Origin: Bilabrum cf. latius
Taxonomy: Eukaryota
Length of the DNA: 64,000 bases
Direction of reading: 5' to 3'
Assembly (NCBI GenBank): GCA_965178125.1
Contig: OZ237735.1
Coordinates: 806,001 to 870,000 of the forward strand
Made by a program: the position numbers and the translations under genes
Notes under the pieces: generated by a model
What the model was told of the DNA's origin: nothing
The model's database searches: none
What the model saw: only the letters and a program-made list of their open reading frames with translations
In this document: positions 1 through 64,000 of the stretch, piece after piece
How positions within the stretch are numbered: position 1 is the stretch's first letter
How the letters are laid out: the number at the start of each line of letters is the position of its first letter

Positions 1-206
1 CTATACCCCCATTGCGATCCGCCTTGCTGGTAGTAGGAACTGCATGACCGAAATAGCGTTGCTCAACCAGTCAATGCAGGGGGCTGTGCTTCGTCTGGCC
101 AATCCGATTTTGTCAAACAAAAAACTACACGTTACTAAATGAATCGTGTCCGGGCAAGACTGCGGTTTTTAGCCATTGGCGCTCGTAGCGTGTCGGTAAT
201 CTTGAA

Positions 207-3200
207 ATGGCGTCTGCCATCGCTGCATTTTTCGGCGGGGGAAAGAAGGGGGTCGGGTCTGACTCCAAGTACTTCTCTGCCAAGCGCAGTGAGTGCACTA
301 ATCCAGAACCTTGAACGTGCGTCGGAACGCGACCACAGCACATTCCTGTTCTATTGCTGGTCTCAATCTGAATCGCAGGCGATCGAGAAATCGAAGAGCT
401 CTCTAAGGAATTGATCTCTCCTAAGATCGATGAGATGAAGGAGGCGATCAAGAAGGTTATTGCGAATATCACTGTCGGCAAGGACATGTCGCCGTTGCTG
501 CCCCAGCTTGTGAACTGCTTGCGCACCGGTGAGATTTATTTCTGCAAAGCTACACTGTATGGCCCGTGCATGCTCTCATGAACCTGTCTGAAGTCACGTC
601 CTGCCTGACCGGATCGCAGACAATCTTGAGGCGAAAAAGCTGGTCTACCTGTACCTGATCAACTACGCAAAGACGAATCCGGAAATGACAATGATGGCAG
701 CAAACGCGTTCGTGAAGGACACGCGCAACCCGAATCCGATGCTTCGAGCTCTCGCTTTGCGAACTATGGGAGCCATTCGCGTCGACAAGATCACGGAACA
801 GCTGTGCACCCCACTTAAGCACGCGCTAACGAAAGAGACAGTGAGTCTAATTTCTAACTGCTGCGTGCCTTGTTGCCGGAATACTCGCGCGAAGCCATGC
901 TCTGTACCACCTCAAAATCTGGCTACTGGGTTGCCGCCGTTTCGCCGCAGGACCCGTACGTCCGCAAGACCGCGGCCATCTGCGTGGCGAAGCTCTTTGA
1001 TACCAACCCCGAGCTCGCGCATGACCAAGGTTTCATCATCGACCTGAACAACCTCATCTCGGACCCCAACCCGACCGTGGTGGCCAACGCCGTGGCTGCC
1101 CTGGCCGAGATCCAGGAAGGCTCCAAGGACGACGTGTTCGTGATCAACACTGCCGCGCTCACCAAGCTTACCACCGCTCTGAACGAATGCAACGAGTGGG
1201 GATAGGTCTTCATCCTGGATGCCCTGGCTAGGTACGAGCCGGCCAGCGAGCGCGAGGCCGAATCGATCATCGACAGAGTGCTCCCTCGGCTCAAGCACGC
1301 CAACGCCGCCGTTGTCCTCTCCGCTGTCAAGATCGTCCTGCTCATGCTGGACCGGATCACGTCCCCGGACACGGTGACGGGCTACCTTAAGAAACTCTCC
1401 CCTCCCCTGGTGACACTTGCCCAGGCTCCCCAGCACGAGATCCAGTACGTGGCTCTGCGGAACATCTCGCTCGTGGTGCAGAAGCGGCCAGGCCTCCTCG
1501 CCAGCAAGGTCAATGTGTTCTTCTGCAAGTACAACGACCCCATCTACGTGAAGCTCGAGAAGCTCGAGCTGCTCGTGCGGCTGGTCACCGACAAGACGAT
1601 CGACGCGGTGCTCCGCGAGCTCAGGCAGTATGCCCAGGAGGTCGACGTCGAGTACGTCCGCAGGGCCGTCCGAACCGTGGGTCGGTGCGCCATTAAGCTA
1701 GAGAAGCAGGCGGAGAAGTGCATCATGGTGATGCTGCAGCTGCTAAAGACGAAGGTATCCTACGTCGTGCAGGAAGCCGTGGTTGTCACAAAGGACATAT
1801 TCCGAAGGTATCCCAACCGGTACGAGAGCGTGATTGCAGTGATGTGCAAGGCACTCGACAATCTGGACGAGCCTGAGGCCAAGGCCTCCCTGGTGTGGAT
1901 CGTGGGTGAGTACGCGGACCGCGTGGTGAACGCCGCGCAGCTGCTGGAGCTCTTCCTGAAGGGTTTCAAGGACGAGACCGCGCAGGTGCAGCTGGCCCTG
2001 CTGACCAGCATCGTGAAGCTGTACCTCAAGAAGCCCAAGGACGCTCTAGGTGCCAACTTGGTCCGCGAGGTGCTGAAGCTGGCCACCGAGGAGAGCGACA
2101 ACCCCGACCTGCGAGACAGGGGGTACATCTACTGGAGGCTGCTGTCCACTGCACCAAAGGCAGCCAAGCTGGTCATCCTGGCGGAGAAGCCCGTCATCTC
2201 GGATGACACGAACTCGCTGCCGCCCTCTCAGCTGGATGCGTTGATCCTGCAGCTCTCCACACTGGCAGCCGTCTACCACAAGCCGCCGTCCGCCTTCGTG
2301 CGTAGATCTGCCAAGGTCGAGTTCGGAAACTCTGACGACGACTCGGAGGACGACGACTCGGAGGAGGAGGGAGACTCTGGAGACGAGGGCGAGGGTGCTG
2401 GGGAGGAGGAGTCGGACGACGACGATCTCTTGGGAGGCGGCGAGCCCCAGGCTGGGCCTGCCAGCGGTGCCGGCGCCGACACGGGCCCCGCCGCCGCCGC
2501 TGACCCCGGAGACGGGGCGGGCAGCGACGACGATGAGGCTGACCTCTTCGGGGCTGACCCGTCACCTGGAGGGGCGCCGAAGCTCCTGAACGAAGCCGAG
2601 CTGCAGAGCGTGGGCTCCAAGGGCGGGTTGGCAATCAAGGCCGCCCTAGTGAGCGTGAACGGTGTGCCCAACCTGAAGCTCGAAGTGCAGAATGACCTGC
2701 CCGCCGGCACCGCGGTGCAGCACCTGGATACTAGACTGAATGTGAACTCGTTTGGGCTGGTGCCATCCACGCTGCGGGCCACCTTCCCATACCCAGTGGG
2801 GGCGGGCAGCACCGGGTCCATCCTGATCCCGCTCGAGGTAGGTGGCGCCGGCACTCCCAAGGCCGGCGCGGCTGCTGCTCAGGCCGTCGTGCCCCGCTTG
2901 CAGTTGGCATTCCGAGAGCCCACGAGCAAGACGGTGGTGCAGGGCACTGTGGCGCTGTGGATAGAAGGGACGTTCCCTCAAGACGCGGCGTACCCGAAGC
3001 AGGAGTTCGGGCCCGCCTACAAGGCCTGCACCGGGGAGGGCCAGGAGGCCGTGTCGGTGGCCAGGGGCCTGCCCAACTCGGACGTGGATGCGATCAAAGC
3101 AGCCCTGGGCAGTGCTGGTCTCAGCTACGTGGGCAAGAGGGCCTTGCCGGGTGACAAGGTCGGCGTGTATTTTGCCTGCAAGGCGTACGGTGCCGTGAGC

Positions 3201-3365
3201 GCTAGCAGCGGGCTTGGCCCAGGCCAGGTGCCTGTGCTTGTGGAGACGCAGCTCAAGGCCGGCATGCCGGTGTGCAAGATCACGGCGCGGTCCCCCGAGG
3301 CTGGGTACGCCGATCTGGGCGCTGCAGCGGTGGAGAGACTCCTGAGGAGGATGCCCGAGGCTTGA
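207..3365 (+). CDS. AP2B1: AP-1/AP-2 adaptor complex beta subunit (beta-adaptin); exons 207-288, 379-528, 620-840, 951-3365; in-frame TAG at 1203-1205
   Basis: Spliced translation gives SDSKYF...[18 protein letters not shown]...[18 protein letters not shown]...[13 protein letters not shown]...[15 protein letters not shown]...NECNEWG*VFILD...[16 protein letters not shown], then an acidic hinge and appendage. Three GT..GCAG introns keep the phase. Ends TGA. Beta1 and beta2 are usually one gene outside vertebrates, so the symbol is approximate. Confidence 0.95.
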
Positions 3366-3522
3366 GGTGGTCAGAAGGCAATTAGTCCAGTGGGCCTGTC
3401 CGGCATGCATGAGCCATCGATCGAGCTTGCGTCGCGATGCCTGACTTTTCTATTCAATAGTCGTCTAAATTCATTCCATGCCATGGGAAACAGCCGCCCG
3501 CTTGCCACGAGGCAACGTAGGC

Positions 3523-4451
3523 TCACACGAGGTGGTACTCGGGCTTGCGGCCACGCTTGCGCTGCTTGCGGGAGGCTCCCCAGCCCCTGCGCTTGACGTT
3601 CGGGGCAACCTACTCGAAATCCCCCAGCTTGTCAGCCATCTCCTCCGCTCGCTCGCACACATCGTGCAGCATCTCCACGCAGTGCCTTCGGTTCAGCGTG
3701 ATCGTGTCATACCTCTCAGACTTGAACCGAATCAATCCCGTCTCCCAGTCGTAGAAAACGCCCAGAATCTCCTTCGCGTACTTTTTCCCAACTGTAGAGA
3801 GATTCAAATTGCCTATTGTTGTCTGCATCTTGACTCGTGCTCTCTTGATATCAGGCCGCCCCACAAGCCTCGAACCGAGCGTGAAGGCAAATTGTAGCTT
3901 GGCAGGATCAAATCTCAGAGTCCCTGCAGATGGGGGTGAGAGGTGTGCAACGGGGACATTTCAATTCGTAACGAAGAGAGAGGATGCGGTGGAGAGCATC
4001 AGTTTCGTCTCGGCTCACTGAGGACGCGGTCGCTGCTGGCGTCGTACATTGGACCGGTCTTTTGCTCGATGTCAAACTCCCTTTGTACATCCAATAGTGC
4101 TGTCTTGTCCATGTAGATTGGGATTGTGGCGGGAGCAGCACCTTCGCTATCATCGCCTAGCGCGCTGTATCCCTCCAAGTCGATTCCTCGTGGTACCTAG
4201 CTCCTCCTGACCATTTGCTCTGGTCTCTTGGCACTCTCCGCGTACATATTTCCCAATTCAGTGCCAACCGCGGTGCCATCCATAGATCGTAACTCATCTG
4301 TAGTAGGCATGCTGGACCGTACTTTGGTTGTCACGCTTGTCGTTGAAGACAACACCCTCCCACTAGCCGGCAGTGCTACCGAACGAGAAAAAGATACAAC
4401 TTCACCGATTGCACGGAATGCACATGAACTTCTCCCCAGAAACTTTCGCAT
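3523..4451 (-). CDS. Probable mitochondrial small-subunit ribosomal protein mS35 (MRP-S28/Rsm24 domain); intron 3924-4018; in-frame TAG at 4197-4199 and 3610-3612
   Basis: Arg/Ser-rich transit-peptide-like N-terminus MRKFLGRSSCAFRAIG. C-terminal RVKMQTTIGNLNLS...EILGVFYDWETGLIRFKSERYDTITLNRRHC resembles the mS35 domain. The GTGAGC..CTGCAG intron restores the frame. Ends TGA. Confidence 0.65.
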
Positions 4452-4795
4452 TTGGGAGCCGTTGCAGGCGATACTATGTGATGTAAGAGGTCTTGAGGTC
4501 TTGCATTGACCAAAACAGAAAATCATCTTCATCTTTTGGTTGCAACCGATTTTTGCACGAGAGGCGTTGAGGGCCTGCGCTGCTAAGAGCTTGATACCCA
4601 CGCTAATAGAGAACTATTGGGACGTGCAATAATCGAAGACAATCATTTTGTAGTTGGTTCCGTAGAATCCGAATGTTGCCCCCGTCGCTTCCAAGCCACA
4701 GTGTCGATGAAGTGACCGCAGCCTCTGCTTCAAAGCACAGGCCCAGGTAGTCAACATGCTCGAGTACAGCATCAAAGAAGCTACCATCACGAACG

Positions 4796-7700
4796 ATGTT
4801 AACGTATTTGACAGAGAGGAGACCCTGCTCTGCGCACCAGCGGGGTGGTCGCAGTCTGAGTGTCTTGTTCGCATTGAGCGGCTTGATTTCGCCCTCTCTT
4901 GGCTGGCGGCACTTCACAGGCTGGACAGACAAGCACTGGTGCGATTCCGTCATAGAACCTGAATGGCCGTTTGCGTACTCCAAGGTCCCGCTGCAGTCGT
5001 TCGAGCCAAGGGGTCGAACCGCGCAAGACCTGCAAGATATGGGACACGTGTGCAACTTGCGCGGTGCGCTGAGCAAGTGCCACAGATGCGAGGACATCGC
5101 GTGCGGTCCTGCTCTAGACCAAGTATGCAACTATCAGATCCAAGGGGTGCCGCCCAGTGCACTGGCAGCAAATATCCCATCCGTGCCCGACACCCCGTTC
5201 GCGGTTGGCAACATGGTATCCCACAGACAGGATTACGGGAATGCGAGCCGGATTTGCGTGATGCTTAGCGCTGGAGACTGTCTAGACCCAGCCACTACTG
5301 ACTGGAGCTAGTGTTCCGTGCGATGCTGGGGATCGGGGCTCGAGAGTCCATTGCCGTTCTCAGGGGGTTGGACCTACGACAGGCGGGAGGGCAACCCACA
5401 GGGGTACGTGGCCACGCTAGCAGGCGGGGCGGGATACTCGGACGCTATCCAAGCGAATGCACTCGCAGCAGACGTGAGGGCCTCGACGGCCTCCCCTCAG
5501 GCCCGGCATGAACCGGCCCCGGCAGGCTTCTCGGATGGGCACGCCACCCAGGACGCGCTCTTCCAGGCACCTCAGGGGGTGGCGCAGGACGCTCTCGGGA
5601 ACGTGTACGTAAGCGACACGCTCAACCACGCCATTCGAGTGGTGGTGAACGACTCGACAAGCAGCACCACCCCGTGGCGGGTCGTGACTTTGGCTGGCGG
5701 CCACGACCTTGCCAGCGGCGCGAGGGACGGCGCGCCTGGTTTCAGGGATGACCCGAGCATCGTGTCCGGCGGGTACGGGGGACTCGGGTCCAGATTTAGC
5801 CACCCGACTGGAATTGATCTTCACTACGACTGCGCGAGGCACGCTTCGTGTCCCCTGGAGCTCTTCGTCTCTGACACATTCAACCACCGCGTCAGGCGCA
5901 TTCGAGCGGCCGCCAACCCGGCCAACCCAGGCAATCCCTATGGCGCGCTTCCAACTAGAGACAGCCAGTCTGGAGGTGGGGCCGGGGGTGCATTAGTGAG
6001 CGATGGAGGCGCCACGTGGGACACGCGGTTGCTGGAGGTGACTACCCTGGCTGGCGGTGCCACAGATCTGCCCCCGGAGTCTGAGAGGCAAGGCCTAGCC
6101 GACCAGACAGGCACCACCGCCCGCTTTGACACGCCACACGGCCTAGTGGCCGACCCAATGCGACGGCGAGTGTACGTAGCTGACACAAACAACCACGTCA
6201 TCCGTGGGGTCGACATGGACTCGCAGGCGGTCTTCACCGTGGCGGGCACGATCCGCAGCGTGCGCGACAGGGAAGGTCCCGGATGCCCTGCTCCATGCGT
6301 GGAGGGCGTGCAGGGGTACAGAGATGGTCGATTGCGGGAATCGAGGTTCCACCACCCGTACGATGTGGCTCTGGGGGAAGATGGCACGCTGATGGTCGTG
6401 GATGGTGACAGGCTGAGGAGGCTCACCCTGCCGCCTGGCCTGACGTCCGACATCCAAGGCATCGACAGCGAGAATCGAGTAGTCACTCTGGCTGGCAATC
6501 TTCACGAAGGATTCGCCGATGGTATTGGTCAGGAAGCACGGTTTAGCAATCCTCGTGGGGTTGCTATGACAGCGGATGGCCGGGTGTACGTGGCAGATGC
6601 CGCGCCTTGCAGAATTCGGCGGGTAGACCCTGCGGATCACGTCGCAGTTCCATTGTAGTGCTCGGACCGCCTGGCAGATGTGGTGAGGCCGGAGGGGTGT
6701 GCCAGCTATGATCCTCCTCTGGATTCGGTGGATCGCAAATCGAGTTGGAAGAGCGGGCATATCCACTACAACTACTACCACCCGGAGGTGGACGGCTTCA
6801 TGGTACCGAGGTGCATGGGTGTGCCCCCGTTCGACAAGGGTGTCGAGAGCAATGGAGTCACGCTTGGCCCTCGGCTTGGCACCGGTAGTCGTCAATACGA
6901 GGAGAAGGTCCAGACGGATGATCGTACAACCATGCGGTTCTTCTGCGATCCGGGTTGCGGCGCAGCTGCCGCCGGCATCGCTGGTAGAGACATCGTCGGT
7001 GGTGGGGACGCAGAGCAGGTTTATTCGCAGGACTCGCTGCTGTGCGCATCTGCGGTGCACGCGGGTGTTATCGACGATACGGTTGGGGGACTCATCAACG
7101 TCACCATTCGCCGAGGGTGGGGACCGTTGTCTGGTTCTGACTCGATCAGCGCCAGCAGGGGGTTGAGTGCTGGCACCTTCAACGGTCTCACGTCTGTTGC
7201 AGCAGCCGAGGCACAGCGAACGTTCACTGTTGCGCCCTACAATCTATCTTTGGTGGAGGTGCAGACGGTGGCAGGCCATCCGTCAGCTGGGATTGACGAT
7301 TCTTGCGGGTACGACGACGAGAAGCCTGCGTTGGCGTCGAGGTTCCGCGGGCCTTCGTCCGTGGCTGTCTTTGTGAATTCAACGCTGACAAACACCCGAG
7401 GCATTGTAATCGCAGACACCTACAACAACGTGGTGCGATTCCTCTCGGCATCTTGCTCGGTACCTTGCGAGAATGGGGGTGTATGCGTTGGACCCGAGCA
7501 GTGCCAGTGCCCCTCGGGATGGTCAGGATCCGACTGCACTACGCCGGTGTGTTCCAGTGTTTGTGGGGCGAACGAGATCTGCACAGGGCCAGACGATTGC
7601 ACGTGCAAGCCTGGATTTTCAGGGCCTGGGTGCTCCGATGCAACTTGCCAGCAGACGTGCGTGCACGGAACGTGCGTTGCCCCTGACACGTGCCAATGCC

Positions 7701-10700
7701 AGCTTGGGTGGTTCGATGCGAATTGCACCACGCCAGTATGCGACTAGACGTGCGGTAATGGTGGCAATTGCACAGCTCCGGACACCTGCACTTGCCCTGA
7801 GCAGTGGTCAGGCTCCGATTGCAGGACTCCGGTGTGCCCGCAGGGGTGCTCTTCAAATGGCAACTGCACGGCTCCTGACACTTGCACCTGCGAGCATGAT
7901 TGGACCGGCCACGACTGCAGCAAGCCTATTTGCAGGCAAGGTTTCTTTCTTCCAGATCCCAACGCTCGCTATGCTCCCGTGTCGACTTCGGGTTAGCCGT
8001 GGCGAGAACCGTTTTGGGAGCAGTTCGTACCGTGCACTCTGGCTGAGTGGTGCGAGGAAACAGACACGTTTGACTGTCCTGGTCCGATGAGGCAGCAGCA
8101 TCGAACCGTTCTTCCCATCGACTACCCTGGCATACGAAATCTCACGGGCAAATTGAATGACGTAAACCCGCCACTGGGGCAGTGCATTGCAATTGAGCTT
8201 GATCTGAGCGCGGTGACCCCGTATCGCTACGAGAGCGAACTTGGCAATGCTACAGGCTACTTCAGGATGACCCCGAACTTGCCGTACGGCTGGGGGCCAA
8301 CGAACACGACGAACCCGTGGTCCAGCCCGTCTGCAACCAGCCCAGATAGACAGATTGCTCTGGTGCGCTGGGTCAACATGAACCAAGGTGTGTACGTTTG
8401 TGCAAATGGTGGCAACTGCACTGACGTAGACACGTGCACCTGTGCCCCCGGTTGGATTGGCTTCGACTGCCGCACTCCAGTGTGCCGGCAAGGGTACTAC
8501 GAGGATGAGCTGCTCAACTTGCGCTTCCCTGGTGCACAGGGGCAGTATCGCTGCAGTGAGCGAGCCATGACTGTATGGGAGAATTCGGCTGTCGGCAGCG
8601 AAAAATTCGCTGGCTATGTCCATGAACATCCCAATTACTACTCGAGGCACATGGACGATGCGATCGGCTGGGTACCTGTGCACCAAAAGACTCCACCACT
8701 TGGTGACAACACAGATGAGGGGTGGAGACGGGGAGGTTGGTGGGAGAGGGTTCCTCGAACGCGCTGGCTGCACGGGCTATGTGACGTAGAGTACAATCGA
8801 ACATGCGATTCCGGCGGCTACTACAAGGCAGTTGACCTCAGATCAAAGGAGGTGGGAGACCCTGTGGATGACACAGAGTATGCATTCAAGCCGAGGGTGA
8901 ATGTCACGTACGAGCAAGAGGTTGGCGAAGGCCGGTGGTTTGAGGCTGGAGGGTAGTGCGTGGACGTCGTGCAGAGGGGCTGCTTTAACGGTGGCTAGTG
9001 CGTTGCCCCTGACACGTGTCTGTGTCCCCCCGGGTGGGAAGGTCACGACTGTTCCTTGCCCGTGTGCTCGCAGTCCGTCGAAGAAGTTACCGTGGAGCAC
9101 AGTGCGTCCACGAGATGGACAGGAGACTAGTTCTTACCCCCAACTCTCGTGCGTGTAAACGATTCAAATTCCGGTGCTGCAGATGGCCTTTCTCCTCCGC
9201 CGGATCTACCCGGAGACAAGTTCGTACAGCTCAGGCAATGCCCTAACCGAGGCAATTGCACTCACCCAGATACCTGCACGTGCGAGAAGGGCTGGACCGG
9301 CAGCGATTGTACCGTTCCAATGTGCGCCCAGGAGTGCTTTAATGGAGGTTTTTGCAGCGCCCCCGACACGTGCACGTGTGTCACCCGTCCGGGCGCATTC
9401 GAGGACAACCGTGGCCAGCCGTACTTCAGAAAAAGTGATGGGGACCCGCAAGATACTGGCTGGACGGGTTTTGACTGCTCGGTGCCTATTTGCACGCAAG
9501 CCGAGCGGTTCGTGCTAAATGACGACGAAGGCACAGCTCGGCTAGCTGCAGGCGTTGTCAATGATGGGCGCAACTTCCAGGGCGGGTGCGTGCCTGCCTC
9601 TGAGTACACTCCAACAAACCGCACTCGAACATCTGAGGCATTGTGCGGCAGGGAGGTGTGGTATCAAGGGATCTATGAGCACTCCTGGACAAATGACGAG
9701 GCCAACTCGTTCCGAAGCGACGGCAGGTTCATGCGGGTCAACCACCCCAACTTCGTGCAAATTGATGCGCAAACTTGGGTGAACGGACCGCGAGTTGACG
9801 GTGAAGGGATCTATGCGTGCTTCAACGATGGTGCGTGCACGGCACCGGAGACATGCAACTGCACAGACGGCTGGGAAGGCTATGACTGCAACTCTCCTGT
9901 TTGCAGATACACTGACTACTACGGGAACATCCGTGGGTGCTAGCACAGCGGTATTTGTGCAGGACCGAACGACTGCCAGTGTATCTAGCACGAGTCGCTG
10001 TTGCCTGAGGTGCACCCTGATATATAGCCCACCACGACGGGGTGGACGGGGCAGGACTGTTCCATCGCGATATGTGCACAAGGATTTTTTGATCCTGAAT
10101 GCACTGAGGTGCCGCCAGGACCTGGTGGTGTGTCATCTGGTGGTCAAGGATGCTATCGGTGTGCGAATGGAGGCAACTGCACTGCCCCCGATGTGTGCAC
10201 TTGCCCTCCCGAGTGGACTGGGTTCGACTGCAAGACTCCAGTGTGCACCCAGCATGCAGATGTTCAGACTATAAAGGATCTTAACACGGAGGATCCTGTA
10301 AAGATTCAGCAGTTTGAGCTAGATCCCTGCGGCTCCGAGCTTACAGAAGAGTGGAACGGCATGACAGTCGGCCGCGGCAACTGTTCGTCGCCTGACACCT
10401 GCACGTGTCTTTGCAAGAGCCGGTCGTGGCTGGATGCGGACGGCAATTTAGTGGATGAACCATGGACAGACCCTCTTAATCGAGGGCTACAGCCTGGCTT
10501 CATATATGGCGATTCAGACTGCCTCGACGGGTACCAGGGGTACTTGAATCCAGACGGGTCGTTCAGGACTTGCCACCTAACCATCTACGTGCCGACTTGG
10601 TTCGAGCGCAATACGGTTCTGATCATCATTTTAGTTGCTGCTTTCATTGTTGTAGCCATTGCTGTGGGCATCTTCGTGCAGAGGAAGCTTCGGCAGAGGT

Positions 10701-10789
10701 ACGTGGCGATGATGGCGCAGCGGCGGGCATCTCGACGAACTTCGGAAGAGAGCACTGGCCCAAGTGCCACTGCTTTTGGAGCGCCGTGA
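4796..10789 (+). CDS. ~2,000 aa type I membrane protein: NHL repeats, LCCL domain, many EGF-like repeats, single C-terminal TM helix; single exon with 10 in-frame TAG
   Basis: ORFs 4796, 5318, 6680, 8087, 9149 and 10109 share one frame and are separated only by TAG. NHL motifs ([32 protein letters not shown]), LCCL motif [17 protein letters not shown], repeated C-x-NGG-x-C-x-APD-x-C-x-C-x-x-GW-x-G-x-DC, [23 protein letters not shown] followed by a basic tail. Ends TGA then TAA. An alternative in-frame ATG lies at 4673. Confidence 0.88.
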
Positions 10790-10941
10790 TAACTCAATAC
10801 AGTACTCATCAAATACAAATCTTCTTGTCAGTATCTACACATGAATCATACAAAACTCTTAACGAATTTATCACAGAAACTGCACCGACGTAAACCCCGA
10901 GAATTTGACCTCACACTGGTTCTCGGCAGCGCCAAAGTCGC

Positions 10942-13900
10942 TCATACTTGGATGCGCCGAGACAAATACCTAATGCACAAGTCGAAACCACGCTCGCTCC
11001 GTTCATGTTCAGCAGCTAGAGCTGGGGGGATGTTTGTTCTGGCTGGTGGCCTTGGGCCCAACTACGCTTCACCAGCAGTTAGTCGCCCTGTTGTCCAAGC
11101 CTGCTTCAACTTCGACGGCACACCTGACGATGAATCACCTACCTTTGTCTCCATCATTGTGACCTCTGCCTACGAACGAAGATCGTCCAAATCTTCAGAG
11201 GCACCGGCCTGGACGACTGCAAAGCACTCCGCCGCTACGCACACGTGGAACACGCTTGCCCTGGAGAGCAAGTCCCCGAGCGCGGCACCATCCTTGTCCG
11301 TATATAGTACACGAGCAGCGTGTCGACACAGAGATGGCAGGACCTGCACAAGAAGATCAGCGTAGCCAAACAGAACCTGCCGGGTTGGGGGGGACGCTGT
11401 GCCCCTGGGGTCCAGCACGCTGGCACTCTCAACCTGCGAGCATGCAAGGGCAAGCTGCACCCCGCGCAGCGCTGCAACCGCGCAGCATCGAGCAGATACA
11501 ATGAATGCAGCGCTTTGAGGTGAAGTGGCATGTACCCTGCACAGGCCTCGCCACGCCGCCGGGCAACGCATCCTTGCCTACCCACCGTCAGTACCACAGT
11601 CCGATTGCTCAGGATCTGGCAAAAGCTATTGAGCCATTCCTAGAGTCGACTTACATATCCTTAGAATGATAGCTGCCGTCCCACGGAGCATCTGTATGGC
11701 TGACTGGATTTGCTGGCGGTGTGAACCGACGGCTAATCCTGCAGCGACAACGCCACGAGCATGAGCCTTTGGATCTCCCCTGAGCGCCGCATGGAACTGA
11801 CACAGGCACAGGTAGGTCAAATCGATGAGCTACCGGCAGGTTTTCGTTGCATGTAGTAACGTGAGACCAGAATGCGACCACGATGCTGGGGCTTCATTCG
11901 CATCAAGGAAAGACTATGCCTGTCTGAGTCGCAGCGACAGAACGCGGCCAACAGCAGGGGGGGGTTGCCCGGCTTCCTGATCCCCCCGAGAGATATCAAA
12001 CACCAACTCAACTAAACTACGCGATGCTTTCTCTGGCCGACTCGAAGTCTTGGGCTGCAGCCACTGTGGCAATGGCAGTGTGACGGTCTTACTCTGACTG
12101 CTGCTCTTGGATGGCATGACAAATGATTTCGGCACAACGCTTGGAAGATGCCGTAGATGCGTTGCCTTCTAGCTTGCAGCGCCATGAATAGACGGAAGGG
12201 CATGCTCTAGGCTGCTTCCGCCTGCAGCAACACTCGATGCACTGGCCGCTTCTGGAGCGGTAGGGACAACAGAGTCAGGCACCTTGGTGGATGAGCGACC
12301 CGAAAGCTTCATTTCCGTACCTGCAGCACCAGCAGCATCGGAGCGGACTTCGCGCTTGGTACTGCTACTTTTGCCGGCCATGTACGCTTCATCGTCATCC
12401 TAGAGTGAACCAACTGAGTCTGCATCGCCCACGTCGGTTGCATGCGCTGCATGTGACTACGAATGATCGATCTCGGCGCGAGCCGGCGAACCACCAATGC
12501 CAGAAGCTGGGAGTCTGGACGGCTTCGGCACTTCGCGTATTGGAAGTACCGCAAGCCGTGCCGGCAAATTTAACTGCAAAGAGTTCAGACACATTCGAAG
12601 CGTTTCTAGCATTTGAGCTGCTTTCGAAGTTGACTTAGAGGTGGCCCTTCCTAGCACATCCGATATGGGCAAGACTGCCTCCATAGGTACACAAGTCTCA
12701 TGTTCCATGAAATGGTCAACGCCATCGACAGGAAGCAAGTTTTGCTGCCATTCAGCAATTTTTGCAGGCTCACTTGCATTATCAGAGCCCGAATCATCAT
12801 GTTCCTGCGTGTTCGAGGCCTGTGCATCGGCTTGGGTTGCAGCATGCTGGTCTCCCATAAATTCGTGTACTCCAGGCAACACAGCTACCTAGCGTTCGAC
12901 GGCACCAAGGATCTATCGAACCGCTTTCCGAAGTGACGATGGTAGGCCGCGGGTCTCAAACCCGCCACTACGGGATGCTGCACAAGTCAGCACAGACGAT
13001 GCTAGTTCTTCAGCTCTAGGCTACTCTTTGCTTTGCGCAGGGTCAGCTGCTCGCTCAATGATGGCTTTCAAGATTACGCTACCGGTCCTGAGCACCAGAT
13101 TCGGGAGTTGGATCGAAAGCGTAGCCTCGTTGTATTCGTCTTCACCATCATCGCTGGCATGCACCCCACTGGAACTCTCCCCAGGGACTTGCAGCAGAGA
13201 GGCCAATGATGCTTGCGGTATGGACACAGCTGTAGTAGTGGTTTCGCTGTCTTGCCAAGCAGTGCTATCAGCGCCTTCTACAAGCACGTCTATCCCTGAT
13301 GCAGCAGCGTGAGCCATCTGCTCTACACTCACTGCAAGATCGCGGAGGTCTTGTCCTGTCTCAAGGTTGTTGCAGGAGGGCTCTTGGACGTCTTGTCCCC
13401 CCGAGCTCGTGCCAAGGGTCGCCGTCCAAGAAAATCGGACATCGGAAGAACCATGCTGAAGGTTCCGACCAACCACAGTCTTGACTCGCATGCGCAGTAG
13501 CAGCAGCCTACGCAAGGTTCGTGAGATGCAATGGCACGCAGAGGCTAGCAATCGGATAAGGCGACGAGCAAGCTCTGGCTGACGTTGCAGTCGAATCAAT
13601 ACAGCACCACCGGATGATACGTGTGATGTACCAGCGCCAGAAAGCACTGCCTTTCGAGCATGCTACAGATACGCAGTAGCCAAGGCGCTGCGAGACGCCA
13701 GTTCGTGGCAGGCAACATCGAGTTGCAGCGCCCACTCCAAGTCTAGCCGTTGTTGCACGAGCTGTCTTCTTCCATCGGATATGGCTTGAAACACTCTAGA
13801 GGCACTGGTCTTGTGCTCTCTATCGGCTGCGTCAAGGTCAGGACCATCTATCGGCTTCAGGTGCTCACTCACAGTAGATGCATGCATGTTCCCAGCAAGT

Positions 13901-16341
13901 GCAGCCTGGCCCGATTGGCTTGAGATCCACGCCTAAGCACTCTCTGCCGCTCGATTGGCAAAGTAAGCAGGCAAATCGCTAAGCTTCGACAGCAAAGTAG
14001 ATGCTCTTGCTGCCAGTGCAGAAGCATAGCTCCTTCGCCCCTGCTCTGACAAACCACCAGATGTGGTGCAAAGTTGCAAGAGACAAGCGCGTAACTGAGC
14101 TCGAATGACGCTCTCGTCAAGCTCGACCTGCGGGCGCGTGATTGTAACGACAGAGAGCACAGCGAGCGCCCTCGCATGCAGTCCAGCCTTGCGCTGCTCC
14201 CATGTCGGCGCACTGAGAGCAACTGCAGCCAGAAATGCTTCCCAAACAATCGCGTCAGAGTCTGGAAACCAGGCAGATACAGAAACATCGTTTGATGAGA
14301 AGCTATGAGCCTCATGTGGTGCCAATCTGGAGCTGTTGGCATGGCTGAGTATTGCAGAGGTATCGGTCGGTACGGCTCGCCACGCCTTGGCAAAGCGCAT
14401 TTCTTGGAGAGCGTCTACAATGACTCCGCCAGCGCGTGCTCCTAGTCGGGCGGCTGCATCGTCCCACGAGACGCCTCCAGAGCCGTACTGGTCCAGTGCC
14501 TCGAGGTGATCAGCGAGGACGTCCGCATCGTCCTGCGCGTGTGCGTCCACAACCTCCATGCGCTTGCGCCACCTACACGCTAAATCACAAGCCAGTTCAG
14601 ACACCTGCTGCCTCCAGCCTCCACGCAGCTCCCTGGATGCCTTGATTGCGTCAATACCAGTCGACTCGAGCCAACCGAGCACAGAGGTAGTGTCGCAGAG
14701 CAGCGCGAAGCTGGGATGAGAGCGGACAGCTCGTCGAAGCTGTCCCGCGGTGGCCACACCAACCTTCATCGAATCGACTGACTTGAAGATGAGAGAACAC
14801 ACTGCGAGCAACTCAGGGTCAATGGTTCTGGACGCTTCCGATCGGATGCCATGAAGCAGCATGCTCACCTTGCAGGTCCGGAGGTCGTCAACCAGCATCC
14901 TCGCAAGCGCTTTCTCTCGCGGACCGGCGGCAATATCCTCAGCTTCTCGATCAGCCGTAATGTGCTCTGAATCGATGACGGGTTCCATGGCATCGTCTGC
15001 GTCTCCGTCCGGTAGAGAGGAAGTCATGGAGCTGTCCGCTGCAGCGGCTGCCCCAGGCAACGGGACCCCCATGGCACGGGAGGCCCATCGAACGGCACGG
15101 AGAATCTAGAACGTGCCACCCATGCCTGCCCACCATATCGGACGAAGACTTCGAGGCAAGGTAGGCGGGGGTGGCCATGGACGCTCTTCGTCGACAGAAG
15201 CAGGACCATTGGAGACGGCAGAGTTTGCGCCATGCAGCCTGGTCGTGCTTGCAGCTCTGGACTGCCACTCCTGCTGGGCTGCTCTGGACCGAGCTTCCCC
15301 TGCCTGAAGCATTCCCATGACAGCCCGCAAGCCTACACGGGTGGATCCTCGCTTGGAACCGAGCAGCTCCGTTGCAGCTGCCTCCGCATCTCCGTGGGAC
15401 TCGAGCATCTCACGCGACCCCAAGTGGAACTCTGTTCGCAGAAGTGCTGCCGCTCTGTACAGAAGCGCAGCTGTAGTGGCTTCGCGTTGAGTTTTCAGAT
15501 ATACGGCGCGCCTTGCGGGAGACCCATGCTTTTGCGGGTCTGCTTCTCCGGCGCCACTGGCGGCAGCAGGCACGTCGTTGAAGTCGTGGGCGGCATCTTC
15601 TAGCTCCTCCTCCCGTTCATCTTCCAGATCTTGTCTCATGATGTCATCTGCTTCGTACTCTAACGAAGCCACCAGTGTTGCTACACGAGGTCCCCACAGT
15701 AGCGAGGCAGCGCCAGGGCGCTTGCCTCGACTTCTCTCTTCAGCAAAGAGCGACACAAACACGGCCCGAGGCTGGTCTGATTCTGCCTAAGCCTTGTCCT
15801 CCGCAATACTGCTGTCAAGCGCACATGCTTTGAAGAATCCTCCCAGAAATGGCTGCATTGCAGCGCAGCAATTTGGTACTGGAGCACTGATAAAAGCTGC
15901 AGTGCCAGAGGATTGCGCCGCTTCGAGCGCATCAAGCAGCTTAAGGGCGAGGGACGAGTCCATCGATGCCGTCTCAGGCATTCCAGCGCCTAAGGCAGCC
16001 TCAGCACCCACAACTAGGCACATGCATGCAGTTCGCGAGCTTCGGACATCCTCTTGATTTGGTCGGCTACCCATCATGAGGTCACAAGCCAGCCTGGCGT
16101 GCGCTCCATCGCCCAGCTGCCCGATTTCAGATATGATCTGTTGAACACCTTGAGAATCTTCAAATTGCAGCCTTGAAAGTACCTCTGCGAAATCATCTGC
16201 AGACTGTGGCTTGGGATACACTGCAGCATGCAAAGCATCTCTTGGCTTATCAACTTCCAACTCTGAAGCCTCTCGTCTGAACTTCGCAGACTATAGTTTG
16301 TCTGCCAATGCGCGCAAGAGTCGATGTGCATTTGGAAGCAT
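10942..16341 (-). CDS. Hypothetical ~1,800 aa Ala-rich protein, single frame when TAG is sense; possible degenerate EF-hand-like loops
   Basis: ORFs 15787, 15106, 13933, 13663, 13021, 12457, 12169, 11914, 11626 and 11170 are all in one frame. The gaps I translated contain only TAG, and the first TGA is at 10942-10944. First ATG after the upstream TGA is at 16341. EF-hand-like segments (IFKSVDSMKVGVAT, ALDQYGSGGVSWDDA) are weak. Confidence 0.7.
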
Positions 16342-16494
16342 CTTGCAGTGGGTCAACGAGTGATTGTGGCGGGATCTGCTTGATGACGACGATGGGAATC
16401 GAACGGCTATGTGAGTGCCCACCAGGCACCTCTCGTTGAGGTCGCATGGAGTGGTCGCCACTGGCAATCCAAGCGCATTCTAGCAGAATCTCCT

Positions 16495-19400
16495 TCAATT
16501 ATCAAAACCAACAGCAGAGCCGTCAAGGCCCGCAAGGGAATCATCGAGGCCACTCGCGTCCATTCCTGCACCAGGTGCACCAGGCAATGGAGGCTGGGGC
16601 CGCGGCGACCGGGGCGTGTTGGGAGCCGAAGCGCCGCCACCAACGACAGAGTTTGCGACTATCGCCGCGAGCCTAGCTTTGGCCTCTGCAGTTGTTGCAG
16701 AATTAGCGCTCCCTTGCTGCTTGCTGCCTCCTGCTCCTGATCTGCTCCCCTGCTCGAGGCTTTGCTGCGGTGCGGTCCTCTGCGGTGCAGAAGGCGGCGA
16801 GACCCTGGAAGCGACAGCACCGGAATGCTCCGATTCGGGTGGCTTCTTTGCACCGCTAGAGACCCCAGCGCTTGATGCTGAAGTTGACGGTGCGGCGCTT
16901 GCTGCGCGTGCTTGTGGCGGAGGCGGGGGCCGGGGCACCGCGGCTACCGGCATGGCATTTGCAACTGCGGACGACCCAAGACTCGATCTTCGCTTCATGG
17001 AGGCCCTCAGGACCGCGCTGCTTCCCCTCCCAGGAGACCCCGTGCCCTTTCCAGGAGGTAGACCGCTCAGGGGCGCCACCTGCTGGGCCTGCTGCATGCT
17101 CATGCCGGCCTGCTTGAGCAGTGCAGTGGCGGCCACTTCCCCATGCAAGGCATGCGTGACAGCGACCTATGACAGGCGGCGCACACGCTTGCGCTCGCGG
17201 CGGTCGAGCTCTTTCTTGTGTTCTCTGATGCCTTTGGCCTCCGCGTACAGCCTGTCGTAAATGCCTGTGGCAGACGCATCAGCGCCATGGTGACCCTAGA
17301 TGAGCGAGTGACCCTCGCTCGCCGCACCCTTGGTCCGGCGCTTTTCCCCCGCACTCCGCACGAAAGGGGGAGGCGTGGTCGGACGAACCTTCGTTTTCTC
17401 CAGGTCTCTCTTTTGTTTGGCCTCAAAGTCCCGCCTTGCCTTCTCCCTGGCGAGCTCTTTGCTCCTGTCTTCGTACAGGCGAGCGTAGAGCTTCTCCGGA
17501 TCCACAGAGCGAGACCTCTGCTAGGGCTTCTTTGACCCGCCAGCGGACTCCTTGCCCGCTTGACGGCCTTTGCGATGAAGCTTCACGGGCCGTAACGGGC
17601 TCGCAAACAGACGCTCAAACACGTCTTGCGCATGTCCCTCCCTTCCATCCAGGTTCTGCCTGGAGGAGCTGAGTGCCCCGCCGTCCATCACCACGCTGCC
17701 GACGGGCGAGGCTGAGGTGGATGAATCCTGAGTGCGAGAAAGCCCTCTAAGACCCCCATTGATGGCCTGCTCTGGCTCCGCATCCAAGTCTACCGTTGCT
17801 GAATCGGATGGGGGGAGTCGCTTTCTGCCTTCGCGACTGTCGCGAGATGCAGGCCGAGAACGAGAACGCGAACTTCCTCGGCTGACACTCTGGCCAGGCT
17901 TCCCTGGAGAGCCCATGCCGCGCCGCTTCGTGACGCTGCTGCTCCTGCTCCTGCTGGACCTTATCTGTTCGGCCTCCTTGGCCGCATGCATCCGCAGCTT
18001 GAGCTCACGCAGTTTGCGGGCGACTTCGCTGCGGCCGTGTAACCTCTCCCACACAGTATCACCGGTTTTCTTCTATGGCGAGGGTGGCGCCTCTGTTGCC
18101 AAAGCAGGCTCTGGTACAGCTCCATCAACTGACTGCCGAGAGGGAGTAGCAATCCCACTGGTTGGGCCCGAGGACGCGGTACCGTCGTCCGGGGAGGAAG
18201 GCAAGGGTACTGCCTTGGAAGGGCTGGGCTGCGCCTGCTCCAGCTGATGGAGCATCCTCGAAACCCTTGACCTGGAGCGAGAGGACAGTCGTTCCCTCCA
18301 CCTACGCCTGGCCTCTGGCTCTGACACTAGCGGGCTCGACTTGAGCTCCGTGACAGCCTTCTCCTCCTTCTCTCGCCGCATGAGCTCCTTGGCCGCCGAC
18401 AATCGCTGCGCATCAGTGTATAGTCGATCAAACGTTTCAGCGGGAGAAGAGTCCGATTGCCTGCCGCGGGTGGGGGTGGACAAGGTGCCACCGTCGGAGC
18501 TGGACACGCGTCCTACCTGGAGCTTGGCACGCACAGAGCCGGCAACGAGGCGGGGACGGAAATCTGGCCGTGACGCTCGCTTTGCTTGCTTTCGCATTGC
18601 TTCGTGGCGCTCCCTCTGACGCACAGCCTCTTCGTACAGGCGCCCAAATGCATCGCCCCGCTCGCCCTCCTCGATCTCGACTCCGTCCTCGTCCCTCCGC
18701 CGCTGCCCACGACGAGCGAGCCTCCCTCTCGTGGCGCTAAGGTCTGGTGATCCAGTGACGGCAGAAAGCTCGGCTTGCCTCAAAGCGGCCCGAAGCCTGT
18801 CTTTGCGTGTTTGCGCAGCCGAAGCATACGCAAGCAGCCTGTCCTCGACTTTGGACTCGCCTGTCTAGCCAGTACTGCCTGGACTGTCCCTCCTGCGGCG
18901 CGGGCCGGCCGAAGCTGAGCGCGTGGAGTGCGTCTGTGGCGAGAAGCTGCAAGCAGCGAGGTCGCGCATGGCTTTTTGTTTCTCCCAATGCGTCAATAGT
19001 TGGGGTGTCACCCTCGGCTTCGCTCTCTGCTCCATCCGTTTCTGCTTCATGCGAGCAGCCTCCTGCTGGTCCTCACGCTCAAAGTAGCGAATAGAATTCG
19101 AGTTGAATGTTGGCTGAAAAGAGGCCTCAGAGCTCGCAACACTCTCTCGCAACCTAGCAAGTCTTTCTGCTCTCTACTACGCGTGCTGGTACAGGGCGCT
19201 AAACCTGGAGCCATCTCCCGCCTCCCGCCTGTGCGACATGGAGCGCGCAAGCTAGGTGATGACTGGTTTGTGCGGGCCATCTTCTTGCTGCATGAGCACC
19301 TGTCTGCGCTTGGCCTACCTCTCTGCGATGATTTCTGCGTCTTCGTACAGCCTTTCGTGAGCCGAAGCAGCCCTACCTCCCCTCTACGCAGCTTGCGATC

Positions 19401-21351
19401 GAGACCGCCTGGACCTCCCAAGCCTCCTGGCCATGCCGGTTATGTACGGCTTGAAGGCAAGTTCGTCCTGCATCTGCTGCTGCTGCGCGATCCGTTTTTC
19501 TTCTGCCTGCTGCGCATATCTAATGAGCCTGTCTTCCACAGCCTCGTTGCTCCCAGGACCGCTCTACTCGACCGTTCCCCGGTCGTCGGGGTGCCCTGCC
19601 TCCGACGCAGCCCTCGACGATCGCACCGAACCGCTCTTCGGCAGCGGCGGCGGCGGCACGTATTCCTTGCCGCCCTAGGACAAAGGGAAGGAAGGGGCGC
19701 TATCGAAGTCGCGGCGGCCCATCCGCTCCTCCTCGACAATGCGCGCCTCCGCCTTGCGAGCGGCGATCTTCGCCTCCACGGACTTCCTCACGTGCTCGCT
19801 GCGAAGGAGCGCCCCGCGGGTCGGAGTGCCCACTGATGAAGATGCGCTGGCTCTTGGTGCCCCACCAGCGCCTGCAGCGGGATTTGCACCCTCTATGGCC
19901 TCAGACTGGGACTCCACGCCCGCGCGCCTCGCTGCACCGGCGCCGACTCTCCTCTTCTGTGCCCTGTCTCCGAAGCTGTACCTGCGCTAGCGTTGACTCT
20001 GGCCTTGTGATTCTGGCCCGCGCCTAGTCGAAGGCATGACTCGTGTGGTCCCGTTTTTGTGCTTCGACTTGCCGCCCGCAGGGAGGGCGCCTGGCTTCCT
20101 GCTGGTCCGTGCGGTGCTCCCGTGACTGGCACGCACAGGAGATGCTCTGCTGGGAGTGGGGCGGCGGGCATCGCTCGGTTTTGAAGGGACTTTGACGTTG
20201 CTAGCGGGAACACCTGCCTGGTTCTCGGGCTCGATTCCATCTGGAGGCGGTTGCGATTGTACCGGTGACACTCGGGTCGGGTCGGGGGAAGGTCCTGTCT
20301 CAGTCGCCCCGGGGCTGTGCCTGGGGGAAGCAGGGACAGGGGCGGAGGCAGGGTGAAGGCCAGAGGATGGGATATCGTGCCTGCTGCTCGCGGGCGATGA
20401 TCCCGCCGCGCGATGTCGTTGAGATGCAGATGATCTGCCGCCCCCGCCTCGGATCGAAACGCTCCTGCTTCCTCCTGCGCTTCGGTCGCTGCCTGCTGAC
20501 GGTGCTCGCACAGAGCCTCTCGTGCGGGAGGCCTGCCTACCGCGTGCCATGGCACCGGCTTTGCCATCCCGTTCAAGCTTTCCAGTCGGCGCATGACCAT
20601 GGTTCGCACGACGGGACGTAGGTGACCGCGTACCACGAAGCTTCTTGCTGGAGCCAGCTCGAAGACGCATCCGTTTATTGGTACCGGGAAGAATCTTGGG
20701 ACTCTATGCACTAGGTTTCGAAGTTTTTGGATTGGCAGGGCTCCTGCGGCGACCACTTGCAGCGCTACTGGGCTTGCTGGTGCCAAATGGAACGCCCCCA
20801 CCCTGTCGTTTAGAACCAGGCAGATCTTCTGCAGGGCCTTCTCGCTACCCAGCAACGGCAGCGGCAGCGGATTTAGAAGGCAAAGTCCTACTAGCAGCAT
20901 TGCTTGATGAAGGTCCTGACTAAAGCCCGCGGTTGTGCTGCTGGCTCGGTTGCGACGACGGCACTGAGAGGGGCGCAGCCTCCTAGGGCGGCGACGATGA
21001 CTGATCAGCAACAGAACTAGGGCCCGTAGCGGGGGTGACTGGCCTTGAAACACTTTCAACTCTTGCACTAAAATCGCTTGGAGCTGCGGATGGTGCAGTG
21101 CTGCCTGCATCTGAATGCTGTCTTGATTCGGCAGCTGGACCAGCATGATTTTGAAGATCGCCTTGTTCCTGCGATGCCAACAAGAAGCACTAATTACAAT
21201 CAAATAGGCAATATATGGCCAAACTGCAACGCATGGATGGCGTGAAGACGCTCACCTCGGCAGAATCGTCCTCTAGCATGCTAATCAGATCTTGCGTGGC
21301 TGCAGCCTCTCGAATGGCATCCTGGATCCTCTAATCTAAGTTTTCACTCAT
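16495..21351 (-). CDS. ~1,590 aa low-complexity, basic/coiled-coil protein with repeated 'RLY' and 'FxP' motifs; exons 21256-21351 and 16495-21168
   Basis: One frame across ORFs 20983, 19987, 19675, 18865, 18073, 17521, 17296 and 16495, joined through TAGs. Intron GTGAGC..TCGCAG at 21169-21255. Repeats HERLYEDA, FGRLYEEA, FDRLYTDA, YARLYED, YDRLYAEA alternate with AFKPYI, SFQPTF, CSFSPQT, DFRPRL. Ends TGA. Confidence 0.75.
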
Positions 21352-21586
21352 TTAAAGCAACAAAAGCTGTAATTGCCTGTTGCTACTTTCTCTGAAGTGG
21401 CCCAGAGACGCATCGAGCATTGTCGGCAGCGGAACCTTCAGGCCGCCGGCGCGGCGTGCACTGGGCACTGGTCGCCGCGGCTAGCGGATGCTGGCAGGTG
21501 CTGCAGATTGCTTACTGGTCGAATGGGCTAGCGTCAATACAATGGAAAGAACGTTTTCATTCAAATACGATGAAAACTCGTCTGCA

Positions 21587-23098
21587 TCAAAACCTGATCT
21601 CGTACGAGCCAGCCCTGGTCACGTAGCGCACCCACTTGATGGCCTTGTAGCCGGACCGCTCGTAAACGTTCAGGTGCGTCACCTTCAAGCCCGATGAAGC
21701 AAACATGGGCACCTGGAACTCCGCCTTGATCGGAGGCCTCACCCACTGCTTTTTCTTAGTCTGCTTGATGAGCTTCAGGTCCGCCTGCAGCGTCATCTCG
21801 GAGGCCCCAGCAAACCGAGCCACCTGCCAGACGATGCGGCGCTTGGTTGCGTCGTAGAAGCCGCGGCCGGCTGGCACCGCGACCGTGGCCCTGGCCGTGT
21901 TCGGCGGGCAGGGGATGTAGAAGTTCGCGTTGGACGCGTACATCTGCTCGGGGATGTTGGCGATGACCTTAATGTTGAAGACGACCCGCTGCGGCGTGAG
22001 CTGATCCACGATGGCCAGCACACGGAAAGGAAGCTTCACGTTCTCGCCCACCCTGTAGCTCATGAGCTGAAACTCGCCATCAGGGGGCACGAAAGTGATG
22101 GCCCGGTCCTGGTCGTACTTGCCCAGCTGCACGCACCTGTGGAAGGTGGCATCGTCGATGTCCACGCCGCGCTTGTCCCCGCCCCCCCCCGCGCCGCCAG
22201 AGGCAGAGCCCACGCCCGACCCGACAGACCGCGTTCCACGCCGAGCTTCTTTCTGGAGCACGATCTTGTCGTTCAGGCTGAACTTGCACTCAGGCATCCC
22301 GGTGAGCTCGGTTTTCATCATGATCTTCCCGCTCACGCTGGATCGCAGGACGGTCCCTGACGAGCTCACGAGCAGGTTCACGTCCTCCACCACGTCGATG
22401 TACACCTAATTTGTCTGGTGAACAATCCCATCGCGGCGCCAGTCACGCTTTCCGGTGATTTCGCTGGTCATCTTTGCCGCCTCCGCCGCAGACTCCGGTG
22501 GTTTCACCTCGCCAAAGTTGATAAACATCTTCAACGTGTCGATTGCAGTCACCTGGGGATACCCGAAGTCCAGCACCTCGTCCAGGAGTTCATACACTAG
22601 AGTAAAGTTGTTCCGCACCGCATCCTCGTCAACCTTCTGCCCAACATACCCGTGAAGGATGTCGACAAGTGTATTCAGGAACGTAAAAACGAGGGCTGCG
22701 TTCGGATTGCTCTTAGTCACCGCAACCAGGTACATATTCTCGCACCGCACAAACTGAAATGTGCTCCCCTCAACATTGCGAACTGGGGCACCGGCACTTG
22801 CTTCCTTGGCAGCAACAATCTGCGAGAGCATATACATCGGATCCGAACGAGAGGCGCTCGTTGACAAGGCTCAGCAATTGAACCACGATCGCGGCAACAC
22901 CTCTCACCTTAAGTCTAAATGCATTAGCAGCGGATAGTGACACATCGTCTCTGCGCAATATAGAAGCAGGGAATGATAGCATTGATGCCAAACACCCGTG
23001 CATGCCGTGCCAGCTATCGGTCTTCAACCATCTTACCGGTACATCCTAGCCAACACAATCTCTCCTTTCAAATTAACAAAGAACAGAGCACTGATCAT
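21587..23098 (-). CDS. AP2M1: AP-2 adaptor complex mu subunit; exons 23037-23098, 22908-22950, 21587-22819; in-frame TAG at 22406-22408
   Basis: MISALFFVNLKGEIVLARMYRDDVSLSAANAFRLKIVAAKE...NNFTLVYELLDEVLDFGYPQ...GMPECKFSLNDK...FVPPDGEFQLMSY...WVRPPI...VPMFASSGL...KWVRYVTRAGSYEIRF. Two GT-AG introns. Ends TGA. Confidence 0.93.
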
Positions 23099-23208
23099 GG
23101 TTCTGATTTACACAGGATCGGCTCTGCAGTGGACAGTTTTGGACCGCGCACCCCTCGGGCGAATCGATCGGTAAGGTGCTATTTGAGCACACACAAAAAT
23201 CGATATCT

Positions 23209-24621
23209 TCAACGACGCTTGTAAATGCAAGGGGCGAGACCAAGCCGAGGCTTCTTGGCTGGTGACGGGGCAGTGCCTTGCTCTTCCTTCGCAACGCGCT
23301 GAACTGCACCGTCACCGCTTCCATGTGCTTTGCCCTGAGTGCCTGCTCCGATTTCGTTTCCTTCGCCTTGTGCTTCGCCACCACCTTGTCCAGCCCCGCG
23401 CCGCTTGCGCTTCCTTGACCTCTTTTTCTTGCCCTTCTTCTCTTGCCCGCCGCTATCAGACGCGAGCTACTCAGAGGCACCTGCACCAGATGCGACGGAT
23501 CCCTGCTTTTCCGCTGGACCTGCCTTCGTTGTACTGGCGCTGTTGCTAGGCGCGACTGCGGCCCCTGTAGTGGCTGATGCAGACTAGGAGATAGTGGAGA
23601 GTGAGGATGAGGATGACGATGTGGATGAATTCGCCGCTGCGGGCGGAGAACCGCTCTTCTTTGCCCTGCGCCTCCGCTTCTTCTTTGCCACTACAGCGCC
23701 TGGCGCGCTTGCATCATCGACCCCACGCGCGCCGTGTTGCCCCTTTCCTGCGCTGGGCACAGCGCTGGGACTTCCACCAGTGATTTGCTGGCTGCTCGCT
23801 ACTACCTGTCCAACTGCAGCCCCGGCCCCGGTCGCAGCAGCGCTCATTGCCTTTGCCTTGCTTCGACTGCGCTTCTTGCCGCCAGGCTTTTTGAACTCTG
23901 CGACAAAGAACATGGTGTTGCGCGTTTGAATACGCACCAGCTTCATTCCTCCACCGATCTGGCTGACGTTATCCAAAAAAGCGCGAAGTTTCTGGGAGAT
24001 TCCTGCGGCGCCTCGTGCTGGCTTGCCAGATGCAGCGGATGCAGCCCCAGAAGCAGAGTCCAAGAGAGCACTACCATCGGCACCTTCCTATGCATCCCCT
24101 TCTACCCGGCTGCGAACTTCGGCTATAAGAAGCATGCCACCGGGCTTAAGGACTCGAGAGGCCTCTCCAATGAAATCCTCTGCATTCGTGCCCATCAGCG
24201 ACAAGCAGAATACTACAACATCCGCAGTAGCAGAAACAAGCGGGACGTTGCGAATGTCGCATATGGTAATGTTTTTGTTGCCTCCGTCGCCGAGGTCGAA
24301 CGAGTGGACCTTGTGAGTCGATCCAACTTCCTTTGCCAGTCTTGCTTCACCACATCCCATATCTGCAACGATCCGCCCCGCTGGCAGCTGCTGCAGCCTG
24401 GCAATAATTATATCGAGCGGATTCTCTGGCCATTTCGAAACTTGTTCACGGTAGCCTCGGTGATACAGGTTGAACAGGTCCGGCTCTTTCTTGAACATCT
24501 CCAGGCTCGACGACGACGAGCTCGTGTATAGCTGCTCGTTCAATAGCCTGAACTTTCCACCTTCTAGATGTTTCACAAAAGATTCTCCTGGTACTGACCG
24601 TTTGTTGCCACGCCGCCCCAT
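23209..24621 (-). CDS. RRP8: Ribosomal RNA-processing protein 8 (rRNA m1A methyltransferase, nucleomethylin family); 3 in-frame TAG
   Basis: GGKFRLLNEQLYT, YHRGYREQVSKWPENPLD, VADMGCGEARLA, VFCLSLMGTN, RVLKPGGMLLIAEVRSR. The family C-terminal motif LAPCIYKRR-TGA is reached only by reading TAGs at 24088, 23584 and 23467. Confidence 0.93.
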
Positions 24622-25002
24622 AATTGCAAGAATGGTGCAGTTGCACAAGCGAAGAACTGCGAGCTCCAGATTTAACGCTCCGAGTTACTCGGTGCGGTGG
24701 CTGCAAATTGAGTGTACATGCAGCAACACAACTGTGTGCAGCGCGCTGCGCAGTTTATTGGGTACATGTACAGTGGACGATTGACGTTGGTCTATGCAGT
24801 GGCGTGAAGTGTGGCGTGCTTGCGAAATGTGCGAGACTCTCGGAAGCTGAGCCAACCACTTGCGGATGCGCCAGTGGTGGCACGACTAGGATTGCGCGCT
24901 GGGGCAAGGCTTGGGCCCAGAATGGCATGCGTTGCGCAAATCACTGGCATACTGTGCATGTGAAGTACAAAAACAGATACGAATGAATGCGCATGCAGTC
25001 CA

Positions 25003-28000
25003 TCAAACGTGCTGGCCTCGTAGCAGGCTCCTAGCGGATGTGACCCCACCTGACTTGCGCACTACTACACTGAACCGCTTGCTACCGGCGTGCCTGCTCG
25101 CAGCCAGTGCCCCCCTCTTGCCAAGATCCTTTGCTTGTGCCGGCAAGCCAGGCGCATCAGCAGTGGCCTTCCAGTGGCCCGAGTCGCCATCCAGCCGCAG
25201 TTCACGCCGGGTAACTAGCTTGCCTCTCCTTGAGGACCCGCTACTAGATACACTTTCGGTCACACCCGAGGATGCGACTGCCTTCCCCCTGCTAGCTGGT
25301 GCCATGGGATTGGTGACCATAGCGGTGACCCCCTAAGACTGGCCCGGCTATGAAATGGGGCGTTGCTGCTCGTGCTCGCCACCCCGAGGTGCGTCCACGT
25401 TCGATCTAGTGCCGCGATGCAGGCCCACATCATCCTGCAACAAAGTGTACCAAAACAGCACGAACAGAATTGAGACGCATGCAATGCTACCGATGCCTAC
25501 AAGGTACGTCATGACCACTGCAGCGGATTGAAGCGCTTCGCGGCTAGACTCGAAGTCTGGATGCAACAACAGGCCAGCAATAGTGTTGAGGCCTACTGCG
25601 AGTCCTGACAGGCTCAGGATACCTAGTTTGCCTACTCGCTTCCATTGATATTCCTCCAGGAACGGTTGGCTAATTTCAAACGCAACGGCAGCCACGACCA
25701 ATACCAACACCTACAGCGATCCAGCTAGGATGGTCCGGGTAGGATCACTGGGTACCCACAGCGGTTCCAATGCCGCTAGTATCAAAAGCACAGCCCAATC
25801 AACTGCTCTTATCCACGCAGCCGAAGCTCTGTAGTCACCATCTGCAAAATAGGCGAGCCTGTTTGTTTGTCTCAAGATCAGTGACCTGTCTCGGATCGTC
25901 TCTACGACGCCGCGAGCTGCGAACGAAGATAGCCGAACTGTGACAATAGATCGGCTGCTACCGCGCGAGACGTTACCGCCCCGCTTGGATACTGCCTTTG
26001 GTACGAGGCTCTGCTCGGCTAGCCGGGTCTCCGAGCGAGCCTTCAAGCCAGATGATTTGAAAGGCAACTGCTGACCAGCCATGTAGGAGACAGACACCCT
26101 GGGGCCATCACGTTTCAGCTTGGACCCTATCGAAGGAGCGGAAGACAGGCCCTTCAGGCTGCCTGGTTTCCTGTCCTTCATACTGGCGAGTCGAGCTCGC
26201 AGGTCTGGGATACGGAGGGCTGCTGAGTCATGGGACACGGGCCCAGATGTCACTGCTTCCGGCGAGTCTAGCCGCCGCTCTGGCTCTCGACCATTTGAGT
26301 CCCCTGGCTACAGCATGATGCCATGTTGGTTGCAACATGGCAAAACCCGGAGGCATTGCTTGCCGTCTTGTATGTCCTGCCACTCCCGCATGGCTTCGTC
26401 AAATTCTCGCCCTGTTGGGCTCAGCCTGACGACCCTATCAATCTCTGGAGACACGATTCCAAGCAAGAACGCTGGTAAACCAATGATGATAGCTATCATG
26501 GCACTTGCACCAGCTATCACCGCACGAGTATGGCCAGTGTCGCCGAAACACAAAATCGTCGGATCTGAAGCAAGCAGCAGAACGCTGCCATCGTCAGGGT
26601 CGTGACCAAAAGATGCCAGAATTACCTGTGCAGGAGAAGGCTGGGAGTTTGTCGAGTTACTCAGCACCGATGCGTTCGTTCCAATATCTGCCACGTCGCT
26701 CAACAAAGCTGTCGTGAAGGTGCTTCTGTTGTTCGACCGCAAGGTTGAAAACTCATCAGCTTGGTTCTAACGCTCATCACCGACCACTGCAGCGATCTAC
26801 TCGGGTTTTCGGCAATCAAAGACTTGCACCACAGTAGAGCATACAATGGCGTACACCAATGCAGTAAATGTTAGCATTGCTCTGGCTGCCATTCCAGTGG
26901 TAGCGGACGCATCCCCTCGTGAAAGAGCACGCTATCCTGGTCCTAGGCCAACTCTAGATTGGAGAATCACACGCGCGTCCACTCGACCAGGCTGCAGCTG
27001 GTGCTGCAACAGAAGGTCATCACTGTGCTGCTAGTGAGGCTACGTTGCCTCCACAGAGTCCTTCTATTCATGATGCTTTGTTGAAGCGTTGAATAAGCCT
27101 GACAATGTACCAGCCTTCCTAGCTCGTTGAATCGGATTTTGCTGGGAGAAGCGCATGCTGGGTCGTTGAGAAGCTAGCCCAGACAACCTAGAGCTGGTTG
27201 GATGCTTTTCTGCACGATCAACAGTGCTCCGTGGCTCCGACGGGGCCGAATACCAGAACGCGAAATAGCCAGAAAGGCAAACGAGCGTAGCAAACACCAG
27301 CACGAGAATCTCCTGCGACATGCTCAGACCACCGATGCAGCTGGGGTGCACGATAGCAGAGCTCTCAAACCGAAATACATCAAGCATAGTAATAATCCCA
27401 TAGTACCAATCTGGTAGGCCCGGGCTTACGGCACGCCCTGCCTATGCAACAGTCTGGAGCAGAGCTGCAGCATACAGACAGAACTATGCGGTCCGTTTTG
27501 CAGCAACCTTCAATGAAAGCCCTCGAAGCTGTGCAACTAAGCCGACTGCAAGGACAAGGACGGTAAACGTGACAGCTACTCCTGCAGCATACAGCAGCAT
27601 GGGCTGTACCAGCAGCCAAGCCGATGGAGATGTCGGGCACAGTTCACATCTTCCGCTTGGCAAAGGGTACCTACCATCTTCGCACAATGAGCAGGCAGGA
27701 GATCCTTGTTTGTAGCCAGGTCCACACTTGGAAACTTCCTCGACCTGGTCCCATCCCATGCACCTCTCGGTTGCGGGTGCCTCGCATCGTAGCACCAAGC
27801 CAGACTCCTACGACTTGGTCCAATACCCAGGCAGTGGCTGCGCCTTGAACCCGCCTGGGCACACAGCCCCAACTGGACAAGGTCGGCACTAGTCTCCCGC
27901 CCCAAATGCACACACTAAGCCGGCACGCACCGCTTCGCGGTCGCTGCACAGCCCGCCGGGCTGGGGGAAACCAACGCACCTGTCGACATATTCTATCCCC

Positions 28001-31000
28001 CCACGAAGCGCCAATGCAACAGCGGCTGTCTCTGTAGATGCTAAAGCATGAGGAGAAGAGAGCGCCTGGATCGTCGAGCTAGCACTAGCTGTGTTAGATT
28101 CAGCACTTGGTGCCAGGAGCAAGCACCCACCGAGACGTGATCCTGGGCCATGCACTTGCAAGGCATTTCGCCATTCTGCCATGAAGACTTCACTGTTGCA
28201 CAGGGCTTCTGTCAGCAATTGAGTCCGCTCACGAACAGAAAGAATTGTGCCGCCGTTCTGCAGCTATCGCTTGCTGTTTATAGCACTCTAGAGGCTTTGG
28301 ATGCTCGGCACAGGCGTTGCGGTGGCACTTGGCAACCCACTCGTATTCAGCATGACAGGAGGCAGCACCAATAGCACTGGGCGTGGCCCGTTGCATTCCA
28401 GAGTGCTGCAATCGACCAAGTCTGAACGGCTGGGCAATAGGATGGTCGCAACGGTTCCTCCCGCATCAACGGATAATACCTAGGCCAAAGCTGCACCCAC
28501 ATACACGTGCATGTCTCGGGAAAGGCATGGAAGAAGTACCTGTGGATCGGCACGGGATTCTGGACAAACCAATGTTATCTCTACAGATCCAGACGCAACA
28601 ATTTGCGGACCGAGCCAAGGTATCTGATCAGGAGCACGAGTTGACACCCTCACAATGGACTGAAGCTCCGAATCACTCACGTCATTCACCGCGGCAGCAG
28701 CCGCATCGGATATTAATCTACGCTTCTCACTCGATGATTCAGATGATTGCTGTGGGCCCGTATTCCAAGATGATATATATCGAGACTTCTGCTTCAGTAG
28801 CGACGCCGCTGACCCAGGAGCTGGACTGGTTTCAGTGGCTCCCATTGCCTCGGTCCCCCATACGGCATCTGGCAAACGAAACAATAGATCTGTTGGTTCT
28901 GGCCACTGGATGGGCAGGTGAACCACACCTATCTTGAAAGCGAGCGGTTCTTGGTAGTACGACGGTTCAAGCGGGCCTGGAAGCAGTGCAATGTCCTCGG
29001 CAGTGGTCTACCCAGAGTCTCTGCCAGCTACCTAGTCGCGCAGTGTGTTTGCTGCATCAATGGTAGTACCTGCAATAACACACACAAGCCATCCGCGCCC
29101 ATTGCCATCGTATGAATTCCGTGCGGGTGAATTCTCTTGCGTTGTCCAACTGAGCGAAAGTGTCGCCGAGGTTGAAGTCGATGATCCTGCAACACCATTC
29201 GTAGCAACCGAGAAACTTGGGTTTACAACCGCAAACGTGCTAGGAATAGACTGAATTGACCCCCTGCCTGATGCGGCTGCTATCGTCTCGCTGTATATCC
29301 CTCGTTCAGTAACATATTGGCTGTCATGAGCAGCTTGAACCACACATGCGAGCACAACTGCTTCACCAGCCACACTTGGAAACGGTAGCGGCACGCTCAA
29401 AGTTGGAGACATAGCTGCAGACAGCATCAACAAGGACTCACGATCAGGATGAGCTTTCGATACATTACCCGCATACGATAGCAGCACTGCCGCAGCCTTG
29501 GCAGAGGATGGGTGGCTTGATGGCAGCCCATCAGCAATGCCAGGATCGGGTGACACCGGCGTGCTGACAACTGGTGCATCCCCAGAGCCTCCCCCAGTTG
29601 TAGGAATTGATCTACAGGATGATGGAGAGAGACTCTTCTACTCTGCTGGGCTGCCTTCCAAGATTGTGACAGCTTGCTGGCCATTCTGCCCTATTGAAGC
29701 AGCTCGGGCCAGCTGCACAAATTGCAATTCTCCGGAGCCTAGACGCAAGTCTGAAGCACTTTGAAGCACCAGAGATGCCCGAAGCTCGAGGCTGATACAC
29801 ACGCTCAAGTCAACGTCTCGGGAGCCGCGCACTCTCGTGCTATTTGCTAGGTCTCGGTCGGACACCCGCAAGGCTTCTTGCCACTCTATAGGAGCTGCTT
29901 CAACAGCTGGAACCTCGATTACCTCAGCTATTACACTGCTTATTCGAAGGAAGTAGTCCGCATGCTACCTAGATTGTGCGGCCCTAAAGACTGGGATTGT
30001 TTCACGAACTGGCTCAGCATTGATCCTGGCACCTTGACGTGCTTCGGAAGCATCCACGCCAGCGCTGGAGTTCGCTCGCGAGAACGCTACTTGGACAGCA
30101 GCAGTGGATACTGACTGAGTGCCATCCGATTCGCCTCGAAACTCAATTTCAATAGCGAGCTGCCGCGGTAAGCGTCCCATCGCCAAGAGAGCGACACGCT
30201 GAGCCTCGATATCAGCGGAGGATGATATGGACTTAGACACGACATATGCTAGTAACTCATCGGCGGATCGACCAAGAAATACAGCACCACTGCACACGTG
30301 TGCTCGAACGACCAAACTGGCACCGCAGGCTTCTGTTTGAAGGTTGCCAGGAGGCAGCGGTCGAACTCCAACGCAGTCAAAATATTCCCCAAGGGAAACC
30401 TCTGTACTTTCGTTCCGGGTGACACCAGTTGGCCAAGAGCATTTTGGTTGCATGCGTCGAGGCACGATCCAGGTTACAGGTTGGGACACTTCTATCGTCG
30501 ATGGCGCGACAAATGGTCCAGAGTCCAGTGGTAGCCCGACCATTTCATCCAGGGCAGATGCTAACGACGCTATACTGTGACGTTCCATCCTCAATCCAAA
30601 GAAAATCTCGAGCTGTATCCAAGATAGCAGCAGGCCAGGTGAATTGCCGAGTCGGATCTAACTGCCGTCAGACAGACGACCGGATACTCTCCCAGTATCG
30701 ACCAAATCGTTGGCTACTCTTGCTGTTTCTGCGACGAAAAGCTTGAACGCTTGCCCGCTTGAGGCAAAGCGAGCAAGTTTCCACGACAGGCTCATCACAG
30801 AAAAAGTATTTGGAATGGCTGCCACATCCTCTGTGCTTCCAGAGCCCAAGGCTGTTCCTACGACTGATACAATTCTACTTGATTCCCCAAGCACGTCCAA
30901 AACGTTTTCAGTGATATTCTGGCTTGAACGCAAAGGGAGCATGCTGCTTTGATTGAGTAATCGAACGAAGTCGATACTCCCATTGAGCACCGCAGAGACC

Positions 31001-34000
31001 CTGCTGTCGAATAGATCCATTGGAGTATCCACGTGCACCATCAACAGACCGTCGCTTGCCAAGGACCGGGACCCATCAATTCCAGGAGCAGGGTCGACCT
31101 GCAAATGTGACTTGTTTAGCAAACCAAAATTCGGGGCATATCCAGCACCGATACAAGCAACATCGCTCCGGAGACCCAAGTGGGGCAGACCCGGCACAAG
31201 GAAGTGTGCGAAGCAAACCCTGACCGGTACCAGTGCTACCAACTCATTGCTGCGCAGCAAAGTCTAATTCCCGCTACCCGACGAGTTAACACCACCGACA
31301 AGTGATCCTGATGGATCTCTAGCCCAAAGCCTTGACGTCCAAGACCGGACTGCGGACAGCGCTGTGTGCTGCAATCGCAGCGATGCTGGTGTTGAGGCAG
31401 AGACAGAGCACAGTACTCGCTTCAGACCATCATTGCTCCACGCACGTGTCAGGCACTACGTATCTATCCCTATAATAACTTTAGAGACGGCAATGTGTTT
31501 GATGACGTCCTGCGAAATGGTTCGCGATGTCTCGATGACTACCGAGTTGCCTAAGCTGGTCGACCTCGAAATCCGTAAGTCATCACCAGAAAGAGCGCGA
31601 TGGTTGGATATGCCCCCAGCAGCGCTTGCATTCAATTGCAGATGCTGAATTCCGCCGAAGGACCCGTTTCTGAGAGAATAAGAGCTTACAGCATCTGCAA
31701 GAAGCTCTCCATCCAAGTCAGCCAATGCAGCAATGGATGATCCGAAGTGCATCGTTAGGTCATTCAGTTGAATTTCGCCAGATAGTCTTGATAACCTGCT
31801 AGATGACAGGATCTGGGGCTACTACGATTGCCCTGGGCCAGAAATACGCAAGACCCACACCGCTCCGGAATTGTTCATGAAGCCAGGGGCACCTACCAAC
31901 ACAGTTGCTTCACTAACACCAGCTGCAAGCCCTACGCACGATACAGAGCTTCCGAACATGTCTCCCTCCGATAACAACAGGCCAGTGCCACTTCGTTCCG
32001 AGACAAGACTCACGGAAGTTGTCTGTGTCACATTGCCAACTTGAGCTACCGTAACGATGGCGACAGCCCCCGTTCGAAGACTGCCGCTCGAGTTGTACCC
32101 CGGTAAGCCGATGAGCAGATGAGTTTGGTTTGGTAAGCTCTGCTCCAGAGGAAGTACAGCAACTGAATGGCCAAACCCCGGAATACCTCGTAATCCCGCT
32201 GCCACGCCCAACTGTGCTCCAAGAAGCTCGCTGTAACTCTGCACTTGAGCATCAGCGGCAAACATTAAAACGAACAGAGAGCCTGCAGTTTGACCCTGAT
32301 TAGGAGCGTTTCGCCCAGGAGCACCAACGATTGCATCGAGGATGCCATCGCCATCAAGGTCATGCACAGCAATTGCCTGCCCAAAGCGGTCGCCGTCAGC
32401 AAGCACGGTGTGACTGGCCCACATGTCTTGGATTGAAGCAATACCTTCAACTCGACCCGTGTGCGTGATACGAACTTGAGCGACTAGCCCGGTCATGCGC
32501 TCGCCAAGTTGTGCGGTCGGTATGCCCACAAGTAGACGAGATACGTTGTCGCTCACCTGGGCTGCAGGAAAGGTAACAACAGACACTGCGAGAGGCTCCT
32601 AGGGCAGAGACCTTCCTCCAACAATGAAAGTTGAATTCAAAAAGGCAGCTCGACTTCTAAGTACGAAACCTTGTTCGTTGAGAAGTATCATTTGAACCTA
32701 GACGCCGCCTGATGCACGCAGCGAAACACGTACCAAGTCGGCAAATCCATCTTTATTGGAATCCCCAATACATGCAATCGCAGACACTTCGTCAGCACCC
32801 TGTTCATTCGCATTCACGGGAGCTTGAAGTCCCAAGCGGTGCGTCCCGTAAAGCATGTAGTCTGACGCATCTGGAGGAAAATCTGCATTCAGCTCTATCG
32901 TCAATATTAGTCTGCCTCTGGCACCAACTCCAGCATCACCTGCGATTGGAACCGCAAGATGTACTGAGCTCGAGAGCGTTGCATAGTCAAGGTGCTACCC
33001 AAAAGAAGCAAGCTATCCACCAGCTGAAGCAAAGTGGGCACCAGCAGCAGGATTAAGGCTAGCTAGTTGAGTTTGCTGCAGAACGCGGATAGACTTTACC
33101 CAGAGGTCTGTGGGACTCAGCGTCAGCACCCAAATCGCCCCCTATTCAATATGCTATAGTGTAGAATACATAAATCCAAGCACGGCGATTCCGGCTTGTC
33201 CAGTCCCATCGATATCACCCAATGCTGCGATTCCGCTGCCAAACCTAGCCTGATCCTAAAGTGGTTGCAAGAAGCCTCGGACCATGTGACCAATCCGCCC
33301 AGCGTACTTTGCAGCCTAGTGCGGCGCGTTAAACTTGAAAAGGTGGACCGCCCCGCGCTCGAACCCGACAGCGCTGTCTCTTGGGGCACCAACCAGAACT
33401 AGTCCGGCGTTATGGCAGCAAGTATCTTTAACCCAAGCAACCGAAGCTCCAAATTCTTCCTCTGCTTGCACAATAGCGCCTATTTCAGCAACACCAGGCA
33501 TGATTGATTCGCGGGTAGACACTGCTCTAGATGTGGTCAGCCACAATATGTGCACGGCACCTCGTCGAGCGTTCCCAAAAGGCTCGCCGACAATCAGCTC
33601 ATCCACGCCGTCTGCATCGACATCCGCAGCTGTCATAGCAACATTGCCAAAGCCTGGGCTACCTTGACCTAGTACGGTTGGATTCACTGAGCTTGTCGAG
33701 CCGTTCAAGTGAACGCTTGTAAGTGCTACCAGGTCAGAATCCCGAACAGTACTGTGCAGTCCATACGCCACATCAACGCTATCGGACTTTCGAACACCAC
33801 GCAAAATGGCGGCTGCACGGGTCTGATTAGGCCATCGATTTTGGGTCACGTTTCCCGAACTCAAGCTGCTGGAAATGAAGTGGGAAGGACATGCTGCAGT
33901 GGGAAGGACACAGCTAAATAGAGTGCCTGAGCCGTTTCCATCACTTCCAATAACACTCAAATACGGAACAGAGCCGTAGAACCAGGTTGAATCCGAAGCA

Positions 34001-37000
34001 ATGCGCAGCCCATCACCGTCAAAGAGATCGAAGCCTGCAGAAGGGGAAGACCCGCTTGCAACCTCGATCAAACTGGCGTTCACCAGCGAGCCTGGGCCGA
34101 TACTTGGAAGGCCTAGCACAGAGTTGTTACCCCGAAGCATAAGTACCATCAATTCTCCCCCATCCGATGATGCATACTACCCGCGCCCTAAAGATTGAGG
34201 CAATCCGACAGCCAAAGATGACACACCTGTCTCGGCAACATCGATTGGTCCTGCTAGCACGCTGCCAAACTAAGCATTGGCCCCAATGCCGACAAAAAGC
34301 CCGTTTGATCTGGACTCTATGACGCTTGAATACAGTATTGAATCGTTCTAAATGAGAAGGACGACAATGGCACCCTGCTTCGCCCGGCCTGCCGGTGAGA
34401 AACCTGGAGCACCGACGGCGAGATCCATGCTCCCGTCGAAATTCATGTCTCCCAGGCTCGCGACAGCCTGCCCAAAGCCTAACCAATGCAACGGTTGTAC
34501 GTGCCTAGAAACAAGTTTATCAGGGGGAACAAAAATTTTTACAGCGGAAGCCTCTGCGTCAGCAAGGCCTGCGATCGGTAGCTGGATAAGGTTGACTGCG
34601 CCATGGCCGCAAGTAGGCGCACCAACGACAAGGTTCACATGATCTTCGCGTATCGCATGGTCAATTCCAGCTAAAATCGCCAGGGAGGTGCCTGCACGAC
34701 AGTTGGACTGGCTACTCTGAGCAGGTATCATGCCTATCCTCGTAGAGTTTAGCTCTGGGCCTACCGAGAACAACTCAACGTGCCCGCTGTGACCACCAGA
34801 GGTTGGAGCCCCAACAGCAAGCAGATCGTTGAATCCGTCGGAATTCGTGTCTGTGCATGCAAGACTACTCCCAAACGAGGTTGAAACCATGTCTGTTGCT
34901 GAGAATGAGCTTGCAACTGCTCGCGCAAGAATCGGCTCCGCTGCACCACCTAGTCTCAACAGGATCACAACCTCCCTCCCGTCTAGAACCCCACCAACTG
35001 CTAGAGTTGAATTTTCCTTCAAGCTCTAGTGATAGCCGAGTCCACAAACACTATCACCTATTACGAGCGAGTTTGAGGCATGGCTACCTGGAAGTACTCC
35101 CAGGATGGAACTCGCAGCAATTGTGATACTGCCTGACTATGAGCCGTCAGCAAGTAGCTACAACAAGCGTAGCCCGTTAGTCAAGCCTCCGGAGCCAGCA
35201 GATCCAACGGCAACTAGGTCTCCGTATCGGCCTAGACCCCGGGTAGACCGCACAACAACTCCGACAGAATCGCCTCCCATCGGCAGAACTCTCAGAGATT
35301 CTTCTGGCATGCTCCCGAGACCACTAGCCAATCTTGAAACAGATTCGACCGATCCAACTTCGTCACGTAATCTGCAGCTCGCGCATGGAATGCGCACGGA
35401 AATCACAGACCCAACATATGAACTAGAATTGTATCCACCGGGCGGTAATCCGATAATTAGTGTAGCACTACCAGGTGCATGTCGGGATTCTCCACCTGAC
35501 TGAATTGACTGGCCCACGAGAGGAAATGCATAGCGTGGAAAAAGATAGCCCAGACTACGAGCAGGTATGTATCGCGCTGAAAGTACTGTACCGCTCGCCG
35601 TTAGATGCACCAAAGCTATGGCACCGGCGGCCAGCTACACACCATCGTTCGACTCTGGCATTCCGATACAAACATCTTCCACAAAATCACCGTTGAGGTC
35701 CGGCATTGCAGTCACAGAACGACCGAAACCCCTGATTCGATCCAAGTATAGTGATCCAAATACGTCTGACTGTGTAATCTCTTGGTGTCGGGCTACAGCC
35801 ATCGTTGAAACGTCAACGTGAATCACCCAAACAGCCCCAATCGTGGCATTGCCGACCGCCTTCCGCAAAGGGTCTCCCACAAAGACCCGACCTAATTCAA
35901 ATTGAGCAATTCCGGGTAACCTAGCCAGTGGAACACTGGCTCCAGAAATGCTACTGCCAAAGCTCAGTGTAGATGGGTTCAGAATCGAAAAGCCTGCGGT
36001 CGCCGGCATGATAACGCTGCTGCTCAATACTGTGCCATCGAAGTCAAATTTCAGTAGTACGACAGAGCCGACAGTATCTCCGCTAGCCAACGATGCCATG
36101 CTGCACCCAACTGCTAACTCATTTTCACCATCCCCGTCGACATCAAGAGCTGCGAGAGACGAGCCAAACCCAGCCGTTGAATCCAAGCCAGCTGTCAAGT
36201 TCTGCTAGAAAACCGTATGAGTCTCGAGGACAGATGCGTTTGAGGCCAGTGTTACCACCCATACCGCCCTCGTGGCGATTCCAGCAAAAAATAATCGTCC
36301 ATGCGAACTAATAGCTACGCGAGCACGACATGAAGCAGGGGCATCCGTACCAAGCGATACGACATGCCTGCCGAAGCCAAGACCCGTCAGAGCCGGTACT
36401 TCCAACCTAGGTGTCCCTCCAGGTTCCAGCCAAACAGTTCTTTGCACTTCATCCGAGTATTTATTCAGTAGCATGACTGCAACACCGCCAGCTGCAGGAG
36501 ATTGTCCGGCTGCCCTGTTGGGTGCCCCGATACAGTAGGCGTCGTTGTCCTCGCCACCAAGGTTCTCAACCACTGCAGCACTTGCTCCAAACATGTCAGA
36601 AGCCTGTACCAGTGGAGCACCAAGCTTGCCGGGCTGAATGCTAGCCTAGACTAGGAAAGATGATTGAGTTGTACCAAATGTAATACGGTCCAAGCCAGCA
36701 AGTTGCATGAGAGAAAACTGTGGGGTGCAACCGACATCGCCCAGGGCTTGTGAAGCAGACCCCGCAACAGCCAAGCTGTGGCGTCCATAAATGCTAGAAT
36801 CCTACACGGCAACTAGAGGGTTCACAAGGAAAGAAGGATTTGAGACAAAAGCTGCAATTCTCCCACCTGCTGGCGAGAGGACGAAGTGGTGCGAGGCAAC
36901 ACCGTTGGGCAACATCCGATGGACAAACAGCTGCCCGTTACCGCCATCGAAGGTCTGTCCAGGAGCACTTACAATAAGGTAGGTCAAGTCAGTGTTATCT

Positions 37001-40000
37001 AAGCCTCTTAAACTCGTCAAGTACCGCCCAAAGTGCGCGCCATCCTGCAAGTCGATAGGGACCGTACTGCCCGACCCAGCTGAAATGTACACCACATCCT
37101 CCACTATAAATGCAGTAGTATTTAGCACGAAGACTAACACAGAACCGGTCTCATTTCCGTGTGCGCTATCTTTGAAGGCGCCAACGGCTAGCGTCACAAA
37201 CCCTGGGCTACCAGTCATACCAATATCTTCCTCGCATAAGTATGCTGTCATAGAGCTTCCAAGCTCTGATCCGGGTGCTACCAGCGGAAATTGTAGTGCC
37301 CATCCTTGCTACGACCCGATGATTTTTTGTAACTCCGGCTCCAGTGACGATGCATCAACGCTGATCAGATGGATAGCGCCCCTGGAGCCATCCGCACCCG
37401 GAGCACCTACTGCCAACAGTAGCATCGATGCGTTCGACTAGATACCAGTGCTGCTAGCAGGAATAAGGCATACCGATGCACCAAATTGGTACTGATTTAC
37501 AATAACAAACCCTGAAATGATTGATCCGGGGCGCACTATATGAACATGACTCGGCCAGCCGTCAGGCTCGAGTTGAGCAAGGACAACAGCACCGACGCCC
37601 TGACTTCCGCGAGTTGAAAAACCCGGTGAGCCAATAGCCAAAATTGGCAACGTTTCGTTGCTAGCATGGTTGCAAGCTAATGATGCTCCAAACTACGCAC
37701 CGCTCCAATTTCCAAAGAGCTGTATAGCTGAGGGCTCAAATTGAACCTCTTGGGAAACTTGATGCTAGTTCAGTCGAGATACCGCAACAGTCCCACCGGC
37801 ACCTGCCATGGGATACCCGATGGCAACATCGCCGAATTCGTCTCCATCAATACTTCCAAGCGAGCAAATTGAAGCTGCGCTGAAATCGATGGTTTCACTT
37901 GCTTCAATGGATCCAGCCATGCAAGTGCTCGTCCTGGGCACTGACACGATTTGGCTTGCTTTGAACGGATTGCTGTATGTGTCCCCGACTCGCGTGTCCA
38001 CCAGAATGGTGTCACTAGTATTCCTCGAACCAATAAAAACACGATTTGTGATTGAATTGGACGTCAACTTTGAGACAGCAAATCCAAAGTCAACCAACGA
38101 GGCTCCAGCATACTGAAGGGCGGGTCCGGATTCTGGGCCAAACTGCCCATACACTGACGCCGACTTCGCCGCACCACTGTCGCCAAGCAAAACTGCAGCA
38201 ACATGTCCTACACGGCCATTAGTTTCCCTGAAGCTAACGTATAAGTCAGGGCGGCCGTCTTGGTCAAGGTCGCCAGCAGCTCCCAAACCTCGTCCGAGAC
38301 GCGTGAAGTCAACATCCACGGCTGGTGAGGTACTTAGCGATTCTGGCAGCAAACGAGAGAAGCTGACGATGCTGCTTGCATCGTCAATAAAGAAAACCCA
38401 CACCGACCCAGTCTTAGATAGAACATTGTGACCAGAAAATGACTGCCCAACAGCCAAGGTCACGGTTCCATCCGCCGTATTTTCTCCAAGGAACGCGACA
38501 GAGTCACCAAAGCGTCCGTTTGTCTCAATGCCGGCACTGAGCCCAGGGCTCTGCGACGAAATATTTAGGACATGTTCGTGAGAGCTGGTTGAAATACGGT
38601 AGACCAGAACTGCTCCTTCATCACTGTTGAGTTTCGGAGCGCCAACAGCTAATAGAGTGGTCCCTTGCACCAAAGACCTGCTTGAGGATCCCAAAACGTT
38701 GACATTAACAGAAACTGATGCACCAAATCTGTCCTGACTTCCAATGAAACTCGGTGGCACGATTTTCTGCAGCTGGGTCGGTGCCAAAGAGGCGGCCGAC
38801 AACTAGATGAGCCAGACAGCTCCTAGCTTCATCTCGCCACGTCCTCCAGGCGCACCAACTACGATCAATGGCAAAAACTCGCTGGAATAAAGTCTCGCCC
38901 GGGTACAGCTGGTCCCAAACCGACTCCCAGCCTGCAAGTATCCCTATCGAAGGCTCTCATTGAGGTGCGTCCGGCCGCTGATCTCGGTGATTCGATCAAA
39001 CTCGAGGTTAGGCTCTGTACGGTTAACGTGAAACAAGAGGACTGCACCGATATTGTCATCAACACTGGGAAGACCAATACACATAGCTTCTGGCGAGTCA
39101 ATTCTAGACCAAGAGAGGAGACTCATGGCTTGAACAAAGTCACCTGCTTGGAACCGTGTTCGCTGCTGCAGCAGGTCGGACACGCTCAGCATACTGGTTG
39201 AACGGACTGCAGTGGCCGATGATTCACTTCTCTCACCACGCACAGCAACTGAGTGAATGGAACCAACAGAGGAGCCATCTGCATGGCCGATTACCAAGTC
39301 TGGCATTCCGTCCCCATTCCAATCCGGGACGCTTGCAAGACTGCTGCCAAAGGCAGGCGAGGGAGTCAGGTTGAAGTCTGCGAGCCACGATGATGTAGCC
39401 CCGTCGATCCTTGACACATGTAACACGTTAAAAGTCGTTCCTGATATTTCAAAGATCCACACGATTCCGTGCAAGCTCCCAGCACGTTTAGCATCCGGGC
39501 TGCTCACAGCCACTACCATCGTTCCCGAGTGCCTCTGCTGCACCGCAGCAACACAGTGCCCAAACCCACGATGCAAAACGTCTGGATCATCTATCGACGC
39601 GGGAGCTGACAGTGATGCTACATCAAGTACATCCATTGATTTTGACAAGGACACCACGTAGACCCTTCCTGTGACCTCTGCCCTCGGCGCACCAACAGCA
39701 ATGGAGTTGCTGCCATCCGTCGTCCTCAGCCCCCAAAACTATGCACTGCTACCGAACAGGCCGCCGTGAGACAACATGGCAAGCTTTGCTGACGACTATG
39801 CACTTAGCTCCGCGAAGCGTAGGACAGTTGAAATATTGTTGGACACAACAAGTGCGAATAGTGAGCCAGAGCCTCCAGGCGCACCAACCAGGATCTCACT
39901 GCGACCGTCATGGTCAATGTCCACAAAAGATACTGCTGCTCCGAATCGATCGCCCGGTTGAACCACGGGTAGACTACCATGCAGTGCGTGTGCACTTTGG

Positions 40001-43000
40001 AGAGTATAGTTCTGGTGGAGAACAAACATGTAGACCTCACCGGAAGCCTCGCCATTCATACTTGAGGCTGGAGCTCCGACTAGAATCTAGGGTTGTCGCA
40101 CTTCCCTGTCTCGAACAACTGCAATTGACGCGCCAATCTCACCCCCGACAACCCAAGTTGGCATGATATCCTCATCAACTACCACAATCCGTGATACCGT
40201 TCCGTTGGGTTTCTGCACAACCGTGGCAAACGCCCCAAACGGAACCGTGTCCACCAGCGCACCAGCCCAGGGAAGGCCAACGCAGAGGACACTGGCGTGT
40301 GCATCCATGTTGAACACCCCTAAATGTGCTATGCCACCCCCTCCAAACGACAAGTTTGCACCGTTTAGTGTCGAGAAGCTGTCAAACATATCACCGAGAA
40401 CACGTCGATTGGTGACCAGATCATCGTTTCGCAGGCGGGGTGGGGCTCTGGGAGTCACCTCCAATGCATCAATAGAGAGACGCCAAATGCTTCCTCGGTT
40501 GAGGCCCGTTGCACCTTCCTATCCACCGATAATCAAAGCAGGTCTACTATCGCCATCAAGGTCCACCCATGATGCGGCGCTGCGACCAAAGAATCGAACA
40601 GCGTCATACGACAGCCCCACAGTAGCGGCCTCTGGAACAAGCCGCTTAAAGTCCTTTACCTGCATCGTTTCGCCTACCGCCCTAAAAAATAGAATCCAAA
40701 CAGCCCCACGAGGCTAAGAGTTGAAAGTGTAGCGGGGCGACCCGACTGCAACGTCCGGCACGCGATCGTCATCAATGTCACCAAGTGCTGTGAGACTGCT
40801 GCCGAACCTTGCATCCACCCCGAGGCTGCCCGTGAAATCGCCACTATTCTCAAGCACACGAGTCCAATTTTCAGCGCGTAACTCCCTCGAAATCCCAATA
40901 GTGTAGATCGCACCTTGATCGGTAGCTCCTTGATCAAGCCGAGAAGCCCCTACCACAAGGTACAAGAATCCAGTTGAGCTCGTAGCAGGCCTACCAATAT
41001 CCGTGATCGCTGATCCGAACTTGGCCATACCTCCAATACCAGCCTCCAATCCTGAGAAGCCTCGAGTGAATACCTAATCTCGCGCCACAGTGCCATTCTA
41101 ATGAAGCCACAAAGCTACTACGGAGCCAGCTGGAGCACCGGTACTGCTTCGTCCGCTCTCCATGCCGACCAACAGTTCTCCTACCCCATCTTCATCCAGG
41201 TCAAGAAAGTGCATGGCAATACCGAACCGCGCGTTCGCCCGTTGTCCAACTGAGAGACCTGCATAGGACGATATGAGTGCCTCGCCCTTGACCGTTCCGT
41301 TCGAACGCAGCATAAGGAGGACGACCACGCCTGCGTTCGAGTGTCCGCCGCTTGTGGCGCCAGGTGCACCCACGGCTATATCCGGCACCCCGTCCAAATC
41401 TACGTCGTGAATCCGGCAAATACTCTCACCGAACCTAGCCCCAGTCCCCAGCTAGGCCTGCATGCCCCCGGTAGACTGGGAGATTTCAGTGTGATAACTC
41501 ACGGTACCAGTGAATGGACGCAAGAATAGAACATAAACACTCCCCCCTCCAGGAGAAGCTGGCGCACCAACGGCAAGGTCGGTCTATCTGTCGCCGGATA
41601 TGTCGCCAACTACGCAAACTGCCGTGCCAAACTCATCTGATTCCTCCAACTGCGCGGTTAGCCCTCCCACCCCTTCGGATATTTGCATAGTATCCAAAAC
41701 ATTACCAGGAACCCGCCCAGTCTCCACAACGGTTTGTTCCCTAGGAGGAGACCAAGGTACTACGTCGGAAGTGAGGATGCTCATGGCTGTAATGGTGCCG
41801 GATAAATGCTGCTCTCCTCTAACAGAATCGGTGCTGCTAGCCAGCAGGGACGCGATGCTTCCACCTTGTCTGTTGCCTGGCAAAACAGTTAGCCTCGCTG
41901 CAAATCGTCCGTTTGCAGGTAGCCTTTCCAAGCTTGACCCCGCAGCTGAGCATTCAGTTGTGCACGGGCCGATATCGGCAACTGCAAGCAAGCCCGTCGA
42001 CCTATCGGCATACGGCGGAACGCGCGCGAGGGCCCGCACTTGCAGTGCAGCGTCCATTTCAACAACGAACATAGCCTACTACTCGGGCGCTGCGATCGAG
42101 AGAGTCGATGTATTGTCTGTCGAACTGCGCCCTAGGCTCACAACAGCTTGTCCGAACAGTATTGCATCGCTCAAAGAAGTCTTGTAGATGCCAATATCAG
42201 CAGGGATCAGCTGAGTTGCATTCACCACGAAGCTCGTCGAGGCGTCAAGAATGAGAATCCAAATCGCCCCGGTGTCGGCACCAGCAAATGCTGTCATAGG
42301 CTGGCCTACGATGAGATCTCCCACACCATCCCAATCGACGTCGCACGCTGCTACCGAGTAGCCAAACTTCGCACCGGCCTCCAGCACCGGAACACCAGCG
42401 ACTCCTGATCCGATCTCAACAGCATCCAGGGCCCAGCCGGATTCGTGTAGTGTGACAATGATGACCGCTCCGGTAGATGCACCACCAGACGCCCGTCCGG
42501 GAGCTCCCAGCGCGACTTTCACACTGTCCTATGCAAAGCTAAGCACGGCTGCATCAAAACCAATGAGATCGCCGTTTTCCAATACTATATCGGCGGTCCC
42601 TTCCACATCGATCTCTCTTAAAGCCATTGCTGATCCGTTTCTTCTGACAACTATCCAGTAGGCCTCACCTGGCCCACGCCCAGGTGCCGTCACAAGTACG
42701 TTGCGGGACTCTACCCCGCCATCTGCAAAGACATCCAAAGCAATAGAAACTTTTCCAAACTTGTCACTCGGAATCATTTCAGAGGACTCTGCATTTGCTA
42801 GGACGTTGACGGTAGATGCTTGTGCAACGCGGCCGTCGCGCCGCTAGTCAAGCCAGGCGAGGCTTCCAGGGGGGTAGCTAGAGCCGAGACACCCTACCAG
42901 CACCACCGAAGTACCGTCGTTATCGAATCCCGGAATCGAGCCAACGCAAAGACCAAACTGATCTATCGCATCAAATTCGTAGGAATATAGCTTGCCGATA

Positions 43001-46000
43001 CCCGGTGTGGATGCAGCTGTGGCGAGAAGGTCTCCGTCCTAGTTGCTTGGCGACACACCTGCCAGTTCAAGGACATGCACCGTCCCGACAGTTCCGTCGC
43101 TGGCGAGGCACTAGGGACAGCCAACTGCGACTCTTGCATGTCCTAAAGATGTGGGCGACAATGGCTCGAATGCAACACCAAACAGACCAGTTCCCATCGT
43201 GCCGCCAAGAACGAAAGGCTCACTGGCTGCAGTGAGCGTCGTCGCGTGGAGGCAAGACCCATCGTCACGAAGAAGCAGAACAAACATGGCACCTAGTTCA
43301 GATCCATCAATTATATACTTGTGGCCACCTACGAAGAGGTCGTCAGTCCCATCACCGTTCAGGTCTGGCGTGAACTCCACTGCGACGCCGAACCGAGCTC
43401 CAACAGGCAAGAACCCGTCCGGCAATCCACCTCTGCCGTTTGCAATTACCTGTAGCTCGGACACGGTTTCGTTTTCATGAAGTGTGAAGACTGTGACGGC
43501 ACCGAGGTTTGATGTGGTAATTTCGCCAGACTCTTCGCTCACATGGCTTCCTGAAGCCATTCGAAGGCTGTGCGGGCTTTGGCGAGGCTACACCTGGCCC
43601 ATGGGTCGGAGAAGTGCCGACAATGACACCCCCCAGCTCGAAACTGGCATGTCGGCAAGCCCTGCAAGCCCATGCGTCTGCCGGGTCAGCCATACATTTC
43701 GCCTTGCAGTATCGTCTTTCTCAAGGTAAACCAACAGTATTCCACCATTGGGGGACTTTCCGCGAGCTCCAACCGCAATATCGACAAGTCCATCACCGTC
43801 CAAATCACCTAGGGATTGCACGTTAAACCCCCCGAAATCCCCAGGGCTAAACGCACCGCTTAGTGAAGTCTGCTGGCTTAGCCCGACAGCCCCCCGCAGA
43901 GTTCCGTTCTAGCCTAGACGAAGGATCCACACAGCTCCAGAGTCAGACGGTGCCGTCAACGGCGCCCCGACGACAAGTCGTTGCAAGTGGGGCTGGTCTC
44001 CACGAGGCTGCCAAAAGCTTGATAGCCCGTTTCCAAAGTGCGCAGGACTAGTCGAGGCTGTGGATGGGATTGGAATTTTGTGGCCGCCAAGCAGCTTCCC
44101 GCTGCCCGACACGCGCAAGATATGCACTGCGCCTCTGCCTGTATGTGGGCCCTGGCTTGCAGTCTTGGCACCTACTGCTACGAGATCAGCTCCGTCTGCG
44201 GTGACACCTAGTCTATGTATCGCAGACCCAAAGTACGAGGCGGACTCTTGCCACAACTGGCTGCTGGCCAAGAGATGGATCCCATCTGAAATATTCGAGT
44301 CTAGTGTCCTGCGGATGAGCCGCGCGACACCAAAGCCCCCTTTTCCGACCATACCCGACCCACTCACCTCTCGCGGGAACCCCAAGAGAATGCGGGGATA
44401 GTCCGACTAGGAGTCGGTGCCTGAACTAGATCGTGCTGGCGACCCACTCATAGATTCACCCAGCATCATGAAGGGAGCCGGGGCCGCGTATCCATTCGAG
44501 GCGAACGTTGCTGGGTTCAGCAGAAGAGTGTCCCTTACTCGGCCAGAGGCTTGCATGAATAGCAGCCACACCACTCCACACTGCGCAAATTGATTCGTGC
44601 CTACAGTAGAAAGGCAGCTCGACCCTGGTGCCCCTACAGCAATGTCTCCAATCTCGTCCGTTGCATCAACGGGGCCAAGCCAAGCGAATGAGTGGCCAAA
44701 CATGTCACCAGGGCGCAAATGGTGATTAAAGCCACCCACCCCATCCGATGCAATTGCATTTCGTGCGAAACTGCTGCCGTTCGATCGCATGAATACAGTC
44801 CAGGCTGCGCCAGAGTCGGCTTCCATGTTTGCAGTCATTGGGGATCCCAGCAGCAGCTCATCGCGACCGTCGCCGTCCAAATCCTTGGATACCCCAATTG
44901 ATAAGCCCCATCTTATGCTCTGCAACAAGGAGCCGTCACTATGTGTAGGGTACATCACCACAGGTCGGAGCAGCACACCACTCGCTGCTATCCACAGCAA
45001 AGCTACACCACCTGATGCAGGCCCATCTCCCTACGTGCAGCTACCACATCCGATCGCTAGTTCAAGCAACCCATCGCCATCAATGTCGAGTGCCGCCATT
45101 GACGCTCCCCATTGACCCCCACTTGTCTAAAACGGCAAGTCTGCTGTCTCAGCTTCGTGTCTGATGGTTCGATTCGAGTGGAGCAACATCACAAACACAG
45201 AGCCGCTGCCGTTGATCCCTCTGCGTGGAGCGGAAGCTGCCGCATCTGGAATCCCATCTCCATCCACATCACCAACACCAGCAACCGCTGAGCCGTATCC
45301 ATCCGCAGAGTTCAAGACAGTCGCCCCGCTGAACCCTGTTCTGACATCTGTTGTGTCCCGAATGCTTCCATTCTGAAAGAGCTGCACGGCATACACCGCA
45401 CCCGGGGAAACAGAGCTGTTCGGGTTCGGCGCCCCGACAATAAGAACATCTAGACCGTCATCATCGTAGGCAAGCACACCCATAGCTAGCCCATAGCCAG
45501 CGCCGTCATCAAGTAATTCTGGGGCTGAAGCCGTGACCATCGCTTCAACGCTCCCAACAGGCCGCATCGAGCCAGTGCCGTTCATGCACGCCAAAACTAC
45601 TGCGCCCCCGCTTGTTGCACCATCTGGCTTGGCAAATGGGAGACCTATGGCTAGATCAGCAATTGCGTCCTCGTTAATACTATCTAGGCGGACTAGTGCT
45701 GACCCGATGCCAGTGCCTGCCGGATTTGACCCTCCGGTGAAGAAGGACCTTACCGCGTTGGCGATGTTAATGTGGCCCTCGATCGTGCCATCCGCCTGGA
45801 GCAGCAAGACAAACAGCGAGCCCCCACTTGACTCATGACCAGGAACTGACACAGCTAGATCTAGCACCCCATTTCCGTCGTAGTCAGGCAGGGCAAGCAC
45901 CGTAGTGCCTATTGCGAGATTGGAGACTATGGGTATACTCGGCATGCCCGGAGTGTCTACCCTGTAGTCCTTCCCGTCCACAATACTCCCGGAAGCATCC

Positions 46001-47049
46001 AATGCTAATATTTGAAACGATCCAGCTTCTACTGCGCTGGGTGCCGCAGTCTCCTGTGCCCCGACAAGGAGAACTTGCACTATCCCTGTGTCGGTACCGG
46101 AGCCTGCCCGTATCGAGGCCTGCTGCAGAGCGGCTGCCACGGGGCGGTCTTCCAAGCTCCGTGGGTGCACCTGACTAGACAACCTCCAGTCGCACGGACC
46201 AAAGCATGACACAGATCTGCCGAATCGCCTGATGGGATACGCTGTTGTGCCAAAGTGACCCTACACCTAAGTCTTGCCTAATCGAACGTGGCTGACCACC
46301 TCGTCCGTGTCCGGATCCAGGCGCAGCACGAAGACAGCGCCAAACTAAGCAGGGCCATCATCCGACGCATCGAATGCAGCGCCAACTGCTAGCATTGGGC
46401 TGCTACTGCCTGGGTTGTACCCCAGACTGGCCATGCTGGCGCCAAAAAACCCCCCTGTCCGGATGAATGGGGACAACGAGCCTCCCGACATACTACTAAT
46501 CTTTATCTCCGACGACAAAGTGAAATTGCTAGTCACACGCAAAATATGAACTTGACCTGTGTTTGGGCCTCCAGCATTGCCCCGTGGACATCCTACTGCA
46601 AGGCGGCGGAGATGGGGCTGTCTGACAGCATCAGCGTCCGAGGCGAGCCGCAGGCCGGACTTGTTGCGAGGTTCCGGCCAACTACTCGGCTATACTGCCC
46701 ACGAGGTCAGGCTGCGTCCGCATTCAAAGCCTGTCATAGAGTTGCCGCGACTAAAATCTACGCCTGCGAGAACACTCCGGCGGTGTGCCGACAGCACGGC
46801 ACCACCAAAGCCTGAGCTAACAAACCTAACGCCCCCAGCTGAACTGGATGGCCCTGGGGCACCGATTGCTAGGTCTAGATACGAGTCTCCATTGATATCG
46901 CCGAGGGAAGCGACATCAAAGCCAAACATTTCTCCGGCTGTTGGACTAGTATCGCTTACCACGTTTCCAGAGCCGATCGAAACAGCATCAGCCGCATCCG
47001 TTGTATAAAGGAGCGAGATCACAATGAAGGCTAATACTATTTGTAACAT
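25003..47049 (-). CDS. Giant (~7,350 aa) surface protein: signal peptide, dozens of FG-GAP/integrin-alpha propeller repeats, Cys-rich segment, multi-pass TM C-terminus; apparently one exon with many in-frame TAG
   Basis: More than 35 minus-strand ORFs from 46690..47088 down to 25003..25320 share one frame. All ORF ends and gaps I checked (not every gap) have TAG only. N-terminus MLQIVLAFIVISLLYTTDA. Repeats such as FGFDVASLGDINGDSYLDLAIGAPG, FGSSLTALGDIDDDRVPDVAVGSP and FGQAIAVHDLDGDGILDAIVGAPG. Cys-rich CGPGYKQGSPACSLCEDGRY..CELCP, then several hydrophobic helices. Ends TGA at 25003-25005. Confidence 0.85.
31450..46950 (-). repeat. Protein-level tandem FG-GAP (integrin alpha beta-propeller) repeat array within the giant gene
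   Basis: Recurring FG-x-S/A-V...D-x-D/N-G-D-G-x-x-D/E-L-x-V-G-A-P...G-A-V-x-V/I units. Diverged, with no obvious nucleotide-level tandem identity. Confidence 0.85.
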
Positions 47050-47381
47050 GCCAGGGGATAACACGCGTCGCACGGCACCGAAGTTCACGTTGTCTGTATC
47101 AGATCGCCATGAATATGCGGTGCTCTAGAACGCAACGTTCTGACTGAACTTCAATACAAAGTTTGGACAATGATATATTGGAATTCAGGTTCTGGGTGAT
47201 TCTTGCTGAACTATGATGATTGGTTCTGTACTTCGCTGTGGTGCGAGAAAATTCCGGTTTGTCTTCATCCTCTCCAACTTGGCTTGCCAAGAGTTGCAGC
47301 CGCTGGTGCTCTTAGCATCGAAGCAGCTCGCAAAGACAAGCAATTTTCAAGGTCCATACCACTATTGTAGACCCAGGTTCC

Positions 47382-50300
47382 TCACAGCTTGTCGTAGTAG
47401 TTCTCCAGAGGCGGGGGCTGGGGCTTGTCGCCCTTGCGCACGCGGATCTCTGAGATGATCTCGTTGAGCTGGCTGCCCTCCTTGAAGGCATCACCGACCA
47501 TGGGCTCGTAGTGGCTGAATGAGCACTGAGGGAAACCCTTGCCGCCAGTGTTGGAGCGCACCTCCCCGGCGAATCCGAACGACTCGGCCACGGGCAGGTT
47601 GCACTTGAGGATCTTGATGGGGGTGCCCTCCTTGTCGATCTCCTCGTTCACCACACCGCGCTTGTTGGCGATCAGGGTGTAGATGGGACCCACCAGCATG
47701 GAGGGCACGGAGATCTCTGCCAGGTAGATTGGCTCCATGAGCGTGGGGGAAGCCGTGTACATGGCGGCGAAGCACACGCGGCGGCACGTGGGCATGATCT
47801 GGCCCTGGCCACGATGGATGGAATCAGAGTGCAGGGTCGCATCGTACAGACGGAACACGGCGCCGCGCACTGGCTCCGAGGCGAGGGGCCCGGCGAGGGT
47901 GGCCCACTGGAATCCGGCCATGACGCCGTCCTTGATCTCGTTCAGGTACTGCACGGCCTTGGAGGCATCGATCATCAGGTTGGCGCCCCTGTTCTCAGGG
48001 CCGAAGCCCCACAGCCTCTTGCCGTCCACCTCCTCGGCGGTGAAACCGTTCTCGGGGAACTCCTCGCGGATGTACTTGCCGCGCGCCTTCACGTCGCGGG
48101 TGGTGGTCTCCACCTTGCCGTTCTCGATAGCCACGGACAGGTCGTTGGTCATGGGCTTGCACTTCACGTACAGCCTGTTGTGCTTGTTGGCGGACTTGCT
48201 CAGGCACATCATGGAGGACTCCTCGGTGATGGTCTCGCAGTACGACACGATGGGGTCCTTCTCGATCAAAGGCACGGTCCCGCCCAGGAAATCGTCGCGC
48301 AGGTCCTTGATGCAGATCTCCAGATGCAGCTCACCGGCGCCGGCGATCACTGCCTCGCCCTCCTCCTGCTTGATGACCACGAGGGGGTCCGACTTGGCCA
48401 GGCGCTTGAGGCCCTCCACCAGCTTGGGGAGGTCCGAGGGGTTCTTGGGCACGACAGCCTTGCGCACCACGGGGGACACGGAGTACTTCATCTGCTTGAT
48501 GTTGTGCGCGCCCACAAAGGTGGAGATGGTGCCCGACTTGATCAGGTACTGGTCCACGCCCACGAGACCGCAGGTGTTACCGGCGGGGACGTCAGCCACG
48601 GCCTCGGTCATGCCGCCCATCATGATGAGGGTCCTCTGGATGCTCTTCTCCCAGAGGTCGTCCTTCTTGCCCGGGGTGTAGTTAGGGCCCATGATGCGCA
48701 CCTTCTGGCCGGTGGCGATGCGGCCGGAGAACACGCGGCCGAAGGCGTAGAAGCGCCCGCCCTTGTCCGAGGTAGGCACCATCTTGGACACGTACATCAT
48801 CAGGGGACCCTCGGGGTCGCAGTTCCTCATGGCGATGGCGGCCTCGTCGTCGGCGGGGCCCTCGTACAGGTCGGCCACACGGTACTTCTGGGCGCGGCGG
48901 GGGGAGGGGAGGTGCATCACGATCATCTCCAGCACGGCATCACCGGCGGGGAGCCACTTCTGCATGATGCGCTTGAGAAGCACCTTGTCGCGGAGGTCCT
49001 TCTCGTCGGACTTGAGCTTGACACCGATGCCCTTGAGCATCTTCTCCACCATGTCGGTCTTGTTGGTCAGCACGGCGTTGGCCAGCTGGTAGATGGGGTC
49101 CAGGATGAACTGCACGAAGGCGCGCTTGGCCTCGCCCTCACGGATGAGCTTGTCGGACTTCTTCCAGGAAGTCTTCTTCTTGCCGGTCTTGGGGTCCTTG
49201 GTCTTGACCATGCACCACGAGCCCCACAGGCGCTGGCGCATCTTGTACCGGGTGGTCGAGAACTTGGTCGAGTAGATCTTGGCGAACTGCTTGAGGGTGA
49301 AGCCCCAAGCCTGAAGGCCGGATCCGAAGGCCACGGTGCCGGCCTCGGGCTCCACCATGACAGTGCCCAGAGAGGCCTTGGTGCGGTCGTCGGCGTACGT
49401 GGAGATGACCACGTTCACGTTCTCGATGGCCTGGCGCAGCTTGAGGTAGGCCTCCTCGGGCTCGGTCTTGAGCTCGAGGACCATGCGGTCCAGCTTGTTG
49501 ATCATCAGCACCGGCTTGATGCGCTCCTGCAGGGCCTGCTGCAGCACGGTCTCGGTCTGCACGCACACGCCGGACACGCAGTCCACCACCACGAGGGCGC
49601 CATCGGTCACGCGAAGGGCAGCAGTCACCTCGGACGAGAAATCGACGTGGCCGGGGGAGTCGATGAGGTTGATCAGGAAAGACTTCTCCGAGATCATGAC
49701 GCCGTCGCCAATCTTCTCAACTTCCTCCTCCTCCTCCGCGGCGGCAGCACCGCCCTCGGCGGCCTTCTTCTCCTCCTCGGTGGGGCCCTTGCCAGCCTTC
49801 TCGGCGGCGGCCTTGGCCTCTGCCTCGTCCTCGGCGTCCAGAGAGCGCTCCAGGGCCAGGTCGTACTCGAAATACATGGAGACACCGGTCGACTTGATGG
49901 TGATGCACCGCTCCTGCTCATCAGCGCGGGTGTCGGTGAAGCGAGCCTCGCCAGCCTTGGAAGCGGCGATAATGCCGGCCTTCGACACCAGGGAATCCGT
50001 AAGGGTAGACTTGCCGTGATCCACATGAGCAATCACAGACATGTTACGGATGTTGTTGGTGTAGTCCATGATGGACCTGCGAGCAAGCAAAATGGATTCA
50101 ATTGAGGAAAGAGTGTTGAGTGATCACGCCGGCCGCCATGGAGTGCAGGCGATAGCAACTCGACGACAGTCGAGACTGCAGAGCAAGGCGTAGTTTTGAA
50201 TCTTAACCACACGATAGCCATGCACGTGGCGACGATGGTCGCGCTCTTGTCGATTGCTGTGGGCCAATAAGGATGTGTACCCTGCTCAGAGCACGAGTGA

Positions 50301-50562
50301 CCTTTTCTCGACAGAATGTGCGCTTAGTTGCTCACCGCAGCTGGTCTGTTGTGAAGTTCGGCTGCGATATTGAGTAGTTCATGAGTTTCATGAGAATTTG
50401 CAGTGGGTTGGGCATACAGATCCCTTGTAAAGTCGCTGCATCTTGTTCCCGAAGCTTGGCCTTGGTACACTGCAACACGCACTACCTTGGCAATGCAGCC
50501 AACCGCCATTAGTACTACTGCAACATTCATTTCATTGGTATGCTCGCGAGCAGACTTACCAT
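47382..50562 (-). CDS. EEF2: Eukaryotic translation elongation factor 2; exons 50560-50562 (ATG only), 50336-50361, 47382-50076
   Basis: Spliced N-terminus [61 protein letters not shown], diphthamide loop [13 protein letters not shown]-terminus ENYYDKL-TGA. No in-frame TAG. Third positions almost all G/C. Confidence 0.97.
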
Positions 50563-50710
50563 ATCGAACCCTGCTGAAGAAGCAACTGGAGGTGGCTCGG
50601 ACCGCGAGATTGGAGCACCAAAACTGAAACTCTCCTGAATAAACGAATTGGAACGCAACAATAGCCGGCCTGCATTTTTTCGTTTTCGCTCACTGCGGCG
50701 GCGGAGAGCC

Positions 50711-52576
50711 ATGCGTCGAGCGTTGCTCATGGTGATTTCTTGTTTTGTTTTGATACTCAGCTGCCACGTGCCTGATAGGGCCGCTCAGTTTCCGACAGTA
50801 GCAACTGTACAGTTCTCACCTGCACGGTGCAACTGCACAGCTGCAGAAACCATTTCTCGGAACCTGCTCGAAATCACCGGTCTCATTTGGCAAAACCTTG
50901 TTAGTCCTTCCGTTCACGTGATTGTGCTACCAGAATACGGCCTGATAGGAGGGGACGCAATTGCAAATCGGTCGGATGCAGAGAGGTTTTCAATGTAGCT
51001 TCCGGCTGTTGGGCAGCACGTACCGCAACATGAGTAGTCTTGTAGCGAGACAAAGATTGGTGCTCTTTGCAACTTAGGACGTCTGGCCGCGAAATATGAT
51101 AGTGTCGTGGTCGTTCAGCTTGTCGAACGAGTGGCCTAGTCGAACGGCACTTCTCGCATTTACAGCACATAGATGGCAGTAAGCGCATCGGGACAGGTTC
51201 TTGCCAAGTACAGAAAGTATCATCTGTATGGAGCTGAATCGTTTTATTTTGACGAGCCCGATCCAGAAGCAACTGAGTTGCGAATTCCGGTTGGCAAGGC
51301 GTCAGAGGCATTCGCTGGTTTGCAGATTTGCTTTGACCTCATGTTTCCTCGCCCGCGTGACTGGTACTTTGATAAACTCAGCATGGACTACGCGCTGACT
51401 AGTTCAGAACCACAACGGGTCGAACCGGGCCAGGTTAGCACGCTCTTGTTCAGCTCGTGGTGGGTCAACAGGCCTCCCCTGCTCACCGCCGTGCAGGTGC
51501 AGAGCGGCGCGGCGCGAGGGCTTGGTGTAGCATTAATCGCTGCGAATACGGGTGCAGGCCCATAGTATCAGGGCAGCGGAATCTATGCCCCTTCTGGTCC
51601 TGGTCTATGCACACCAAGGGCGGCAGCTGCGCTCCCCGGATCCGGATACGCCGAACGTTCGGTGAGTCGGTTCGATGCAGGTGGGCCGGCCTCGTTCGTC
51701 CTGTCTACGGAGGTACCGCTGGCTGCGGGAGCAAGCATCCCAGATTCCGGCTCGCTTGGCCAACATAGCGGCCGGGCAGGCTCCGAGCTGGGCTGCAGCT
51801 CGCCGGCGGAGGCATGCTTATGCTTGGCTGGCTCCGTCCCGCGCACCCCGCTGGCACGCTCGACAGCTTGTGGCCCCCACCTTCGAGTTAACCTCAGCTC
51901 GGTGTTTCAGTCTATGCAAGGGGAAGCTGCTCTTTGGCACAGGGCCGAAGGGGGGATGGATAGGTGCAGCAGTATCGAGGTGGCTGGGCTGGGCTCATCT
52001 GCGCCTTCATTGCAAAGCCTACCAGATCGCGCGGCCATGTCTTGCAACGTGTCTGGGATCATTTAGGCCAATGTGTCTTGGAATGCAAGCGCTCTTGTTG
52101 CGTTCAGGCTCGACGGGTACTACAACAGCTTCTTCAATGCTAGCCTGTGCGGTATCGTGGCGTGCTCCCCATCCTCGGCACCGTCACCTGGTGCCGAGGC
52201 TTCTTTTGAGGATGATGGAGATATTGGTTGGGTGACCGAGTGCCTGGATCCGCTGGCGGATCCAGCAGGAGCAGGGTCGTTCGACTGGTACCTGGGTGCC
52301 CCCCTTGAGGATGTCCGAGTGCAGTCGGTGCTGCCGAGGGGACAGGTGCCCTGGCCCCAGGGGGCATGGAGCGGGGGCAGTGCGATGCTCGACGATGATG
52401 TGCGGTGGGACGTGTCCAAGCACTATAATAGCGACGCGCTGAAGTTCTCGGAGATGCATGCTGCCCCAAATGTAAATGTGAGTGATTCCAACGCGACTAT
52501 GGCGAGCGGGGCAGGGGTGGGCCGACAGGTGCAGGCAGTCGTGATGCTTGGTATGGAAAGCGCGCTTGATTTGTGA
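50711..52576 (+). CDS. Secreted carbon-nitrogen hydrolase, vanin/biotinidase (pantetheinase)-like; 6 in-frame TAG
   Basis: Signal peptide MRRALLMVISCFVLILSC. Catalytic triad motifs VLPEYGL (Glu), YRKYHLY (Lys) and ICFDLMF (Cys), plus AAN...GSGIY. ORFs 50648, 51173, 51662 and 52073 share one frame. Ends TGA. Confidence 0.85.
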
Positions 52577-52600
52577 TTGAAATTTCCACTTGAACATGCT

Positions 52601-53095
52601 TTAGTCTCTCTCTACTTCAAATTCTAGGCCTGTCTGATCCGAAATCTCCCTCTCGAGTAGGTCGAGCAGGTCTCCCTGCTGCCGCGTGCCCAACCAGCAT
52701 CCGTCCTGGAAATTAAATCTCATGGGACCACTCAGGGGGGAAGACCACCAAATCTGCTTATTTGGGGTTTGTTTATTTAGTACCCATGTTCCAACATCGC
52801 CTAATTTCAGGGTCAGGACGCCTTGCGCGTTCGAAACGTCCATATCTCCGCGTTCTGCCACGTTCCACTGGTCGTTCAGGTCCTCCAGTGCTACTTCGAT
52901 ATCTTCCAATGTTCTATTGGCGTGCTCGTGGTAGTCTGCTTCACTGATACTCGAGACTGTGCAGTCGCCATGTGGCTCGTGCGAACACGTGCGAATTTGC
53001 ACGGGCACTACTCCGCACAATACGCGGGGCATGCTAACCGTTCTTGACGAAGCAGCAGAGCAACGACGAGAAAAAATAAAAATTCTTCGAATCAT
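52601..53095 (-). CDS. FXN: Frataxin (mitochondrial Fe-S cluster assembly)
   Basis: Transit-like N-terminus MIRRIFIFSRR. GVLTLKLGDVGTWVLNKQTPNKQIWWSSPLSGPMRF. The only gene here ending in TAA. Confidence 0.95.
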   Translation of the reverse strand: MIRRIFIFSRRCSAASSRTVSMPRVLCGVVPVQIRTCSHEPHGDCTVSSISEADYHEHANRTLEDIEVALEDLNDQWNVAERGDMDVSNAQGVLTLKLGDVGTWVLNKQTPNKQIWWSSPLSGPMRFNFQDGCWLGTRQQGDLLDLLEREISDQTGLEFEVERD

Positions 53096-53232
53096 GCTTA
53101 GTTGTGCCCAGTCAAACGATCTGAGAAGCAAAATGTTTCTCTGCCGCACACTAATTCGGAGTCAAATATGAAGGTTCCCTATTTCTTCTCTTTTTCCGAG
53201 GTGCGAGATAATCTAATCAGCCGTTTGCAAAC

Positions 53233-55100
53233 ATGCATCAAACAACGGTCAATGTTATGTTACTGTCTGCCTTCATATTCTTGCTTGCGTTCAAGGTGGG
53301 CCTATTCGGTATGCAGTCGTTCCAATGTGGATCTTGCAACGCACACTCTTTCGAGACCAATATCCTGCCCATCGTTCGCAGCCATCTGAGCCACACCTAA
53401 CAAGATACCTGCGCGAAGTGAAAGGTTTTAGTGATGATACTATCAACAATGATATATACGTTGTTTGGACGTATGCATATTTGCCCTTTTTGTTGCTGTG
53501 CGCGCCAATTGCATCCGTAATCGGGGATGTTAATACGATCGCGCTTGGTGCCACGTGCCGGCTGGTAACTCGAGCGCTGCTACTATACGGAACTGAAACA
53601 TGGCACATGATCGTGATGGAGATATTTTACAGTGGGGGTTCGGCAGCTGAAACGGTATTCTTTGCCTATGTCTACACTGTGGTACCATTGCCTTGGCACG
53701 GTACTGCAACTGCTGCAACACAATCAGCCTTTCTCTGTTCGCAACTGCTCAGTGGTATTCTTGGTGACATAATGATACACTGGATGGACGCATCTCTGCA
53801 GAGTACCCTCTGGGTCAGCGCAGTCAGCGTGGCTCTTGGGTGCGCCTCCCTTGCCATCTTGCCCACCCCGCCAGAGACGAGACAGCAGGCAAAAGGCAAG
53901 CTAGCACCAATACATTCTGCTGCAAAAAGTACAGGCACGCCTTCGACTAGTCAGGGCATTGACAATGCTCCCTAGCTCGAGATGGGTATGCCACCGCCAG
54001 GTACTCCGGTGGATCATCCGGGTGCAAGCCTGGAGGAAACAAGCCCGTCGAAACCACGGGCAGCATCTGGCCATGACCAGACCAGTTCCCGTGGATCTGA
54101 CGACTGCCCCACTAACAAAGACACGACGGAGATACCGTAGTCCGACAAGCTATCGTCAGTTGACAGGGTATCGCCTGTTGGCCCCTTCGATGGGCTAGCC
54201 CGCGGGTGGCAGCTGCTGCTGGCAGCCTGGACCCAGCCTTCCTACCGGTCGCAAGCAATGCTGTGGGTAGCTGGGGCTGCAGCTTGGTAGTTTGTCTTCG
54301 GTTGGGAGGCGTCGCTGTACGACGCGGCTTTCCCCAACGCTAAGCAGGACTGGAACGGATCTGTGCTGTCCGCCATGTTGGTGTTCGGTGCGGGGGGTGC
54401 AGCGGTTGTGAGCTATCCAGCCGTGCAGGAGCACCTGTCAGGGACTCGGTCAAGCGGGTTTATTCTGCCAGCACTGCTTGCAGTAGTATGCTCGGTAGTT
54501 TTAGCTGCAGTTTACTGGATGAACAACGGTATAGCGATGCTCGGGGTGTTGGTTGTGGTGTTCTTTGCATGGTAGCTGTGGAATGCTGGATTCTACGTGA
54601 TTACTGCCCGGGTTGTTGAGGACCAAGGGTAGCAACCTGCAAGGAAAACTGAGTTGGAACCGTCAAATAACTCGCTTGATTCGCAAACACAGGCCGACGC
54701 TCGGCTGGAACAGCCGGTTGCAGACGGAGGGGCTGCGGCACACTCCCACGGGGTCATGGTCCGCGACACGGAGTCGCCAGTGCATGCCCCGCTTCTTGCT
54801 GGGGACGGGCATCCCACAGGAGTGCCACCTGGCGCGCTATCGCAAAGCAGCAGGGAATGCGATTCGGAGAGTGCGACCGCACTGACTGGCATATCCCAGG
54901 TGTTTGTCGTGAACCAGGCACTGGGGCTCATGGTGTAGGTCATCCTGCAATCTGTGTTGCTGACTTGGGTTGGGCTAGGGTTGCAGCCACTATACGGTGT
55001 ATGTGCGCTAGTGATGCTTGTGGGTGTCGTCCTGGGAGCTGCAGATTTAGGCAGAAGCCAGGCTTGCCCGAGAGGCACCCGTGAGCGGCTCGCGGCGTGA
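53233..55100 (+). CDS. SLC19 / reduced folate carrier family (folate/thiamine transporter-like); exons 53233-53295, 53382-55100; several in-frame TAG
   Basis: Spliced LLSAFIFLLAFK-PSEPHLTRYL, VVWTYAYL, MEIFYSGGSAAETVFFAYVY, WNGSV and many TM helices. Intron GTGGGC..TCGCAG. Ends TGA. Confidence 0.85.
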
Positions 55101-55252
55101 CGCCCTGGCTAGATGAAGTTCTCATTGCACAGAATGAGGTCCGGGATTGTACAGTTTTGCTAGCACGTGCAGTTGAATCTTAAATCGTACTGATGTTATC
55201 ACTCATAGAGGTGTCAAGTGTCCGAACATCAAACATCAAAGCAAAAACTGCG

Positions 55253-58200
55253 TCAACTTGTCCGGCTTTTCTTAGCCTCAGGCTCGTCATCGTCGCCTCC
55301 TGAGCTGGCGGCAGAAGACTCGGCTGTGCTGCTGCTGCTGCCTTCGCCATCTGGGTTAATGACTGCGTCAGGCGAGTCCGTGCCTTTGCTTTCCGCCCTC
55401 TCACCCTCGTCATCCCTCCCGCGCTTCTCCCCGATCGCCCCGTTGCCTGCAGGGCCTGTGCTGTGGGCCGTCGCATCCTGCGGCTCCTCCCCCTCTGCCA
55501 TCCAAGCTCCCTCGGGTACCGCGTCCAGCTCCAATGGTAGGCCTAGCGGTCGATTGGGGGCACCTGCAGAACTCTAGGCCGCTGTCTCCAGCCCTGCCAA
55601 GCAAAGCTCTACCTGTTCTGTAACGTCCTCGCCCACTGGCTTCATGTCGAGGATCGAGACCAGCCGCAGCAGGTACGGGCACGAGCACAGCACGTCAGAC
55701 CTTACTTGCTGTGGCACCGCCTCGGCCACTTCGGCGGGAACATGGGCCGGCGCTGCAACCAGTGACTTGGTTCGAACGAACTCCGCAGCTATTTTCTTCC
55801 GCTCCTGGTCGTACTCCAGCTCCTGGGCAGAGGCGGATCCGGCAGCTGCCTCGCCAGCGATGGAAGCGACTGGGGCCACCTGGGAACTCGGCCGGATGCC
55901 CGCGCCAAGCAGAGCCGCGGGACCTTGCTCGGCAAGCTCGCTCACAATCGGCGCATCGCCAGCAGACACGCCTGCGTGGCACACAGCAGCCATGGGCAGC
56001 TCGTTCAAGATGACCGGATTCAGACCGGCGATCGCGTCAGCTTCTGCTGCTCGCAGCGAGAGAGGCACAGTCGAGCTGCCGATGCCAGAGTAGTCCCTGC
56101 TTCCATCCGCTGCCTCCACGCTCCAGGCGAGAGGCCTTGGTGCCGCTGCCGAGGAGGCGGATTGACCGGATCCCGATACGTCACCGATGCTTGGCAGAGT
56201 GCAGGCCATGGACTCTTCGTCAGCCGTTGTGCTTGGAAGCATTCCGGCGTGCTGGTGCCGATGAAGGTGCTGGAGCAAAGTCGGGACGCCACCCACTCGC
56301 TGCGGGGCGCTCTCGTGGTCGGACACGAGAGCTCCAAGGGCTGCATCTGCTGCGCCGGCCGTCTTGCCTGCTGCCTCCTTTGGGTCGGTCAGAATGGGTA
56401 GCATCCCCGGAGCACCCTGGGTCCTCTCCGTCTCAGCTTGCTGCACGAGCTCGTCCAGGGAGGTAGCGGTGCCGGCGAATGGTGGCATCGAGTACGAACC
56501 AGGCATGGCAAGGGCTCGCTTCCACTCGACCTGCTCTGCAGTATCCAGCGAGCCCCCGCCCTGGGACCCCCGCAGCTCTAGGTCCATCCACCGCTCCCAC
56601 AGAGATGGAGCGCACTGCTGATCGACCTGGGCCAGGGCAGCCTGCAGAATCGCCCGGGCGTTCCTCGCGTCACCTTTCTCGATCAGAATGTCCACGGCCG
56701 CGCACGCCAGGTTTGGGTCCTTGGGGTGGTACCTGCGCCCCAGGTCCAGCACCTGCAGCGCCATGTCCTTGTCTCCGTTGGATCGAGTCTCCACCATGGC
56801 GGCCGTGAGGTACACGCCGGGTCCGACGTTTGTCCCTCGCCGCGCATCCGCGAACACACGCTTGGCGGCGTCTGCGCCTTGGGTGCGGCGCGCAAGCCGG
56901 ATCCAGTGGCACCTGAGCAAATCCGAGGCGGGAGCCTCCGGCTCCCGCAGTGGCACCCACGGCCCTTGACCTGCGCTCGCTGCCCCCTGCTTGACCCGCC
57001 ACTCGACAAGGGCGCGAGCCTTGTCGTCGGCCTTGCAGCGCTCCAACGCGTCCGACGCAGTCATCACCAGCAAGTCGCTGTCTCGCCAGCACGCCCGAGC
57101 ACCTTCCTCCAGATATGCGGCCCACCCCGGGGTCGTCTGACCCGCGGCCAGCGCAGCGTCTCCGGAGGACGCGCGCTGCCAGGCCGCCCTTGCCGCCCAC
57201 ACCTCGGGACACCTCCGCAGAGACCCGAGAGCGCGCCAGAAGGACACGAGCACCGCTTTGTTCCGCCTGCTCTCTGATTGCGTGGACTACGATAGCTTCA
57301 GGATCGCGGCGCCCCAGCGCGAGCTCTGCTGCCGCTGCCGCGCAGAAGCCGCAGCCCATCGGGAGGCCGCCTGCACTGCAGCAAGCTCCAATTCCGCTGG
57401 CACGGGGACCGCCTGGCCGTGTCCTGCGGCGGCTCCGTGCCGCCCCTTGAGCTCTTCTACCCAGCGCGCGGTGGATGCTCCGCTGAACGGATCCGCAGAC
57501 TCGTCCTCTGCTGCGCCTTGTGCTGCTGCACCCTTGGCAGCCTATGGTGGGCCTGGGGCTACAGTGGCACCCGGCTGTGCCGCGCACACATGGGCCCACC
57601 AATCCCTCGCCCTCTGCCTGCAAACGGCAATGGCTCGCGGTGGGGTGACGGGCGGGACCGGCATGGCGTCCTCGTCGAGCTGCTCCCACGCGGGGAGCAC
57701 CTGCTTGCTCGCTTCCATCGCCTGTTCCACGAGCGGCCTCGCTTCCTCAGCCACCTTGGCTCCTTGCTGGCGAGCTGCCTCTTCATCAGTTCCTTCCGAA
57801 CGAGCCTATTCCACGGCAGCCTCCACCTCGAACTACGAGTACTCCGTCCAAACATCGGCCAGGCTCGTCGAAGGGCTCGATAGAGCACGCCGATACACCT
57901 TCCGGAGCGCGGTGGCTCCCTGCACAATCGCACTGCCACCCTAAGCAACCGCCTGCTTGTATCCCTATCTGTGATGCTTGATCAACGCTTGCCACAGCTT
58001 GTCGATGCCAGGCTGCGTGTCGATTGCTCGAGCTGACAGAGCAAAGTTCAGAGCGTCTCCGACAGCTTTTCGCGCGGCGGCAAGCTTCTGATTCGCCTAA
58101 AGAAGCTAACTCTGAGCACCAGCTGACTTTCCAGAAACGGCCTGCTTCGCCTTCCCGACTGCTTCGGCGGCGGGAACTACTTTGGTTGCGTGCACGAAGT

Positions 58201-58631
58201 CTACGTAAAACTCAAATAGGCCTGGGTGACTAACGTTGACCCCAGGCGCTGTTAAGGCTTTCCGAAGCACCGAGTTAGCCGCAACGGTTCGATTGTGCTT
58301 CAATTCGTGGCGCGCCCAGCGCAACCAAATAGATGCCTGCAGTGAGAAGGCAAGCCGAGCAGTTGATCTAAATCTCCACAGTCAATCCCATACGGACGCA
58401 AGTTCCACGGTCAAAATTCGGCTCGCTACTCACCTACGACGGAAACAGCTTTGCGCATGCATCGAATACGTGGGATGCGCTACTGTGCGATGACTCCTCT
58501 GCGAGACGGAGCAGCTGCATCCACGCCCCAGTGTCGTAGCAGTGAATGCCTACATGCGTCCATAATCTGGTGGCAGCTGCCGGTGGCGCGGAATCCCGAG
58601 CCTTTCTCTGCACGACAGGTGGCATCGACAT
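55253..58631 (-). CDS. CSTF3: HAT-repeat protein, cleavage stimulation factor 77 kDa / Rna14-like; exons 58434-58631, 55253-58336; several in-frame TAG
   Basis: YDTGAWMQLL...LFPS*ASIWLRWARHE, LRKVYRRALSSP...VWTEYS*FE, WIRLARRTQGADAAKRVFADAR, VYLTAAMVE, DARNARAILQAAL, LWERWMDLE. All one frame after a GTGAGT..TGCAG intron. Ends TGA. Confidence 0.8.
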
Positions 58632-58753
58632 GACTTTGCTAGTATAAAGCACACGAAACTGGCTAAAACCTCGAAAGGTTGCATTGGATCGTTGTTGCGT
58701 GTACCTTGAAGAGCGAAAACGACATTCGAGGACACAACAAACAAGGCGAGAAC

Positions 58754-61700
58754 ATGGGGAAGAAACGTCGAAGAGGTGCGTCTCGGTCGAGCGGAGGTGG
58801 CAGTGGGGGTGTTTATGGTGGGCATGGCGCTGCTGCTGTTGCACGATCCCCAGTTCCAGCGGAGGACAGCGCTTTGTTGCAGCACCCGGAGCCAGACATT
58901 TCTAGACTTGGCATTCGCCACTACAAACTGCCACGAAGTAATGTTGGGGGCCTTCAAAATATCGGAAATACGTGTTTTTTCAATAGCACGCTGCAGTGTC
59001 TCGCTACTTGTGATGACCTGGCCAGATACCTTCTGGCCGAGAGCTGGGCGCACGTACCTACGGCTCCCTTCAGAGGCTGCAGCAGCTCTCGAGACAGTCT
59101 TATGATAGCACCTTGCCTACACAGACTTCGAACGCGAAAAGGCGGCCTTGGAGATGGGGATGCGGACGACAAACTGCCGTCCGCCCGGGATGCGCTGCAA
59201 TTGGCGAGCCTGCCTGAATTGCCGGCTCCTGAATTGATATCTTGGCCCCCGCACGGCGAAGGCCGAATCATGACTGCATTACGTGCATGCGTGCGTGAGA
59301 TGAGGCGCGGGCAGTCGTCCAAGCAGCTGCGCGCTATCCCTGCGAAGCACCGCATTGCTCCTCATCACAGCGATGCCGCCGCCGCTGCAGCCGACCCGTC
59401 CGGGGAAGCTGGTGCCGAGGAGCCCGCCAACGACAGCCGCTCAACCGGAAGGCGTGGCAAGTCAGGTCCTCTGTCTGGCGCCACGGTGCGGCCCACAGGC
59501 CTGCTCACAGCGATTGGGTAGGACTACCCCATGTTCCGGGGCAGGGCGCAGCAGGACGCGCACGAGCTGCTCATGTGCCTGCTCAACGGGGTCGAGGAGG
59601 AAGAGTCCAGGCGGCTCAAGACCAGGGCAGACCGCAGGCTGCGGCTCGTGGCAGCGGGCGGCGCCCCGGACCGCGGGGTGCTGGACGAGGGAGCCGCTGC
59701 CTGCCCCGCGCCTGCCTCCGCCCTCGACGTTCTGCGGCAGCACGCCGCTGTGCTCAGGGAACAAGGGGGCGCCGTTGCTGAGACCGCCTCGTGCCTCGAG
59801 AAGGAAGACGATGGCAGCGAGTTCCACGAAAGGGTGGCGCTGACCCTGGGGGGCGGGCCTCGCGCTCCGTGCAAGACGCCCCTGGGGCTGCGCGGCTTTG
59901 CGACCAAGACGTGCCTATTAGGGGCTGCCAGAAGCAGCAGCAGCAGAAGCAGCAGCAGCTCTGGCGAATCGAAGGAAGACTGCCCGATCCAAGTCCCCGG
60001 CAAGCTGGCCCGGGCACTCATGTCGTGCGAGGCCCCGCGCACCCCGCGGCCATGCACGGTGGTGGACGACCTGTTCCGGGGGCACTACGCCCAGCTGTCG
60101 AGGTGCGAGCACTGCGGGAATCTGCACGTTACAGTGCAGGACTGGCTGGCACTGGAGGTGCCCCTGGCACCGCCCCGGCCCCGCAGGCGTCCTGCAGCTT
60201 CCGGCTAGCGGCAAGGTGCCGGGTCTGGATCTGGGTCCGGGTCTGGGTCCGCAGGTAGCGGCGGTTTCGGGATCCACCTTTCAAAGCGAGACAAGGCGAG
60301 GCTTAGGCGCGAGAACGATCGAAGGAAAAAGGCGGGGAGGCCGATACTGGGGCCCGACTTCAAGGAGTTGCCGCCGCACAAGCAGCCGAAGGGCACTAGG
60401 CAGGGAGGCTCGGGCGGGAGCTCGGGAGGCATGTCAAGGCAGGAGCTGGAGATGTCCTCCTTGCTGGGGTTGTCGGGGCCGCAGATGAAGTTTCTGCGGA
60501 AAGGACAAGGTTCTGGTGGTACTGGTGGGGGCAGCAAGGATGTGTCACCGGAGGCCCGCAGGGCCAGGGCTGCTGCAGCGGTGCGGACCATCAAGCCGCA
60601 GCCCACCGAGTCCTGGCTGCACTTTGCCAAGTCCAAGGACAAGTGGAGCTGGCTCAAGGAGCACGCAGATACCGAGCTACTGGACCGCTACAACATCAAT
60701 CAGCCGTGGAAGCGACTGAAAAAGTCGCATGGCGGGCACAAGCTTGACCCGATCGTACAAGAGGCGTGGCAACATCTACTGCGAGAGGCCGGCATGCTCG
60801 ATGATGACTCCTCGGGATCTGGCGACCGGAGCACCGGCGGCACAAGCAAGGATGCTGATGGCAGCAACCGGGCATCGAGCACATCAGACGAAAACGAGGC
60901 GCTTGAAACGCGAGCGATCCAGGAGGCACGAGCAAAGGCCAGTGCCGAGAAGCAGGAGAAGGCCAAGCAGGATGAGGAGGCTGCCGCAGCTCGACAAGCT
61001 GCCGTAGGCCTGCTTGCACGCGCTCGAAGTGAGTCTGCAAGGCGTTGGGCATCGTGGGACCGCGGCCAGGAGAGGTGCAAGTAGGTGGCGCAGGAATGTC
61101 TCGAAGCAGCGATGGACGCTGCCTCTGCAGCAGCTGCAACTGGCAGTGCAGCCACGCCCGCCGCAGATCGAGCCACTGATTTGGGGGAAGCAGCTGCAGA
61201 AACTAGCGCGGAATCGACGGACGGGGTCGAAGATCTGCCGGGCGAGCTCGCTCGCCGCGCCCTTTGCGCCGAGTACCTTGGGCATTTGCAGACGGCCGCT
61301 GCCGCCAGGCATGCTCTTGAGATGAGGCGCCTCGAGGGCTGCCTCCCTGAGCTGCCTGGGATTCAGGTGCCCTTGAAATCGCCATCGGGGCAGAACGCCG
61401 GCACCTCGGCTGGCAAAGGGAGGTTCTCACTGGCCCAGGGCCTGGACCTCGCGTGCACTGTGGAGCGACTCAGAGTGTCCGATGGAAACGGGTACGAGTG
61501 TCCGCGCTGCTCCCGAGCCGGGAATGGGAGGGAGCGTGAGGCATCGGACAGCGGGACAGAGGGCGAGTCGAGCGACGAGGACAATGCCGACGCTGGCGCG
61601 CAGGGGAACAAGGCCGGTGGGTCGTCGCCCGTGCGCGCGGCGGTGGTGCACCGCAACGGGTCGCGGCGGTTTGTGCTGCTGTCGCTGCCTCCAGTGCTGA

Positions 61701-62074
61701 TCATGCACGCCCAGCGGTTTCGATTGCAGGCCATGGGCGCGATGGCGCGGTACGTGAAGGACGACAAGAGCGTCTCGTTTCCCGCGAGGATCGACATGCG
61801 CCCATGGCTCCTGTCCTCTGGCTCCTCCGCGGATGCGGGCGGAGGGGCTGGGATCCCCCGCTAGCTACCCACACAGTATGACCTGTTCGGTGTGGTGTGC
61901 CATCATGGATCCACGCTGTCTGGCGGGCACTACACCGCCTTTGTGAAGCAGGCCTCGGGCTGGAGGCACGTGTCCGATGCATCGGTCAGCGTGGCAACCG
62001 AGGCTCAAGTTTTGGCCTCACAGGCCTATCTGCTCTTCTACAGACGCGTGGACCCAAAATCGCCAAAAGATTGA
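58754..62074 (+). CDS. Ubiquitin-specific protease (peptidase C19, USP16/45-like) with large insertions; 4 in-frame TAG
   Basis: Cys box GLQNIGNTCFFNSTLQCL, QQDAHELL, Zn-finger CEHC...CPRC, LPPVLIMHAQRF, His box HHGSTLSGGHYTAFVK, SDASV, AYLLFY. TAGs at 59519, 60206, 61082 and 61862. Ends TGA. Confidence 0.92.
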
Positions 62075-62226
62075 TGGCGGCAGGGCGTGGAGAGGTCTGG
62101 TATCGCATCAATCGACAGGCAGCTCTTAGTAAAGCGGTTTCATATTTGGGCTCGGCTGCTGGTGTTCCTTCTTCCGGTTTGAGTTGATGCACGCAAATGG
62201 TATCACACGACGATTTGACTGCGACT

Positions 62227-64000
62227 ATGGATGATAGCACCGACAGAAGCGCCAAAATAACAAAGTTCTTCAACAACTTGACTGCTTCAGTTGACGCTCA
62301 GGTCGTGCAAACGCTGGAGAGAGGCAACGAACTGCAGGCAACACGGCAGATTGATTAGGGCACGGTAGTATTCACTGAAGGACCAATTGCTGCGCACCAA
62401 CACCAGGCTAATTCGTGGTCTGTGTAGTGCTGTAAACTGTGCTTGGGCCCACTGGGATCCGCAGCATCGCAGGTGCGTCAGGCTTGCAGTGTAACGGGCC
62501 CGGCAGACTTAATCACGTCGCTTGGGGCCATAGTTGATAAAGATGCAGCTGCTACTGGCACCTCGGATAGCGAGGAAGAAGACGAAGTATGTGGGTTCTG
62601 CATTAGCGCGTAGGATGCAGAGCTTGCAGTCGAAGAGGCACAATCGGCGGTACGCTAGGCTGCAACAGAAGCTGAACATGATGCGACCGGGATTCCTGCA
62701 GCTGCAAGTGGGAGCTCCGAATCTCCACCAGTTGCATTCGCTCCAATCGATCTGAAAGTAGCTGTTAGTGCGTGCACTTGGCCCTGCGTGACGTCCGACT
62801 CGTCTGGTTACTGGCAATTCTGCAGCCAGAGCTGTCGCGATGAAGCCATGCGTTCGATGCTGTTCGTTTTGGACTACGATTTTATGTAGGACGTGGCAGC
62901 GGGATCAGCCGCGCTAATTCTCGATTCAAGCAGTCACAGTGTGGTTTGCGGTGTTGGTGCAGGCCGGATGGGTGGGCACGAGGCAAGCACAGTAGCAGCA
63001 GCAGCAGCGGGGGGTGCCGGCGAGAGCACCGATGAACTAGTAGTCCGCGCAGACCCAGAATCTGGAAGCTCACCTTCGGTAGCAACAAGCGCAAGCGACC
63101 TCACTAAATTCGATGGATCTATGGGATCGGCTGCGCTAAGTGGGGCCCGGCTTGTCGTCGCACGGGCCGCAGTCGGGGAGGGCAGCGAGGCGGTTGCGGA
63201 GGCAGCCGATGAGCTGGATGACATGCAGCGGGAGGTGATGGAATCCGCAGGGATGGCAGCTAGATGCTACTCACACATGTTAGCACTTTTGTGCGACTCG
63301 GTTGATGCCGCCGCCGCCGCAGCAGCAGCAGCAGCAGATCTGGTCTCACCAGCGAAAGACATTTCGATCAAGAGCCAGGGCGAGCGACCCGACAGCACCG
63401 CCAGCATCGCCGAATCATCGGGTTGCGCCGGAAAATCAGGAGCAGGAGCAGCCAGCGCGCTCGCAATTGTATCAAAATGCCTACTAGAAGCAGCTGCGCC
63501 GCTGCAAGACCATCTCCACGGTACCGCTATCGAGACTGTCATGAGCTGGCAGTGGCAGACCGAGGACGCCGATGCCGCACCAGCGGCCTCGAAAAGCGCA
63601 GCCGTGCGTGATGGATTGCATGAAGAATCACCGGATACGATGCAGCTATGCGATATCCTGTCTCGAGCGTTCTTGCCGCTTTTCTTGGCCGCATTTAGGG
63701 TGCTGCCACTATCGTCAGGAGCAGATGTGCAAACGGCCACGAAGCAGCTAGTCGAGGAGCGTTTCTTTTCTCCGCCCGCGGTGTCTCGGCTGCTCGGGGT
63801 GCTTGAACTTAACGGGATCGAGGTGGCAATCGATACTCCAGGAGCACTCGTCGGCAGAATGGTTCTGACCGGGGCGGCACGAGGGGGGAAATCTTGCCGA
63901 GTTCTGCATGAAGCGCTCGAGAGGACGGATGGGGCGCGCCAGGTGCTTGGAGCAAGCGCTAGCCCCGAAGGCGAAGCGCCGAGCGGGCATTCAGGCATGG
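62227..64000 (+). CDS. SET-MYND lysine methyltransferase, SMYD5/ATXR2-like (3'-partial); missing from the ORF track
   Basis: Manual translation: MDDSTD...ERGNELQATRQID*GTVVFTEGPIAAHQHQANSWSV*CCKLCLGPLGS...FCSQSCRDEA...RLLGVLELNGIEV. Fits split-SET N-part, MYND cysteines and SET core. The frame appears open to the window end apart from TAGs. Confidence 0.7.

Follow-up and report, generated by a model that had tools for sequence, protein, structure and literature searches.

Introduction

The fornicate Iotanema spirale translates UAG as glutamine and retains UAA and UGA as stop codons, with UAA serving as the primary terminator, as described by Panek et al. (2017, PMC5304391). McGowan et al. (2024, PMC11687900) report that UAG alone was also reassigned to glutamine in Protocruzia tuzeti and in two lineages of phyllopharyngean ciliates. 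The code in which both UAR codons specify glutamine (NCBI table 6) is given in PMC5304391 for many ciliates, hexamitin diplomonads, some green algae, oxymonads and an aphelid. Other meanings of UAG have been described for the rhizarian exLh (leucine) and for Scotinosphaera (serine), and the ciliate Oligohymenophorea sp. PL0344 reads UAG as glutamate and UAA as lysine (PMC11687900, PMC5304391).

Here, we followed up an original prediction, made from the sequence of a 64,000-nucleotide stretch of DNA (hereafter the window), that UAG is a sense codon and UAA and UGA remain stops. Our analysis makes it very probable that the window comes from the nuclear genome of a stramenopile related to bicosoecids, with few introns and a high GC content, in which UAG specifies glutamine, UGA is the main terminator and UAA is a rare terminator that is never sense. 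We regard the stretch as a real case of a known code variant (UAG = glutamine, UAA and UGA as stops) in a new lineage.

Results

Gene content and reading frames

We recovered 15 genes in the window, of which 14 are complete and one runs off its end (Table 1). In-frame TAG is present in 13 of the 15, the number originally predicted, and is missing from the genes for elongation factor 2 (EF2) and frataxin. Across 13 frames with 19,504 codons, which cover all genes but the MRP-S28-like gene and frataxin, we counted 157 TAG, no TAA and no TGA in frame; the single TAG of the MRP-S28-like gene brings the total for the window to 158. In the two off-frames of these genes, TAA occurs 156 times (78 in each) and TGA 771 times (323 and 448). 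A code in which all stops are sense, of the Condylostoma or Blastocrithidia type, was rejected on the TGA counts (0 of 19,504 codons in frame versus 771 off-frame).

Table 1. Genes recovered in the window, with supporting matches, terminal codons and in-frame TAG codons.
Gene	Position	Strand	Supporting match	Terminal codon	In-frame TAG
Beta-adaptin (AP-1/2 beta)	207..3365	+	Pfam Adaptin_N, E 2.5e-103	TGA	1 (1203-1205)
MRP-S28-like small gene	3523..3960	-	Pfam MRP-S28, E 1.1e-08, residues 33-114	TGA	1 (3612-3610)
EGF/NHL/LCCL repeat membrane protein, 2,038 codons	4673..10789	+	Pfam EGF_TEN, NHL, LCCL	TGA, followed directly by TAA	11
1,799-codon gene	10942..16341	-	No Pfam family	TGA	17
1,618-codon low-complexity gene	16495..21351	-	No Pfam family	TGA	19
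AP complex mu subunit (AP-mu)	21587..22837	-	Pfam Adap_comp_sub, E 1.4e-73	TGA	1 (22408-22406)
RRP8-type rRNA methyltransferase	23209..24621	-	Pfam Methyltransf_8, E 1.3e-69	TGA	3 (first bases 24090, 23586, 23469)
Giant FG-GAP repeat protein, 7,393-codon frame	25003..47184	-	FG-GAP repeats	TGA	75
EF2	47382..50069	-	Pfam and homologues	TGA	0
Pantetheinase/biotinidase-like CN_hydrolase	50639..52576	+	Pfam CN_hydrolase, E 2e-12; pantetheinase chains, E about 5e-07	TGA	6
Frataxin	52601..53161	-	Pfam Frataxin_Cyay, E 1.4e-31, model positions 2-105 of 107	TAA (52603-52601)	0
SLC19-type folate/thiamine carrier	53217..55100	+	Pfam Folate_carrier, E 2.5e-35; SLC19 chains	TGA	6
CstF77/Suf (mRNA 3'-end processing)	55253..58381	-	Pfam Suf, E 2.4e-40	TGA	9
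Ubiquitin-specific protease (USP)	58667..62074	+	Pfam UCH, E 1.4e-45, residues 95-1125	TGA	4 (aa 285, 514, 806, 1066 of frame)
Gene without assigned family, runs off window	62188..63999	+			5

When TAG is read as sense, the longest frame increases from 914 to 7,394 codons, followed by frames of 2,061, 1,851 and 1,619 codons, whereas reading TAA as sense leaves the top frame at the 914 codons of the standard code. The GC content at third codon positions is similar in the 30 codons upstream and the 30 codons downstream of TAG (0.553 and 0.543, respectively). TAG, at approximately 0.8% of codons, is an ordinary, low-frequency in-frame codon, and it is used least in the genes that are most conserved. 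Homology continues unbroken through TAG in beta-adaptin, AP-mu, RRP8, CstF77, USP, the SLC19-type carrier and the CN_hydrolase gene. By these frame statistics and this homology, TAG is a sense codon, in agreement with the original prediction.

It could be argued that the organism uses the ordinary code with UAR as glutamine (table 6) and that TAA is just too rare to be seen, since the genome is GC-rich (approximately 57% GC in the window) and A-ending codons are disfavoured, with 236 CAA versus 455 CAG in the 13 frames. This ratio of CAA to CAG nevertheless predicts about 80 in-frame TAA beside the 157 TAG, but none was observed, as the original prediction had also stated, although the off-frames are rich in this triplet. 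Moreover, the frataxin gene ends with TAA just after its domain. We therefore consider a table 6 code extremely improbable.

Conserved gene families

In several conserved families, TAG could be placed relative to known sequence features, and the four positions highlighted by the original prediction were all recovered. The beta-adaptin gene begins with short 5′ exons, the first of which opens with the ATG at 207 and whose pieces lie in three frames, and its last exon is in frame from 858 to 3365; the exon borders are approximate. Its only TAG stands opposite the glutamine of the EWGQ motif in solved AP-1 and AP-2 beta chains. In RRP8, the terminal LAPCIYKRR lies behind all three TAG codons, is aligned to CLYKRR at the C-terminus of chain 2zfu_A and is followed by TGA. 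The four TAG codons of USP are located between its Cys and His boxes, within the UCH span. Four of the six TAG codons in the CN_hydrolase gene lie inside the Pfam domain (aa 120, 133, 167 and 178 of the frame), and our reading of the translation puts them between the putative catalytic Glu and Lys residues.

The AP-mu frame lacks the N-terminal exon; its alignment with AP-2 mu extends to residue 445 of 446. The giant FG-GAP repeat protein has a Cys-rich, membrane-spanning C-terminal part; its frame contains no TAA or TGA, and its first TAG (codon 20) precedes the first plausible start Met. The frataxin and CN_hydrolase genes run towards each other, and 24 bases separate their stop codons. USP is divergent from the CstF77 gene, an arrangement also found in L001, one of two metagenome contigs described below, which holds a USP orthologue.

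Relatives using TAG

The relatives available for comparison were protein fragments and two metagenome contigs, L001 and L002. The main test gene was CstF77, for which there are the protein fragments P0121-P0136 and orthologous DNA in both contigs. The 2,200 in-frame codons of L001 and L002 comprise 12 TAG, no TAA and no TGA; because the contigs overlap at 99.7% identity, one TAG site, which is the same in both, is counted twice. Parts of the giant FG-GAP protein are 81% identical to P0271 and P0277, and these two fragments stop exactly before window TAG sites. P0036 (EF2, 92% identical) and P0122 terminate immediately ahead of a position that is Gln in the window. The relatives' fragments start at an internal Met or GTG, as is expected from a standard-code gene caller, and because they are cut like standard-code gene calls, their Gln residues are real CAR codons. 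Because relatives whose proteins are about 96%, 81% and 63% identical all have the TAG trait, the change predates their divergence.

The recurrence of TAG in independent assemblies, among them the two metagenomes that share the same TAG, and the presence of the window's sequence words in three studies argue against assembly or sequencing errors in an organism that keeps the standard code. The other version of this explanation, in which UAG is edited from U to C in the mRNA and thereby becomes CAG, would fit the DNA data and would likewise put glutamine at every TAG site. General U-to-C editing would, however, rescue TAA to CAA equally, and no TAA is found in frame; nuclear transcripts are not known to undergo U-to-C editing on such a scale. 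Retention of the standard code, in either version, is thus hardly credible.

Residue specified by TAG

To assign a residue to TAG as a sense codon, we compared the facing residues in relatives. In 28 TAG-site comparisons, which are partly dependent since two sites were counted with more than one relative, the facing residue was Gln in 15, Ser, Glu and Ala in three each, and Tyr, Asn, Asp and Thr in one each, against a Gln background of 3.6%. The BLOSUM62 scores summed over these comparisons were 76 for Gln, 41 for Glu and 15 for Ser. Where the DNA is known, Gln opposite TAG is encoded by CAA or CAG in 10 of 10 cases. In particular, ten window TAG codons face CAA (four), CAG (three), TCC, GAG and GCA in L001 and L002, i.e. 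seven Gln codons. At the highest identity (P0121, 96% identical), both clear sites are Gln, one of which is also Gln in P0124; P0277 has Gln at one window TAG site and Tyr at another.

A different amino acid has some points in its favour, with Glu as the runner-up and Lys, Leu and Ser known or conceivable. The TAG of AP-mu lies opposite a conserved Glu of solved AP-2 mu, and Glu accounts for 3 of the 28 comparisons. Distant CstF77 homologues (123 of the 145 listed proteins) slightly favour Lys over Gln in an underpowered tally, with 5.6 versus 3.8 bits at three usable but variable sites. In the reverse direction, the 11 TAG codons of the L001/L002 species face Gln codons in the window only three times (CAG, CAG and CAA) and other codons eight times. 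A tally over the internal FG-GAP repeats of the giant protein was uninformative on the meaning of TAG. Against these points stand the excess of Gln over background, its lead in the summed scores, the lack of any Lys or Leu in the 28 comparisons, and the CAA and CAG codons that face window TAG, and we rate another amino acid as very unlikely. Between related species, TAG and the codons CAA and CAG replace one another, as is expected of synonymous Gln codons. The comparisons thus support the reading of TAG as glutamine, a meaning for which the original prediction had cited the single beta-adaptin motif.

Gene ends

Of the 14 complete genes, 13 end with TGA and only frataxin with TAA, seven residues beyond its domain; none ends with TAG, which reproduces the tally of the original prediction and its view that UAA and UGA remain stops. 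TGA follows right where homologues end in AP-mu, RRP8 and EF2 (after ...YYDKL in the latter, which contains 25 CAG and no CAA), and the C-terminus of CstF77 is shared by its relative P0136. By the frame counts, TAA is not a sense codon, and its role as a terminator is based on the one frataxin gene.

TAG might be ambiguous, mostly read as glutamine and acting as a context-dependent terminator in some genes, which would refine rather than exclude the glutamine reading. The TAG of the MRP-S28-like gene lies just past the domain, 28 codons upstream of the terminal TGA, and could be a stop; because it sits beyond the domain, sense and stop cannot be distinguished there. Furthermore, TAG-extended frames alone cannot reveal TAG stops. 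The C-termini that could be checked against homologues, those of AP-mu, RRP8, EF2, CstF77 and frataxin, all end with TGA or TAA, however, and RRP8, CstF77 and the SLC19-type carrier have conserved sequence beyond their last TAG, so that we consider such dual use improbable.

Host placement and proposed decoding

The EF2 phylogeny suggested along with the original prediction was run as a single-gene quick tree. Both this tree and the named EF2 hits put the organism among the stramenopiles, which supports a stramenopile host, as had been suspected; within this group, the tree puts it beside bicosoecids.

By analogy with other UAG-only codes (PMC5304391), UAG would be read by a tRNA-Gln with the anticodon CUA, which would not read UAA and probably arose when a duplicated tRNA-Gln(CUG) underwent a single change in its anticodon; an eRF1 with weakened UAG recognition would complete the change. 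No tRNA genes were found in the window, L001 or L002, and there was no Rfam match; the window does not contain the eRF1 gene.

Discussion

Our full-text literature search did not turn up any stramenopile with an altered nuclear code, and within that scope the suggestion that the case is undescribed in this group stands. We think it rather likely, with reservations, that the locus reveals the first non-canonical nuclear code in stramenopiles, namely an independent origin of UAG as glutamine with UAA still a stop, in a clade of several species that is related to bicosoecids and whose GC-rich genome terminates almost only with UGA. The original prediction had described UAG-only reassignment as known from very few lineages, with Iotanema as the example; its rarity holds, but Iotanema is not the lone glutamine case, as Protocruzia and two phyllopharyngean lineages show the same change according to PMC11687900.

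Decoupled reassignments of UAG and UAA are rare and show that eRF1 and tRNAs can distinguish both codons, and a further independent case would bring a new major eukaryotic group onto this short list. If true, the compositional setting would be the opposite of that in AT-rich ciliates and metamonads, and the GC-rich, TGA-terminating background would offer a natural test of how a seldom-used stop undergoes codon capture. The case spans three or more related species, is documented by genomic DNA and would provide close relatives for dating the change. Because standard-code gene callers fragment such genes, as seen in the public fragments P0121-P0136, P0271 and P0277, annotation and phylogenomics of the clade need translation table 15.

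As in the account of Iotanema (PMC5304391), only UAG has moved to glutamine, while UAA stays outside coding sequences and is a stop; the same mechanism, tRNA-Gln(CUA) with an altered eRF1, would be expected for the stramenopile. The lineages are unrelated (metamonad versus stramenopile), however, and the primary terminator of Iotanema is UAA, whereas 13 of the 14 complete genes in the window end with TGA and one with TAA. The evidence also differs, being a transcriptome in Iotanema and genomic DNA of several related species in the stramenopile. Protocruzia tuzeti and the phyllopharyngeans, described partly from environmental genomes (PMC11687900), share the pattern of NCBI table 15; ciliates change codes often, unlike stramenopiles in the literature searched. 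The UAR codes likewise turn a stop into glutamine, probably starting from a tRNA-Gln, but there TAA is sense, in contrast to 0 of 19,504 in-frame codons in the stramenopile. In exLh, Scotinosphaera and PL0344, as described in the sources cited above, UAG has also taken a meaning separate from that of UAA, but their residues for UAG, namely Leu, Ser and Glu, face TAG here in 0, 3 and 3 of the 28 comparisons, respectively, compared to 15 for Gln.

Reading frames and gene content of the window

The longest frame in the window has 914 codons under the standard code. Reading TAG as sense opens frames of 7,394, 2,061, 1,851, 1,619, 1,136 and 1,043 codons, and reading TAA as sense leaves the longest frames as they are under the standard code. 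GC content is ~57% over the 64 kb. We modelled 13 frames first and added an MRP-S28-like and a frataxin gene later, which recovers the total of 15 genes that the original prediction had counted. Besides these two, Pfam families were assigned to ten genes, namely beta-adaptin, an EGF/NHL/LCCL protein, AP-mu, RRP8, the giant FG-GAP protein, EF2, a pantetheinase-like CN_hydrolase, an SLC19-type carrier, CstF77/Suf and USP; for 3 of the 15 there was no Pfam family. The genes lie on both strands and are separated by very short spacers. ARAGORN identified no tRNA genes in the window or in the related metagenome contigs L001 and L002, and the 64-kb window had no Rfam matches.

Coordinates of genes and local features (window positions)
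Feature	Position	Strand	Remark
beta-adaptin, 5′ part	207-900		three short introns near the 5′ end; exon pieces in three frames
MRP-S28-like gene	3523-3960	-	Pfam
1,618-codon gene, terminal TGA, to first ATG of the 1,799-codon gene	16341-16497	-	same frame; ATG 51 codons downstream of the TGA
AP-mu, expected 5′ exon	22838-23208		upstream of the main frame
giant FG-GAP gene	25003-47184	-	7,393 codons
EF2	47382-50069	-	
CN_hydrolase, stop	52574-52576	+	TGA
gap between convergent stops	52577-52600		24 bases
frataxin	52601-53161	-	Pfam; TAA at 52603-52601
SLC19-type carrier	53217-55100	+	
CstF77	55253-58381	-	
USP	58667-62074	+	
CstF77/USP pair	55253-62074		cf. L001

Apart from their 5′ parts, beta-adaptin and AP-mu are intron-free. 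The AP-mu main frame lacks ~28 N-terminal residues, which should be supplied by a 5′ exon. The CN_hydrolase and frataxin genes converge. That the 1,618-codon gene's terminal TGA shares its frame with the next gene is probably chance (1 in 3). The giant frame encodes dozens of FG-GAP repeats and, after them, a Cys-rich region and a number of hydrophobic segments.

Stop codons in frame and out of frame

The 13 frames contain 157 TAG and neither TAA nor TGA in 19,504 codons; the MRP-S28-like frame has one further in-frame TAG, and EF2 and frataxin have none. Off-frame, the same genes hold 323 TGA, 247 TAG and 78 TAA in the +1 frame and 448, 165 and 78, respectively, in the +2 frame. TAA and TGA, plentiful off-frame, are thus wholly kept out of the reading frame, unlike TAG. 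GC3 is alike on either side of TAG (0.553 before and 0.543 after). The TAG sites named in the original prediction were all confirmed through Pfam domains, alignments with solved structures and frame positions. A pseudogene reading was tried and rejected, since TAA and TGA are absent from the 19,504 codons in which TAG is present.

Of the 75 TAG in the giant frame, the first precedes any plausible start Met and is perhaps not translated. The Gln codons of EF2 are 25 CAG, with no CAA or TAG, and all three codons occur in the long genes of lower conservation; in its usage TAG resembles a synonymous Gln codon that is disfavoured.

Gene ends

Complete genes terminate with TGA in 13 cases and with TAA in one (frataxin, 7 residues past its Pfam domain). 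AP-mu could be aligned up to residue 445/446 of the solved AP-2 mu chain, where TGA follows; RRP8 ends in ...CIYKRR, as does chain 2zfu_A, EF2 ends in ...DKL, as do its homologues, and the CstF77 C-terminus is common to P0136, a protein fragment from a relative. Conserved sequence lies beyond the last TAG of RRP8, CstF77 and the carrier. Because of these homologue-like C-termini and the conservation past the last TAG, TAG is not the terminator of the genes checked. In the MRP-S28-like gene, the sole TAG lies 3 residues past the Pfam domain, and a basic tail of 28 residues then leads to the TGA; this TAG may be either sense or stop.

Comparison with distant homologues

Opposite TAG, solved structures have the Q of EWGQ in beta-adaptin and a conserved Glu in AP-mu. 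At weakly conserved sites the residues are scattered (K, L and V for CstF77; D, N, D and K for pantetheinase; F/N and Q for SLC19), and these sites were excluded as a test. When the internal FG-GAP repeats were tallied, just 9 of the 75 TAG mapped to repeat columns; these columns all vary and say nothing about the meaning of TAG. Of the 145 distant CstF77 homologues listed apart from the close relatives, 123 were aligned and 22 under 450 aa omitted; just 3 of 9 TAG sites reached an occupancy of at least 50%, and this low-powered comparison gave 5.6 bits for K and 3.8 for Q. At the level of sequence comparison, distant homologues are thus insufficient to settle the meaning of TAG, and close relatives are decisive.

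Close relatives read through TAG

When the CstF77 frame was compared with all 1.84 billion representatives, 295 proteins reached E ≤ 0.001; the top-ranking ones were fragments sharing 53-96% identity with the window. A search of shorter proteins, with 521 residues of the giant protein as the query, returned two fragments 81% identical; the other 118 of the 120 matches listed were FG-GAP proteins of at most 36% identity, and the few named among them were bacterial. The CN_hydrolase homologue search returned no matches. A metagenome scan yielded two contigs from 69 pattern matches, L001 (4,832 nt), with USP and CstF77 divergent as in the window, and L002 (2,301 nt). Over the 1,144 nt in which they overlap, the two show 99.7% identity and so represent one species in two assemblies. 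The intergenic gap of the L001 pair is a few hundred bases, and there is no poly(A) tail at the L002 3′ end. Sequencing runs of three studies contain 0.44-0.99 of the sampled window words; none of the runs listed was an RNA run.

Frames of the L001/L002 species contain 3, 5 and 4 TAG in 717, 764 and 719 codons, respectively, with no TAA or TGA, and its CstF77 terminator is TGA. By its reading frames, this species evidently reads through TAG as well. Database protein fragments from relatives have internal Met or GTG starts, and their breaks coincide with TAG or Gln in the window: P0277 stops just before giant site 4862, P0271 just before the TAG-TAG at giant 5121-5122, P0036 just before the Q of VVIK|QEEGE in EF2, and P0122 just before a Q. 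Such starts and breaks are what a standard-code gene caller would be expected to produce on a TAG-sense genome. On that account, the Q residues of the fragments are genuine CAA or CAG.

Codons and residues opposite TAG

Ten window TAG sites could be aligned with L001/L002, and seven have Gln opposite: CAA at CstF77 sites 92, 139 and 192 and at USP site 285, and CAG at CstF77 sites 95, 147 and 183. The other codons are TCC at CstF77 site 280, in a gapped stretch, GAG at 365, in a poorly conserved stretch, and GCA at 936. In P0121 (96% identical), sites 365 and 936 are both Q and site 280 falls in an indel; P0124 likewise carries Q at 936. P0277 shows Q opposite giant site 4730 and Y opposite 4829. 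Reciprocally, 3 of the relative's 11 TAG sites face Gln in the window (CAG, CAG and CAA), the other eight facing TCG, GCA, AAC, GAG, GCG, TCA, GAC and ACC. A reading in which the TAGs lie inside introns was rejected, as alignments with relatives stay colinear across TAG, with a Gln codon at the matching position.

Over all 28 comparisons, two of them with solved structures, the residue opposite TAG was Q 15 times, S, E and A 3 times each, and Y, N, D and T once each, with summed BLOSUM62 scores of 76 for Q, 41 for E and 15 for S. A strict subset (n = 17), consisting of window-L001/L002 pairs whose flanks lack gaps and reach at least 50% identity and the sites from solved structures, P0121, P0124 and P0277, gave Q in 12. 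Against a background of 3.6% Gln, the binomial probability of 14 or more in 28 is ~1 × 10−13; this treats the comparisons as more independent than they are, as two sites enter with more than one relative. None of the 21 sites compared between the window and L001/L002 has TAG in both species, and TAG and CAR turn over like synonymous codons.

Taken together, the in-frame TAG without TAA or TGA, the Gln in close relatives and the gene ends at TGA or TAA confirm the observation and support the interpretation in the original prediction, and we consider it highly probable that TAG encodes Gln and that TAA and TGA are stops. The data demonstrate that TAG is read as Gln, or at a minimum occupies Gln-codon positions, that TAA does not, and that TGA and TAA terminate. 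Editing of UAG to CAG in the mRNA, instead of a code change, is unlikely: in frame, TAG alone is tolerated and TAA is not. Decoding of UAG as Gln would probably involve a tRNA-Gln with anticodon CUA, the sole anticodon to read UAG but not UAA and one change from tRNA-Gln(CUG), presumably alongside an eRF1 with poor UAG recognition; PMC5304391 applies the same argument to Iotanema and the rhizarian exLh. In Iotanema, eRF1 is altered at T32, one of the positions touching the third base of the stop codon (PMC5304391).

Placement of the organism

The best named EF2 matches were a row labelled diatom transcriptome (66%), Bicosoecida sp. CB-2014 (64%) and Cafeteria (63%), followed by ochrophytes, Aplanochytrium and oomycetes (58-60%). 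In a quick IQ-TREE analysis of 28 rows, a single-gene tree with few taxa and a long window branch (0.57), the window paired with P0036 (support 100), and this pair joined Cafeteria, P0020 and P0007 (96) within a 14-row clade that includes Bicosoecida sp. CB-2014 (100) and stands apart from the ochrophyte, oomycete, Aplanochytrium, opisthokont and plant rows. In our reading, the organism is likely a stramenopile near bicosoecids, a placement that is not firm. P0004, the EF2 labelled diatom transcriptome, clusters with the bicosoecid-type rows and not with ochrophytes, which suggests a heterotrophic flagellate contaminant in the diatom data set.

Comparison with known code variants

No nuclear code change in a stramenopile was found in full-text searches covering the main text of open-access papers, or in passages of PMC12560768, PMC13768787, PMC11412368, PMC10120064, PMC12817076 and PMC12153298, and the present case is somewhat more probably than not the first in this group. 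The code pattern is of the NCBI table 15 type, and we class the organism as a further lineage with an already known code variant. In Iotanema, UAG encodes Gln and UAA is the main terminator (PMC5304391). UAG alone encodes Gln in Protocruzia tuzeti and two phyllopharyngean ciliate lineages; elsewhere UAG encodes Leu (a rhizarian and ciliates) or Ser (Scotinosphaera), and in one ciliate UAG is Glu and UAA is Lys (PMC11687900). Compared with the known lineages in which only UAG encodes Gln, the GC-rich genome and the near-exclusive termination by TGA are distinctive here.

Follow-up and report, generated by a model that had tools for sequence, protein, structure and literature searches.

A TAG-sense gene of Bilabrum cf. 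latius for a giant FG-GAP protein with a predicted nine-helix membrane module

Cysteine repeat modular proteins (CRMPs) of Apicomplexa and ciliates (TgCRMPA/B, PfCRMP1-4 and the Tetrahymena CRMPs) are very large surface proteins that combine a variable adhesive ectodomain with juxtamembrane Cys-rich repeats and nine transmembrane (TM) helices, and they act as heterodimers with partners. Published work describes a conserved core of two EGF-like domains plus nine TM helices with a cytosolic C-terminus, ectodomains that vary and include C-type lectin and ephrin-receptor-like domains, a role in contact-triggered exocytosis, and homologues in Dictyostelium (PMC9815656, PMC9670195). A C-terminal multi-pass module behind an extracellular domain is also found in the Pfam family PF06011, which includes fungal Flc1-3, S. 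pombe Pkd2 and algal 'TRP C-terminal domain' proteins. The fungal members carry a small ML-like N-domain in place of Cys-rich repeats or propellers. A very large, modular ectodomain is likewise joined to a multi-pass domain in adhesion GPCRs and in giant receptors of the polycystin-1 type, which serve here as analogies only.

Here, we describe a protein of comparable layout encoded in a window of 64,000 nucleotides from Bilabrum cf. latius (assembly GCA_965178125.1, contig OZ237735.1, positions 806,001 to 870,000 of the forward strand; all coordinates below are those of this window). Its predicted architecture parallels that of the CRMPs, which apicomplexans and ciliates use as contact sensors. 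We lean, with modest confidence, towards the reading that the locus is one intact gene with TAG as a sense codon, whose giant surface protein serves as a contact or adhesion receptor. Among the papers listed in literature searches on protist proteins that join FG-GAP to multi-pass, Ephrin_rec_like or TRP parts, and on tandem or giant FG-GAP propellers, none was found to describe such a protein.

One open frame with TAG as a sense codon

The minus strand, a detail absent from the earlier sequence-only reading, carries a single frame at 25003-47154 that comprises 7,383 codons with 75 in-frame TAG under translation table 15. TAA does not occur in it and the only TGA is terminal; the sequence-only reading had named an in-frame TAA or TGA as an observation that would refute it, and none precedes the end of the frame. 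The first ATG lies at 47049 (codon 36 in the P0001 numbering), and the coding sequence from this ATG to the TGA (25003..47049, minus strand) contains 7,348 codons plus the stop and 74 of the 75 TAG, the frame being open up to 47154. Directly after the ATG stands MLQIVLAFIVISLLYTTDAADA, which resembles a signal peptide; this N-terminus (46984..47049, minus strand; aa 36-57) shows a hydropathy peak of 2.34 at aa 31-49, followed by A-D-A. The proposal of a 22-kb ORF invisible in the standard code was confirmed, as the frame open in table 15 is broken up in table 11, where the longest pieces across the region are 345 and 361 aa.

Comparisons within the window and with relatives indicate that TAG is a sense codon, most likely for Gln. 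All nine other ORFs of the window end in TGA; eight contain TAG, and seven match clear eukaryotic Pfam families. TAG112 of the beta-adaptin ORF is matched in AP-1/AP-2 beta by the Q of EWGQ(I/V)F, and TAG7148 of the giant ORF faces Q in four of five aligned relatives. Among truncated database fragments of relatives, six of seven stop just before a column that is mostly Q in other sequences (Q counts at the six fragment-end columns: 4/4, 5/6, 2/2, 5/6, 4/8 and 4/4). At several TAG positions homologues carry E, A, V, K or L, not Q, and in the CstF-77 alignment the columns with TAG show little conservation (gap, V, K, L) and give no help in codon assignment. Two relatives use the same code: L001, which has 37 TAG in 2,867 codons and is open at both ends, and L003, which has 10 TAG in 2,100 codons and a TGA stop. 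No tRNA gene was found within the window.

The open length of the frame argues that it is one functional gene. TAA and TGA make up 2.7% of codons in the two other same-strand frames, and the chance of 7,383 stop-free codons is therefore about 1e-89. Such a figure is hard to reconcile with a decaying pseudogene or a chance open frame, and several genes or exons joined by TAG readthrough would have to accommodate further observations: domain signal covers the full length of the frame, GC by codon position stays even along the whole ORF, TAG density (1.0% of codons) is similar to that of neighbouring genes and relatives, and the signal peptide is placed at the first ATG. Contigs from two studies also pass through the locus without a joint, run X1 giving a single contig over 27400-47399 with 0 differences and run X5, from the other study, a colinear contig of 9.3 kb. 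What these non-gene or multi-gene readings have in their favour is that no run on record as RNA in the sequencing-run listing contains the locus, and that introns are probably present in the genome, the beta-adaptin and AP-mu ORFs being without their N-terminal parts. We consider such readings very improbable and strongly disfavour them; the locus is one intact, intron-free nuclear eukaryotic gene with TAG as sense codon and TGA as stop.

Runs X6 and X7, which are RNA by guess only, yielded short, sparse contigs at the locus. The one joint, in X7 (34251 to 41739), is taken as a chimera, because one of its sides is 21 letters long and both sides have loose ends. A loose end on the 9.3-kb contig of X5 resembles what we take to be a SMART cDNA amplification primer; a T-run is absent beside it, so this end is not counted as proof of transcription.

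The FG-GAP array and the stalk

The blade array occupies 31564..46938 (minus strand; aa 73-5197). Pfam PF01839 matches both aa 1-2500 (E 7e-68, 224 bits, 11 stretches) and aa 2501-5000 (E 5.9e-38, 5 stretches), each segment exceeding the Pfam cut-off of 22.1 bits. A profile made from the protein's own blades detects 66 of them, 60 confidently (i-E<0.01), while the array has room for about 74 blades of this size. Strict matches to the Ca-loop motif D.[DN].[DN]G..[DE] number 18 at aa 424-4932, and not every blade has one. These results bear out the earlier claim of about 5,000 aa of FG-GAP repeats with Ca-binding loops. The number of propellers fared differently. Similarity between blades peaks at lags of 6, 12 and 18, with a sequence offset of about 427 aa; a super-repeat of this length therefore gives about 12 propeller-sized units, and the ten or so seven-bladed propellers first estimated did not hold in detail. 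The internal-paralogue alignment A3 was used, and A2 (overlapping rows, 3,321 columns) was left out as poor.

For aa 1722-2741, an AF2 model of low confidence (pLDDT 54, pTM 0.43) places a disordered segment of 45 aa between two beta units, each with 23-24 strands and thus about six blades. Its best PDB matches are integrin alpha propellers (E ~1e-11 to 3e-12, probability 1.00). Such units would fit either six blades plus a linker or a seventh blade that has degenerated. Integrin alpha chains share with the window protein FG-GAP blades bearing Dx[DN]x[DN]G Ca loops, but have 7 blades compared with about 74, and one TM helix with a short cytoplasmic tail compared with nine predicted helices and a tail of 143 aa. 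The thigh and calf legs of integrins (Integrin_alpha2) had no Pfam match in the whole protein at E<=0.01 or in the stalk at E<=10, and there is no sign of an integrin beta-subunit partner.

Between the array and the membrane module lies a stalk of 1,183 aa (28015..31563, minus strand; aa 5198-6380), which has no Pfam match at E<=10 and no PDB sequence match at E<=1, in agreement with the unassigned stalk of about 1,100 aa noticed before. Its C-terminal part of about 800 aa is conserved in relatives L001 and L003 (34-36% identity), but L001 does not have the FG-GAP fusion: the 1,488 aa that precede the shared stalk there are unrelated to the window protein and free of blades. Orthologues of the units of about 427 aa exist in a relative with 82-91% identity. 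We also searched by word index for giant relatives (4,060-12,921 aa): 695 candidates were scored with the array query (aa 200-5190) and 701 with the C-terminal query (aa 5200-7383), none at E<=0.001. Sensitivity was low and proteins of TAG lineages are fragmented, so these null results say little.

The Cys-rich and nine-helix membrane module

The remainder of the protein, all on the minus strand, begins with a juxtamembrane Cys-rich module (27625..28014; aa 6381-6510) that carries 13 near-invariant Cys at aa 6393-6506 and is EGF- or ephrin-receptor-like by weak hits; against PDB sequences the module profile gave weak matches alone, the best (E 0.0015) being the ephrin receptor Cys-rich region. 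Together with TM1-TM3 and their short outside loop (27250..27624; aa 6511-6635), it makes up block A, one of the two conserved blocks of the family. A disordered, basic TM3-TM4 loop, predicted to be cytosolic (26917..27249; aa 6636-6746), leads to TM4, an outside loop and TM5 (26422..26916; aa 6747-6911), the loop being acidic and holding three NxS/T sequons and the VFDC and LASDPTILCFGDTGH motifs. The TM5-TM6 loop (25825..26421; about aa 6912-7110) is again disordered and basic, long, and predicted to be cytosolic. It is followed by the TM6-TM9 bundle (25435..25824; aa 7111-7240), which is conserved block B, and by a basic, low-complexity C-terminal tail of 143 aa with the TGA stop (25003..25434; aa 7241-7383), also predicted to be cytosolic.

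The module is predicted to have nine TM helices in an N-out, C-in topology. Its AF2 model (pTM 0.72, structured parts at pLDDT >90) contains nine long helices. The predicted inside loops (K+R/D+E of 16/9 and 34/21) and the tail (23/11) are net basic, the predicted outside loops are net acidic, and one of the latter holds three of the five loop N-glycosylation sequons; the charge bias agrees with the positive-inside rule, and sequons and charge together fit N-out/C-in. The sequence-only reading had noticed a Cys-rich module, several TM helices, the motifs Y..VFDC and LASDPTILC..H and a receptor-like membrane topology. The 13 Cys and nine predicted helices confirm the first two, both motifs are present and have counterparts in the family consensus (LLYxxVxNxxxxxxxC and VLxxNPxxVCYEGxH), and the helix model, charge bias and sequons support the topology.

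At E<=1e-3 the Cys-rich and nine-helix module is present in 952 representatives, of which 501 reach <=1e-10, and its conservation is concentrated in two blocks. The ectodomains ahead of it in homologues include Lectin_C, RCC1, Kelch, TIG+EPTP, PQQ propeller, NHL and DUF642, and FG-GAP was found on none of the 152 family members scanned. A metagenome scan with the single window protein gave 44 pattern matches and no relative. A module common to many proteins with swapped ectodomains is what would be expected of a receptor chassis.

The window protein resembles the CRMP core, as defined in PMC9815656, in its layout, with EGF-like Cys-rich repeats, then nine TM helices and a cytosolic C-terminus by prediction. 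Reported CRMP ectodomains comprise Kringle, MAR, C-type lectin and similar domains, whereas that of the window protein is an FG-GAP array. Adhesion GPCRs and polycystin-1 types differ from the window protein, which has nine helices, another loop pattern and no fold match to them; 7tm, GAIN/GPS, PKD and PLAT had no Pfam match in it. Searches of solved folds with the module model gave a best E of 4 in Foldseek (none at E<=0.001) and a best Z of 8.0 in VIA, to generic helix bundles within the tool's stated noise, and thus no credible PDB match to a solved channel, GPCR or transporter, although absence of a fold from the Foldseek and VIA lists does not exclude that fold.

Proposed function and competing readings

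We propose that the gene encodes a giant, type-I-like protein of the cell surface, in which a signal peptide would precede some 5,100 aa of integrin-alpha-type blades in about 12 units, a stalk of about 1,180 aa, a disulphide-rich EGF/ephrin-receptor-like module and the nine-helix membrane module, with two long basic loops and the tail turned to the cytosol. The propeller array would bind an extracellular ligand, which may be a surface, matrix, prey or a partner cell; the Cys-rich module could rigidly link the array to the membrane module; and the latter might relay the event inward, either by ion conduction or by using its long cytosolic loops and tail to recruit partners. A possible parallel is offered by the CRMPs of Toxoplasma and Tetrahymena, for which a coupling of contact to regulated exocytosis has been proposed. 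Like the sequence-only reading, we infer an adhesion or prey-recognition role and a channel-like nature as candidate properties.

Ion conduction could be the main function. The nine-helix module would then be a channel of the fungal Flc/Pkd2 'TRP-like' type (PF06011), permeable to calcium and gated by force or ligand, with the array as tether or gate-keeper, and the protein mainly a mechanosensory channel. Membrane stretch is reported to switch on the calcium permeability of fission-yeast Pkd2 (PMC9727806). For homologues P0006 and P0009 the nearest cluster is 'TRP C-terminal domain-containing protein', 13% of whose members bear PF06011, but their feature-search scores (0.93 and 0.90) are of a size, 0.9, that arises by chance in 4-10% of shuffled queries. 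Similarly, the family profile aligned over TM4-TM8 with an Edaphochlamys protein named 'TRP C-terminal domain-containing' in UniRef (hhalign probability 98.5%, E 2.4e-15), yet that protein itself has no Pfam match at E<=0.01. PF06011 had no match to the window module at E<=0.05; in 3 of 64 homologues it matched the last TM helices with the C-terminal half of its profile (16-19 bits, E 5e-4 to 5e-3), below the Pfam gathering score of 28.5 bits in every case. With no fold match to any solved channel in Foldseek or VIA either, we regard a dedicated channel as unlikely, and the sequence comparisons suggest that the module may be remotely linked to PF06011.

At the other extreme, the protein may be mainly structural (a coat, glue or cell-cell adhesin), with the multi-pass module as a firm anchor that does no signalling. 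Propellers of the FG-GAP type with Ca loops typically serve in adhesion, as in integrins, and extracellular repeat and stalk amount to about 6,300 of the 7,348 aa. However, it is the membrane module and the outside-loop motifs that are most conserved across hundreds of proteins, with ectodomains that vary, which would be unexpected in a passive anchor; in addition, the long basic loops and the tail on the predicted cytosolic side suggest regulation. A mainly structural role therefore seems to us improbable, to about the same degree as a dedicated channel, and we retain the contact or adhesion receptor as our working interpretation.

A broader and more speculative possibility, which we put forward tentatively and hold to be doubtful as yet, is that the Cys-rich and nine-helix chassis defines an ancient, eukaryote-wide family of contact sensors, with CRMPs and the fungal and algal 'TRP C-terminal' proteins as branches. 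The window gene would encode its largest ectodomain so far, with about 12 captured propellers, and the protein would be a 'mega-integrin' that depends on calcium, needs no beta subunit and links contact with prey or substrate to ion flux or exocytosis.

Standard-code gene calling breaks the 22-kb gene into fragments of 100-460 aa, and relatives in public protein sets appear solely as fragments; domain surveys therefore miss the largest surface proteins of this lineage. With its tandem array of about 12 FG-GAP units, the protein offers an unusual example from nature in which to study the construction of multi-propeller ectodomains. The analysis also exposes a large membrane-module family of 952 representatives, which has no solved fold and acts as a chassis for many different ligand-binding ectodomains. 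Should the CRMP link prove correct, contact-triggered secretion in parasites would become open to much wider evolutionary study.

Continuity of the giant frame

Translated with table 15, in which TAG is read as sense, 25003..47154 (-) gave one continuous frame, 7,383 codons long, containing 75 in-frame TAG, no TAA and one TGA, the terminal one, as counted across the full frame. The gaps left unchecked by the sequence-only reading thus hold no in-frame TAA or TGA. Another in-frame TGA immediately precedes the opening. The earlier end of this hidden 22 kb ORF, 47049, is exactly the first ATG (codon 36), and its invisibility under the standard code was borne out, the longest pieces being 345 and 361 aa with TAG as stop (table 11). 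The residues after this ATG, MLQIVLAFIVISLLYTTDAADA, form a predicted, typical signal peptide, so that the predicted protein has 7,348 aa; residues below are numbered from codon 1 of the frame.

TAA and TGA make up 2.7% of codons in the remaining two frames of the same strand, a rate at which a frame this long would stay open by chance with a probability of ~1e-89, and GC at all three codon positions was uniform from end to end. A non-gene is very improbable. A single contig of run X1, which may be the window's source, covers 27400-47399 with 0 differences, and run X5, from a different study, yielded contigs identical to and colinear with the locus, among them a 9.3 kb contig (34737-44027), and showed no joint. 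Among the runs containing the locus, none is on record as RNA. The 9.3 kb contig carries a 23-letter loose end at window 34737 (record 5), which we take to resemble a SMART cDNA amplification primer; this primer-like end hints that X5 is amplified cDNA. The giant ORF is real, and the anatomy first proposed for it was largely right.

Use of TAG in the window and in relatives

The window is eukaryotic nuclear DNA, with genes for beta-adaptin, an AP mu subunit, an Rrp8-type methyltransferase, an EF-G/EF-2-like GTPase, a folate carrier, CstF-77/Suf and a UCH protease. In-frame TAG was present in 8 of the 9 other ORFs checked, and TGA ends all nine (870-3365, 4673-10789, 50648-52576, 53325-55100 and 58679-62074 on the plus strand; 21587-22867, 23209-24648, 47382-50090 and 55253-58324 on the minus strand) as well as the giant ORF (10/10 in the window) and L003, a metagenome relative. 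In-frame TAA was absent from the giant ORF, L003 and a second relative, L001, though CAA is common there. From these TAA-free frames and TGA endings, TAG seems to be the sole reassigned codon, with TGA as the working stop. In L001 the frame stays open throughout the 8,603 bases (2,867 codons, 37 TAG, 0 TAA, 0 TGA) and L003 has 2,100 codons with 10 TAG; both appear to use the same code as the window.

The most telling clue to the meaning of TAG is given by the truncated database fragments of relatives, six of seven of which end right before a mostly-Q alignment column (Q in 4/4, 5/6, 2/2, 5/6, 4/8 and 4/4 of the other sequences). In alignments, TAG112 of beta-adaptin lies opposite Q of EWGQ(I/V)F in human AP-1/AP-2 beta, TAG154 of AP mu opposite E, and TAG7148 of the giant ORF opposite Q in 4 of 5 relatives; further TAG positions lie opposite E, A, L, V or K. 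Taken together, the fragment ends, TAG112 and TAG7148 make Gln the best assignment, though not a proven one.

Several neighbouring genes merit description. The EF-G/EF-2-like GTPase gene (47382-50090, minus strand), which adjoins the giant ORF, is strongly codon-biased and seems to avoid TAG (TAG 0, CAA 0, CAG 25, compared with 75, 102 and 115 in the giant ORF). The beta-adaptin ORF (870-3365, plus strand) begins at the equivalent of AP-1 beta residue ~118, and the AP-mu ORF (21587-22867, minus strand) aligns to AP-2 mu only from residue ~42; their missing N-termini are probably encoded by exons further upstream, implying at least some 5' introns in the genome. A second large surface protein (4673-10789, plus strand; 2,038 aa, 11 TAG) combines NHL repeats, LCCL and numerous teneurin-type EGF repeats with a TM helix at its C-terminus. 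No Pfam family was found for the long minus-strand ORFs 10942-16467 (1,841 aa, 17 TAG) and 16495-21351 (1,618 aa, 19 TAG), the latter product being highly basic, of low complexity and rich in Ser/Arg/Ala.

Propeller array, stalk and membrane module

Pfam FG-GAP matched the first two thirds of the giant protein (E 7e-68 and 5.9e-38), and a profile built iteratively from its own blades (FG-GAP repeats) found 66 of them (i-E<0.01 for 60) over aa 73-5197, in line with the ~5,000 aa proposed earlier. Inter-blade gaps of 70-116 aa may hold degenerate blades, giving ~74 blade-sized slots. The anticipated Ca-binding loops are there too, with the strict pattern D.[DN].[DN]G..[DE] in 18 blades. Similarity between blades was highest at lags 6, 12 and 18 (means 39.8, 38.4 and 36.6 vs 32-36 at most others), and long internal alignments were offset by 409-448, 810-875, ~1,289, ~1,685, ~2,524 and ~2,970 aa, multiples of ~427 aa. 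This period implies ~12 putative propeller-sized units, not the ten 7-bladed propellers first estimated. An AF2 model of aa 1722-2741, weak (pLDDT 54, pTM 0.43) and resting on an alignment to five internal paralogous stretches only, showed two beta units (23-24 strands) separated by a 45-aa disordered segment; its best PDB matches were integrin alpha head propellers (E from 3e-12, probability 1.00). Each unit may be closed by six blades or by a degenerate seventh. Integrin alpha itself was rejected as an identity, since the giant protein differs in lacking leg domains and having nine helices.

The stalk (aa 5198-6380) is unassigned, as previously described: neither Pfam (E<=10) nor the PDB sequences (E<=1) gave a match. 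Nevertheless, judging from L001 (aa 5572-6636 matched, 36% identity, 1,186 columns) and L003 (aa 5768-6130, 34% identity), it is conserved.

When aa 6200-7383 served as query in a full HMMER scan, 952 cluster representatives passed E<=1e-3, of which 501 also passed 1e-10 and 104 passed 1e-30, with two blocks of similarity at aa ~6380-6635 and ~7085-7240. An alignment of 50 members has 13 near-invariant Cys before the first helix and consensus counterparts of Y..VFDC and LASDPTILC..H, and the AF2 model from it (pTM 0.72, ordered parts pLDDT >90) shows nine helices and three disordered loops, all of them long, in agreement with the Cys-rich module, several TM helices and two motifs of the sequence-only reading. 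K+R exceed D+E in the predicted cytosolic TM3-TM4 loop (16 vs 9), TM5-TM6 loop (34 vs 21) and tail (23 vs 11), but not in the predicted outside TM4-TM5 loop (5 vs 13), which holds 3 of 5 loop sequons; this positive-inside pattern and the sequons fit a predicted N-out/C-in topology. The model matched no solved structure (best Foldseek E = 4), and a VIA search with it returned generic helix bundles within stated noise (best Z 8.0).

Exchange of ectodomains and possible function

Homologues carry C-type lectin, RCC1, Kelch, TIG+EPTP, PQQ-type propeller, NHL or DUF642 ectodomains on the same module, and many have no known domain. In L001 the chassis bears a different, unassigned ectodomain: ahead of the stalk that the two proteins share, its 1,488 residues (L001 1-4470), including a Ser/Pro/Thr-rich linker, showed no Pfam family, FG-GAP blade or similarity to the giant protein. 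The blade profile found no FG-GAP blade in 152 proteins, a sample that covers the best 150 of 952 matches and in which TAG-lineage proteins are fragmented. With L001 blade-free as well, the FG-GAP fusion is a variant not met among the sampled members.

Sub-threshold Pfam matches of homologues were to DUF7631 (27/35 and 17/29; 22.5 bits in the giant protein vs a cut-off of 27), Ephrin_rec_like (few) and TRP PF06011 (3/64). The only named match of a word-index search, an Edaphochlamys 'TRP C-terminal domain-containing protein', aligned to the family profile over TM4-TM8 (probability 98.5%); a Pfam scan of it gave no match. Feature searches placed two homologues near algal, sponge and cnidarian clusters (TRP C-terminal, Ephrin_rec_like and DUF7630; scores 0.90-0.93), a neighbourhood that offers leads only.

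PMC9815656 and PMC9670195 describe CRMPs, cysteine repeat modular proteins of Apicomplexa and ciliates, as proteins in which two EGF-like domains and nine TM helices form a conserved core, the ectodomains vary and include C-type lectin and ephrin-receptor-like modules, and the C-terminus is cytosolic; rhoptry or mucocyst exocytosis on contact requires them, and homologues are noted in Dictyostelium. The giant protein shares this layout and, compared by architecture, may belong with CRMPs. A mechanosensitive channel is unlikely, and nothing found marks the protein as a canonical TRP channel or GPCR; a passive adhesin is equally unlikely. The best-supported reading, which we hold slightly more probable than otherwise, is that the giant protein acts as a receptor for contact or adhesion, carried by a nine-helix chassis of CRMP-like, TRP_C-like type.
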